In this document: piece after piece, positions 1 to 64,000 of the stretch
Layout: each line of letters opens with the position of its first letter
Position numbering within the stretch: position 1 is the first letter of the stretch
Source of the DNA: Proteromonas lacertae
Lineage: Eukaryota
DNA: 64,000 nucleotides
Reading direction: 5' to 3'
Assembly: GCA_002245135.1 (NCBI GenBank)
Contig: NGBS01000872.1
Span: 124,001 to 188,000, forward strand
Notes under the pieces: generated by a model
Seen by the model: only the letters and a program-made list of their open reading frames with translations
Told to the model about the DNA's origin: nothing
Database searches by the model: none
Translations under genes and position numbers: made by a program

Positions 1-169
1 ATATGTTGCGGAGTATGTAATTTTGTTGAATAGTTGTATATATTCTAATATTTCTTACGTTCATTTCTTTATATATATCTGAAGTAACAGAATAAATATA
101 TCTAAAATTCTCTTCTATATAATACTTATGTAATGTAATAATTAAATCTTCATAAAATATTGACAAGGA

Positions 170-819
170 ATTGTTAAGTGTGTGCATAGAATCATATCCT
201 ATTATGTGAACTGAAAAATAGTCCAATTTAAAGAATTCACTAACACTTTTGTTAAATAAATCTGTTACTTCAGAAGAAGGTATTTTTTATATATAATATT
301 TTTATAGATTGGAAGTAATTAAGTAATATTTAATGCTTTTTTATATTCAGCTAGTGGTATTTTTTAAAAATTCTATATATCTCCTTAATTAGCAGGAATT
401 TGAAAAGAATTACGATATAATACTATATGATTATGTCTTCTTGAGCCAATAAGACTATAAAATCGAATTACATCTCTTGACATGAAGACTCAATCAAAAA
501 AAATACTAAAAAAACAAAAAAAAATAATAGTAGACAACTAATTAAAGATAGAAAAATAAAATATCTCTATTTTGAATATCATAGTGCATGGAGAACTGCT
601 GATCCAACTCTTGATATAGAAGATATATACAACATTCTTGTAGATGGTGGATATAATGTATATATTGAATATAGTAGTGTTATTTATGTAAGTCAGATGT
701 TTTTAAAATATATGACAATGCCTGATGATAAGTTTTGTGTTAATTTTCTAGCAATTAGAAAAGGAAGTGTTCATGAGAGAGATATTATGAGAAGATTATG
801 TCCAAAATGTCGATATTAA
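170..819 (+). pseudogene. Degenerate FkbM-like (Methyltransf_21) methyltransferase remnant
   Basis: 481-819 translates as HEDSI...KIKYLYFEYHSAWRT..DIEDIYNILVDGGYNVY...CRY*, resembling the FkbM C-terminus. Upstream fragments CIESYP and NLKNSLTLLLNKSVTSEEG resemble FkbM N-terminal motifs but are interrupted by in-frame stops (e.g. TGA at 478-480). Confidence 0.45.
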
Positions 820-868
820 TATAATTTATTATATTTTAATATATAATTATGTTAATTTATACTAATCT

Positions 869-1051
869 TTAATTATAAGATAATTCACTACTTCTATGGG
901 TTTCTGGTATTTTAGCTTCTAATTTAAAACTAATATTACTAGTTCTCTTTTTATAACTTAGTTTTTCACAAGAAGAAATAACATCACGATTGAAATCATT
1001 TCCAGTTATTCGAATGTAGTTAATACTGTCATTATAGTACAAAACTATTCC

Positions 1052-1094
<43 letters not shown>

Positions 1095-2629
1095 TACATC
1101 TAACAATATCTTCAACATCTTTTTTACTATAATTATTCCATGAAATATCGATATAATACAAATACTTAGTAGATCTAATTAAATCACAAATCATATTAAC
1201 AGATTTACCAGTAAAATTATTATGTCCAACTGAAAATTCTCTTAAACAATGATTTGTTTTTATTCCTTCTATTAAATACTGTAAACCAATATCAGTAATT
1301 TTATTGACATTTAAAGTCAACGTAACTAATGAGCAATCAGTTCTTTTCAACCATTTGCTAAACACTTTACACGTTTCGTCACCAAGTTCATTGGATGTTA
1401 AATCAATAATAGAAAGATTTGAATTAAATAAATACTATTTATTTAGAATATAATTATTATACTTCAAAATATGTTGCTATACTATCAGTCAAACCATTAA
1501 AACAACATTGTAATTCTCTCATAATTTGATTTGATTTTACTGAAGATATAATTTCAGCAACATCAAATACATTCACATTATTCTTACACAATAATAAACT
1601 TTCACATAAATAATTTGATTCGATATATTTAGCTAAACCAGGAATATTATAATAAGTCAAGTCTTCATAAGCTAAATCAATAATATACGATAATTCATCA
1701 TTTCCTATTATATCAGATAAATCTCTCTGACTATCTATTGATATTCTTTTTTCACAATCTGTTTTATTCTTTGAATTGTGTAATTGCTTATATTTTTCTA
1801 TTTGAGATTTTAATTCTTTACTATATCCTTCAGCATATCTTATTCTTGTAGCTTCTTCTTTTAAAGCTTTATCTCTTTCAGTTACTATTTGATTTACCTC
1901 TATTGTGTATGTTTCATTCATTTGTTTGACTAATTCGTGATATTCTAATTCATTTCTATATTCATTGTTATTATTAATAATTAAATTATATTATACTGTT
2001 CAGTAATTGCTTCAAATGTAATATTCAACAGAGACATTGCTGTTTTTGCATTGGTTGATGACTAGTTATAGAATACATAAAATAAAATAAAATACTGGAT
2101 CTGATGATAATTTATACAACTCTGAATTATAATCCTCTTTAGTCATTTCTTGCTGTTCTTTAAACATCTTTTCTATCTCTTTTAGTAAAGAAACTTTGTC
2201 CTTTTCACAAAAATAAAGTTTATCTTCATATTTTCTCCTTGCTTCAGCAAAGTCATTATATATATACTCCTGTCTAGTGAATTTATGAGTGATTTATGAA
2301 TACTCTTTTTCTGATTGATCTGTATATTTTATAGCATTCCACGTCAAACGTTTGGGACATACACATTTTATTAGTCCACATACATTACATCTATCCAAAC
2401 TCATCGCATCTATTATTGTCATTAATCAATAACAATATACGAACATAACTACTAACTGATGTATATCCCAATTCATGTGCTTTTTCTTCCTGTTCACATC
2501 GTTTTTTCACTAATTGCTTTCCTCTATGAACCATAATTGCTCTTCTCTAATTTAATGATAAGCTTAGGCGTTTTATACTTCTTCTACCGTCAATTCACTG
2601 ATATCTACATCAGAATCATAATCACTCAT
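869..2629 (-). CDS. Leucine-rich repeat (RNI-like) protein with coiled-coil N-terminus, multi-exon
   Basis: ORFs 1045-1365 and 1457-1921 carry LxxLxLxxNxIxDxG-type repeats (LVTLTLNVNKITDIG, LREFSVGHNNFTGK). ATG at 2629 (MSDYDSD); exons joined by short GT-AG introns. Confidence 0.7.
1053..1092. repeat. (AAT)n microsatellite inside an intron
   Basis: Perfect aat run; explains the spurious poly-I/poly-L ORF tails. Confidence 0.9.
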
Positions 2630-2780
2630 ATTTTGAAACGATTAAAAATTTAAATTTTCAAAATTTCGTTATTAAAAAACCAAAACACACAAACAATCAC
2701 TTACAATAATAGTCATTAACTAACATAATACTAATATTCTAATATAACTGTACAGGAAAAGTACACATATTCAATCTAAT

Positions 2781-3732
2781 TTATTCAGAATTCAATAGCG
2801 TGTTTAAATTTTCATATTCTTTAATTGTAGTTGGATCTGAATAAATTAAATCAAGTATGTTATTATTCACAAAAGATTTACAATCTTTTTTAATCACTTT
2901 CTTTGCTCTATAAGTATAGATAATATAATAATAATACACTTCATTACTTGTAGCAATACTATATAATTGTATAACATGCCTAATTAGTCTTAATGTATAA
3001 CAAGTAGTAATTTCAATATCCAATAGTGTATTATCTATTGTATTGAAGAATGTGTTAAATCTCTTTTCTGTTTCACATATATATGCCAATCCTATTGGTT
3101 CTGACAGTATTTTCTGTAGAATAAATACGCCAATCTATTAATATTATAAGTCTTTGTATATTTTTTATACTGTTTGTGATAATTCTTTATCTATCTTTAG
3201 AATATGTAGTATTACTGACATTATTTCCGTTTGCAGTAGATATATTACTGTGTCTGCATTGATTATTTTGACTAATGAAGCTACTATCGATAGACTCATC
3301 AACCTCAAACACTTAAATGAAACAGATTGAGATTCAGTTTTCATAAATGGTATTAGGTATAATAGAAGATTATCTAAATAGTAATATACATTATATATAC
3401 TTTCAATAAATAATAAATTTGTATTTTTATCTGCTGCTATACAATCTAACAGACACATTGACTCACATAATCTTAATGCTATGCTTGGTTGTATATCATT
3501 GAGTGACAAATAAGGGTAAGCAGAAATTAACTCATGAATTAAAGCTACTACCACCCCTGTGGAAAAATAGAGTAGAATACCAATTTGAGGTATATTTTTT
3601 GATTTCACTGACAAATCTGAGTAATTAAATAGATATATTGATACAATGCAGTGCGTCTGGCCTTAATTCAGGAATTTGCAGTTTTCTCAGTGTTAAATAT
3701 ATTAAATCCATGTTAACTGAAGGCTGCGTCAT
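2781..3732 (-). CDS. CNOT9: CCR4-NOT subunit Rcd1/CAF40/CNOT9 homolog (divergent)
   Basis: LQIPELRPDAL, LYFSTGVVVALIHELISAYP, LLLYLIPF, FKCLRLMSLSIVASLVK and YICETEKRF match Rcd1 motifs. Confidence 0.8.
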
Positions 3733-3909
3733 TAGTAAATCATGTTAATGTTGAAAATTGTCTTGTATCTTAAGTTAAACTTGTGTTATATCTTTTGAAA
3801 AGATTTGAGTTGAAAAATGACTAATCAGTCCTTTCATAGTAACACTATTATCACATACAATAAAATTCATTTGCAACAAATAATACAAATCAGAAATAAA
3901 TAACATAAA

Positions 3910-5049
3910 TTAATAGGAATTTGAACTACCTTCTTTCAACTTCTCATATCTCCTATAAAATTCTTTTTCTTTTTTATCCATTTCATCTCTATCATATGAT
4001 ATATTAGGTACATGCAGAGCATGGTTTATTGGCTTATATTTTGAATGATCATTCTTCATATATTCATTCAACATATTTGCCATTTCACCAACTTTAGGAA
4101 TAGGAGTATAATCATCAGGCACAGGGTCTGAACCACTATAAACAACGGTGTTATTGGCTTTTTCGTCTTCCAATTTCACACTATTATTCTTATTTCTCTC
4201 ATTCGGATTTTGTGTTAAAATTGGATCACCAGGCATGATTGGTGTTTCAGAAGACAACATTATGAATCTAATCGATTTATATAACTCATTATCTATTCTA
4301 ACAACATAATAACATAATATTATTATAAAAATATATACATTTCCTTCTTTAACCATATATCTAATATCATTTCAATTTTATTCTTTTCTTCAGTTGTTGT
4401 AGCTGTATAATAGGCACAATGAAATATTATTGGAAGTTGTGGTAATAACGCTTCGCTAATATATATATGTTCAATAACTGCATCAGGCGTTACAGTTGTG
4501 TTAGTTAGAGTGTTTGTGGAATGTTTGTTGAATGAATAAACCATAGAATCATTGATTAAAAAAATAGTATATAATCTTTTATTAAATGAGATTGATGATA
4601 ATATATGTGTGCGCATCTCTAGTGCAATACATACTGATGATTGTTCTTCTCGTTCTAATATCCAATTTCTAGTATTTGTTATAAAATTCTTTGATCCATC
4701 ATTCTCTTTCAACAGTTTTCTAAAATGCATCATATCATCAGTTGTTAGTAAAATAAGTCCTGTTGGTGGTTTAATAATATTCTGCGAAGTTTGATTAGAT
4801 TGTAAAGACAATCTACCAGATTTTATATCAAGTAAATATTTGTAATAAGAACTACCTTCACCATCGTATAAAAATAAATATTCTGGATTGTTAATTTGCT
4901 ATTACATTACATATATATTGCTGTACTCTTCTTTTCAACAGATTTTCGAATTCAAATCCATTTTTTATTACAACATCTACAGTATTAGTAATTTTTTCTA
5001 AAAGAGCTTGATTTTTGGGTGGTTCGATTATCGTTGATGAATTATTCAT
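3910..5049 (-). CDS. CHERP-like SURP + CID domain splicing factor
   Basis: N-terminal SURP (IKNGFEFE...PEYLFLYDGEGSSYYKY), CID-like (TRNWIL...KRLYTIFLINDS) and a CHERP-like segment (VGEMANML...HSKYKPI). Confidence 0.65.
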
Positions 5050-5114
5050 TTTTAAATTATTTGGTTAATGAAATATATTTTTCATAAACCCAATTTGACA
5101 TTTTTCAAAATAAA

Positions 5115-6792
5115 ATGCCTGTTCAACCAAGGTTTAGCATTACCCAAGTATACATTTAAAACAATATTTATTTTACTAGGATAATGAATTTTTATATATT
5201 GAAATAAAAACTCCCTATGTATCAGATCATTCTTTGATTTCATTGTTTTATGATTAGATTAGAGTTTCATCTATGGACTTTGTTGTTGAAGGTTGTGATT
5301 TTTCATTTTTTTGCACTCCATATTTGCTGAAATTACAATTTCCTTGTCCTTGTCTAGAGGATGATAGATGTAAAGCTGTATATGATGTAAACAATGTATA
5401 TATTGTATTTTATACATTAAATAGGATAATGGGACAATAACTGTACATTTACCTAAATTAAATAAAGGAGAAGTATTTCCTGATTTAGATTTGCAATCCA
5501 AATTATTAGTTAAAAAAACCAACGTGTTTCCAACAAAACCATCGAAGTAATAATTTGATAAAATGTAATATATTTAGACCATTGATTGAAGTGATTGGAG
5601 GAGTTGATAATGAAGAAGAAGATGAAAAAGCTGAAGAAGAAAAAGAAAAAGAAAAAGAGATAGAAGAACATAATAAACTTGATGATTTTATAAGTAGTAA
5701 TATGTCAGAATTAGAAATTGATAAATTGAAAGTAGATAATACAATATATTATGGATTTGGTAATAAATATAGTAAATTCTTTTGTAACCTACGTGTATAT
5801 ATAATGATATTATTATTATTATTTATTTATTTATTAGGAAGATTTACCAGAAATAATAGAACTTTCTGATCCTGATGAAACACCTGAAAATCAAAGAAGA
5901 ATAATCAGAAATGAGAAAGAGAATCAACAATTCGATTCAGATAGATATATTGCTGATTTTATAGAAGGAAGAAATGATCCTATTTTCGTACAAGCTATGG
6001 GTATAATTTATTTTTTATATGCTATTGTTTTGATAGATTATAAACCCCAATATATGTCTTCTAGAAAGCAACTTTATTCATCTCAAAAGCGTTGGTGTGA
6101 AGAGAATAAATCAAATGATCTTCCAACAGAATTATTAGAAGAATCTTCAGATATTTTATCAAAAGAAGATAATGATATTATATGTAAATTACCAAAAGTA
6201 TATATTAATCATCTTTATTTTTATTTCTTTATAGTATGAGTATATTTTTAGCCATACTGAAACATTAAAACTATTAAATGATTTAGTTGGTATTCTATCA
6301 GCTTATGCTTATGATTTAAGAACTACAGAAGGTGAGCCAACAGTAGAATCATCATGGACTATTTCAATATTATCACCATTATTGTCTTATTTAGAATCAA
6401 TTAGAGATTTAAAAGATTTATGTTTACTATTTTTAAGAAGAGTATTAACATATCCATATATGAGAAGATGGGATTTAGGAATACAATGCCTAAAAGATGC
6501 ACAATTTGTGTTCTTTTGTGGAAGAAAAAGAATAATTAAAACATTATTAAGTATAAGAGAAATATTCAGTAAATCAGATCAAAAATATTTACTTAATACG
6601 TTGTATATTGATCATTATATTCTGTGGATACAAACACTTTCACCAAATGTTTGTTATAATTACTCTAATACACTAAAGTCAGTAATAAATCAGCTGTCGA
6701 AAGATCAAATTGAATGGAATTTAGTAGATTTAGATAAAAAAGCTAGAGAAATAGTTAAATCTATGGCAGATGAAGAAGGAAAAGAAGAATAG
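5115..6792 (+). CDS. SHQ1: H/ACA RNP assembly factor SHQ1
   Basis: Starts MPVQPRFSITQ; CS domain with PYLLKLQFP; YYGFGNKYS; AYAYDLRTTEGEPTVESSWTI; RRVLTYPYMRRW. Six short introns. Confidence 0.9.
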
Positions 6793-6916
6793 TTATAGTT
6801 GTTCGTTTTTTTGTGTGTGTTTTTGATTAAATCACAAACATAAAAATCGACAATATATCAACTGACTGTTTATAATTACTACAAAAAAAAATATAATAAA
6901 TTATCTATTCTCTATT

Positions 6917-8561
6917 TTACAGATATTGTAACCTGTCTAAAAAATACAATTATCAAATCAAATATCTCCATTATGACAAATCATTGAATCAGATGAATTT
7001 GGAATTCCATCTAAAAGAGAATCAACGCTTGTAACTACTTTTGCATTTTCATCATCTTTATCTAAGACAATTGAACTTATGCTTTTCATTTCAGCTTTCT
7101 TTCTATTTGGACTGCATAATGGTGATCCAACAATTAAATGGTTTGAATTTCTACCACTATGCATTTCATTTGATTCATTTATTATATTACTATCTAAGCG
7201 GATTGCTCTTTTATCTCTATTTACAGCTGGAGATGCTGACATTACAATATAATTATCTTCTTTATCATCATCTGCTAATCTTCTACAGGTATATTCAGGT
7301 GATGATGTAAATGTTTCATTTGTCTCTTTTTTCTTTTCTGGAGTAGCTGGTGGAGTAGAGTATGGATTTAAATTCGATTTTTTCTTCTTCACATCAACTG
7401 CTTTAGTTGCATTTGTTGGAGGTGTTGAATTATCACTATTTTCAGTTGTTGGAGTTGATACAACTTCAACTGGAGTTAATGAGAATGATCCTGGAGGAGT
7501 ATCTAATAATCTATTACATTTCTCAGATGAATGGAAATTAACAGCAGGTGGAATGAAGAAAGATGCATTGGTAGTATCACTATAACCTCTTGATCTACAT
7601 TTATTACAATTATGCTTGTAATTGCATGTAGAATGAGGAGGAGTAAGATTATTAGTTTTATCTAAAGGTTTTAATAAATGATTATGAGATGATTTTAAAT
7701 TACTATCGTTTATGCTATCTAAAAATGAAGGTATTACTGTATCTCCATTGGGTGAAAGTGATGGTGTATTGTTCTGACTATTGTTTTGGCTATTTAATAA
7801 TGATGTAGGTGGTGATGAAAGAGGTGGTAGTTCGTGAGGTGTTTTAGGAGGTTCATCAGGTAGAAAGAATTCATTTAATTGTGGTAATCGATATTGCGAT
7901 GATAAACTACGACTAATGGATTTATTATTATTATTATTATTATTGCTGGTTGATGTGGGAAGACTATTATGATGTTTTTCATCATCTAATCTATATCTAT
8001 TATTATTATTATTACTAAAAGGATTGGATTCATTATTATTATTATTATTACTGCTACTTCTTACTGATTCTAATTTCTTTATAAATACTATTTATAAAAA
8101 TTAAAAATAAGATAAATATATACTGCTTCTATGGTTTTCTATTTCTTGAAATGATTTTATACAACGCCTATATGCGTAAACTAAGTTTTCAACTATGGCA
8201 CTATGGAATATATTCTCATTGTGAAAAAGAGTTTTACACAAAGGACATTTTCTTGTGAATTTTCCCATTTTTATAATGCATTCACTATACATAAATATAT
8301 AAAGCATACTAACAGAATATATGTCCACAAGAAATCTGACAAGGTTTTTGTAACAGATTTTTACTACATGTTATAAACAAAATCATACCATAATGGGCAA
8401 ACTAATTCTTGTTTCATTATTTCAAAAGATGTATCTAGGCTATCTAATTCCTTTTGAAGTAAATGTAACTCGTCCACTGCCTCAGCTTCTTCGTACGTAT
8501 CACCGATAAAATTTTCACTGTCGTTGTAAATAGTAATCGGTTTAGCGCTGTTTTGACCCAT
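6917..8561 (-). CDS. RING-HC finger protein (BRCA1/BARD1-like RING, long low-complexity tail, no BRCT seen)
   Basis: Spliced ELVCPLC..PCQISCGHIFC..CI...KCPLCK. The 3' end is uncertain (6958 unspliced or 6917 spliced). Confidence 0.7.
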
Positions 8562-8618
8562 AAATCTTTATCAATACAGTTCGACTTATGGCAAGCTTTT
8601 TAAATTCTTTTTTAAATT

Positions 8619-11600
8619 ATGTCGAATACTGACGAAGCTGAGTATCTTAGATTTGTATTATTATGTAGAATACCAAATATTTGCACTGATGGGTTATATG
8701 AAAAGGTATAATCACTGTTCTGATACTTCTAGACTGAATTTGGCATGGAATTGGATAATAGTCCTTATAATGGAGATTACAGTGTATTTGTTCCAGCAAA
8801 AAGAAAGTGCGATAATAAAAATGAATTAAATAATGAGATTCGTATATTTCTTCTCCATTTGATATATTAGATGATAATAACAATCAAATAAAACGTATGA
8901 AATCGGCAAATGATGAAAATGAAACAATTAAAGGTGATAATGAAATAGACACTTCAGATGAAGAAAGTTGTTGTATAGCAGATATGAAGTCAAGAAAGAA
9001 AGAGCAACTGAATATCAGTATTGATATATCAATAGAATCAAATTCAGATGAGGATGAAGATCAAGCAATAATTATAAATAAAAATAAAAAATCAAAACCA
9101 GTTAGAAAACCAAGAGTAAAGAGAGAATCTTTAAGACAAACTATTCCAAAAACAATAAAGAGACAGAAAAGGACAAAATCACTTCCAATATCACTTATAG
9201 ATGAAAATAATAATAATAATGATGATAATCCAATTATAATCAAAAAGCATAAAGTAAAGAGAACTGCTGATGTTATATCACCTACATTAAATACACTAAA
9301 TAACTGGAAAGTATATATATATATATATAATCATTTAAACAATAGAATAATTCAATCAAATATCTTCAACAGAATAGATCCTATTGTTATACAGTTGGTG
9401 ATTATGTTGTTATTAATAAATCGTCATGTATAACGGATGGAAAATTATATGACAATCAAATTGATTGGTTAGTTGCAGAAATAAAGGATATTATATTTAC
9501 ATTGACAAATGAAAAGTTATATAAAGTGACTTTGTATTTACCAATATTCGCACTTTATAATAATAATTCAATAGTAGTTGAAGTATATATTATTATTATT
9601 ATTATTATATAGGATTTTGTAGAATTACTGTTTTCAGTTGAAAATAATGAGTTTATTCCACTAATAAGATATATTAAAAATATAGATATAATTGGAATAT
9701 GTAAATCCAATATAGATATAAATAATATATCATTTAAAATTACTGGATATTATAATTGTACAAGTGATATATTATATCCACTTAATGTAGATCTAAGTAA
9801 TGGAAATCCTTGTCATTTATGTCATATATTTTATAATAATAATGAATTGAATAAATGTGATGGATATTTGTGTAATAAGACATACTGTAATAAATGTAAA
9901 GACAAATATAATAAAAGGGAAGAAGAAGAAGAAGATAATTGTGAAGTTAAATACAATAAGAAATGGTATTGTCCCAGCTGTTGTAGTAATTGTCTATGTA
10001 AAGAGTGTTATATTGATAATAAATTAAGACTATTAAACCATACAGCTATAATATATTGTTATATATGTGGATCTTATGCTATTGATTTGAAATATTGTAC
10101 AAATTGTAATAGACACTTTTGTGAGAAGTGTAAAAAGTTCTTTATGAAGAAATTGGTGGATAATAATCCATTTTATAATATTGGAAGAATAATTAAAAAT
10201 TATAATAGAAAGAATTATTTAATAGTTCAATATTTACCATCTATTGATAATTATATGTATTTTAATATATATATATATATTGATAATAGATTGGTTGAAT
10301 TGGTAAATAATGAAGTATTGGATTATAAATCTAAAACTACATGTAAGTTTACTTCTAATTTAATTAATCAATACAAAATCACGGATTTACGAGAATCATA
10401 TAATATAATATGTATTTGTAGGAACTTAAGGAATAATACTAATGTTAAAATGAAAGGTATAATAAAATGTCCATTTTGCAATGAATATTTCCATTTAAAA
10501 TGTTTACCTGAGAATGAGAGAAATGTTGAAGTTTGGTATGAATTAGGAGGATGTATATTATGTAGAGAGTATATATATATAAATATATATTAATGAAATT
10601 ATTATAGAGTAAATAATGATGATACTTCTATTGTTGATATTCAAAAAGCATCAAAATATACAGAAAATATAAAAAATGAAATTTATAATAATGAAAAAGA
10701 AAAAGTGAAATATGGAATTCCATCAATTGATCATTCTACTTGTCCACAATGTTTAGAGTTATTGAAAATGAGTAATAAATATGAATATTTGCAACAACAC
10801 TTAACACATCCACCAAATATGTATAATCGATTAATACAATGGAGTAATAACTCATTAATTAAGAAAGTAGGAAATAATATTCCAACTTTTGGATTTTATT
10901 ATGTTTCTAATAATAATAATAATACAACAATAAGTGATGAATCTAATTCTATTTTATCAATATATAAAATGGTTCATACACTTGAAATATCCTATTTATA
11001 TATATAGTATAATATTATTATCTTTAATTGTATTTATTGTTCTGAGTTTGAATTAAGTCCATGTTTATTAGAAATATGCAATCATATTACACCATCAGAT
11101 CCAAATGGTTTATATAGTGAAGAACATGAAAATAACTCACTTTCTAAAGGTAATAATAATAAGTTATGTAAAAGGCTAAAACATTATGATGATCCAATAT
11201 TAATAGAACAACATCGAATGTATCAATATTTCATAGAAACTGGTACTACAAGACCATCTAAAGTTATATCTGAAAGACAAAAGAATGTGAGTGTGGGTGA
11301 AGATTATTCAAATAATAAGAAAGATACTGATGAAAGAAGTAAAAGAAGGAATATGAGATTATATCGTAGAAATGAAGATTTATTAGACATTTCAATGTTA
11401 TCATTAGTAGAAACAAAGAAATTGAAATTTGGTAAAAGTGCAATACACAAATGGGGTGTATTTGCTGATGAAGTCATTCCTAAGGATTCATTTGTTATTG
11501 AATATAAAGGACAATTAATAAGTGGTGAAGAAGCTGATAGAAGAGAGAAATTGTATAAGGAATTAAATGTAGGAAGTGATTATGTATATAATATTAATAT

Positions 11601-11873
11601 TTCTGTTATTATTTATAGATGTTTCGAATTGATAAACATATGATAGTTGATGCTACTGTTGTTGGTTCACTTGCTAGATATATCAATCATTCTTGTAATC
11701 CAAATTGTTATACAAAAATAATTCAAGATAGTGGTAAGAAGAAAATTTGTATTTATTCTTTAAGAGAGATTAAGATTGGTGAAGAATTGACTTATAATTA
11801 TAATTTTCCAAGAGAAGAAGTGAAAATTCCTTGTTTTTGTGGTTCTAAGAATTGTGTTGGTTGGATGAATTAG
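8619..11873 (+). CDS. SET1/Trithorax-like histone lysine methyltransferase with BAH and PHD/Cys-rich fingers
   Basis: KFGKSAIHKWGVFA, VIEYKG, ARYINHSCNPNC, GEELTYNYNF and post-SET CFCGSKNCVGWMN. Upstream BAH-like (YTVGDYVVIN) and PHD-like (CIC...CPFCNEYFHLKC) segments. Confidence 0.85.
10987..11037 (+). other. Possible U12-type intron (AT-AT) in the SET gene; a canonical alternative exists
   Basis: ATATCCTA 5' end, TCTTTAAT branch-like motif at 11021-11028, removes the in-frame TAG at 11005-11007. A 36-nt GT-AG intron at 10972-11007 also restores the frame. Confidence 0.35.
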
Positions 11874-12061
11874 ATTTAATTTAATATTATAATTGTTTAT
11901 GATGAATATTGATTTTTTTTGTATTCTTTATAAGATTCTGTATAATACAATTTCTTTATTTGTTGATATGTAAATGATGAAATAAAAGAATAGAATAAAA
12001 ATGTAGGCTTGATTCTTATTTGACAATCCAAATTTTGATTTTCGATTTAATCAACACCAGA

Positions 12062-14132
12062 ATGAAAATTTCTAAAGATTTAGGTGATAATGGGTATTTA
12101 TGTATGTGATATATTTGATATAGACTATTATTGAATATGATCGAGTTTGGTTTGAGTGATTTTAGTTTGAGACTAGGAAATGGTGAAAATCTGAATGGAA
12201 TCAAATCAATTTTGTGCTATTCAAATGAAATATTTCGAAAAGTGTTAGAAGATCCTCAAGTAGAAGATCCTGTTCCTTTGTCAGAAAACATAAGTAAAGA
12301 GAGTATGTTGATGTTATTCCAATACTATGGAGGTGGTGTAGTAGAAATCCATGAAGAAAATGTTTGTAGTTTGCTGTTATTGAGTTTATATTACAATGAG
12401 AAAGAATTATTTAGTAGATTAAAAGACTATACAATAAATCACATGAATGAAGTAATTGTTAAAGATTTACTAAACAATGTAATGAATGTAGAAATGCTGA
12501 ATGAATTATACAGTTTATGTGATCTATATATTCGAGATAATCTATATATGATGATAGAAACTGAAATAATGAATGAAATCTGTTTAGATGGTTTAAAACA
12601 CATATTGAGTTTAGATAATGTATTGATTGTAAATGAGAATATGTTATTGAATAGTTTGTTGAGATATTATAAAGTGAGAAAGAATGAGATTGAAAAATGT
12701 GTAGAAAATAAGAATGAATTAATGAATTACTTGAATATGTGAATTGGAAAAAAGTGAATTATGAAATAGTTTCATTTGACGAATTGAAAGAATTTGAAAA
12801 TCTTCAAGAAATCACAATAAAGTTATCAAAATGTGATGTTAGTCATAAATACTGTTCAATTCCGAAATTATCCAATTCTAAATTCCAATCAATACTTCAA
12901 AAATACTATTTAAATCCAGAATTACTGAATAGATTTGAAGGTATATTTATTATTATTATGAGAATGAATAGAAGAAAATCTATATGAGTTATGTAGAAAT
13001 GGATGTAGATGAAGATATAAAGCTAATATTAGAATGTGATGATATAAAGTTGATAAAAATCCTGTTAATAATTCTAATCAGAATTAAAACATGAATATGA
13101 AATTCCTAAAAATCAAAAGTGGAAGTTGTTTTTTGATATATTGAAGAGTATAGAGAATGATAATGATAAAAATGAAGAAATAACTATCGAAAGTCTATCA
13201 AATTTCATTGAATGGTATATATAATATATATAATAATATATTATATAGTTGATTCGATAAAATCATTTGTGAAACTTGTGGATATGAGATTTTTTTAAAA
13301 CTGTTGAATATTGAATCATTATCTTTCGAAAAATGTGATTTAATAATCAATTATGTAAAAGAAAATGAAATGATAGAAAGTGAAGAAAAAGAAATTAGTG
13401 ATAAAAGAAATAATGAAAGAAAATGAATATGAATATGGAATTAATCAGAATATTCCAATAAAATGTGAATTTGATGGAGAAGAATGTGAATTTTCAGTTA
13501 AACCATCATTACCAAATGGTTTAATATTGAATGAGAAAACAGGTGAAATAAGTGGAAAAGTGAATGAAGAAATGAATAAAAGTGAATATGAAATAGAATG
13601 TAAACAAATGAATATAAAACAGATATTCAGAATATCATTGAAAATTATTGCGATATTTATTGAAGATTATAAAAGTGGTGGAATGTCAATAAGTGAAAAT
13701 GGCAGAAAATTAACTTGTAATGATGGTAATTATAACCATTGTTATTTGAATATGAAACTAGAAAAGAATATTTATCATTTAAGATATAAATCCATATTTA
13801 AACAATATCATCGTCCAGGATTTGGAGTTTCAACAATCAATAATTACAGTGGATATGATTATTATAAACATCAATCATGTTTAACAATATGGATTCAAAA
13901 TTCAACCCAATTATTTGGATCAAACCAAGTCACTAATCCTAATTATACAAATCACAATGGAGATGAATATGAGTATGTTGTGAATATGAAAGAAAGAACA
14001 ATATCAATAAAACAAAATAATGGAGAAGAATATCAAATATTCAGAAATATTCCTTCACCATTATATCCATTTGTTGTTATGGATTATGAGAATGAAAATA
14101 TCGAATTATTATCAGTGTCAATTGAAGATTAA
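12062..14132 (+). pseudogene. BTB/BACK - putative Ig (He_PIG-like) - SPRY-like gene, copy 1, frameshifted
   Basis: Near-identical to 37362-39490 but with apparent 1-nt indels near 12720, 13000, 13083 and 13211 and an in-frame 51-nt deletion. Some of these may be assembly errors. Confidence 0.65.
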
Positions 14133-14189
14133 TACTGTTATGTTATTTGAAGTTGTTTATTTATAAAATACACACAAATTAAAAACAAA

Positions 14190-14715
14190 TTAATTATCTG
14201 TTGAATTTTCACTCTTTACTTGTGCTTGTTCTTCTTTAATTGGAGGAGGTGGTGGTGGTGGAGGTAGACCTTGTCCATTTTGTGTTATTTGTGAATTTAG
14301 ATTCTGTTGTTGTTGAGAAGGCATTATTGGCATCATCGGCATCGGTGGCATTCCTGGCATCGGTGGTGGCATTGGCATTGGAGGCATTCCTGGAATTTGC
14401 ATTTGCTTCATGAATTGAGGCATTGCAGGCATGATAGGCATTGGTACTGGAGGTGGAGCTATTACTGGAGGAGGCGCTGTTACTCCTAATGGAACTGGAG
14501 GTGTTTCACCTTTTTCTATCATTTTTTCTAATATCTAGTGAAATAAAATTTATTTGTAGCAATAATACTGCTTTAAAGTATATTTGTACATTCTCTCTAT
14601 GTCTCCAACCCCAAGCATGTTCTTTTCTGCTTTTATACTAACAATAAATATTAAATTGAAAATATACTGAATCACTCTTCAAATATGTATTACAATAATC
14701 ACAATAATATCTCAT
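14190..14715 (-). CDS. SNRPC: U1 snRNP protein C
   Basis: Spliced MRYYCDYCNTYLKSDS|YKSRKEHAWGWRHRENV zinc finger followed by a Pro/Met-rich tail. Confidence 0.9.
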
Positions 14716-14837
14716 TATAATTCAAAAAACAAAAAAAGAAAACTAAGTTTGAATGAGGTAATCAAGCCTATATTACATTTTTCTTTTTTAAAACATCACA
14801 TTAACATACACATAATTAAAAAACATATATAAATATT

Positions 14838-17800
14838 CTATGGACATTCTGTCAACCATGCAAAACGAGGGAAGATCAATTTTGTATAATAAATAGCTCC
14901 TTCCTCAAATTGCAACTCAGAATTGAACTTAAGTTTAGATTTTTCTACTCCTTGGATATATATTGATTTTACATGTTCATTTTGTATCTTTTTATTGTTG
15001 AACATTAAATTAGTACATTGTATTAAATACAAAGCGATTTCTTGAGTATCTTGGAATAAATCTTTAACAAGAGGATAAGCTAATTTGCATTTCTTAGATA
15101 TACATTCTTCTATCACCTCTTTTTCCAACTCTTTATTAAATTCATCTAATTTCGTATAAGGCATTACACTAATTATTGATAATAGCAAGTATTTAATATT
15201 AACAGTATTAGCTGGAGCATCATATGAGTTTAATCTACTATATATCTTCAACATTTGTCTAAATTGACCATTAATACTCTTCATCTTCAAGACTTTCTTA
15301 ATATCATAAGCAGATAAATACATATTACACGGATCACTCTTATCTTTCTTCATTCTCTCTATTTCATCATCAATGATCTTCTTCAAAATAAGATATGTTA
15401 TATTATTGCTTACTATATAATCCATTAAAGCAGTCCATATCTTATATGAAATAATCTTTTCAGCATCAGCAACTCCTCCATTATGATACATCAATGGTTC
15501 AATTGGTTTCTCTTGAATATCAGCTTGTTTTAATGGATATACACATCTTTCACCTGGTGGTACATAATCACTAGATGCTGAAGTATCTAATGCCATTTTT
15601 TCAAATTCTTCATATGCAATTTCACCATCTCCATTAGAATCATAGATTGATATTAAATATTCTACTTCTTTACGACTTACTATGAAACCAGCACTTATAA
15701 ATAACTATATATATAATAATAATAATAATTAATATATACATGATAAATAACATATTTATCCATAGATCTTCTTTGGGCTAAATCCATTCTTTTAAATGCT
15801 GATTTAATCTCCTGTTTACTAAATGTTCTTTCAGTAATATCTGTTTCATCAACTTCACCATTATTATAACTCACTTCATTGATCTGTATAGCTTCATAAT
15901 CAAATTCACTTATATCTTTCTTATTCGTTCTATATCTCTCATCATAGCAATGAGCTGTACGATGTCTTTGAGGGAATTTCACTCCATTTGGTCCTTGGAA
16001 ATCTAACTTCAAATGTACTTCACCATGTGGACGATTCTGCTTCCACATATTCTCTTCTTTACCTAATGAAACCCACACATCAGTTGTACCTGTCTTATAA
16101 GTTGATTCTAATTTCAATTTACCTGTACCAATTAGTTCATTTTCTTCAGTATGTTTATCTACATGATATACTTCTACTATCATCATATCATGGTCAATTA
16201 TATCATATTTATAAGTCTCATTCCAGATCGGATCAGATCCTTTACTACCTTGATCAATAGCTTGAGTTTGAAAGAATGGACTGAATAAATCATCTGATTT
16301 AATACCATTAGCTATTACTTTACAATAAGGTATGAGTTTATCTTCATTCTTTAATGATAAATCTCTTGCTTCTAGTATATCTACTGTTAATATTCCAGCT
16401 GGATAGAATATAATAGACAATTCTATTTCTCCAATACAACTATCACCATTAAACACTTTGTAGAACGTATCAATTTCACCAGCTTCATACATAATGGACA
16501 AAATATCTAATTGACAATCTCCGAGTAATACTTCACCACTGTCAACACTAAATAATGACATAACAAAGTAGAAAAAGAATTAAAGAAACATAATTGTTAT
16601 ATATTATATATATTAAAATGATATGAAATTAGTCCAAGTATTATTGTTTATTACAAATGTATATTTATCATTATTATTAAATCTACCTGCATAACCATCA
16701 GTATTCACTATATCACCTCTTAATATTTGATTCTCACCAAACTATATAATAATAATAATAATAATAATATACTTTAAATTCTACACAAATATTTGATTTC
16801 TTAGTTACATCTAATAATCTCAAATTTTTATATCTCTTCAATTCAACTTCAATATATCCTTTCCTCAATGGTGTAAATAATGGTTCAAATCGTATCTTAC
16901 CATCTTTCTTCTTTTCACCAGAATCATTATATCTAAATAAATCAATTGTTTTTACATTTATATTCTGAGTATTACTGATTATATCTAAGATAGATAATCG
17001 ACATTCTCCCAATAATTCATCCGTTTCACTATCTATTATTTGTATATGCATATTCATATCATTGTTATTAATGAAATTACGAGGATTCTTTATATCAAAT
17101 GTTAAGATTTCTTTATTAAATTCAGGTGTAACTGTTGTATGTGCAAATATTGAACTTTCTTTAATTATTTTATTTGCATTATGACCTATTGATATCTGTA
17201 CATAAGGACTGATTAATCTGTTGGGACTATACAAATTAATAGCTTTAATTAATGTTATTGTTAATCTTCCAGCTCTTATATGGTATTTCTTTATTAATTC
17301 ATCAATTGTTAATACTCCATTAACTCTATTAGAACTTACTGTGGAGGTTGAATCTATAGTGGTGGATTCTTCAATGGATGTTCCACTTTCACTATTACTA
17401 CTGTTGCTGGTTGTCGTTCTAGTTCTAGTTGTGGTTGATAAAGTAGTTGTATTGTCATTGGATAAGGATTTTTTACTATCACTTTTGGATATTGATGTTG
17501 TTCTGGATGTTGTGGTTTGTGGTATTGGTTTATTCTTTGATGAAGTTGAAGAAGAGGAAGACTGTCTTTTAATCTCATCTTCTGATTCACTTTTCTTATC
17601 TTCTTCTTCTTCTTCTTCTTTTTCTTTGGGAAATTCTTGTTTCTTTTCTTCTGATTTTACTGAAGAACTCTTGTTTCCTGATTCTTGTGACGATTCACTT
17701 TTTCTTTCATCTGATTCTTCAGAATGTGAATGATTTTCTTGTTCATCACTATGATTACTTTTCTTTTCTTGATTTTCTATTTCTCTCTTTACTTCTTCTC

Positions 17801-18010
17801 CATCACTACTCTCTGATCCTATATTTCAATTATTAACATTTAAAAATATACCAGATAAACTTCCAGATCTAGATAATTCAGAACCACTGTATGAAGTCCC
17901 AGATCTACTAGCACTAGTTTCAGATCCAGAACTAGTTGAACCAGATGAACCTATAAATAATATCACAATATAATCTTACCAGAAACTGAGGATCCGCTAT
18001 TATCACTCAT
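14838..18010 (-). CDS. Multi-C2-domain protein with EF-hands
   Basis: Three C2-like segments (e.g. GILTVDILEARDL...PIWNETY) and an EF-hand (IDSNGDGEIAYEEF). Ser-rich/acidic N-terminus from ATG 18010. Confidence 0.8.
16568..16624 (-). other. U12-type AT-AC intron (57 nt) in the C2-domain gene
   Basis: 5' ATATCATTTT, branch TTTCTTTAAT, 3' ...TCTAC. Removal joins WTNF|FVMSLFSVD in frame and removes an in-frame TAA; no short GT-AG solution restores the frame. Confidence 0.75.
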
Positions 18011-18234
18011 TTTTTTAATACGTTGGCTCGAACAGAGTGGTTTGAAAGTTTTAGTCCTTTCTATTGATTTATATTTTGAAAATTAAATGTTCATAAAATG
18101 TTTACGTGTGATAAATAGATCATAATAACTATTCTTATATGTTTAGCAGGTAAAGAACTAAGCAAAGTAAGAATTTAAATTTTGTGGTCAACTCAGATCG
18201 TGAATCCTCAAATCAAGTTTTGCATTTTTCTTTT

Positions 18235-19632
18235 ATGACACAAAACATAAAACCAATACGTATATTCCATTATGCTTATGCTTTTATAGCTGACCAAATT
18301 GGGAGGGAACAATTTGAAAAGTATCTCAAAGAAAATCCTGCCGAAAGACAATTACTTTATGCCTTTGAAACAAAGCTGAAAAGAAAGTATTTATATATTG
18401 AGTAATGTATAGTGAATTTCAAAGATCAGTTACTATCGCTCAAGGAACATTACAGACAATGATTGAAGTTGTATTATTAAATCGAATATTAAATTGATAG
18501 ATCAAATCATTTGAGAGAATAAAGCCAAATCCTTCCAAATTATTAGGATATATACTTGCTTTAGGAAATCATCTAATAAATTCCAATCCCAAACGTATAA
18601 ACATATATTATATAAAATAACCAATAGAATTCATTGTATCAAATATTGTAAGAATAATACTAAAACTCTCAAACGAAGCAATCATTGACAAACACAACGA
18701 ATTTGAATCACCTACTAAAACACCAATATCAACTCCCAAAACTACTACACCACCAGGTTCTCAAACCTTTACGTTCGCCTATCAATCAAAAGAAGAATTA
18801 CCAGCCTTGACAAGATCCTTTTCAGTAAGGGCAATTCATTTTGACCAGCCTTATCATGGTATTATTAAGAAGATAGTTGGATTAGTGACAGATTTTGCTA
18901 AAGAGATATTGACAGATGATGATGTTGATTTATCAGCTGAAAATACATATGCTACTGATCATATACATCAAAAGTATATATATAATTATTATTTATAGTG
19001 AAATTATAATGACATTTGGTTATTCAACATCAGTATTAAGATATTTAAAAGCAGCTGCAATTCATAGAAACTTTGAAGTGTATGTTGTAGAATCATCACC
19101 CAGTTATTGTGGTAGAGAAATGGCTAAAGATTTAATAAAAGCGATGGATATTAAAAAGAAAGTAACAATTACATTAATCCATGATAATGAAGTATATACA
19201 ATAATGGCAAGAGTGAATAAAGTAATAGTTGGTGCTAGTTATGTAACTGCTGATGGTGGATTCTTTGGTTTAGCAGGAATGAATATAGTTACACTCTCAG
19301 CTAAAGCATTTGCAGTTCCTGTTATTTGTATTGTTCCAATCTATAAAGTATCTATATTTCTATTATATTAATAGATGTGTCCTTTGTATTGTCATGATGT
19401 TGATTCATTTATTGAAACATTATCTCCATTACAAATCATGTCACAATCTGAGATGGATTGTCCTCTTGATAAAGTTACATTTATTAATCCAGCATTAGAT
19501 TATGTTACTCCTGATAATATTTCTTTATATATAACACCAAGTGGTGATGCTTTACCTTCTTATATATATAGAATATTAAGTGATTATTATTCATTTGAAG
19601 ATGAATTAAAAATATCAACTACAATGGATTAA
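18235..19632 (+). CDS. EIF2B2: Translation initiation factor eIF2B beta subunit
   Basis: DHIHQ.EIIMTFGYSTSV, FEVYVVESSP, IMARVNKVIVG, NPALDYVTPDNISLYIT...PSYIYRILSDYY. Confidence 0.9.
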
Positions 19633-19751
19633 TTATTATTGTTATTATTAATCTAATAAAATTTTTGTTTTGATGATTTTTGTTTTGAAAATAAAAATAA
19701 CATAAAATAAAAAAACCTAGTAACTAAATTGATAAATAAAATAAAAGAATT

Positions 19752-21180
19752 CTATTTATTGTCAATAGAAGAATATAATAAAATATATCCTGTTGAATCA
19801 ATTTTACCATCTTTCAAACAAGTTCCATAAGGCAAATAGGGATAATAATTAATCTATTATAAATATACATAATATATATACATTAACATTATGATCATCT
19901 AATATAATATACTTATTTCCATCATCTACTGTACAAACATAATGACCTGATAAACCACTATGACCAATATGAACAATTGTTCCACTTAATATATAATGCG
20001 GTGAAATACAATCATCATCTAAACTCTGTATTGGAACTCTTAGACTGTATGGATATAAAACTCTTGAACATAATTTCTCCAAGTCTTTTATCTTATCATT
20101 ATATTTGAATCTTTTAATATGAATAATTAGTAATGGAGGTAGTTTTGATATTCTAATTGATTTTTCAGCATCTTGAAGACTATTACATTTCTGACAGAAA
20201 AATTGATTTGATCCATTCAGATGTTCAACATCACAATACTTTCTTAAAGAATCAGTCAAAGATACATTTGGAACAACATCAACAGATAAATGTAGAAAAG
20301 TCTCTTTAGAAACAGATATATTATTGCAAGTCAAACATTTCACAGTTGATACAATAGTACCTTCAAATAAATCTTCAATAAATGTCTTTATATTATTACT
20401 ATTAGTTGTTGTTGTTGTTGTTGTTGTTGTAGAATTATTTGTCAAAGTTGGTGATGATGTTTGAGGAGGAGTGTTTGATATATCAATTGGTATTTCGATT
20501 TCTGGTTGTAAAACACATGACTTTGACTGCGATCCAACTAATGCATTCCTATCATTATCCGATGATGGAGGTGGTAGTGATCTTGGTGTATCATTATTAC
20601 AGTATCTATCATTCTCATCAACTTCAACTTCAACTTCCTCTTCTTCACCTCCTTCTTCTTCACCTTCACCACTATTCTCTTGTTCTAGTTGTAGTGTAGT
20701 ATCTTTTAATCTTCTTTTACTATTATTACTATGATTATTCTTTTCTTGTTTGGTTATTGATGATTTTATTGTATCTGAAATATCATTTAATAAATACATT
20801 AAGAATTCATGTGCATCTTGTTGTTCTGATGAGCCAAACATGTGTGATTTATTAAATATTGAAGATATAAATGATCTAGGGCTCACATAAGTGTCATTAT
20901 CAACATAAAGTACTGACAATTCATTAAAAGTCTCATATAAAAGATATCCTAAATCTTCTTCATCTCCATCATTAGCTCTTTCCTTTTGAATATGACAATA
21001 TTGCTCCTCTATCTTAATTCTAAATGAGTCACAATAATAAAGCAATTGTATTACTGAATTCGCATAACAGGTACATCCATAATTTCTAAGACCTATGTAG
21101 AACCTTTTTCTTGGAGGAGGTAGTTGTTTTACTTGTTTATGAGAATTAATGTTATTAGGTATAGATACAGAACCTCCCAT
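19752..21180 (-). CDS. Ubiquitin-specific protease, USP12/46-like
   Basis: GLRNYGCTCYANSVIQ Cys box, QQDAHEFL, HIGHSGLSGHY His box; N-terminal MGGSVS resembles a myristoylation motif. Confidence 0.85.
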
Positions 21181-21358
21181 TTAGATAATAATGTGCAGAT
21201 TGTCTATTCACTACAATGGAAGTGTATAAATCATAAAATTCAAAAAATATAAATTAGTAACGGATTATTTTCTTTCGTTTTTAAAAACACTCAAAATCTT
21301 TTTTAACTACATACCATTCACAACAATTTCATAAAATTTTTATGTACATTATAACTAT

Positions 21359-21541
21359 TTAACTAAAAAAGCCAAAAAAACTCCACGAACCTTGTGAAGA
21401 ATCATCTTTGGAATTATAATCATCATTATCATCATCTGCTGACATTAATCCAGCAGATCTCATCACATTTATTTCTTTTAACAACCTATTAACATCTCTT
21501 TCCAATTCAGCAATTCTTTCAGATCTAATTATCAAAATATA

Positions 21542-21579
<38 letters not shown>

Positions 21580-22514
21580 CTTTTGTGTTAGACTATCCAT
21601 CAACACTTGTTCCATTGTTTGATACTGTTCCAAATCACTATTATTCTTTTGTATAATCCTTTTAGATTCTTCTAATTTCTTTAATAAATAATTATAATCA
21701 TTTGTATCAGTATTGTTGTTGCTACTATTGCTGTTGTTTATTTGTATTGATAATGATGGAATAAATGATAATGTAGTAGGCATAGTATAAGATAAATTAT
21801 GCTTTATATTTCTATTATTATTTGATTTGTTAAGTTTTGAATCGTTGATTAATTGTAGTATTTGTTTTTGACACATTTCATATTGTATTTTCAACTTATT
21901 AAACTGTTCATTTAGCTTATTATATTCTATTTTATCCTTATGTGATTGTTCTTGTAATATTGACTGATATTCTGTATTCGTAACCCAATCAATACCATTT
22001 ATATTGACAGGAGGACCTAGTAAAGATAATGTAGATTGATATTGAAGATGTAAGTCTGATAATGATTGAATAACTCTTTCTATAGCTTCTTGTTGTGGTT
22101 TAACGACTGATGGAGATATGGATATAGTTGTATCTATTACATTGGATATTCTATTTATTAGTGTTTTCTCTAAATCACAGATTGAATTGTAGTATCTTTC
22201 TAACATATCCCAGATTGTAGTAGGATCGATCTTAAAATATATATTAATATTATTTATACACTTTGGACAAAATCTAGGAGTGAGGTTTGAGTATTTTCAT
22301 CTACTATTTCTGTATTTGATAATTTTAATACTTCTTCAGTTTGTGTGGAATTTTCATTTAGTAAATTAACTATTTCTGGATATTTTATTTTGAAGTTTTG
22401 TTGAATATTACTAACTAAATGCTTTACTTCGTCCATATTTTCCTTATATAATGAGAATGCATTCTTTCCATAGGCTAACAACTGTGAGTTGTAGGATTTG
22501 AATTCTACAGACAT
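21359..22514 (-). CDS. Hypothetical coiled-coil protein
   Basis: ORFs 22254-22517 and 21532-22206 linked by GT-AG introns; last exon ends GSWSFFGFFS*. Confidence 0.55.
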
Positions 22515-22694
22515 CAAAAAAGTGCAATTTATTAAAAATTAAAAATAGGTTTATCAAAATTTTCGAAACACCATCATATTTTCATTCTTTGATATACAAT
22601 GATATTCACTTTCATTTTCTTGTTTTTTAAAGTTTTATGTTATACAAACACAACATATGTTAAATAAAATGAAAAGAATTATATAAATGTAAAC

Positions 22695-23704
22695 CTAAAA
22701 AACAGATCTTTTTATAACTAATTTTTTATATCTAGCATCCATATACTTATCCCTAACAGAAGGATCTGGAGAAATACTATATATAGAAGCTTCTTTTTTT
22801 CTTCTATTATGCTTCATTGATCGATAATAACTTGATAATACCGAATAAACATCAACTTCTCTTGTTGTTAATTGCAAAGCAATCATTTCAGGAAATAAAT
22901 TCTTTAATAATTTTTCTCTGAAGTAAAATGCACCTTCTACTAATTCTTTAATTTCATGGCACATTAAAATAAAACAACTTTTATTAAATTGGTATTTTGG
23001 AGGTAATGCATATTTATGAATCATATCTTCAAATGTTTTGGGAAATTTATCAATATATTGACCTGCTTCTTTTCTTAATTCACAATATTCATCTGCATCT
23101 ATTATTTCATTACAATTTGTATCTAGTAGAACAAACAGTAAATGAACTAATTCTGTTCTTGAAATAAACATTATATAACATGTTATTAATAGAAATTCAC
23201 TCCAATCTACATTGTTATTATAATCAATATCATATAAAAAAAATAGAGCTTCACCAAAAAATTGTTCTTTTAAGGTTAATACTTTTAAAAAGTGAGGTAA
23301 ATCAAAGGTATTTTTACCTAATCCACAAATGTAGTGGAAGTATTTATAAATAGTCTGTAAATCTTGAGGTTTTGCTTCTAGTAGTGTAGTGAGCTTCTTT
23401 GCATCATCTGAAAGTAAGTCTATTGGATTATCGAAGCAAATAAACTTATATCTTAAAAATGCTGGTGGCTATATAATGTAAAACTCAATAATAAATACTT
23501 GCCAACCATTCTTCACTGTTACATCCATTGCTTCAAATGAACTAGCAACAGCAACTAAACATATTATATCTCATAAGAATACACGAAATATTTCTGTTCT
23601 GTATAATAGCATCATTATCCGGAACAAATTCTTCAACCTAAATCGAATTGAGTAACCTTTTCTTCTGTTCCACTGTTTTTAGAGATCTTTCTACTGTCGT
23701 TCAT
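22695..23704 (-). CDS. EF-hand protein (calcineurin B/recoverin-like fold)
   Basis: DIDYNNNVDWSEF and LDTNCNEIIDADEY loops. Start codon uncertain. Confidence 0.6.
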
Positions 23705-23814
23705 AATTTAATGTCTATAATCTAATGAACATGTGATTTGAAGGTTTATAAAAGTTTTGAAACGCTTAAAAAGCTTGACTATGTCAAACCTTTAGATGTT
23801 TAAATAAATCCTTA

Positions 23815-25332
23815 ATGCAGAGCCAAATACAGAACGCAGATAGGATTAAACTGTCTCACACACATCTTATAAATGTACCGGATCTAACTCAATATAAAAA
23901 TCTGCTGGAACTTGACTTGTCATCGAATAAGGTATATTAATAATATAAAAATTAATAGATCTCATCAATTGCAAATATAAGTCCGTTAAATACACTTATA
24001 TACTTTAATATCTCAAATAACGATTTAGAATCACTTCATGGATGTGAGAAGATGCCTAATCTGCGCAAATTAAATGCACACGGAAATAAAATTCAAAGAA
24101 TCACCGGATTAGATAAATGTAAGCTAATAGAATATATAGATCTTTCAAACAATGCTCTTCTCACTTTTTCTGTATAATATATTACTTATTATAATCACAT
24201 TTAGCTGTCAACCAAATCATTAAAAGTATTATCACTTTCCAATAATAATTTAACTACCATTCCTTCCTTAAATCATTGCACAAAACTAAATGTATTTTAT
24301 ATTATTGTTTATTAGTATATTTTATAGATAATAAATCTTGATAATAACCTTATATCCACACTCACCACAATGTATCCATCCCTATCGTCCAATATATCCA
24401 CTTTTTCTATAAAAAATAACTCAATAAATAAAGTATAAATTTGAGTTTATTGTTAATATTAATAGATTCCTGAATTAGTATTTCTTAAACATTATAATCA
24501 CTTATTGTCGTTATCACTGGAAAATAATCCGTTATTTTTATCATTTAAAGAACATGCCCTTAGTTATAAACCTCTATTGTATTGTTTTGTACCAACACTG
24601 AAAGTATAAATAATATTTATATATATTTTCATTAGTTTATTGATTCTCATCCTTTATCTCATGAAGAATGTGAATTTAGTCGTGAATTAATAAATAAAGG
24701 TATATTCACAATGTTAGATGGAGATAATACAAAAATAATAGGTTTTATTCTAGCTAATTCAACAAGAAGGAAAAGTATTTTACAAGTAAAATCACCAAGT
24801 ATATATATATATTTAGTAATTATTTTTTTTGTATTGATTTGTAGGAAATCCAGTACCAGCAAATATAAGATCAATATTATTAGAACTACGAAGACTACAT
24901 GATGTTATTGATAGAACAACTACTCGAGTATCAGATACTTATTCAGAATATGATGATAGTAATATCAATTTTTCATACAAATATGATTTATTATATAAAT
25001 TATATTCAAATGAAATATTATCAAAGTCATATTCTGTATTCTATCCAAATACTCAAGAGGAAAAATGCATATTGAAATGTCAATCATGGTTCAGAGGTGT
25101 ATATTCAAGGAAAATAGTGAATTTATATAAACTCTATGAAAGATCAGTAGTTACTATACAGAAAGTATACAGAGGTCATTTAGCAAGAATAAAGCATGAT
25201 ATTAGAACACCTACGCCTACGTTAAATATATATACACATAAGGAAATATCATATCTAAGAAGAAGAATCGCATATTTAGAAAAGTTGTGTAACTTTCAAG
25301 GAAGTATAATAGATAAATTACTTGCAAAGTAA
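23815..25332 (+). CDS. LRR + IQ-motif protein, CEP97-like
   Basis: SDS22-type LRRs (LLELDLSSNK, LRKLNAHGNKI), LRR cap (LENNP...YKPLLYCFVPTLK), IQ motifs (CQSWFRGVYSR, IQKVYRGHLAR) and a short coiled coil. Confidence 0.6.
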
Positions 25333-25435
25333 TATATAATTATCTTTTTTTAATGTTATTTATATTTTTCTGTATAATGTCTGTTTTTTGTTTGTCTAAT
25401 TCTTTATAAAAATATATTCGTTTCACTATTATTAA

Positions 25436-26120
25436 ATGACAAATTCTGGCTATTTACTAATACATAATGTGTCTAAAAAGAAGAATATTGGAAATCTAGT
25501 AAGAAGTGCTGTTGCTTTTGGGATGAAAGAAGTATGAATGATACATTCATTATCAATATTATAGGTTATAGTTGTAGGTCCAATGAAATATGAATTATAT
25601 GGAGCTCATGGATCTGATAAACACATTCTAATAAAACATTTCTTCAAATTAGAAGAAGCAAAGAAATACTTGGAAGATAATGGAATTAAATTATGTGGTG
25701 TTGAAATACTCCCAGAGTCAAAAGATGTTACAACACATCCATTTACTGGAGATACTGCATTTATGCTTGGAAATGAAGTATTTTTCGTTTTTATTAATTC
25801 GTTAGGGAACTGGATTATCAGAAAAACAAATAGCAGCATGTGATCAATTTGTATATATACCTCAATATGGTAAAGGAACAGCTTCATTGAATGTAACTGT
25901 TGCTGGATCAATAATAATGCATCATTTTGCATTATGGGCTAATTTTAAAGAGACAGAAAGACAAAGTGATTGTGCAAAATTCTATGTAGAACCAGTAGAA
26001 CAAAATATGCTGGTAAATGAAGAGATTCATAAAGCAAGGTTGGAAAAGAAAGATAAAGAAGCAGATATAGAATGCATAAATAATTTATATGATGATGATG
26101 ATGAAGATAATGATGTGTAA
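25436..26120 (+). CDS. SpoU/TrmH family RNA methyltransferase
   Basis: HNVSKKKNIGNLVRSAVAFG, AFMLGNEGTG, GTASLNVTVAGSI. Confidence 0.9.
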
Positions 26121-26196
26121 TTATTTATTTATTAAAATATATATTAAGAAGAAAAACTACAATAAAAAAATGAAATTAATAATACTACATTAATAT

Positions 26197-26904
26197 TTAT
26201 TTATCATCTACTTTAGCATCATCAAGAACGGTATCATTCAATAAATCCATTACTGATGTATAAAAGTCTTTATTTGGTGAATTTTTATATTGAAAACCTA
26301 ATGAACAAGCTTCTTTAAACACTTTCACCACATTTGTACCATCTGCTGCTGAAGCATAATGTAAAGGTAAACCATGTTCTGATGCAAATCGGAATGACTT
26401 TGTAGTTACTTCGTAATTAACATCTATTTTGTTTGCTACAACTAAACAGGGAATCTGTTCACAGTAATTTCGTAATTCTTTGTACCAATCTTCAAGATGT
26501 TTGTATGTTAATTTACGAGTAACATCAAAAACAAGAATGCAAGCATGTGCTCCAAAATAATAAGAAGGATGCATACTTGAAAATCTTTCTTGACCAGCTG
26601 TATCCCAAAAGTCTATATATAATCATTACAATAAGCTAAATAATACCAACTAAAACATTCTTTCCTTCAATATCTATCTCGTGACGAAATAATGTAAGAG
26701 CGTATGTAGATAACTATATATAATACAAATATAGAATACTTGACGTGGATGATAGTCATTCATAAGGTATCGTTCAACCAATTTTGTTTTACCAACAGCA
26801 GAATCACCCAAAAGAATAACCTTAACATCAGCCTCCTTCTCAGTATCTCCTTCCACTATAATAATTTATTATATGATGTACAATATACATTTAGCTTCTG
26901 CCAT
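26197..26904 (-). CDS. RABL2: Rab-like GTPase RABL2
   Basis: VKVILLGDSAVGKTKLVERYL, FWDTAGQERFSSMHPSYY, HACILVFDVTRKLTYKHL, ANKID, SAADGTNVV are typical RABL2 signatures. Confidence 0.88.
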
Positions 26905-27003
26905 ACTACTTATTCAAAAATTGATTTTTAAATCCAAAAAAGCTTGAGAAGATAAACTCGACTTGAGGTAATCAAACTTATTTATTATTTTTGTTTATAA
27001 TTC

Positions 27004-27899
27004 ATGCTATTAAGAATATTAGCCAATATAAAACCAATTGTTAATAAACCAACACAATATAGATCGTATATAATAATATATAATTAAGTAGATTGATAAT
27101 ATCAAATCAAAAATGTTTCGTACATGTTAAAGCATCACATATTGCTAATGTATAGATTTAATTATAACAAATAGTCGTTACATCCAATTGATGCAATTAA
27201 AAAAGCACAATCAGAATCAAAAAGGAAGTTTGACGAAAGTGTTGATATAGATGTTATATTAGGTATTGATCCAAGAAAACCTGGACAAAATATTAGATGT
27301 CAAGCTGAAGTATTTAATTTTATTGATTAAAATCATATAGATGCCTTTTGGAACAGGTAAGAAAGTATCGGTATGTGCATTTGCTCCAGAAGATATGAAA
27401 GAAAAAATAATAGAAGCTGGTGCTAAATTTGGAGATGAGAAAGTAATAGAAGAAATTCAAAAAGGAAATATTGATTTTACTTCCTGTTTAGCAACTCCTA
27501 CATCAATGAAACTATTAAAACCAGTAGCTAGAGTATATACTTATTATATATTATCATGATTAGATACTTGGTCCAAAAGGATTAATGCCAAATGCCAAAT
27601 CAGGAACATTAGGAAAAGATATAATCGAATTAATAAAGAAATCTCAACATGGCACTGTAGAGTTACGTGTAGATAAAACCGGTATTATCCATTGTTCAAT
27701 TGGTAAAGTATCGTTCCCAGCTGATAGTTTAATTGGTAATTTTAAATCAATTGTTGAGACATTGTTTGCTCATAAACCTGCAACAACTCAGAAGTTTATA
27801 GTAAGTGCTAGTGTATGTACAACACAAGGTAAAAGTGTGTTTATGAATGCAAAATACCTCGATCCTAGAACAAAATTATACATGAGCAAGTTAGAATAA
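27004..27899 (+). CDS. MRPL1: Mitochondrial ribosomal protein uL1m
   Basis: Basic N-terminal presequence-like segment; KFDESVDI...LGIDPRK; LGPKGLMPNAKSGT; RVDKTGIIHCSIGKVSF. Confidence 0.9.
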
Positions 27900-28092
27900 A
27901 TAAAAATAATCAATTTTTCTATTTTATTGTTATTTTATTTTTATTTTTATTAAATTGATAATTATCATAAACAAACACACATTTATATAATAAATATATA
28001 TATTAGAAACATTAAAAGAAAAATTGAGTTTGTTAAAAACAGAACATATATATATATATATGTATATATAAAATCTCTCTCTCTCTCTCTGT

Positions 28093-29407
28093 CTATAGTA
28101 GATGCTTATCATCCACTAGTTTGGCTATAATATTATTATTTTTACACCTTATAAACTCCTTCCAACTTATCCATTTATAATTAAAAGTATTTTTATAATA
28201 ATCTGATTGAATAGATGAGGAAGGTATTATAGTTTTTATAAATATAATATTCTTACCATCATCTTGAATAGTGTTATGATATATTTCACATGAATCTAAC
28301 AAATGAAGCTTTGGAATATTAAATTCATTTTCTAATAGATTATTAATACAATCTAAATGAGTTATATTGTTGTTGTTGTTATTATATTGCACTTCTGGTA
28401 AAGATATAATTCCATCTGAATTTATATGAATGTAGATATTATTATTATTTAATAATAATAATTCTAACAGAGTCACATCTTCATTAAAAACAGTTCGAAA
28501 TGATGGAATTGATTCTAAACAATTATCTTTCATCATATTAAATGAAGTTGAAGGTAAAAATTGAAATGACATGTTTGTATTGGTCATTGAATTATTTCTA
28601 ATTACTGAAAAGGAAGAACCAATAGAATGATCGAATGATGTCATTGTAAAACTATTTCCTGTATTCATATTAGTATATAATGAAGTACTTAATTGTCTTT
28701 GTTGTTGTTGATTATTATTATTAATATTATGTTGGTTGAATGAATTATCATTTAATAATATTGATGGTGGTGCTGGCAGTTGTACTGAATCTTGTTGGTT
28801 TGTATCTTTTTGTCTTTTTGCTTTACTGAAGAAATTACTATCATTTATATTTAATGTTGATTTATTTCTAGTTGAATTATTCTTCTTGTCGTATGATTTG
28901 AATATTTCATCTACATTGTCTATTTGCTTTATTAGCGGATGACCACTTTCTGGACTTGGCGGAAATGTTTGGATGATTTCTGAAGTATCTTCTGAATCAC
29001 ATCTTCTGAATATCGCTGCTACTGGTTGATTAAATGGATTAGCTATTTCTAATAAATGATCTTCCATTGGTTTTGAAAAATCGATTACACTGTCACAGAG
29101 CAATGAATCATCCTAAATAATCATATACTAATTCAGAAATACCTTTTCTTCGTAGGCCTTCAAATCTTTATCCATCAAAATCAAGTCATACTGAAGATCT
29201 TCATTTTTCTTTTTCAGATTCGCATTAGAATCTTCTAGTTTTAATATTTTCGACTTTAATCTTTCAACTTCTCTCTATTTTAATATAATAAACCATTATT
29301 ACTTCTAAAAACTCAATTTTCTCCCTTTTACTTGAACGTCTTCTCTTTTTGGGCTCTATAAGACCACATATCAATGAATTTATACCTTTATGTGTTACTT
29401 CTTCCAT
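28093..29407 (-). CDS. Hypothetical protein (coiled-coil N-terminus, Asn-rich)
   Basis: ORF 28093-29103 plus upstream exons joined by GT-AG introns; no recognised domain. Confidence 0.5.
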
Positions 29408-29677
29408 ATTGAATGAGCTTTTAATGAAATTATTAAAAACCCGCCCAAACCTCAAGCTGAATTGTTTTTATTTATTCAATATCTTATTAGTTATAAACTA
29501 AATTATTTATTTTATTATTTCAAACATTTGAATAGCATTGATTATATCGTTTTATACAATTGCTATTGATTATTGAAATTAATAAGCAAAAACAATTATC
29601 AAAACAGATTGAATTACACACTTAATTATCTATTTTTGCAAAGAAAATGGAAAATTTTGTTCGAATATCACTTTTAA

Positions 29678-30494
29678 TCATCGCTTATAAATACATTGCC
29701 AAAACCAATTCTGTCTTCTCTCTACCTTTCTAGTATTCCTATCTTTAGGATCAATTCGTTGAAATTGATACTCTTTTGACGAGAATGGGTAAATTATTAA
29801 GGATATTTCATTTCAAATTAATTAAATCTCAAAAAAGATATATTTTCTTCCCAATCCCATTCCCACCTAATACTATTATCAAATGCATAAACAGCATCCC
29901 AATCATCCTATAGATATTAGTTACAAAAAACATGGAAATATACTTCAGCTTCAAGTGCATTATAAGATGTCCACACAAATGGAATATTACTATAATATAA
30001 ATCTAATACACTTTCCTTCCAAGTATTATATCCCCATATTCCAGGATGAAATGCAACAGCTAAAGTACAATTATGAGGATTCTATTAATAAACAAATTGC
30101 AATTATATACTTCAATGAAATATTCATGATAGAACGATTTATAACACTTTATTGAGTTTATACCATCAGGAAGGTCTGATTTATCAAACACAATATCGCT
30201 TTGCAAATTTGGTCCAATTATCACCATATTAATTTCTTTACAGCCTGCCAATAATTTACTTAAATTTTGGAATTGTTTGGCAATTGTAGAAGATGTTGCA
30301 CCTTCACTAAACAACATTACAATAAACTGAATACTATGAATCACATCCTATTAAATGTAAATATACAATTTGATCTTTATAATCAATTTGCAGTTTGTTC
30401 ATAGCACCTTTCAATAATTAAGGAATTCTATGATTGCAGCATAATGTATATAAAAAGGATATGACCAAAGTACATTCTCTGGTGGTGAGATCAT
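29678..30494 (-). CDS. MSS51 C-terminal-like domain protein (no MYND finger seen), containing two U12-type introns
   Basis: Spliced YLHLIGCDSYEG, MVIIGP, FYHEY, VAFHPGIWGYNTW, FVWTSYNALEAEDD, EENPFSS, QNWFW follow the MSS51/ZMYND15 C-terminal motif order. Confidence 0.7.
29789..29841 (-). other. U12-type AT-AC intron (53 nt)
   Basis: 5' ATATCTTTTT, branch TATCCTTAAT, 7-nt spacer AATTTAC. Removal restores the frame and the E-N|P-F-S motif. Confidence 0.9.
30410..30462 (-). other. U12-type intron with probable AT-AA termini (53 nt)
   Basis: 5' ATATCCTTT, branch TTCCTTAAT, 7-nt spacer TATTGAA; in frame with ATG 30494. An AT-AG end at 30408 works only with a different ATG. Confidence 0.8.
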
Positions 30495-30596
30495 TAATAT
30501 AACCTTCTATTTTGAGAGAAATTTTATTTTGAATAATTTCACACCCTTTTTCAAGCCTTAACTCAAGTTTTTAATTCTGTGTTTATATTGAAAAAT

Positions 30597-32066
30597 ATGT
30601 CCCTAGCAGTAATTAATGATAAATTTCATTGTTTCAAATCTGCAAATATCGAGTTAATAGTTGAAGAAATAAAGAAATATCCAGGTTTACCAGAAATAGA
30701 CAATTTAAAAACTATATTCTATATACCTTCTAAAAAAATAATTTACAATGAACTTAAAATGTCTGGATGGGGAATAAAGAATAATATTTTTGGTAGAAGA
30801 ATTCCTGTCAAAATAATAAAAGGTGATTACTTTCCTCAAGAAAATTCATCACTCTATCAATATTTCGCAAAGGAAATGTACTGTCATTTGAAAGAGATTG
30901 CTAATGGATATTTACAACAGATTAAGTATTTATCCAAAGTTAGTATGATATTTTTATGTTTAATGTTGTGAATAGAAAATGACCAAAATAACATAATGAA
31001 AGAATTTAAATATCACATGAAATGTATAAGTCGAATAACATTAGAAATTTCTTCAGCAAAATTTCCATACCACCAGGATATAGATTGTATATGTTCTTAT
31101 ATATCAGAAAATGGAATAAATAGTCCAATGAAGATGGTAGATTATTTGTTTAAGTCATATAATAAAATGAAAATTTCAACTCAAATAGAAGAATGGAGTA
31201 ACAACATGAAATCTTTGTTGGAAAGTAAAAAGGTGTTGACATTAACAGAATTATCAAATATTGTTCATTTATTATTCCATTTACCTCCTTATAATGGCTA
31301 TTATATAGTTTTTAATCATCCATTTGCTAGATTATATACACGAATTATTCTTGTCTTTGAGTTTTTCTATTCTTTATTATCTGGTTCTTTACGTCTTAAT
31401 GTAAGTAATAAAATATTGAAGGAATGTTTAGAATATATTTATACAGTTATTCCTTTATTAACAGAAGAATTGATAAAGTTATTTCCTAGATTGAACGTTT
31501 TATCAACAAAACGATTTTTAAGCAATTACATTAGTGATACTTTGTTTACTTATCTTTATCATTTGATACAACCTTTATTTATGAATTATTTTGGTATATT
31601 ATAATTTTTATTATTTATTTTTATAATTAAAATAGAAAAGAGAGATAAAACATTATATCAATATTTACACAATTTAGTTTCAACAAAATATATTTATAAT
31701 GCTGATAAGATTTTCCCATTAATGAATAATAATAAATTCCCAAATAAGTCAGTTATTAACTTATTACAACAAGGTTTAAGTGAACCAATTCCAAATTCCA
31801 AAATCAGTATATTTGGAGAGATCTTTAAAATAGTTCATAATATAATACCTGATGATAATTTAGAATTATTTTCATCACTTTTAATTAATCATCTGTTGTT
31901 ATTAGATGAGTCATATCTTACCAATTTGATCTCTTCTATGGAATATCTGTGTTATACTTCATATTTTCGAAAGGATTTGAGTGATACTCAAATATCAGAT
32001 TTAGAGATTATTATTGCTTTGTATCAAGTTTCAATTGAAACAATAGAAAAACTTATCCCAGTTTAG
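30597..32066 (+). CDS. Hypothetical protein, possibly with a degenerate VPS9-like C-terminus
   Basis: Three ORFs joined by GT-AG introns; only weak resemblance to VPS9 helices. Confidence 0.5.
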
Positions 32067-32179
32067 TTGAATTGATGTTAAATTATATTTATTTGTTTTT
32101 TGTTTATGATTATTTTATTCTTTCCATTCTCATAAACACAAATATATACAAAAAAATTATCTTTATTATTGGAAATTAT

Positions 32180-33276
32180 TTATTTTAATACAGCTTGAGC
32201 ATCTACTTTTTCTGATTCTAATTCATCTTGAGTTTTCTTCATCATTTCTTTGGAGAAGTCATCAACAGCAACACCTTCAGCAAATGTCCATTCACCATCT
32301 TTGCAGGTTACTGGGAAGGAATAAATCAAATCTTGGTTAATTCCGAATTTATTTCCTTCAGAGTATACAGCCATTGAAACAAATTCACCAGCTGGTGTAC
32401 CACTAACCCATGTTCTCATGTGATCAACAGCAGCTTTAGCAGCACTCATAGCACTTGATAATCCTCTTGTATCAATTACAGCTTTACCTCTTTGTTGTAC
32501 AACACCGATAAAATCTCCTTGTAAGTACTTCATTTTATCAGCTAAGATTTCACTGACTTTTTTACCTTCATAAGTAGCATGAGTGACATCTGGATATTGG
32601 GTTGAACTGTGATTACCCCAGATAATGCAGTTCTTTACTTCATTGGGTAATACTGTCTTTCCTAATTTTTCACCAATCATAGCAGCTATCATTGATCTTT
32701 CTCTGTTAAAATCTAATCTAGTCATAGCTGAGAAGTGTTTCTTTGGGATATTTGGACAGTGTTTCATTAAAGTCCAACAGTTGGTGTTGGCTGGATTAGC
32801 GACAACCAAGATTCTGATATTCTTATCAGCATGTTCGTTTATGGCTTTACCAGTTGATTCAAAGATCTTAGTGTTCTTTCCAATTAAATCTTTTCTTTCC
32901 ATACCAGGTCCTCTTGGCATACCACCAATTAAGAAAGCATATTGTACTCCCTTGAAGGCTTTAGCAGGATCAGTTTCAACAATACATTCTATATAACGAA
33001 TTATATATCTCATGCAATAATACTAGCAACTAATGGGTAAGCTCCATCTTGAACTTCCATTTCAACTCCGTGTAATTTTTTTTCACTTGGAGGTATATCG
33101 AATAAGACAAGCTCAACTTTCTATGAATATAATAATAATGCAAAAGCAATACAGTATTTGGTCCAAATACATCACCATTGCACTAAAACATTATAAAGCA
33201 TAGGGTATACAATCATTGGAACAATGGCATAACCAATGTTACCAGCAGCACCAGATACAATGACTTTAACACTCAT
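32180..33276 (-). CDS. MDH1: Malate dehydrogenase, cytosolic (MDH1-type)
   Basis: [57 protein letters not shown]. Confidence 0.95.
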
Positions 33277-33296
33277 TAGAAGATAGAAAAAGATTC

Positions 33297-33311
33297 AGAA
33301 GGTTCGAGAAA
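33297..33311. promoter_or_regulatory. Perfect three-unit heat-shock-element-like site
   Basis: aGAAg gTTCg aGAAa directly upstream of the MDH ATG. Confidence 0.4.
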
Positions 33312-33588
33312 ATGACGATTTGAAGATCAGTTAGTTGAATCAAAAAACTATTTTGAAAAAGAGCAATCATTTGTGATGATTATGTTAGAGTGTATGTCAA
33401 AAAGTGTTGATGTCATGATTAATCCCCTTGTAATCAACAAATAGTTCTCATTATACAATTATTCTTATTATCTTCATATTAACTCTATCAAATACAAAAA
33501 TGCATTGTTTAATGGAATAGGTAGTAAAATTTATAATTGAGAACATGCTTTTGAAAATGTGGAATTTGTAAAAATACCCCTTCTTTTT

Positions 33589-33603
33589 AGAAAGTTCGAG
33601 AAG
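33589..33603. promoter_or_regulatory. Perfect three-unit heat-shock-element-like site
   Basis: aGAAa gTTCg aGAAg upstream of the first cold-shock-domain gene. Confidence 0.4.
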
Positions 33604-33792
33604 AAGTTCGAGCAAACTTTTTTTAGTTTTTTTAATTTAGATTTTTCTTAACGTATATTGAATATTACATTAATCTACTTGTTCTATATTTCTGTGATTA
33701 TGTTTTTTTAAATTATTTTCGCTAATTGATTATTTGTTTCACATCGTTTTTAATAAAATCAATAATTTATAATTTATAGAACAACAGGGATT

Positions 33793-34235
33793 ATGGCAGA
33801 ATTTCAAAACGGGAAGATTAAGTGGTACAGTATTTCAAAAGTATAAAATATCATTGTTTTATAAATCTATAGAGATACGGATTTATTACAAGAGATAATG
33901 GAGAAGGAGATGTATTTTTTCACAGAAGTACAGTTATATTACCTGATCCCCTAAGAATACCAAAGTTAGAACCAGAATATCCAGTACAATTTACAATTAA
34001 GACAACTGATAAAGGTGTTGAAGCTGAACAAGTCAAAGGAGTAAATTGTGATCTTCCCATGTGTGAAGTAACTGATATTCACAGAGTAGGTGGTGGTTAT
34101 AGAGGTCGTGGTGGTTTCAGAGGTAGAGGAGAAAGAGGCAGAGGCAGAGGTCGTGGTGGTTTTAGAGGTAGAGGTGGCAGAGGAAGAGGTGAAAAGAATG
34201 AAGGTGAAACTTCTGAACCTGCTCCAGCCAACTAA
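33793..34235 (+). CDS. Cold-shock domain protein with RGG tail (copy 1)
   Basis: GKIKWYSISK|RYGFITRDNGEGDVFFHRS plus RG-rich C-terminus. Confidence 0.9.
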
Positions 34236-34788
34236 GTTTTTGCTTTTAATTACTAAAATCGTGTATTTGGTAAATAATATGTGAATTTTTTGGCGTTTAT
34301 TATGGTTGGGTTTTTCAAATTACCAAATGAAGAAATAAATAAATGAAATTTTGTTAGCAAATGCAAACATACATTCATTGAGATAGAAAGATGTTATGTT
34401 TTTGGTTAAAACCCCATTTTACAGGGAATTTCTTCATCAGCAAAACTAATTCTAAAAATATGATAGAATCACTTTATCATAATATTCATGACAGTATGAT
34501 GAAGTTATATATGTAAATACGATATTTAAAGTAAAAAGAAATAAAAAAATGACCCTTCGAAATTAATTAGAGAAAGTATACTACGATGAAGGGGGTAAAG
34601 TGAATAACAAGCATAAAAGATTGCATTGCATTTCTTTTTTTAAATTAAGTTAGTAGAATAGTATGAATATATAAAATCTAATATAATTTTATTTTTTTAA
34701 ATTCTTAAATTCTAGTAATGCATTTTGTTATTTACTCTATCTTAACCAATTTTAATTTTACATTTTCTATAGACTAAGAGAAAGTGCC

Positions 34789-35299
34789 ATGGCTGAACAA
34801 ACATTATTAGGTAAAATAAAATGGTACAATGTTCGTAGAGTATAAATAAGGTATTTTGATATTTTTATAGAGATATGGTTTTATTGTAAGAGATGATGGT
34901 CAAGGAGATGTTTTCTTCCATCGTACTGCTGTAAAACTAACTGATTCTATGAGAATTCCCAAATTAGAACCAGATTTTGCTGTACAATTTACTTGTGTAA
35001 AAGCAGATAAAGGTATGGAAGCAAAAGAAGTATTAGGTGTAGGAGGTCAAGATATTCCAGTGTTAGAAGTAAGTGAAATCCAAAGAGGAAGAGGTAGAGG
35101 TAGAGGTAGAGGTGGAAGAGGCAGAGGAAGAGGCCGTGGCAGAGGTTTCTATCGTGGTGGATTTGGATATTATGGTGGTTTTAGAGGTGGAAGAGGTAGA
35201 GGAGGTAGAGGTAGAGGTCGTGGTAGAGGTGGAAGAGGTAGAGGCCGAGGTGGAAGAGGTGGTAGCCAAGCCCCAGTAACAGAAACCCCTCAAAATTAA
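34789..35299 (+). CDS. Cold-shock domain protein with long RGG tail (copy 2)
   Basis: GKIKWYNVRR|RYGFIVRDDGQGDVFFHRT plus (RG)n; same intron position as copy 1. Confidence 0.9.
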
Positions 35300-35441
35300 A
35301 GATTTTTAGAGAGTTAATATTCTTGTTTTGATATTTGGGTTGTTTAGTTGGATAGTTACATAAACGAAATAATAGAATAAGAGTATATATCTTGCAGTTG
35401 TTAATGAAATAAGAAAATATCACCAACGGATAGTTTTCAAA

Positions 35442-37182
35442 ATGTTTTTAATCTTTTTTTTCTTCTTATATCTCTCAATAAATCGTATTAATACATTTTG
35501 ATTTAAATTTTCATAGTCGTCAATGCTCGTTTACAGTATGAAGCAAAGATGTATTGGCGTTATTCTTTTGATAACTCCTACTACCATTTATGGGAACCGC
35601 CTACAGAAATTGTGACTGATTTTACTGAAAGGTATTATAAAGGAACATTTGAATTGTATAATATGGAGACAATCTATACTTTTAACTTCACTTTCTCAAA
35701 AGAAGGAGACTTTATGATAAAAATCAATGATAACATAATATTCAAAGATAAATCTAGTGGAAAGAAAGATTTTCTAATCCAAGGTCGCTTTTCAAGTTTG
35801 AAAGAAGGAATAAACACAATTTGGATAGAACAACATGGAAACTCCTTAAATCGAACTGATTTTGTACCTCATTCAATGAGATTTGACCACCAGCCAGATA
35901 TGTATATAAGAGAATATGATTATTCTCCCTCTGCAATTGGTTTACCTCCTTTATCTGAATCTGATGTATTATTAATGAAAGACAATGAATCAAGTACATC
36001 TTATAGAGTTAATGCCGGAATTCCATTTAATTTCACATTCCTAGATAAGAATCTCTATTCAATATTTACTTACTTAGTAATTGAACCAAATAAATGTGAA
36101 AATTATCCAAAAGAAATAATATTATATGGAGTAGTAGAAGGTGAAATTCATCCTGAACCATTACATCGAACAACGTTAGGATGTAGTGTGCATAATGAAA
36201 ATCGAATATATTTATCATTTGAAAGTTATAATAGAATCTATACATCGTATATGTTATCTGTTTTATCCACTCAAACTTGTTCATCTGCAGTTTGTAATAT
36301 TGAAATAGGTGAATTGCGATTTTATATGCAAAATCGTGAAAGTGAAGAAGAAAGTAAAGTGAATATAGCAGCCGCAATAACAATTCCGTTAGTGGTTGTA
36401 GTGATATTAATCGTGGCAATAGTAGTATGGTTATATTATGAAGCAGAATTTACTACTTGGTTACCTGGATCTAAAGCATATAAAAACAAGAAGAGAGAAG
36501 AAGAAATCGAAAGAATGATGAAAGAACCTGAATCAACAGAATTATTAAGTGATAATAATAATAATAATAATATGTCAATAAATAATAATCGAAATATTCC
36601 ACCTCCAGCTCCACCTATCCATCATCCTCGTCGAGAATTTATAGAGAAAGAATACAATAAGAAGATCGAAGAAGAAGGTTTTAATTTAACTCCTGAAGAA
36701 AGACAAAGACAACAAGAGAAGAAACATAAGAGAATAATCGAATTGAAGAGACAAAATCTTCAAATTTGTAGTGATTTATTACTAGCTACTTCCTCTAAAT
36801 TGTTGAGTATATCTGAATTACTTGAAAAACCAAATGATTCTCAATTGACAATATTGAGTGATTTTGTGAAATTATGTGGAGTTGATTCCTCGAAGTTAAT
36901 GATAGGAAATAGTGGTGGTTATTCTTGGTATAAATTAAAGAAATTATTTGATGAAGAATTGATTGAAAGTTTTGAAAAACTTGATCCATTTAAAGTGACC
37001 AATCCTCCTAGTTTATCCAATTTGATGCATATAAATGTATATATATATATATATGTTTTGTTATTATAATTTAATAGTTGAAAGATATAGTAGATCCTGA
37101 GATTAATATGTATGAGTTGATCTATAACTATTTGCGAGCATTGGCTGAATATAATGCTTCTATAAATGCAAAGATAGTTTAA
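35442..37182 (+). CDS. Type I membrane protein with beta-rich ectodomain (PA14/discoidin-like)
   Basis: Hydrophobic N-terminus MFLIFFFLISL, beta-rich ectodomain, TM IAAAITIPLVVVVILIVAIVVWLYY, cytoplasmic tail. Confidence 0.65.
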
Positions 37183-37361
37183 AATGAAAATAATTATTTA
37201 ATTTGTATTATTTTATATATTCTATTCTCTTTATTCATTTTTTTTATTTGTTGGTGTTTATTTGTTGAATAATGATTAAAAGAAAAGAATAATAAAAGAG
37301 AAGTAGGCTTGATTCTTATTTGACAATCCAAATTTTGATTTTCAATTTAATCAACACCATA

Positions 37362-39490
37362 ATGAAAATATCTAAAGATTTAGGTGATAATGGGTATTTA
37401 TGTATGTGATATATTTGATATAGACTATTATTGAATATGATCGAGTTTGGTTTGAGTGATTTTAGTTTGAGACTAGGAAATGGTGAAAATCTGAATGGAA
37501 TCAAATCAATTTTGTGTTATTCAAATGAAATATTTCGAAAAGTGTTAGAAGATCCTCAAGTAGAAGATCCTGTTCCTTTGTCAGAAAACATAAGTAAAGA
37601 AAGTATGTTGATGTTATTCCAATACTATGGAGGTGGTGTAGTAGAAATCCATGAAGAAAATGTTTGTAGTTTGCTGTTATTGAGTTTATATTACAATGAG
37701 AAAGAATTATTTAATAGATTAAAAGATTATACAATAAATCACATGAATGAAATAATTGTTAAAGATTTACTAAACAATGTAATGAATGTAGAAATGTTGA
37801 ATGAATTATACAGTTTATGTGATCTATATATTCGAGATAATCTATATATGATGATAGAAACTGAAATAATGAATGAAATCTGTTTAGATGGTTTAAAACA
37901 CATATTGAGTTTAGATAATGTATTGATTGTAAATGAGAATATGTTATTGAATAGTTTGTTGAGATATTATAAAATGAGGAAGAATGAGATCGAAAAATGT
38001 GTAGAAAATAAGAATGAATTTAATGAATTACTTGAATATGTGAATTGGAAAAAAGTGAATTATGAAATAGTTTCATTTGACGAATTGAAAGAATTTGAAA
38101 ATCTTCAAGAAATCACAATAAAGTTATCAAAATGTAATGTTAGTCATAAATATTGTTCAATTCCGAAATTATCCAATTCTAAATTCCAATCAATACTTCA
38201 AAAATACTATTTAAATCCAGAATTACTGAATAGATTTGAAAGTATAATTTATTATTGTTATTATTATTATAAATAGAAGAAAATCTATATGAGATGTACA
38301 AAATAGTTACAGATGAAGATATAAAGCTAATATTAGAATGTGATGATATAAAGTTGATAAAAATCCTGTTAATAATTCTAATGAGATTAAAACATGAATA
38401 TGAAATTCCTAAAAATCAAAAATGGAAATCGCTTATTGATATAGCAAGAAGTATAGAGAATGATAATCATAAAAATGAAGAAATGAATATGGAAAGTCTA
38501 TCATATTTCATTGATGGTATAATATTATATAATATTTTTTATTGAAATAGGTAAATGTGTTGATATAATTTGTGAAACATGTGGATATGAGATTCTTTTA
38601 AAACTGTTGAATGTTGAATCATTATCTAGTGACAAATGTGATTTAATAATCAATTATGTAAAAGAAAATGAAATGATAGAAAGTGAAGAAATAATAAATT
38701 AGTGATAAAAGAAATAATGAAAGAAGTAAAGACTAGATTATTAATGCATCCATTAACAATATTTAAATATGAAAGAAATGAATATGAATATGGAATTAAT
38801 CAGAATATTCCAATAAAATGTGAATTTGATGGAGAAGAGTGTGAATTTTCAGTTAAACCATCATTACCAAATGGTTTAATATTGAATGAGAAAACAGGTG
38901 AAATAAGTGGAAAAGTGAATGAAGAAATGAATAAAAGTGAATATGAAATAGAATGTAAACAAATGAATATAAAAAAGACATTCAAAATATCACTAGAAAT
39001 AATAAAAGTGATATTCATTAAAAATTATAAAAGTGGTGGAATGTCAATAAGTGAAAATGGCAGAAAATTAACATGTAATGATGGTAATTATAACCATTGT
39101 TATTTGAATATGAAACTAGAAAAGAATATTTATCATTTAAGATATAAATCTACATTTATTAACAACCATCGTCCAGGATTTGGAGTTTCAGCAATCAATA
39201 ATTACAGTGGATATGAATATTATAAACATCAATCATGTTTAACAATATGGATTCAAAATTCAACCCAATTATTTGGATCAAACCAAGTTACTAATCCTAA
39301 TTATGCAAACCACAATGGAGATGAATATGAGTATGTTGTGAATATGAAAGAAAGAACAATATCAATAAAACAAAATAATGGAGAAGAATATCAAATATTC
39401 AGAAATATTCCTTCACCATTATATCCGTTTGTTGCTATGGATTATGATAATGAACATATCGAATTATTATCAGTGTTAATTGAAGATTAA
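37362..39490 (+). CDS. BTB/BACK - putative Ig (He_PIG-like) - SPRY-like protein, copy 2
   Basis: BTB (SDFSLRL...KSILCYSNEIFRKVL), BACK-like helices, FSVKPSLPNGLILNEKTGEISG (He_PIG-like), SPRY-like end (PLYPFVAM). One frame break at about 38700. Confidence 0.7.
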
Positions 39491-39536
39491 AACAAAATAT
39501 TTCATTTTTATTATTTTTGTTGGATTTCCTTCATAA

Positions 39537-39653
39537 AATCAGAGTGTGTGACATGCGTAACAAGATTTGTGATCGTCACTTGATTTCATATTGAATTCTA
39601 CACCACGTAGATCAACTTTTTCACTCATCATGTGGTTAAGAACCAGAAGGATC
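39537..39653 (-). ncRNA. SNORD13: SNORD13/U13 (snR45-like) box C/D snoRNA, putative 18S helix 45 ac4C guide
   Basis: 5' GAUCCUUCUGGUUC, box C AUGAUGA (39631-39625), CUUGUUACG (39564-39556), terminal box D CUGA (39542-39539). Antisense elements match the conserved 18S 3' sequences GAAGGAUC, GAACC and CGUAACAAG. Confidence 0.8.
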
Positions 39654-39800
39654 AAAAAAAACTAGTCAGTTTGAGATAAAGTATAACAAAAAGAAGTGAT
39701 ATAATTTATGGGATTTTGAGAAAAGAATATTTTTTCTTTTCTATTTTTCTTCATATATTTCAATTCATTTTAATTTTTATTACATTCATATTAGTAATCA

Positions 39801-41603
39801 ATGTCAATTATTGTCAGACTAAGAACAACAGAAAAAATGGAGCGATTCGAGATTTCTCCAGAGAAACCTTTGTCTCAGTTCAAAGATATGATTAAACAGA
39901 ATATTCATAGGCCGATAGACAAATTATCACTAGATACAAATGGAAGAAATGTTTTATCAGATGATAAAAGGAGTCTAAAAAGTTATGGCATATCTAATGG
40001 CACAATTGTTTATATGATTGGACCCCATTTAGATGAAGCTAAAATAGAACAGAAAGCAAGAACATTTGATGAAGAAGAAGAAGATGTATAGATATATTAT
40101 GGCTTATTATTTATAGACACTTTTACTCACTCATAGATTATCTGCAAAATGCAATCATGGTCCAAGAGGCAAATGTGTCAATTGTATTCCTGTTACACCA
40201 GCATCTGAAGACAATCATCGATGTAATCATGGTCCAGGAGGTAAATGTATTTATTGTACCAACAGTAAAGGTGAAGATATCGAATGGTTATGCAATCATC
40301 CGCCAGATCAAATGTGCAGCAATTGTATGCCAATAGCCAAGGATGAGAAAGTAGAGTTAGAGATGTTATGTCTTCATGGTGATAATGCTGTATGTACAAA
40401 CTGCTTACCTCCACCACCAGTGTCAAATGCTCCTCATATATCATATCAACAATATATTAATGATGAATTATCATTATGTCAGCATCCACATGATGGTAAG
40501 AATATTTGTGTACATTGTATTCCACCTGAAGAGATTAATTATAAAATTAAGTATAATTATCACTTATATTATATATTATTTATAGAAAGGGATGTACTCG
40601 TCATCCACCATATCCAAATGGACTATGTAGTGCATGTGAACCACCACCCGCAACATTAAAAAGACAAAAATACAGACATGTCGATTATGTTGAATTTTTA
40701 CATGTTGATGCATTTAATAAATTCTTATTGCCATGGAGTAACACTGGTAGAATATGTCAAAGAATAGGTATAATGATTGGCCGATTTGAGGATGATCCAA
40801 ACTATCAAGATGGTAAGAAAGCTGTAGTACAAGAAATATATGAACCAAATCAAGACTTTAGTAATGGAAAAATAACACTATTAGATGATGGTTTATTAGA
40901 TTTAGCAATGCCTTATTTAGACCAATTAGGATTACAACCTGTTGGATGGATATTTACACACGAAACGAGAGATTATGTGATTGGAAGTGATGAAATGGAA
41001 ATGATTTATAAAATGCAATCTACCTATAAGAATAAGAAAACAGGTTTGTCTGAGTTTGTCACAGTTGCTGTTAGTTATAATGATAAGACCAATCAAGTAG
41101 CTCCAGAGGCATTTATGTTATCTGATCAAGGAATGGCTCTATATAGAGATGAAATAATAGGAGTAAGTTCAGATCCGCATGTTTGTGTAGTAAGAAAACC
41201 AAAAAGTAAATATGATTATGTAACTACAGTGTTAAGAAATGATAAAGAATTAGGAACTCAACCTTGTACAAAATTTGAACCTGAATTTCTATTGGTTGTT
41301 GTAAATTGTGGTGCTCCAAAAGTTATGGATAACCGATGTTATATATATCCTTATGAAGATTTTACACCATTACACCGAGATGTATTTGGCGAACTACCAA
41401 GTGATGATGAGTTTGCATCTTGTTTAAGGAGAAGACAGAAAGAGAGTGAGAAATGGAAATTATTTGGTGATTTTCATATGTTTATGTATGCTTTAGGCAA
41501 TTATGAGGAGACTTTCATGAAGAGTGTTAATAAAATGATTAAAAATAGAAGTAAAGATTATATAGATGATGTTGATACATTTGTATTGTCATTACTTCAA
41601 TAA
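39801..41603 (+). CDS. NPL4: Nuclear protein localization 4 (p97/Cdc48 cofactor)
   Basis: UBL N-terminus, repeated CNHG...C..C zinc motifs, LKRQKYRHVDYVEF, QRIGIMIG, AVVQEIYEP, VGWIFTH. Confidence 0.92.
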
Positions 41604-41706
41604 AAGTGTTTTTTTCTTTTATATTCCATTATTATTATATATTTACATTGTTTTTTGTGATTAATTTGTTGAAAATAATGAAATACATAATTTAAACAAG
41701 TAAAAA

Positions 41707-42627
41707 TTAAATAATTACTAATATAAACAATACGATCATTACACAAAACATTAAAATAACAGCCCAAATTTGACAACGATCTAAATATCAATAATTAACA
41801 AAGATAAATATAAATATAAATATACTATCTGTTTTTAATATTTTACCTATTCTAGTAGTAGCTGTATCTACACCCCATTGTGCTAATCCTACCTCTCGAT
41901 CAATATCTTCTATCAAATTCCCCTGCTCTTCAATATTATCGTGTATATTATGTGCAATATCATCTATACGAATTAAACTATCATTTAGAACTTCTAAACA
42001 CTGATCTTGTTCTTTAATTTTCAACTAATTATATAGAATGTAATAAAAGAAACAATACTTTTTGCGCTTCTAACATATTGTCAACTGTTTTATCAGAATC
42101 TCCTTGATACTCCTTTGCCTTTCGTTCTAATTTCAATAATTTCTATATTAATTATTTCTTATATTGTATATACATTTTTATTCTGTCTATCAAGCATATT
42201 CCCCGTTTCTGTCATACCAACTCGAATATCCTTTATTCTCTTACGACATTTTCTTATGAATTTTGCTCTTAACTGCATTTCATCTTGAGTTAAATGTTTT
42301 AATTTTGGATCGTTTTGATGACTTTTTGCATATTCTATTGTTTTTGATAATTCACTTAATCCCTTTTCTGTTCGCTGTAGTTCTTTTAACAAAACTATTA
42401 AAAAATATATAAGAAAAATATACATGTTGTGTCTTGTCTAAATTTAGGAAGTATAGCTGATGAACTATAGTCTCCTGATAGTTCTTCCTTCCATTTAACA
42501 AAGACTTCGTTTATTTTAGAGAGTTTACCATCAAGGTCACTATAAACATAAAGATATCGCTTATATACTCTCGAACAGCATAGTATGGATCACCAGAAAA
42601 ATCAACTGTCTTATCTATCCCTGACAT
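41707..42627 (-). CDS. Qc-SNARE, syntaxin 6/Tlg1-like
   Basis: N-terminal DPYYAVR (Stx6 Habc), SNARE motif EQDQCLEVL...EQGNLIEDID, C-terminal TM. Confidence 0.85.
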
Positions 42628-42700
42628 TGTGAAAGAATGAAGAAAAGAAAAATATTCAAGCCTTTCTCAAACATTTATTTTATTTAAATTTAAAATTTGA

Positions 42701-43491
42701 ATGGATCCTAATGAATTGGCAAATGAATTGAAGGATGTATCTGATAAATTAGACATTTGGGTGGAAAATACTTTGACAGCAATACAAACTAAAGTAGAAA
42801 ATCAAGAATGTATGTTGAAAAACTTAGAAGGTATTAATATTTTTCATTTTTATGTACTAATAGACAAAATAAATGAACTAAAAACTAATAAAGAAAATTT
42901 GGCATCTAAAGAAAACAAAATAAAGGAAAGTGACTCAGAAACAGCTCAAAGAGTAGCACAAGTTCGTGCTGAAATACAATCACTTCGAGTATCAGTTTTA
43001 AGAGTATATCTTGTAGTTGAAAAAAGAAGAATTACCAAATCAGTTAAATGGATTAAGAAAAGCACTAAATGACAAAATGACTGAAGTTTTGGAGAATAAA
43101 AAGAGTATTTTAAAATATTTTAATTTTACATCAGATATATCTACAATACACAAAGAAAAATCAGAAAATCTTGATTCTATTTTATCTCAAATAGCATCCT
43201 ACCGTAATCAGTTAGGATTAGATATACAAAAGCCAACAGATGATACAATTAGATTTAGATTTACCTCAATAAACCCAGAAAATGAAGATCAACCTTATTC
43301 AGTCACTTTGAAGTTGTTAAAATCAAATGAATATACTAGTATATTTCTTTATATATTTGTTATATATTATAGTATATGATTGTAAACCGTCGATAGATTC
43401 TATAGGAAGTATTGTGGATGAGTTGAATGCATCTAACGATATATTGAAATTTTTATCAACTGTGAGACTATGTTTTAGAGCAACTATATAA
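42701..43491 (+). CDS. SPC25: Kinetochore Ndc80 complex subunit Spc25
   Basis: Coiled coil followed by YRNQLGLDI...IRFRFTSINP...YSVTL...DELNASNDILKFL. Confidence 0.8.
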
Positions 43492-43680
43492 TACTATCAA
43501 TATATTTATTTTTTGATTATTTTTTGTGAATTTGTTTTATTTTATAAATACTGTTGTTGAATTGTTATTTATCAACATTCATATATTCATAATGTAAATA
43601 ATAATTGAATATGAACAACCAGAGCGGAAGGTTTGACAAACTGTCGTGTTTTTTTATCCTTTATTTTCTTGCGTATAATA

Positions 43681-44789
43681 ATGAATTTAGATATTTTAAA
43701 TGCATCAGTATCATTTATTATGTTATTTAAATAGAATGCACCAGATAATGAAGTTCCAGAGAGAGAATGTAAGATAGTTTGTTTGAATTGTTGTTAGTTT
43801 GGAAAAAATACAATCCATTTAGATATATAAGGTTTTATCGTTTAAGTGCACCAATAATTCCATATAATTTCGAAGAAGATAATAGCATTATCGTTTTAGA
43901 TGATGTGTGTAAGACCTATGTTTCTGAAAAAGGTACAGATTTAAAAATAATCGTTAATGATAAATATTTTAGGTGGTAAAATAGCATTACAAAATGTTTC
44001 TTTTAAAATCAAGAAAGGTGAATTTGTGATTATAATGGGTCATTCAGGTTCTGGTAAATCTACGCTATTAAATATAATTGGTACAATTGATCCGCCAACT
44101 CAAGGTAATGTAATAATTGATTCAATTCCAATAAATCACAAAGTATAAAAACATGTATTTATGTCTTATTAGACTAAAGAATATGTAATGGCAAATATTC
44201 GTAGAGATACAATCGGATTTGTATTTCAAAGTTTTAATTTAATCCCCAAACTAAGTGCAATTGAAAATGTAGAACTTCCAATGTTATTACAAAATAAATT
44301 AAGTCACAGTGATAGAAAAGAAAGAGCAAAACAGTTATTAGATGAAATGAAATTATCTCATCGATATGAACATACACTAGTAGAAATGAGTGGAGGTGAA
44401 CAACAAAGAGTTACAATCGCAAGATCACTAGCTAATAAGTTTATATATTATTATTATTATGAAATAGTCCAAAGATATTATTGTTAGATGAACCAACAGG
44501 TGATTTAGATGAATATTCCACCTATTTAGTAATGCAGAAGTTGATGGAATTGAATAATAATGGACTAACAATAGTAATGGTAACTCATAATGAAACTCTA
44601 CAGAATTTAGCAAATAGATTGATATTTATGAAAGGTGGTAAAATAGATCATGAAAGAATAGTCACTAAAGAAGAAAGAGAAATATATATAAAACATATTG
44701 ATGGATATATGCAACAACATGATGGTTTCTTCCCTGATAATCCAGACGATTTTCAAATACCAACTTCAAGCGAAAATGTTTGTGAATGA
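43681..44789 (+). CDS. Stand-alone ABC ATPase of the LolD/MacB type
   Basis: [55 protein letters not shown]; no TM domain. Confidence 0.88.
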
Positions 44790-44946
44790 TTATTGTGTTT
44801 TTAGATTTTTTTTTCTAATTAACATTCTCCTAATATTAAAATAGTAAATAATTTGTTATAATAATTGTTTGTTTATAAATAACCCTAAAAACAAACATCA
44901 ATATAGATAAATCAATAGTATAACATATAATTCCGATAAATCAAAA

Positions 44947-45013
44947 GAACACACCATCAAATATACATCACCTTCTCAGGTTTACATGTATATCATCATC
45001 AAATGTGTGCTTC
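44947..45013 (-). promoter_or_regulatory. Eukaryotic SECIS element, type II
   Basis: GAAGCACAC-auuug-AUGAU-GAUAUACAU-GU-AAA-CCU-GAGA-AGG-UG-AUGUAUAUU-UGAU-g-GUGUGUUC: lower stem, AUGA/GA core, 9-bp upper stem, AAA 11 nt from the core, apical mini-stem. Confidence 0.9.
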
Positions 45014-45090
45014 CAACCTCTCTCATTACCAGCTATATATGTCATACTAATCGAATATATATATAAGTATTTAATAATAATTATAATAAT

Positions 45091-45784
45091 TTATGATCTT
45101 AACTTCTTCCAAGTCTCTTTAATTGATTTTAACTTAGTAATAATGTTAGCATTCCAGAACACACTGATTCCCAACAATATAAAACCAGCATAAGTAAATA
45201 CAACAGTAAATATCCATCCAACTACACTCAAACAACCATACACTTCTTCATGACATCCAAATCTATATTGGTTAGATCCTTTCATTTCTGGCCACCATTG
45301 GAGATCTTGCATTACATGTCTTACTTGGTCAGATAATACAAGCGGGAATGCGATTAACATACATACTAAAGGTCCCCATACTTGGAATTTACTTCCCTTT
45401 CTTCGTGCCTTTCCTCTCCATACTAAATACAACACCACAAGTAACATTAGTAAAGTGATTGCAAAACTAATGTAATGACCCACTGAACGAGCAAGGTTGG
45501 AAGTGCTTGCTCCTACAATGGAAAATAAAATAGCAGGCCAACATCATCCGCCGATTAAAGCGGGAATACTGAAAACTAATGTAGCTATTGAAACAATTCT
45601 AAGGAGTTATAACTGATTAAAAATACAATGATCTTCTTTCCTCATTTGGGCCTCTCTCTTCGATTACCGGCTTCTTTCCTCATGCTCCTCCTTCACATCC
45701 TGTTGAAGTAGAGGGAGCCACTGAATAGACTTCCTCTTCAACAGGTTCCGGCTCATCGAGCTGGATCATAAACTTATTACTCAT
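45091..45784 (-). CDS. Multi-pass membrane selenoprotein with two in-frame UGA codons (MSP-like), 221 aa
   Basis: ATG 45784, one 28-nt intron (45599-45626), TGA at codon 35 (45680-45682, GCEGGAUG) and codon 71 (45544-45546, LIGGUCWP), continuous frame to TAA 45091, SECIS about 80 nt downstream. Confidence 0.85.
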
Positions 45785-45945
45785 AATTAGTGCTTGCTCT
45801 CTTTCTTTTTAAATAAAAAATAAAATGAATTTGTGTCTCAAGCAATTGACTTGAGTTCAGTTATCATACGAAAATGATTATTGAGAAAAATATCAAGAAA
45901 AAGGAGAAAATCTACATAACATCATTAACGAATATTTACAAATTA

Positions 45946-46813
45946 TTAATGTAGATTCAAATTAGAAAAAAATTCACTTCTAGTTCTTACATCTCTTTTA
46001 AAACATCCTAAAACTGAACTTGTGGTGGTGGTGCTTCCTATATTTATAATTAATCAAGAAAAATAATACCAGGCTTTTCAACTCCTCTCATTGTCATACA
46101 CATGTGACTATATATTTAAATAAATGAATAACAGATATAGCAATACGTAGCTTCAATAACAACACCAACCCCCAAAGGATGAATGGTATTAAATATGCAC
46201 TGAGCAATCTGTCTTGTTAATCTCTCTTGAATTTGTAATCTTCTTGAGTATGTCTCAGATATTCTAGCTAATTTACTAATTCCCAACACTTTTTTATTTG
46301 GAATATATCCTATATGAACTTTCCCAAAGAAAGGAAGGATATGATGTTCACAAAAGCTATATAATGGAACATCTCTAACAATAACCATCTCATCATGATT
46401 TTCATCGAAGATAGCCTCATTTACAACAGTCTATTTAATTATATATTTGTGTTTTTATTTACGCTGATTGATTCTTTGTAACCTTTTGTGCAAAAAAGTA
46501 ATGCTTTTGCCATTCTTTGTGGAGTTTTTATCAATCCATTTCGTTCAGGATTTTCTCCCATCAACTATAAAAGGAAAGAGTATTTTAACTAAAAATACTT
46601 CTATTATCTTTTTAATATGTTTGGACATTTTCTTGACTCGCTTTTCTTCCGATAAATTTGAATATTTGGACTTTAACAATTAAAACAAGAAATATACTAC
46701 AAATTGTTCACTTTCTGATGAATGTTCATCTGTATCTTTTGGTTGGCTATTATTATGTATTTCTAATGTTATTAATACGTTTTATTCTCTGTAGCCTCTG
46801 ATTTCTTTGACAT
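45946..46813 (-). CDS. GCH1: GTP cyclohydrolase I
   Basis: [54 protein letters not shown]. Confidence 0.95.
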
Positions 46814-46915
46814 TTAAAATACAATGTTTGATACAAGTTTGGCTGAAAAATGTCCAATCATAGTAAATGAACCAAACCATGTTCGATAATTTTCAAAAAC
46901 CGCGAAATTAAAATT

Positions 46916-48478
46916 ATGGAGCCAGGTCAATTATTCACTCCAGAACAGATTAATGCACTGGATTACTTTATTAATGAATTAAAGTGTCCATTATGGTAAG
47001 AATAACTGGTTTAATATGTAGTTCTAACATAATGAATGTTCCTAACACACTTCCATGTAGTCATAACTTCTGTCAGTATATCTTAACTCTATTAGTATAA
47101 TTAGAGAGTGTATTTTTACTTATCTATCAAATAATAACGTTTGTCCACAATGTAAGCTTCCTACATATCCTAGAGAAATAAAGCACAATGCAATTCTTGT
47201 ATTAACAGCATGTTAATTGTTTTAGGATAATATAATTCATTCTTTCAAAGATTTATTAGGAGTTTTTGATGATTGGCGAAGTGATATTAAATCAACACCT
47301 GACACTCAAGCTATACAAGAAGTAACACATAGGGCTGATGATCAAATGGAAGAGCTACAAGACGAAGAGAATATAATAGCTTTTTTAAAGAGTATAATCA
47401 ATCATTCTATCTTTTTTTTCTTTTTTGTGAATAGAAAGTTTAGAAACAAGAACACCTTCGACTACTCAAGGAACACCTACACAATCTCCATACAAACCAA
47501 GACATTCAAATCCAACAACACCTAATACAACACATACAGAAGTAACAACTCCATTAGTATATAAAACACCAAAAACTGGTGAAACAACACCATTACCAAG
47601 TTTAATAAGAAGTGCATTGAACAATATACAATCATCTCCACAACAACAACAACAACAACAACAATCACCTCCTCCTCCTCCACAAACACCAGAACAAACA
47701 ATTCAACCACAGAGTATACTTCAACTAATATTAAAATACTTTCAATAATAATTTATATATCTTTTTTTTATTATATATATATTTTTTGTTTTATCTAATC
47801 TTCTATAATCATAATTATAATTCATATATATATATATATAATATTTATAGGAATGTGTATAATGCCGACTGGATTGAATACTCAACAGATCAACTTATTA
47901 AAAAGAGCTGGATATTTATATTCATTTGATATAATCTATTCATTCAACAACAAAGAGAATGAACCAAAAGCCTACACATATAATAACAAATGTAAAACTT
48001 CGTAGATGTTTAAGAACTTATAAATACATGTTAGGAATATCTTTAGGATGTTGGATATTATCATTTCAGTGGATTAAAGATTTGATGAATAAACATATAT
48101 TTCCTAATGAAATATACTATGAAGTTGTTGGTGATCAAACCTCACCAGCATGTCAAGGTCCTTATAAAGCTAGAACTAGAGATAAAGGCATGAAATTATT
48201 CGAAGGTAAAGAGTTTTTTCTGAATGGACCATTCTCTGGATTACCACAACAAGAATTAGAAGTGTTGATTAATTTAAATGGAGGAACATGTTTGAATAAA
48301 CTTAATAATTCTGCATATATTCTGGCTGATCATAAAACATATGTTTCAAAGAAGAAAATGAAGAATACTCTAGTTGATAGTCTGTGGATATTGGCATGTT
48401 TGAGTGCATATGAAATAGTAGATATTGAGTATAATTATTACTATTTTTATTATATGTAGACCATTTTTAATAATTTAG
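46916..48478 (+). CDS. BRCA1/BARD1-like RING + tandem BRCT protein
   Basis: ELKCPLC...LPCSHNFC..CI...CPQCK; BRCT motifs THII...RTYKYMLGISLGCWILSFQWI, LFEGKEFFL, WILACLS. Apparent 1-nt frame break near 47955. Confidence 0.8.
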
Positions 48479-48692
48479 ATTATTTTTAGCTTTTTAACCA
48501 TCTTTTCATTTTAATGTACTTATTTAATTGATTGTGTATATGTTTTTAGGATAAAATAGTAATTTGAACAACAGCAAAATTTGAATTTTTAAACTATCAA
48601 ACATTTCGGCTTGAGTTTATCAGTTTCAAATTTTTAATTTTCTATTTCTTCAAGTATTCATTCATTTTTTATTTTATTAGTATTAAAAAGTA

Positions 48693-50097
48693 ATGGCAGA
48701 ACCAGCAGCAGCAGCTGATCCTATTCCAACTGGAAGCATAAAAAGAATTGATTTAGATATTGTATTTCATATTCAATTGTAATGTAATAGCCACAACCAG
48801 ATAATATGATGGATATTATCATTGAAAAACTCAAAGTATGCTTTTAACTGTTAGTTTTTATAGATTCTTGATTATGAAACAGAATTTTGTGAACCAAACA
48901 ATGTTCCACCATTCAGTCACATATTTTTCTCAATTCCTTTCTCAAATACTTCTGTACAATCACAATACTTTAATCTTACTGTAACTTGGTTAATGCATCT
49001 TTGTAAGCAAGATTTTTCAATTGGCGAATATGATGATCCAGATACAATGTATTTATACTATATAAGTATAATATTCTATGTATAGTGTTTCAAAATTAAT
49101 GCATACTTTAAAACAAATGGATTTCCCAGGCTCCTTCCCAGCTCAAAAGTTAAAGACACCCTATGGCTATCCAATATGTGCAGTATTGGATTTCCTCTGT
49201 GATACAGCATTAACATTAAAGAATTTCAAATTACCCTCCAAATTAGTCATTCAAGATGAAGAAGAAGCTAAAATGGAGACTTTACTCGATGATACTGATG
49301 AGAATGTAGAAATAGCTGATGATTTAGAATATGATGATGCACCATTGTATATACGATAATTATTATTTCTAAATAGTGATGAAAATGAGAGTAAAATGGA
49401 TGATGTAATGAATACAAGTTATATGGAAGAAGTAAAGAGTGATGTAGATCCATTAAAATGGCGACAAGAGTTAGACAGAGTAGCACCTAAACTAAAACCA
49501 GTCCAAACAGCCAGTACTAAAGAATGGAGAACTCATTTAGAACAAATGCAACAACATACTGAAAATATTAAAGGATTATCAAGTTATACTGACACAGTGA
49601 TGAATAAACTATCAGTGGATTTAGAGAGACAATTGGATCAAATATCTCAAAGAGAAAGGACTTTAACTATTCAATTTAGTAATATAGTGAGTCAATATAA
49701 TGATATTCATAAAGAAACAGAAGATAAAATGTCTGAAATATCTCAACTACAAGAAATTATTGGAACTATCAGGAATGATTATGACATTGTAAAAGATAAA
49801 ATAAAGGAACTTAAAGAGATGATGGGAACTAGTAAAACCTCTACTGGTGATACTGGTCCAATTATGAGAATGAAACAAGCAATATCCGCATTGAAGAAAG
49901 AGATTAATGGCTTAAGTGCTCAAATAGGTGTAGTTAGTCATGCTATTACACAGACATACACTGAAGCTCTTGATGCTTATGAAGATGATTATACTTTGAG
50001 TATTGAGGAGGAAGAGACTTTAGATTTTAGTAGGAATGGTAATAATGATTCTGACAGTGATGATGATGATAGTTATATGTATGGTGGAGGCAAGTAA
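48693..50097 (+). CDS. IFT57: Intraflagellar transport protein 57
   Basis: EKLKILDYE, EYDDPDT, KLKTPYGYPICAVLD, WRQELDRVAPKLK, KEWRTHLEQM, DTGPIMRMKQAISALKKEI...IGVV. Confidence 0.9.
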
Positions 50098-50269
50098 ATA
50101 GATTTCTTTAATTTCTAATATTATATTATCTTGATTAATTAAATTATAGTTTTTAAATAACAATTAATATTGTTTTTTATTATGCTGTGTTTTTTAAATA
50201 TTACAAATAAATACAAACAACAAATGAAAAGAATTTGTTATATTTACACAGTTATAATGTATACTATAT

Positions 50270-50838
50270 TCAATGACGTCTTCTATAGTACATATATAAT
50301 AATGAACCAACTAAAGCAGTTCCAAATATCACTATTGCTCTTGAAAAATCTAATTATCATAAAAATCAATAGAATATACTATCATCTGTTGCTTGGATAA
50401 TAGAATTATACAATTGATTTGCTCTTACATTACCAGGATCTTTCGAAAGTAAATATATCGTTGTGTGTCTTGCATCTTTCAATTTACCTAGAGCGAAATA
50501 CCCACATGCTACTTGATATAAACATTCATTCACTTCATATTCTTGCTTAATTAATTCTATTGTAATTTTATGGTTATAAAGAGATACGTTGTAGAAGTGT
50601 CAATCCTTGAAGAATCAATTTATCATCCCCTGAGCAACATAATGCAGATGCATAGTTAAGAGTTACCTATGATTATAACCTTGAATAATGGATACTGCAG
50701 GATCTCTGTCATCTCTTGTTTGTTCATACATCTGTCGAAGTTTCTAGAATATATATTGAATATGCATACATTTAGGATTTTACGAGATACATGACCTTGT
50801 TCATCAAATGACTCAGGGTTACGCCAGCCGTCAATCAT
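50270..50838 (-). CDS. FIS1: Mitochondrial fission protein Fis1
   Basis: TLNYASALCCS...QGLTLL, ECLYQVACGYFALGK...LLSKDPGNVRA, C-terminal TM followed by YRRRH. Confidence 0.8.
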
Positions 50839-51000
50839 TTGAAGATTAAAATAATATATAATAAATAATCAGAATAGAATATTTTAGAAGACAAGTATTA
50901 AGGCTAACAGTTAAAACTAAAAAAACATCAAAAGTGAATTATTGTAACGGGTATATTTTTAGTATTTTGTTTTTTGTTCTATTTCATCAAATATACAGAA

Positions 51001-52451
51001 TTAATCTATAACTATATTATATCAATAATATTATTCACAAACTGAACAATTTCGTTATCATCAACACTTTGTTGCTTTCCTGTAGTTAGATCTTTTATCG
51101 AAATTTTGTTTTCTTTCACTTCATTTTCACCTATCGTTATGCAGAATCTATCTTTATCATTAGCTGCATTCTAGATATATATATAAATAATAAGCAATAC
51201 TTTAAATTTCTTTCCTACTTTACAATGAATTGATCTTAAATTCACAACAATTCCATTCTTAATCAACAACTGAGATAGTTTAAAACATTTCAACCATATA
51301 TCTTTATTCTTCAAATGATCATTATCATTATTAACAATAGGAATAATACTAATTACATTCAAATTTGGTTTATGAAAATTTTCAATCAAAGAACACAATC
51401 TTTCAACTCCACAAGCACATCCTATACATGCAATATTATTGATTTTATTATTATAATGTTGAAATAACTTATCATATCTTCCACCACCAATAACAGCTCC
51501 ATTTTTACTAACATATTCAAACACAGTATCATTATAATAATCTAATCCTCTTACTAACTTTGGATTATAAACAAATGGAATATTTAATTCCTTTAAATAA
51601 TCTAATAGTGTATTTAGTCTTATTTTACTATTTTGAGAGTAATAATCAGATATTAGTGGTGAATTCTGAATATATTCTTGATCTTCCTTATCTTTTGAAT
51701 CTAATATCCTTAATATGTTATTTCTCTTTAATTTATCTTGACTATTATGAGATAATTTCTCTTTATATTGTGTAAAGTATTGATTTAATGATTTTATATA
51801 GTTTTGCATTGTTTCTTCATCTCCTAATGAGTTAATGTTTAATTGAATAATATCATTTACATTTCTACCTTCAAATATTGAATGTAAATAACCTTGGCAG
51901 AATTGTATTATTTCTACATCACTGGATATATCATCATTACCTATATATTCTAATCCACACTGAGTAAACTCTCTATATCTTCCTAATTGAGGTTTTTCAT
52001 GTCTGAAACATAAACCACTGTAGTAATATTTACATGGTAACACAGTGGAAGTTATAGTCGGTAATAATGAACGTACAACAGCTAAAATTATGATAAATAT
52101 TATATTATTCATACAAGCTGTAAATTCTGGTCTTAATGTGTATTGACTTTTGTTTATTTTGAATGAATACATTTCTTTTTGCACAACATCAGATTCACCT
52201 AATCCTTTGAAATATAATTCAGTAGATTCTATTGTTGGTCTACAAATGAAAAGCTAGAATACGTTCTAATTTCTTGAAATCTATATCTTTTTGCAAGCTT
52301 TGTGAAGTTATTAATCAATTGAACCATTAAGAACCACAATATATTTAAAAAATAATAACAAGGATATAAAACGATGTTTTTCACATTCACTCGGCAAATA
52401 ATCATGCATACCTTTAGCAATGGTGCATATTTTTCTACAAAATAGCTTCAT
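51001..52451 (-). CDS. HARS2: Histidyl-tRNA synthetase, organellar/bacterial type
   Basis: KGMHDYLP, EIRTPTIE, LRPEFTA, FRHEKPQLGRYREFTQ, LVRGLDYY, GGGRYD. Confidence 0.9.
52319..52367 (-). other. U12-type AT-AA intron (49 nt) in HisRS
   Basis: 5' ATATCCTT, branch GTTCTTAAT, 7-nt spacer GGTTCAA. Removal gives in-frame KHRF|LINNFTKLAKRYRFQEIRTP; length is not a multiple of 3, so splicing is required. Confidence 0.85.
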
Positions 52452-52565
52452 ACTATTCTTCAATCAACAGTAAATTATAAAAATAACAATTATGCTTGAT
52501 GAAAGCTTGAATCATTTCATTCTTTTTTATTTTTCTCTTAACATAGATTATTTGAATTGATAAAA

Positions 52566-54227
52566 ATGTCAAATCCTGGAAGTAGTGATGATTTACCATT
52601 AAGAAGTTTTCATAATAATGTTTTTGAAGCATATTCAGAAGCAAAGTCTTTACTGGAGCTTCTAAAGCATGTTAGAGAAAGAGAACCGAAATTTATAGTA
52701 TATTTAAATCGATATTCTCAATAGACTAAACTTGTAGAAGAAGCACCTGTAGAAATTCATAATACAGGGTATTTAGAAGAAAATATGAAAAATAAAAAAG
52801 AAGCCTTGAATAAATGTAGAGAATCAATTCATAATCGTATTGAAATGTTGAGAAAAACAGTAAGTGAAGATAGAAATTCATTTGAACAACTCCATAAATG
52901 TCGATTTGTTTGGACATTTTCCCATCCAACCCTCCCCTCTAATTCAGTTTTTACTAGAAAAGATCCAATAGTAATAAATTGTGAATGGTTATATAATGGT
53001 GGAAATCTATATAGTCGATTAAAAACATATGTGAAAGTATTATTTCGTGATGGATTACACTTTATTCCACCTTCTCCAAATATATTATTCACTTTATTGT
53101 GTACTGTTCAATTGGGAGATTGTATAAATATATATATCTTTATATTTTATTCAATAGTAAAATGTTCATTTTCATTATGGTCAGTGTTTTATAATTTATA
53201 TTGTATTTTACTAGCAAATAGATCACTTCAGAATTACTGTGCAGATAGTCGAGTTAATAATAATAATAGTAATAATTATTTATTATTTCAAATAAGACAT
53301 AGAAATATGTGTGAAGTGATATTTAATGTATTAAAAGAATCACTTCAGAATAATTCAGTTTTAGATCAATTAGATTATTGTATAAATCCCCAAATATCAG
53401 ATAATTCTATCACACTCAATATTGAATCTTATACTGTCACTTTGTCATTTATTCCATTATTACAATTGAAAGATTTACATCAAAATCCATGTAAAGAAGG
53501 TATAATAATTGTTTATATATTGAATAGAAAAATTTTTGAATAAATTATGTTTGAAATTTTTTCATTCTCTCATTTCAAACATATTTGACAGATACAAACA
53601 ACAATTATCAACAACCATTTATAAAGAACATCATTCTAATGATTCTATACCGATATTACTACCAATAATGAATTCGCTCTATCATTCAATAATACTCAAT
53701 AAAGTTCAAATTATAGTATCAGAAGTAATGCAACAATGGAATAACATTGATTTAAGATATAATACAGAAATAAAGAAATTTGAAATTCATAATATACAAA
53801 CAGCTCATAATAAAGTATTATATATTATTATATATATTGTAAATAGAATAAATGTATAATATATTTTGAAGATTATAAAACAATAATAATTACAATTCAT
53901 AATGGTCAAGTGTTTATTCCACTAATCAATCCAAGATTAGTAATCACAAATTTGTATTTATCACTCTTAAATGCATTATTATTAACATTTCTAACCAATT
54001 TACAGAAAGAATTAGAATCTACAGAAATAAAATCAATAATTTCACCACCTTTTCCACCATATGTAATTGGATTGAAGTTAATTATGACAAAAAAAGAATT
54101 TCAACTCCAATTTTATCCAAATGTTGATAATAAGCAAATTCAAATATTATTTTATGTAAATGGTCAAAATAGAATATGGTCACAACTACAAGGTAATAAT
54201 TGGATAGAAAAAATAATTAATCTTTAG
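52566..54227 (+). CDS. MED17: Mediator subunit MED17-like
   Basis: EAYSEAKSLLELL and KKEALNKCRESI...LRKTVSEDRNSFEQLHKCRFVW resemble MED17 N-terminal helices. Confidence 0.55.
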
Positions 54228-54343
54228 TTTTTTGTTTTTTAAGAATGTTTTATTTACAAAAAAAAAAAACAATATACAAATTATTATTATATTACTATAG
54301 ATGCATGAATTAAAATAATTAATATTTCACGTGTGTGTGTGTG

Positions 54344-55598
54344 CTAATTTAATTTATTATAAGTTACTAAGCAACTGACTTATATACGCGTCACTTAATA
54401 TACCTTCCTCTTCTTTCTTCTTAGGTACAATTGTTTTAGTCTTCTTCTCTATATAGCCAGTAATCTTTGTCAATCCTTTCGAAGTAACGCCAAACATTGG
54501 TTCAGTTTTAGATTCTGTCATTTCTTTCTTCTTGTTCTGATATTCTGTAACTTTCTTCTTCTTTAAAGCTCTCTGTTCATACCAAGGTAATCTATTATCA
54601 TATGCAGAATATGGTTGAACAGTGTGAGATTTTTGAATTTCCTATATATAATAATATATATATATCATTATACAGTTAAATCATCTAGTATTTGTTCAGG
54701 TGTAGCAACCTTTGGTGCAATTAACGAATAAGATCCAATCGGTGAATTTATACAGTTTTTATTCTCTACAGTATGTTTAGGAAATGCTTGTGTTGATCTA
54801 GATGTTGCCATCCTTGGAGAAGCTCCTGATTTCGTAATTGTAGTTGTAGTAGCTGGAGATACTAATGGAGTAACTGAGGTTGTGGTAAATAGTGTGGAGG
54901 TTTCTTGCGCTGTTTGTGGTCTCTGTCTAGACTGAGTTGGAGGAGTTGATTGATCTTTTGTTGGTTTTTCTTTTGCTGAAGATGGACGGATTGGCGTATA
55001 TTCACATTGCCATCTAGTTGTAGATGATAGACTTTTACGAGTATTTTCTTCTAATACATCTTGTGGACTAATTAATTGGATTAATTAACAAAAATATACG
55101 GTAATAAATAATCTTTCTTCTGTTGATAATGATCATGTATTGTTACTGTAAATGCTGCTTTGTCATATCGTTTTTTACTGTGTAAATCGGGTAATGAAAC
55201 AGTTTGTGATTTCGATCTGTGATGGCCAAACTTTGATTTACTTCGTCTATGCCCACCTGATTTAGGCGTTTTATACTTTTCTAATTCAGGAGGACAACTA
55301 AAATTCCTATAATATCAATAATATACTGAAAAGGAGAAGCAGCGAGTGTGGAAAAATCTGTGGAACTAAATGACTTTGATTGATCAGTATCTGCATAAAG
55401 TTTTTTATAAAATTTGTCATAAGGTAGAGCATCATGTAATGCTCCGACTTTATGTCCTGGAGGATGTTGTTGTCCATTTCCTTGATGAGCTGGAGAGTAT
55501 ATCATAGCGGCTTTAGAAGATTGCAAATGAGGAATGAGTTCAGCTCTACGAGGTGACTCTGTACCATCAAATGTTGGTGTGACTATAGTTAGTGACAT
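54344..55598 (-). CDS. Hypothetical Ser/Thr/Pro-rich protein
   Basis: Continuous spliced frame through several GT-AG introns; 3' end approximate. Confidence 0.55.
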
Positions 55599-55647
55599 AT
55601 AAATTTAATAACCTAATATTTGTGCTATTGTATCAATTGAAACGACA

Positions 55648-58600
55648 ATGATTTTTCTAAAGATTAAACTGGGGTTTTCAATGGAAAATTGGGGTGATGT
55701 TTTGGTTATGTTCTCTGAGCAAATTAGCGCCAAATACCAGAGCTTATTCAGTATGATTGAATTAATGTTATTTTGCAACTAGAGCAATTTGAGGATTGTA
55801 AGCCTGGTAGTTTTTTCAACAGAATACTCTGTATTGACTATTTTTTATGTTTTTAGATGATCCTCAATTAGTAGATAAAGTAAATCTTGAAGATAAGAAC
55901 AAAAATACAATAAAGAACACAAATAAAAACTCCGTTAACCTATTTTCTAAATTAAGAAGAAAGAAGTGGACTAATATCCAAGAAAATATTTATAAAAATC
56001 GTAAAGAATTAGTTAATGAATATTTATATTATTTTACATGTATAATTGATTGTTATTCTCAATTTAGTACAAAAATCATTGCTAAGAATTGGATCATTTT
56101 CAGAACAAGAAAAATTACTGTTTCAAAAACAAATGGAATTGTTTAAACAAAATAATTGGAAATTGAGTGAATTATGGGGTTTATTCAGTATACCATTCAA
56201 GCATAGAAATGGTAGACAGTGTAGAGACTATTATATATCATCAAATCTACAGAATTATAAATTAGAAGAAGAGAATATTTCAGATAACATTCATTTTACC
56301 CCAATTAACAAATCTTCATTATCATCTTGTTTTGATTATTATAAAGATAAAATAGAATCATTATTATCACACTATGATGATAATGAAAAACAAAATAATA
56401 TAAATAAAGGTAATAATGAAATAGATAACGAAAGTAGTGGTAGTGAAAATGATATAATTCCATTAAAAATTCATAAGAAACAAAAACAATCAAATTCATC
56501 TCTTCCTAGCTTCTCCATCAGATTCTCCACATCAAATCAAAATAAAACCATTATATATATCATCTTCTGAATCATCTGAATCATCAACAAATTCAACACC
56601 AATCAATTCTCCCATCATTTCACCTATTAACTCTCCTTTAGACTTTCCTATTGATTCACCATCACTAATACCTGAAGATAATAATAATAATAATAATATT
56701 TATACGAAAGTAATAATAAACAATAATGATGAAGATAATTGTAGTAGTTATAGCAGTGATAGTAGTGATGATAATGAACAGCCATTAACTGAGTTATTAC
56801 AACCATTATCACCATCACATAATAATAAAGTCATTCATAGATCCAGATCAAGACATAATAATAGACATAGAGATGGAAGTAGTATTAAGATTATTGAAAA
56901 CTATGGAAATCATAAACATAGAAATCATAACAAACAGATTCATAGAATTAAGGATAATGATAAAGATAGTATTGATTTAGATAATGATAAAAATATATTA
57001 AATGAAATTCCTTTATCTCCATCTTCTGTTAACTCTGAATCAATAATTCCACATATCACTATAATACACAATTATAAAAACTCAATGAAAAATAGAAGAA
57101 GTAAAAAGAAACAGAATAACACTCAAACTAAAGATATTAAACAATATATAGGTAGAAGAAGTAATATAAATATTAACTCAGATAATGAAGTTAATAATAG
57201 TAATATAATAGATAACAATATTGATAATGAAAATGATGTTAATGATAATGAAATACCAAACACTAATTCATCTTCTAAACCACTTAAACCAATAGAAAAT
57301 GAATATTCAGGAAGATCTTTAGAGAATAAACCAATTATCCAATCAAAACCACAAAAGATTATTCAATTTTCATTTCCTGAAAGTATAAAACCAATAAATT
57401 ATCCAATATCTACACAAAACCAATCATTTACATTGATTGATGATTGTTCTTACTATTTTGATGATTTATGGAATGAAAATGACTTAGAGTCAATATTGTC
57501 TATCACATTCATGAAATCATTGAAGTTTATTATAAGTAATGAGAATGTGAATGAAGAGAATCAAAAATGTATTAATATACTACTCTCAGTTGATCAATAT
57601 ATCAATTATAATATTAAAGTGAATAACAATCTATCTACATTTTATGAAGGATTATCAAGTTGTGTTAGAAACATATTGTATAAGTTAACAACACAAATAC
57701 AACAAATGAATATTGTTGCTTCTCAAGTAGAATCAATTTTGAATATATTTTTCATTTATCTGTATAAATGGTATAAGTATTGTCAAAATTCTGAAGAGTA
57801 TAAGTTTATTTAATATAATATATGTATAGGTTATTTTATTATATTATTTCATGTCATTTATACTTGTTAGTTATTAATATAAAAATATCAATTTCTGCTT
57901 TTTCAGCTTTCTTCATTCCATTTCAAATTATTCAGTCACTTAATGCTAAAGATTATAAAGTAATTGACAGAATATTCTCTTCAAATTACTGTTTATATAA
58001 TAACTGTAAAGCCAACAAATATCAATGTAGTTACAAATATAACATATTCTTAATACTCACTTATTTGATGTTGTATAAATATGAAGATGAATCTAAACAG
58101 TATGTAAAGAAAAACTCAATACAAGACAATGATAATTCAAATATAATCAGTTCTACCAAACAATTTTTTAATACTATTTTTAAGGAGTTGATTGATAAAT
58201 GTAGTGATCAAAGGCCATATATAGAAGAACTGTTCAAAACAACTGTTAATGTTATACAATATTTGAATTATACACCAAGTGATTATATCAGTATTTGGAA
58301 TGCAATAAATCCTAAATATGAAGAATCTCGTATATATTTACATTATATTTTCATTGTATATTAGTAAATGAAGTAAATAATGAATCTCATATTAATCATA
58401 TATATCAATGCACAGATTTATTTTGTGATTGTAGAATTCATTCAGTTTACCTCTCTATCATTACTCCAAATTGTAAAGTATATTTTATTCTTTAATTGTT
58501 ATAGAATTATTCAAATACACTGTCATTCTATTCATGTTGTGTTAAGTTTTTAAATCAAATAATAGAACCATTACCACAAACTAAAAGAGCAGCTTTAATA

Positions 58601-61200
58601 GGAGAAATAAGAAGATCTTTAAACAATGTATATAAAGATTATTGTTATTATATTTACTAATAGTTAATATTTAATCAATCATTTCAGTTTTATAATACAA
58701 TTAATGTTCATTTATTAGGAATAAATACAATAGAAACAAAAGACTTAATTGTATTGTTTGGTAAATTGAAAAGATTAAAGAAATTGCCATCCAATGATAA
58801 TAACAATAGCAACAGAGTATCAGTTATTACACCAATTGATTTAGAAGTGTTATTACAGTTATATACGATTGTTATTATGAAATATATTAACTCAAATATT
58901 CAATTTAATGAAGTGATGTTAGAAATTGGTAAATTATGGAGTTATATTCATTCATTATCGATTATTTCAACACCAAAATCATTATTTCACTTCCTATATA
59001 ACACAATTCAATTCATTTTTAAGTATTTCATAAGAAATAATGTTATAAACAATGAACCAATTCTATTTCCATTTCATGAATGTATAAATATATATTTAGG
59101 TGAAACTATAATCTATAATTATTCTGAAGTTATATTACATTATATTAAGATGATATCTGCTTTTTTGTCTCACTCAGAATATGAAATAAAAGAACAACAA
59201 CAACAGCAACAAGCTAATAATTCTGAAGAAAACTCTTCCAATAATGATGAGATTTCTGATTTGGATATTTCTTTGTTAGTTGAAGAAAGTGACACTTCAT
59301 ATCAATCTTTACTAGATAAATATATAATTGATGATTTATATCCACATTATAACTCACTTCTCAAAGCAATGATTAATAATATAGAGTATATAGAATAGTA
59401 TAAATATATATTCATTTAGACCTGGAACTCCAATCCTTCAAGATATCTATGAAGCAATATCAATATATGAATTTCAGACGATATCACATAATAAAAGCAC
59501 ACATTTCAAAAGTTTTTCATTTTATTCATATCTTCACAATAGTAATAATTTCCTTCAGAAATGGTTTGCTTATCATCCAGTATTAGACATTGTTGATAAT
59601 AATTATATGGAGATGTTATTAGAATCAGTTTTATACTTGTTGTTTTATCAAAATGTATTTTTACTATATTCATATATTTTCATTAGAATATTCCATACAA
59701 AATACTTCTTCATCTGTACAGAATCATTCAATACAACACGCAATCCAATTTCTATTCTATTCTAATAAAGAAGTGGTTATCTGATTTAGAAATAACTCAA
59801 CAGTCTTATGTAAAAGATATTTCTTATAAGTTCATTCTGTCATTCAAAGAAACATATGAGTTATTACATTCAAATAACAAACAACAACAACATGAAAAGA
59901 TATTATCAAAGTATTGACATTCATTTCTATATTATGATTAGAATATTTATTAAAATCTTCTCACCATATATTAATCTAACTAATTACCAATCAAATGCAG
60001 TTAAAATCCAAAGAATAGAATCGTTTGCATTAAATTGTATGATAAAAATACCTACTTTACTATATTCATCAAATCCATTATCTCCTCGTTGGAGTTTAGA
60101 AACTATTCTATCGAATCTTTACTCATATATTGATACAGAGATAAACAGAACAAAAATAATCAATGAATTTCAAGCTCAACATTTATTTGAACTATTGGAA
60201 TGTTTATTAAACACATCATTCAAAGGTGATATTTACATTAAAGCAAAGATAAAGCATCTTTCACATTATATAATTGATGAATTTCAAAAGAAAGTTGAAA
60301 AGGGGGAATGGAAACATGTAATTGAAAGTGTAGTTTATAAACATACCTCAGAATTCTTTTCTGTATGTAAATATCAATTAAAAGGATTATTAGATATGTT
60401 ATTTTCTATAATAAGTGAAATGGTTTTATATATCAACAATCAACCTCCAAGTGCTTTTGTTTCATATTTATTGTTTTTAACTGCAATATTCCATTCAAAA
60501 CAAGATAATGGTAGTAGTTTTAGTTGTTCAATTGATAGTATGATTGTTTTTACTAACCATCATATTCTGATATTTATTCTTTATTCAATTGTTTCAATGT
60601 TACATCAACTGTGGAAAGAGCCAGAACATTCTGTTTTGATGTATATATTTCATTATATTTATATCTCTGTTTAATAGGCAATATTGTTTCGCTTTGATTT
60701 ATAAGATTTTGAGTAATGTTTTGTTTCAACCAATTTCAGTTATTTCAACTCAAAACCCTCCTCAAACTATCAATTGTTGTTCAGTTTATAATCTTAATAC
60801 AATTAATAATAATGATGTTTTCATTAAACTATTCAAGACAATTGGATTATCTTGTCAGTTTGATGTTTATAATAGAAACAAGAATGAGTATATATATAAA
60901 TGTATATTTATAATTTCAATTAGAGTATTTTCAAAGATTGGATCATCATTTAATACTCAATTTGGACAATTAAAACAGTTGTATAATAATCTAAAAATAC
61001 AAAGTGATTCTCATATAATTGGAATTAATACTTCACATATAAATAAAGAGAATTTAGGAGTTTATGCAAAACAGGTAAATGATTTGTGGTATAGAAACTT
61101 TGTGGAGTTTTTGACAAAGTGTAATAGTGTGATAAATGATAATGAAATTGATATAAAAGAATTTAAGATTTGTTTTAATTTAATTAATAATGATAAATAG
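55648..61200 (+). CDS. Large protein with N-terminal Myb/SANT-like motif, Asn-rich linker and helical C-terminus
   Basis: GSFSEQEKLLF...WGLFSIPFKHRNGRQCRDYY; ORFs chained by short introns; one apparent indel near 56545. Confidence 0.55.
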
Positions 61201-61280
61201 AAAGTATAATAGATAATAAGATTTATTTAATGTTCTTATTTTTCAAAGAAAAAAAAAACACTAAATCATAAATACCTAAT

Positions 61281-63008
61281 TTAAATAGTCAATAACAAAA
61301 TATTTATATAATTTACCCACAAATCTCTAATATTTTTATTTCCACACTCAAATAACAATATTTCATTCTCATCTTCTTCACCATACATTTCAATAAGAAG
61401 AGTTTTATCTTTATTAACTATATTAATTAATAAATAACAATATACAAATTTCTGGAATTGAATTATTATTTGGTTCAATTACTTTAACAATATTCTTCAA
61501 TAATAATGTACAATTATAAACAGAATAAACACTATTCCTCATAACAGTATTTAAATGAAAAGATTTAGTTTGAGACTTATAATAAATTGATTGGTTAATA
61601 CATTTATTCAACTCTTTAATATATCTCTTAAAAATATTTCCTTTCTCTAAATATTGAATAGCTATTCTGTTAGATATATTGATTATTTCATTGGTTTTAC
61701 TATCAACTGTATTGATATGAGTATTATTAATCAGCATTTCTGGTGGTTTTGTTTTAACAGGAGAGAATGTAGTTAGTTTATTATTACTATTATCTTTTGT
61801 TGTTGTTGTTGTTGTGTTTGATGATGATGATGTTGTTGTAATATATATTTTATCACTTTTTAGTGTTGATTTCATTAAATCCAACATAGATGAACCATTA
61901 TATGGAGTAAATTTAACTATATTAATAAATAATAATGATCATACTATTAATTCTTCTATTTCTATCCTTCAACAGTGATGATATTTCATTTTCTCTTATC
62001 TCATTATTATTTGAATAATAATTAATATTCCTATCTTTATTCCATAATGAAGTATATATCTTTTGGTATGACTTTAATAACTTACTCATTTGATATTTCT
62101 CTATTCTATTCAAATGTAACATTATTATATCATAATTCTTATCAATTGCTATATTTATTGTTTGAAATAATCCTTTTAGATAGTTTAATATGCTAATATC
62201 ATCATCTAAACACATTCGAAGTGATAAATGGAATAAAAACTGTAAAAATTGAGTGAAATTAAGTGTATATTTTAATGGAGATGATTTACTACCAACTTTC
62301 ATTAAACAACAGGTAAATATCTCTGCGACATCTTCTATTCGTATATTTATGGATGATACTAAACCAAAATCCTTGAGAAATTTATATAATGAAGTATATG
62401 ATATTTGAATTGAATGAGAAGGAGGAATTTCTTTACTTATATATATTCTTATTATTGATTCTAAAATTTGTTTGTAGTTGCTTATATAGTTTTGTATAAC
62501 GATATTATCAAATATTATTTGCTCAGTATACCACTTTATATAATCCCATTTATTTGAATATGGATATATATAGGTATCTAAGAATAATGAAAATTGTTTA
62601 TCATATGACACATGTAAACTAATTATATACTGTGAATTATGTTCTGCTAATCTTACTAATAAGTTGATAAATTCAGAAAATGTAAGATGTTTTTGTTTCT
62701 TTCCATTAATTATACTAATTTCTGAATTAAACATAACTGATGATTTTGCACTATCTACCACTTTTGGATACATCTGAACATCTTTCAGAAAGGCAATGAA
62801 AGAGTGAAGTGAAAAATTATATATATTATATGGATCTCCACATACACAGTAGTATGAATATATGTACCATAACATTTCTAAAGCAATAAACAAGAAAAAC
62901 AATACCATCTGAGTTAATAGCAGGTTCATTATTTTGAGAACTTAATTCTTGAGAATATTTTGAAATTGAACTAATTGTTGAAATAGAATCAAAAGAGGCA
63001 ACTGACAT
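61281..63008 (-). CDS. Protein with p25/EF-hand-like helices and C-terminal PH-like domain
   Basis: LTFSEFINLLVRLA, LNFTQFLQFL; C-terminal LEKGNIFKRY...LLFECGNKNIRDLWVNYI. Confidence 0.55.
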
Positions 63009-63230
63009 ATCAACAAAACTGTCTTTTGTTTCAAAAATTAAATCGTTTCAGATTATTTTAATCTCATTTTTATCATGTTGTAGTGATTTATTTAAAGAGT
63101 AGTTATGCGAACACATTTAACAAATTGGATTAATTGCGTCTGTATGTTATGAAGGTTGTAATTCAACGAATACTGTTGATTGACTTGGGTGTAATATAGC
63201 CTAATAAATTCCTTTAAAATGACTGAATAA

Positions 63231-63485
63231 TTACTAATTAAATATTAATTATTGACAATGACGGTAAATTAACAAAATCTATACTCTAAGGCATTTAACC
63301 TCTTGCTTCTTGATTGGTTTGTTCTTTTTATTTTCTGTAATTGTTTGAAGTGGTTTTCTTGGTATATATTTGCCTTTTCCTTCTTTTTGTGGTAATTTGC
63401 CTGTTAAAGGATCTAGATTCTCTTTTTCCATGATAGAATTAAAAGCATCTGAAGAAACTGATGGACATTTAACTACATCAGCCAT
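63231..63485 (-). CDS. Small protein with KEN box, D-box and C-terminal LR; candidate APC/C regulator
   Basis: EKENLDP, RKPLQTITEN, ...VKCLR. A GT-AG intron at 63234-63284 would place TAA directly after LR. Confidence 0.55.
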
Positions 63486-63587
63486 TTGAACTGAAGTATT
63501 TTTGAAAAAGTGATTTGATTTTTTTGAAATTTAAACAGCTAGTTTGACAAGCCAAACTTTTTTTCTTCATTTCTCATTTTGTCGATT

Positions 63588-64000
63588 ATGGGACACCACA
63601 AGAAACATAAAGATCCATTTACAAAGTATTCCACATGCTCTTTATCATACCTATAGAAATATACAAAATAATCAGGTAAAAAATGATTTTAGAAGGTATT
63701 AATCTACCATTATAAATTGTTAAATAGGATTTCATTTCATAAAGCAAGATCTCCACAAACTGGATTTAATACTCAAAGTAATTCATTCAAAGGAGATTTT
63801 CAAACGAATAATCAACAAAAGAAATCAACGAACATTAAACTAAGTGATTCATCAAAATTTATATACCCAGCAGAGAAAGATAGATTATTTCCAAGATCAG
63901 CAGTAAGAGATACACTGAAATGGAAGAGAGCAGATAAACCAGGTGCAGGTTATTTCAACTTAGGTGCTACCTGTTATTTAGACACATCACTTCAATGTTT
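63588..64000 (+). CDS. Ubiquitin-specific protease USP36/42-like, 5' part (truncated by window)
   Basis: LFPRSAVRDTLKWKRADKPGAGYFNLGATCYLDTSLQC Cys box. Confidence 0.75.

Follow-up and report, generated by a model that had tools for sequence, protein, structure and literature searches.

U12-type introns have no pyrimidine tract; their donor and branch sequences are recognised jointly by U11/U12, and the distance from the branch to the 3′ end steers the choice of acceptor. The minor introns of Blastocystis form an odd set, rich in AT-AC borders and in phase 0, and are the shortest on record. Larue and Roy (2023) raised their recent gain as a question (PMC10639083). Branch-distance-dependent choice of the 3′ end is already described as a U12 property in PMC3584512, and according to PMC3584512, PMC1557818 and PMC10639083, AT-AA is the most frequent non-canonical U12 end in animals and in plants.

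We have analysed a 64-kb stretch of DNA (the window) that was predicted to hold at least four AT-starting introns of this type. All four lie on the minus strand, their donors and branch-like motifs being as described, and an additional candidate on the plus strand had been overlooked. The five are as follows.

52319..52367, minus strand: 49-nt U12-type intron with AT-AA borders, in phase 0, within the gene for a mitochondrial-type histidyl-tRNA synthetase (HisRS); branch motif 52326–52333, 7 nt to the end.
29789..29841, minus strand: 53-nt U12-type intron with AT-AC borders, in phase 0, the final intron of a gene with an MSS51_C domain; branch motif 29796–29803, 7 nt to the end.
30409..30462 (54-nt reading), minus strand: U12-type intron, 5′-proximal in the MSS51_C gene; branch motif 30417–30424; AT-AA with 8 nt to the end preferred.
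16568..16624, minus strand: 57-nt U12-type intron with AT-AC borders, in phase 0, within a C2/EF-hand gene; branch motif 16579–16586, 11 nt to the end.
10987..11037, plus strand: the additional candidate, a 51-nt U12-type intron with AT-AT borders, in phase 0, within a SET-domain gene; branch motif 11021–11028, 9 nt to the end.

All five begin with ATATC (ATATCCTT twice, ATATCCTA, ATATCTTT and ATATCATT), and their 5′ splice sites resemble RTATCCTY, with position +6 differing in two. Each holds a TTAAT branch motif that ends 42–46 nt into the intron, the TCCTTAAY-like branch lying 7–11 nt from the 3′ end. Donor position +5 is C in 5/5 AT-starting introns and in 8/166 of the major class (Fisher P = 1e-6); a C-containing TTAAY lies 5–12 nt from the end in 5/5 and 2/166, respectively. 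Phase 0 is found in four or five of them, and each would bring a stop codon into frame if left unspliced. The predicted U12-type identity is thus supported by the donor and branch signals. The ends are AC, AC, AA, AA and AT, taking AA as the preferred reading at 30409; A stands at −2 in all five and the proposed relaxation of the terminal base is supported, 3/5 ends being other than AC. The separate length class of 49–57 nt also holds, as the 166 modelled GT/GC-AG introns have a median of 32 nt, with 152 in the range 23–45 nt and 10 of at least 49 nt. We infer that a minimum donor-to-branch span, 42–46 nt here, would make the minor introns longer than the ~32-nt major ones.

We place at roughly 80% the reading that the five are substrates of the minor spliceosome, which would remove these interruptions by cutting after an A-N dinucleotide 7–11 nt beyond the branch motif, the last base being almost free, with a flagellated opalinate, not Blastocystis, as the likely host. 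Splicing by the major spliceosome is very improbable: although its GTAT donor start (137/166 modelled major introns) is one base from ATAT, U2-type AT-AC introns are known (PMC1557818) and Rfam at gathering score gave no match within the 64-kb window, minor snRNAs included, the five introns form a distinct length class and carry a branch motif absent from the major introns as well as the C at +5, and at none of them is there a firm AG end. Minor-specific proteins are also present in related genomes: published InterPro counts, which cover Proteromonas lacertae and Blastocystis, list the SNRNP25, PDCD7, SCNM1 and RBM41/RNPC3 families in P. lacertae and none in Cafeteria. No GT-type minor intron was found in the window; all eight GTATC introns are only 27–39 nt long.

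In the HisRS gene (model 50939–52451, with a Pfam tRNA-synt_His match), the 49-nt excision gives a spacing of 30 residues between anchors, the same as in 105 of the 109 scorable HisRS homologues, while three GT/GC-AG alternatives that keep the frame would remove conserved residues. Judged from the homologue spacing, the predicted AT-AA borders are firm. A metagenome scan with the HisRS ORF returned 40 loci, all 30–39% identical and none from a close relative, and so gave no orthologous locus at which the suggested lineage-specific gain of minor introns might be judged.

The MSS51_C gene (model 29678 to about 30500; Pfam MSS51_C, E = 1.1e-9) contains two of the introns. Excision of 29789..29841 scores 137.1 bits on a profile of 20 homologues (the repeat-rich P0247 and P0248 being excluded from 22), five other in-frame lengths score 130.2–133.3 and retention scores 124.7; that this excision would restore the MSS51_C reading frame we regard as a firm prediction. 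Atlas assigns exon 4 to MSS51_C at 0.85–0.87 and gives no lead for exon 3, and no PDB match was found for exon 4. The intron at 30462 can be read as 54 nt (AT-AA, 8 nt past the motif), as 53 nt (AT-AA, 7 nt, the original prediction) or as 55 nt (AT-AG), and the profile gives no separation among the three. The eight residues upstream of the intron have mean BLOSUM62 scores, against ten homologue blocks anchored by hand, of +6.5, −9.4 and −7.5, respectively. The homologues would thereby favour the 54-nt reading (30409–30462), which we prefer. Its frame has no plain ATG upstream; the 53-nt frame uses the first upstream ATG and is without any GT-AG alternative. No alignment resulted when the 36-residue upstream frame was compared with P0259 by BLASTP.

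In the C2/EF-hand gene (model 14838–18010), intron 16568..16624 interrupts the second of three C2 domains; it is in frame and has no frame-keeping GT/GC-AG alternative. After excision of the 57 nt this domain aligns with both of its sister C2 domains, giving good grounds to expect that removal would restore the frame. In the SET-domain gene (model 8619–11873) the gene parse selected 10987..11037, which remains a candidate U12-type intron.

A less likely but by no means negligible reading is that certain members of the set, above all 10987 and 30409/30410, are not minor introns and represent differently bordered GT-AG introns, untranslated sequence or mistakes in the assembly. Three GT-AG alternatives exist at 10987, but in our own model the best of them is outscored by 6.7 log units. 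An ATG right after the 30410 interruption yields a protein with an equal profile score, and the 54-nt frame has its start-codon problem; against this, the residues upstream of 30462 in that frame are family-like, and the donor and branch are perfect, with a 46-nt span shared with two other introns.

The end of the intron had been predicted to fall exactly 7 nt after the branch motif in three cases. This is firm at 29789 and 52319, but homologues favour 8 nt at 30410, and over the n = 5 introns of the window the spacings of 7, 7, 7–9 (8 preferred), 9 and 11 nt are not constant. The fixed 7-nt ruler therefore fails, and 3′ choice by branch distance stands in the form of a short window of 7–11 nt. 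A strict ruler, with the end set 7 nt past the motif whatever the bases, is improbable. It would account for the two firm 7-nt cases with differing ends and for the 53-nt reading at 30410, which gives 7 nt and takes the first upstream ATG, and spacing in Blastocystis ST1 is indeed very tight (109/119 rows, scored by eye, at 5–6 nt). However, the spacing is 11 nt at 16568, where the AC end contains the first A past the motif, 9 nt at the SET candidate and by preference 8 nt at 30409; the A at −2 in all five means that sequence still matters, and several ST1 rows skip an AA one base earlier and use AC or AG. Three introns bypass A-N dinucleotides 2–5 nt past the motif. Under the preferred reading, a cut after A-N within 7–11 nt, any A-N nearer than about 6 nt would be skipped.

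A strict donor-plus-branch pattern, defined after the introns had been seen, has 4 matches in the window; 100 local Markov shuffles average 0.31 matches, and one of them reached 4. A looser pattern has 11 against 7.8. Because of these two limits it is the gene context that bears the weight. One perfectly matching donor and branch pair, at +42226, was rejected as a decoy since it runs antisense to a coding exon, and it shows that such pairs arise by chance. The predicted high density of minor introns is not established: 5 of 171 modelled introns (2.9%, 95% CI 1.0–6.7%), in a window chosen for its minor introns, is not clearly above the ~1% of Blastocystis ST1 (346/35,412; P = 0.027 with five introns, 0.088 with four).

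Blastocystis is probably wrong as the host. The window encodes IFT57 (48693–50097; Pfam E = 2.8e-37), which is absent from 8/8 Blastocystis genomes and counted twice in Proteromonas lacertae, and its GC content is 26.7%, that of P. lacertae being 27.0%. In a single MDH tree, which carries a long-branch warning, the window and Blastocystis sp. Blastoise fall in one 12-row clade (100/99), the window lying outside the 9-row clade that contains Blastoise; the 41 rows of this tree draw on 40 of 120 matches, with one named Blastocystis row and no Proteromonas row, and three long entries from squirrel and plants (P0128–P0130) were omitted despite their higher scores. The Blastocystis element TGTTTGTT is scattered in the window, with no clear tie to gene ends by eye. 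A reassigned stop codon, considered from consecutive in-frame ORFs, was rejected: the nine stops inspected cover all three kinds, eight lying inside modelled introns and one being a gene end.

The intron class is already known, AT-AA ends and distance-dependent 3′ choice included, and the host is probably new. As described in PMC3584512, PMC1557818 and PMC10639083, animal and plant U12 introns with AT-AC, AT-AA and AT-AT borders likewise have an RTATCCT-like donor, a TCCTTAAY-like branch, no pyrimidine tract and a distance-dependent acceptor. For these introns the papers give an optimum spacing of 11–13 nt (measuring point not given), against 8–12 nt from the presumed branch A here, GT-AG as the main subtype, of which none was seen in the window, and non-canonical ends in ~5% of human and mouse U12 introns, against 3/5 non-AC ends here. 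Such genes would be annotated wrongly by gene finders that allow no borders but GT-AG and AT-AC, and if the last base is truly free, 3′ end choice by the minor spliceosome could be tested naturally in these protists.

With Blastocystis sp. ST1 (PMC5608401, PMC10639083) the window shares the AT start, a compact length above the major class, a branch near the end, many non-AC ends, genes with several minor introns and a lean towards phase 0 (49% reported in ST1, 4 or 5 of 5 here). Of the 336 ATATCC rows of Gentekaki et al. 2017, S11 Data (PMC5608401), 120 counted by eye have spacings of 4 nt (1), 5 nt (66), 6 nt (43), 7 nt (6) and 8 nt (3), with one unscored, and end in AC (71), AG (42), AT (4) or AA (3), that is, 49/120 non-AC. 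AT-AG thus makes up about one third in ST1, though described as disfavoured elsewhere. The window differs in length (49–57 nt against mostly 37–42 nt), in spacing (7–11 against 5–6 nt), in its more degenerate donors (ATATCA, absent from the ST1 file, and ATATCT, which has 3 rows there) and in its non-AC ends, AA or AT in 3/5 against 7/120 in ST1, where AG prevails (Fisher P = 0.003). Since 109/120 ST1 rows end 5–6 nt past the motif and 42 end AT-AG, short spacing and a free last base look lineage-wide, and together with AT-only donors they may reflect common descent. Tentatively, and at somewhat less than even odds, the Opalinata would share a derived minor spliceosome with AT donors only, for which A at −2 suffices, with a very short branch distance and no pairing rule between first and last base; the last base would track composition, giving AC or AG in GC-rich Blastocystis ST1 and AA or AT in its AT-rich relative, and the phase-0-rich introns would be older than the divergence of Blastocystis. 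A sister lineage that is flagellated and shows this pattern would be the outgroup required to decide on a recent gain of the Blastocystis minor introns.

Re-reading the window places the four AT-starting stretches of the original prediction on the minus strand, with the sequence described there. Our gene parse permits GT/GC-AG introns as well as AT- or GT-starting introns whose branch is U12-like. It yielded 44 gene models with 166 major and five U12-type introns; because it works ab initio and was designed to permit U12-like introns, these counts are estimates. The fifth candidate lies in a SET gene.

Candidate U12-type introns of the window
52319–52367 (−), HisRS gene: AT-AA, 49 nt; from anchor spacing in homologues
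29789–29841 (−), MSS51_C gene, last intron: AT-AC, 53 nt; from a profile of 20 homologues
30409/30410–30462 (−), MSS51_C gene, 5′-proximal intron: 53, 54 or 55 nt
16568–16624 (−), C2/EF-hand gene: AT-AC, 57 nt; the AC is the first A past the branch motif, 11 nt off
10987–11037 (+), SET gene, candidate: AT-AT, 51 nt; from our own model

All five start with ATATC and carry an in-frame stop when retained, and the end of the TTAAT-ending branch motif lies 42–46 nt from the first intron base in each. So narrow a span from donor to branch suggests that recognition of the two together requires a minimum size. A strict donor and branch pattern, set post hoc, matched four times against 0.31 expected (one of 100 shuffles reached four), and a looser one 11 times against 7.8 expected from shuffles. 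A perfect donor and branch pair at +42226 was rejected as a decoy because it lies opposite a coding exon, in antisense. The five are most likely real U12-type introns. They are longer than the major introns, as had been proposed (49–57 nt against a median of 32, P = 2.5e-4, with 53 nt entered for the 5′-proximal MSS51_C intron), and four of the five are in phase 0 (all five if the 54-nt reading of that intron holds), against 71 of 166 major introns. The latter are very uniform across the window (GTAT start in 137/166, TAG end in 154/166), and no clear branch motif was seen among the 166.

Excision of 49 nt from the HisRS gene gives a 30-residue anchor spacing, as found in 105 of the 109 anchor-scorable homologues (from a set of 126 proteins); alternative GT/GC-AG borders lose conserved residues. 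For the last MSS51_C intron, the 53-nt excision scores 137.1 bits on the homologue profile; five other lengths that keep the frame reach 130.2–133.3, and retention 124.7. A search for canonical alternative borders of the C2/EF-hand intron found none. In our own model, the candidate SET reading scores at least 6.7 log units above each of three GT-AG alternatives.

The homologue profile does not tell apart the three readings of the 5′-proximal MSS51_C intron. An excision of 53 nt lets the gene use the first ATG upstream. One of 54 nt, likewise AT-AA and ending 8 nt past the motif, has family-like upstream residues and scores positively against seven of ten hand-anchored homologue blocks, against none of ten for 53 and 55 nt; BLASTP with its upstream frame alone gave no match. 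In 30463–30600 (−), the frame fitting the homologues best reaches the head-to-head neighbour at 30597 without a plain ATG; a one-base assembly error or a near-cognate start is possible. We lean towards the 54-nt reading.

The spacings from motif to 3′ end are 7, 7, probably 8, 9 and 11 nt, and A-N dinucleotides 2–5 nt past the motif are passed over in three introns, so the proposed ruler of exactly 7 nt does not hold. The pattern fits a lower limit on distance, with an A-N shortly beyond it. The penultimate base is A in all five and the last is C, C, A, A and T; three non-AC ends in five gives P = 0.009 if about one in ten human AT-starting minor introns end otherwise than in AC (our arithmetic from PMC1557818, Table 2, and the 26% AT-AC share in PMC10639083).

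Several features point to the host. The best named full-length-type MDH match is Blastocystis sp. Blastoise (57%); in a 41-row MDH tree, which carries a long-branch warning, the window falls inside a 12-row clade (100/99) with Blastoise and outside a 9-row clade (99/96) containing it. The flagellar gene IFT57 (48693–50097, +) is apparently full-length (426-aa model, Pfam E 2.8e-37); in Table S5 of Lind et al. (PMC12129017), Proteromonas lacertae has an IFT57 count of 2 and each of the eight Blastocystis genomes a count of 0. The GC content is 26.7%, against 27.0% in P. lacertae, 21.5–23.1% in tortoise isolates and 39–55% in human-type Blastocystis, and the median gap between gene models is 120 nt, against 645–719 in tortoise isolates. 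Together, the IFT57 gene, MDH position, GC content and gene spacing make a Proteromonas-like opalinate the likely host. The uncurated InterPro counts of Table S5 give P. lacertae SNRNP25 2, PDCD7 2, SCNM1 1 and RBM41/RNPC3 4; in Cafeteria all four counts are 0.

Other features of the window were noted. Four assembly proteins (P0001, P0002, P0121, P0127) are 81–95% identical to window proteins; close relatives are thus sequenced. A Rab-like GTPase at 26197–26904 (−), with Pfam Ras only and generic Rab/Ran matches in the PDB, presumably resembles ciliary RABL2. A 2.2-kb direct duplication (11955–14132 and 37257–39490, 94–95% identity) includes one BTB/BACK and one He_PIG Ig-domain gene; its first copy, which may be decaying, gives a poor parse. 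At 33793–34235 and 34789–35299 (+), two small genes that resemble each other lie side by side, each with one intron in the same place; by eye they look like cold-shock-domain proteins.

A literature search returned no report of U12-type or minor-spliceosome introns in Proteromonas, which Zahonova et al. 2023, reportedly the P. lacertae genome paper, could already hold, and no statement on AT-AG introns in Blastocystis, the sole AT-AG passage met, in a preprint, concerning animals; both negatives apply outside the Fig. 1A logos of Gentekaki et al. and the Larue and Roy supplements, which could show either point. The host is probably a previously unreported one for such introns beside Blastocystis, whose minor introns and machinery are already described (PMC5608401, PMC10639083): 253 minor introns, 77% AT-AC, 49% in phase 0, with possible recent gain (PMC10639083). 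The U12-type share of the window is 5/171 (2.9%, CI 1.0–6.7%), against 346/35,412 in Blastocystis sp. ST1 (PMC5608401). The high density originally claimed is not established, because P is 0.027 with five introns and 0.088 with four in a window picked for this feature.

The S11 Data of PMC5608401 list all annotated ST1 introns, of which we counted by eye 120 of the 336 ATATCC-starting rows (places 1–60, 151–180 and 307–336). The end lies 4 nt past the branch motif in one row, 5 in 66, 6 in 43, 7 in 6 and 8 in 3, with one unscored; the ends are AC in 71, AG in 42, AT in 4 and AA in 3. AG ends thus make up about one third of the AT-starting introns sampled, and some ST1 genes (OAO18147, OAO17624) have three minor introns; the relevant section of the PMC5608401 text mentions neither. 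The 25 ST1 rows starting GTATCCTT are all of major-intron size (29–33 nt), so ST1, like the window, seems to have few or no minor introns of the GT type.

Branch-to-3′ distance is an established determinant in U12 introns, with an optimum of 11–13 nt and with AT-AG and GT-AC disfavoured (PMC3584512), and among non-canonical ends AT-AA is the most frequent, in animals as in plants (PMC10639083). The mechanism is predicted to be of the known distance-guided type. The original idea of a distance-led end with a loose last base fits ST1 better than the window itself. AA/AT ends are commoner in the window (3/5 against 7/120, P = 0.003), as would be expected, with n = 5, of a nearly neutral last base following AT content. 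On these sequence comparisons, the unusually short spacing and loose last base seem common to the lineage.

Follow-up and report, generated by a model that had tools for sequence, protein, structure and literature searches.

A minus-strand gene of Proteromonas lacertae, lying within a 64,000-nucleotide stretch of genomic DNA (hereafter the window), almost certainly encodes a membrane selenoprotein (MSP) with two selenocysteine (Sec) residues, a reading that we put at about 0.95. Both in-frame UGA codons are very likely decoded as Sec through a SECIS element in the 3' untranslated region (UTR). The gene is a new member of a known family, a two-Sec MSP having been on record from Dictyostelium since 2007 (PMC2375036, including the alignment in its supplementary file 2).

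Gene structure

The original prediction placed a single 28-nt intron and TGA codons 35 and 71 in one frame; its coordinates proved exact, and both an intron scan and related contigs (X2 and X3) agree with it. On the minus strand, one frame of 221 codons runs from ATG 45784 to TAA 45091 once the 28-nt GT-AG intron is spliced out. The features of the locus are as follows.

45627..45784, minus strand: coding exon 1, which holds codons 1-52 and two further nucleotides; it encodes the N-terminal arm (C30-x4-U35), predicted to be disordered; covered by related contig X2
45680..45682, minus strand: first Sec, TGA codon 35; motif CEGGAU, matching CEGGVU of Dictyostelium in the published alignment
45599..45626, minus strand: GT-AG intron of 28 nt; from the intron scan, with exactly these 28 nt missing from related contigs X2 and X3
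45091..45598, minus strand: exon 2 (coding), with four predicted membrane helices, U71-C72, conserved H94, D143, R146, H147 and D151, loop C168 and C175, a basic C-terminal helix and the TAA stop
45544..45546, minus strand: second Sec, TGA codon 71; motif GUCWP, the family hallmark, also in the published alignment; TGA in 68 of 69 readable related loci and TGC in one
44950..45009, minus strand: type II SECIS in the 3' UTR, with AUGA core at 44999, AAA and mini-stem; from Rfam SECIS_1, folding and a strict pattern

The scan was run by script over all possible GT/GC..AG introns of 18-89 nt within the stretch from ATG 45784 to TAA 45091. Five candidates keep the frame free of TAA and TAG, two of them GT-AG introns (28 and 58 nt) with a common donor; the four alternatives were set aside because the related contigs lack exactly 28 nt at 45598. 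These contigs stem from two runs of one study, are related to the window rather than identical with it, and are RNA by guess only; the three sequencing runs share only 5-7% of words. X2 covers both TGA codons and has no listed difference at either, though nearby positions differ (13 of its 18 differences from the window are listed, those near the stretch ends being missing from the list), and no difference is listed at TGA codon 35 in X2 or X3.

The window is AT-rich (GC 0.23-0.32), with very short introns, whose size could point to a Blastocystis-like lineage (PMC3129679, PMC4159000, PMC5608401). Its list of open reading frames recovers only the last 130 amino acids of the protein (45091-45483), as had been noted at the outset. 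The gene is real, belongs to a eukaryote with small introns and is easily mis-annotated.

Decoding of the TGA codons

Related loci were drawn from metagenomes: 80 in all, 69 with the second motif readable in one frame and 11 without. At the second Sec site the codon is TGA in 68 of the 69 readable loci and TGC in the remaining one, and tryptophan in the related cores is encoded by TGG 347 times and by TGA seven times, all seven in a single locus that is not readable in one frame. An N-terminal Sec is present in 43 of the 69 loci, as a short C-x(2-5)-U motif in 28 and as an Rdx-type CxxUG motif in 15; in the other 26 none is seen. The comparison proposed with the original prediction, namely a search for Cys or TGA at positions 35 and 71 in homologs, thus returned TGA at both in related DNA and Cys at both in one homolog (P0111). 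Site 2, the C-x(2-5)-U or CxxU motifs and the Cys homolog all support decoding as Sec.

It is very improbable that the TGA codons are not Sec, whether because the locus is a pseudogene, because TGA is read as Trp or Cys, or because translation starts after them: the SECIS scores under the Rfam gathering cut-off and is covered by none of the contigs, and 40 of 43 aligned database proteins have Trp at site 2, but against this stand the near-invariant TGA at that site beside core tryptophans encoded by TGG (347 against seven), the nine long exons of the window, with 23 TGG, 59 TGT/TGC and no TGA (a count that is partly circular because the exons were chosen as open frames), and the position of the start, the only upstream in-frame ATGs being codons 1 and 6 and helix 1 preceding U71. 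Since the DNA of the loci has TGA at site 2 and TGG for core Trp, the Trp in the database proteins most likely reflects gene callers reading TGA as Trp. In addition, 118 of 143 representatives of the family start past the Sec site, and others have Trp there; MSP database proteins are mostly mis-predicted. No tRNA gene was found in the 64-kb window.

Several MSP forms carry Cys for Sec, with CCWP or CCFP motifs (P0083, P0113, P0126, P0074, P0086, P0111, P0057 and L043), and three such forms have long low-complexity C-terminal tails.

SECIS element

The complete type II SECIS that had been placed about 80 nt past the stop begins 81 nt after it, with its AUGA core 91 nt past the stop; the fold and the pattern agree with the assignment, and the Rfam score lies under the cut-off. 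Specifically, Rfam SECIS_1 matches at 45009-44950 with 32.1 bits, 2.9 short of its gathering score of 35, and with E = 6e-4 in a 2-kb search; when the whole window was compared with all 4227 Rfam families, it was the best of two matches, at E = 0.019. The element folds into a 9-bp helix, AAA and an apical mini-stem (z = -2.6; three of 200 shuffles fold equally well), and a strict SECIS pattern finds one site on both strands of the 64 kb, namely this one. The core quartet, helix II and apical AA are all present in the sense-strand 3' UTR. The element lies outside the reach of every related contig compared. It differs from that of Dictyostelium in lacking the UGUA before the core, where the window reads UUUG.

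Among related 3' UTRs, the strict pattern identifies SECIS-like elements in 16 of 57, compared with two in antisense and none in shuffled sequence; Rfam recovers a SECIS in one of the 20 loci submitted (of the 80). Alignment of 14 related elements gave no consensus structure and therefore no covariation evidence.

An exact TGTTTGTT stands behind each of two convergent genes, at 44866-44873 (plus strand) after an ABC ATPase gene and at 44890-44897 (minus strand) after the MSP gene. This sequence marks the poly(A) site in Blastocystis. If it acts here as in Blastocystis, the poly(A) site of the MSP transcript would fall downstream of the SECIS. Over the whole window its enrichment is weak (11 copies against 6.2 +/- 2.2 expected, a number reached in four of 100 shuffles), and behind 11 genes of the window, one of them entered on the wrong strand, it has no strand bias.

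Membership of the MSP family

A resemblance to MSP had been suggested at the outset, with a new selenoprotein family as the alternative. The published MSP alignment (PMC2375036, supplementary file 2) bears out the former and contradicts the latter, as both Sec motifs and the downstream motifs agree with it. The Dictyostelium protein reads CEGGVU near its N-terminus and SIPALVGSUCWP further on; the corresponding segments of the window protein are CEGGAU and SIPALIGGUCWP, and by eye its DxxRH, YRxGC, CLS and FTYxG motifs downstream agree as well. A new selenoprotein family is ruled out by these matching motifs. The two proteins also share a length of ~220-230 amino acids and a type II SECIS. The published account describes the Dictyostelium MSP with two Sec and reports 75Se labelling of a band of matching size (Lobanov et al. 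2007, PMC2375036); the green-algal MSPs in its alignment have the second Sec only and no N-terminal arm. Elsewhere, algal MSPs are described as almost exclusively of the Sec form (PMC7539508), and MSP is listed among predicted selenoproteins (PMC7435645).

The window protein has GxUCWP after its first hydrophobic helix, homology to MSPs over the whole core and, optionally for the family, a second Sec near the N-terminus; its multi-pass membrane character is predicted, from AlphaFold helices and hydropathy. BLASTP aligns it at 38% identity (E 2e-30) with a database protein (P0092) that by eye closely matches the Dictyostelium MSP of the published alignment. Three homolog searches returned two, eight and 70 proteins, and an MSP profile search (E <= 0.001) yielded no fewer than 625 representatives at 50% identity; 150 of these are listed. 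In a tree of 81 rows, from which four loci split by introns and those whose core is not in one frame were omitted, the window protein falls in a long-branch clade (100/100) solely with three database fragments, a lineage separate from that of Dictyostelium MSP.

Searches of Pfam, NCBIfam and PDB sequences gave no significant family for the core, no curated MSP profile was found in Pfam or NCBIfam, and exon 1 had no Pfam match. The Pfam family DUF1218 matches 34 of 56 family members weakly (best E 0.0036), and Atlas held no usable match for the Cys homolog P0057.

Predicted topology

An AlphaFold model of exon 2 (pLDDT 82.8) has helices at residues 2-16, 20-30, 34-65, 70-98, 125-146 and 152-167. 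In a model of a full-length homolog (L010, with both Sec as Cys), the N-terminus is coil (pLDDT 42-57) and is followed by a long helix that stops immediately ahead of the Sec-Cys pair. The protein is predicted to cross the membrane with four helices and to have both its ends in the cytosol. Charge bias places both the loop between helices 2 and 3 (K+R 5.0, D+E 0.2) and the C-terminus (K+R 5.5, D+E 1.5) inside; the 15 residues before helix 1 have no positive bias (K+R 3.0, D+E 4.0), so that the cytosolic placement of the N-terminus follows from helix parity.

The U71-C72 pair is predicted to lie where helix 1 ends on the exoplasmic side, together with the invariant H94, D143, R146 and H147 and with C168 of the loop; D151 would gather there as well. 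Position 175 is His instead of Cys in 23 of 62 rows. One homolog (P0121) contains a lectin domain inside the loop between helices 3 and 4, an insertion that fits the exoplasmic placement of this loop. The arm is acidic and appears flexible, with its C30-x4-U35 motif and its coil conformation in the homolog model, and the distance between the two Sec residues, 36 residues here, ranges from 43 to 113 in relatives.

Foldseek found no match at E <= 0.001 for either model. The best VIA-align hit (Orai; Z 7.9, rmsd 3.5, 98 residues aligned) is within the background expected of helical bundles, and DsbD/CcdA, DsbB and VKOR do not appear among the best 50 VIA-align rows, a result that excludes none of them.

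Domain fusions in relatives

The MSP core is repeatedly joined to thiol-reducing domains. By motif, 15 of the 69 readable loci have an N-terminal Rdx/SelW-type CxxU domain, and Pfam confirmed Rdx in all three such loci tested and in two database proteins (P0044 and P0045); these loci fall in two separate groups of the 81-row tree. C-terminal redox fusions among 143 representatives comprise three with thioredoxin (centres CKPC, CKPC and CVPC), two with glutaredoxin (CPFC in both) and one with thioredoxin reductase. With a threshold of 1e-3 applied to 24 proteins and 1e-5 to the other 119, no Pfam domain was found in 135 of the 143, and the only other domains were one lectin and one weak propeller match, both inside the core. 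The redox modules are all at the ends that are predicted to be cytosolic.

Three loci without an N-terminal Sec (L048, L050 and L065) instead carry a C-terminal, thioredoxin-like CxxC tail after helix 4. They form a clade (100/100) that is sister (96/85) to an Rdx-fused group, and the reducing module therefore looks interchangeable.

The Rdx-type loci (L029, L031, L033-L035, L037, L045, L060, L063, L064, L066 and L075-L078) are two-Sec fusions of two selenoprotein families, and L058 and L059 look like 5'-cut members of the same type. P0153, P0120, P0162, P0109 and P0089 are the database proteins in which thioredoxin or glutaredoxin follows the MSP core. P0184, a single and possibly chimeric sequence, combines an MSP core with a complete high-molecular-weight thioredoxin reductase; its predicted end is GGC, a place at which one would expect another Sec. 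The lectin domain of P0121 is a beta-trefoil at residues 115-215, between helices 3 and 4, and the weak beta-propeller (SGL) match is at residues 233-363 of P0105.

Possible functions

In characterised selenoenzymes Sec is nearly always a redox residue. The window protein may be a membrane electron relay of the thiol/selenol type, a mechanism that, taken as a whole, we give an even chance. Cytosolic thioredoxin or glutaredoxin, supplied by NADPH and thioredoxin reductase, would reduce the flexible C30-x4-U35 arm, which would serve as the cytosolic thiol module of this protein; the reduced arm would in turn reduce the U71-C72 pair near the outer face of the membrane, and the pair would hand its electrons on to an acceptor, for instance a disulfide, at the lumenal or outer side. 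Such a protein would work in the manner of DsbD/CcdA, without belonging to that family.

The fusions at the predicted cytosolic ends (Rdx/SelW in 15 of 69 loci, and thioredoxin, glutaredoxin and thioredoxin reductase in database proteins) suggest that the Sec-Cys pair in the membrane is reduced by a thiol module on the cytosolic side. The variable spacing between the two Sec residues, the coil conformation of the arm, and the charge bias that puts the C-terminus and the loop between helices 2 and 3 inside also favour a relay. Against it, an N-terminal Sec is not seen in 26 of the 69 loci (some of them truncated or split by introns, three with the thioredoxin tail, and ~16 without any module), and the green-algal proteins of the published alignment have no arm. 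Redox fusions make up six of 143 representatives, that with thioredoxin reductase being one, possibly chimeric, sequence; C175 is replaced by His in 23 of 62 rows; and the N-terminal flank has no positive bias. The prediction also puts the arm and U71-C72 on opposite sides of the membrane, so the protein would have to change conformation.

Cytoplasmic thioredoxin is the source of the electrons that DsbD carries across the membrane, as summarised in PMC3322552. The likeness to DsbD/CcdA/ScsB is one of proposal only, the shared elements being a cytosolic thioredoxin-type donor, a membrane redox pair, an acceptor on the far side and fusions to thioredoxin-fold domains. MSP differs in its four predicted helices and its vicinal Sec-Cys pair, DsbD having two distant Cys instead. 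Homology searches gave weak DsbD matches in only two of 56 family members (best E 0.061). With Rdx proteins (SelW/SelT/SelH; PF10262) the shared feature is the CxxU centre: in relatives a complete Rdx domain takes the place of the C-x4-U arm of the window protein, which has no such domain.

More tentatively, MSP as a family could be a widespread, selenium-based eukaryotic conductor of reductant across membranes, a counterpart of DsbD/CcdA with its own fold. An exchangeable cytosolic module (C-x-U arm, SelW-like domain, thioredoxin, glutaredoxin or thioredoxin reductase) would then couple the NADPH-thioredoxin/glutaredoxin system to the lumen or cell surface, and the window gene would be the minimal, 'swinging arm' version.

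A possible, if somewhat doubtful, alternative is that MSP is a terminal membrane reductase, roughly VKOR-like, in which U71-C72 receives electrons from cytosolic thioredoxin or glutaredoxin and reduces a small substrate in the bilayer (a lipid hydroperoxide, a quinone or a comparable molecule), held in a pocket that H94, D143, R146 and H147 would line. The redox-domain fusions fit this equally well, the invariant polar and charged residues within predicted membrane helices resemble a substrate pocket, and C175, a possible acceptor in a relay, is not invariant. We found no positive link to VKOR or peroxidases, however, and the variable exoplasmic loop, with its extra Cys pairs and its lectin insert, fits exoplasmic proteins or glycans better than lipid. 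The ~16 loci and the green-algal proteins of the published alignment without a module, and the predicted position of the two centres on opposite faces, count against a relay and a terminal reductase alike.

Improbable is a role in binding or transport of soft metals (Hg, Cu, Cd) like that of bacterial MerC and MerT, with U71-C72 as the membrane site and the C-x-U arm as cytosolic acceptor. These bacterial proteins are likewise small and membrane-bound, and their first helix also holds a Cys pair, with a similar CxPAL motif after it (UCWPAL here, CFPAL in MerC); Pfam MerC matches 13 of 56 family members weakly (best E 0.01), the window protein has one weak MerT match (E 0.011), and Cys and His exchange at position 175. 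Profile comparisons, however, were not significant: hhalign gave 0.9% against an 11-sequence MerC profile, with the Cys motifs unaligned, a comparison of limited reach because that profile is shallow (73-100% identity), and 1.4% and 0.3% probability against single MerC and MerT sequences, respectively. A plasmid search yielded no merC match, and the domains fused to MSP are thiol reductases, not metal chaperones.

How reducing power passes from the cytosol to the secretory pathway of eukaryotes is a long-standing question. The literature that we found, including the treatment of fusions in PMC7539508, assigns no function to MSP and mentions no MSP fusions, its coverage stopping short of subscription journals, in which fusions may be in print. 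Because the core is repeatedly fused to thiol-reducing domains, a concrete function can now be tested, and the MSP of Dictyostelium or Chlamydomonas would permit a direct test of reductant transfer. The value of the window gene lies in the view of the family that it opens, with at least 625 representatives, mostly mis-predicted.

Genomic neighbourhood

A GTP cyclohydrolase I gene (~45946-46560, minus strand) ends ~160 nt upstream of the MSP gene on the same strand, and the ABC ATPase gene (44188-44789, plus strand) converges on it, ending ~160 nt beyond the SECIS. An IFT57 gene at 49360-50097 (plus strand; Pfam E 2.8e-37) suggests a flagellated stage. A gene of ~2 kb is duplicated at 11994-13942 and 37294-39300, 25.3 kb apart and with 85-98% identity between the copies; by eye it presumably has a BTB-like front and an SPRY-like end. 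Rfam also reports a snoU13 match at 39537-39652 (minus strand; E 0.61), probably by chance. Two tandem genes, at 33873-34235 and 34871-35299 (plus strand), resemble by eye cold-shock domains with RG-rich tails.
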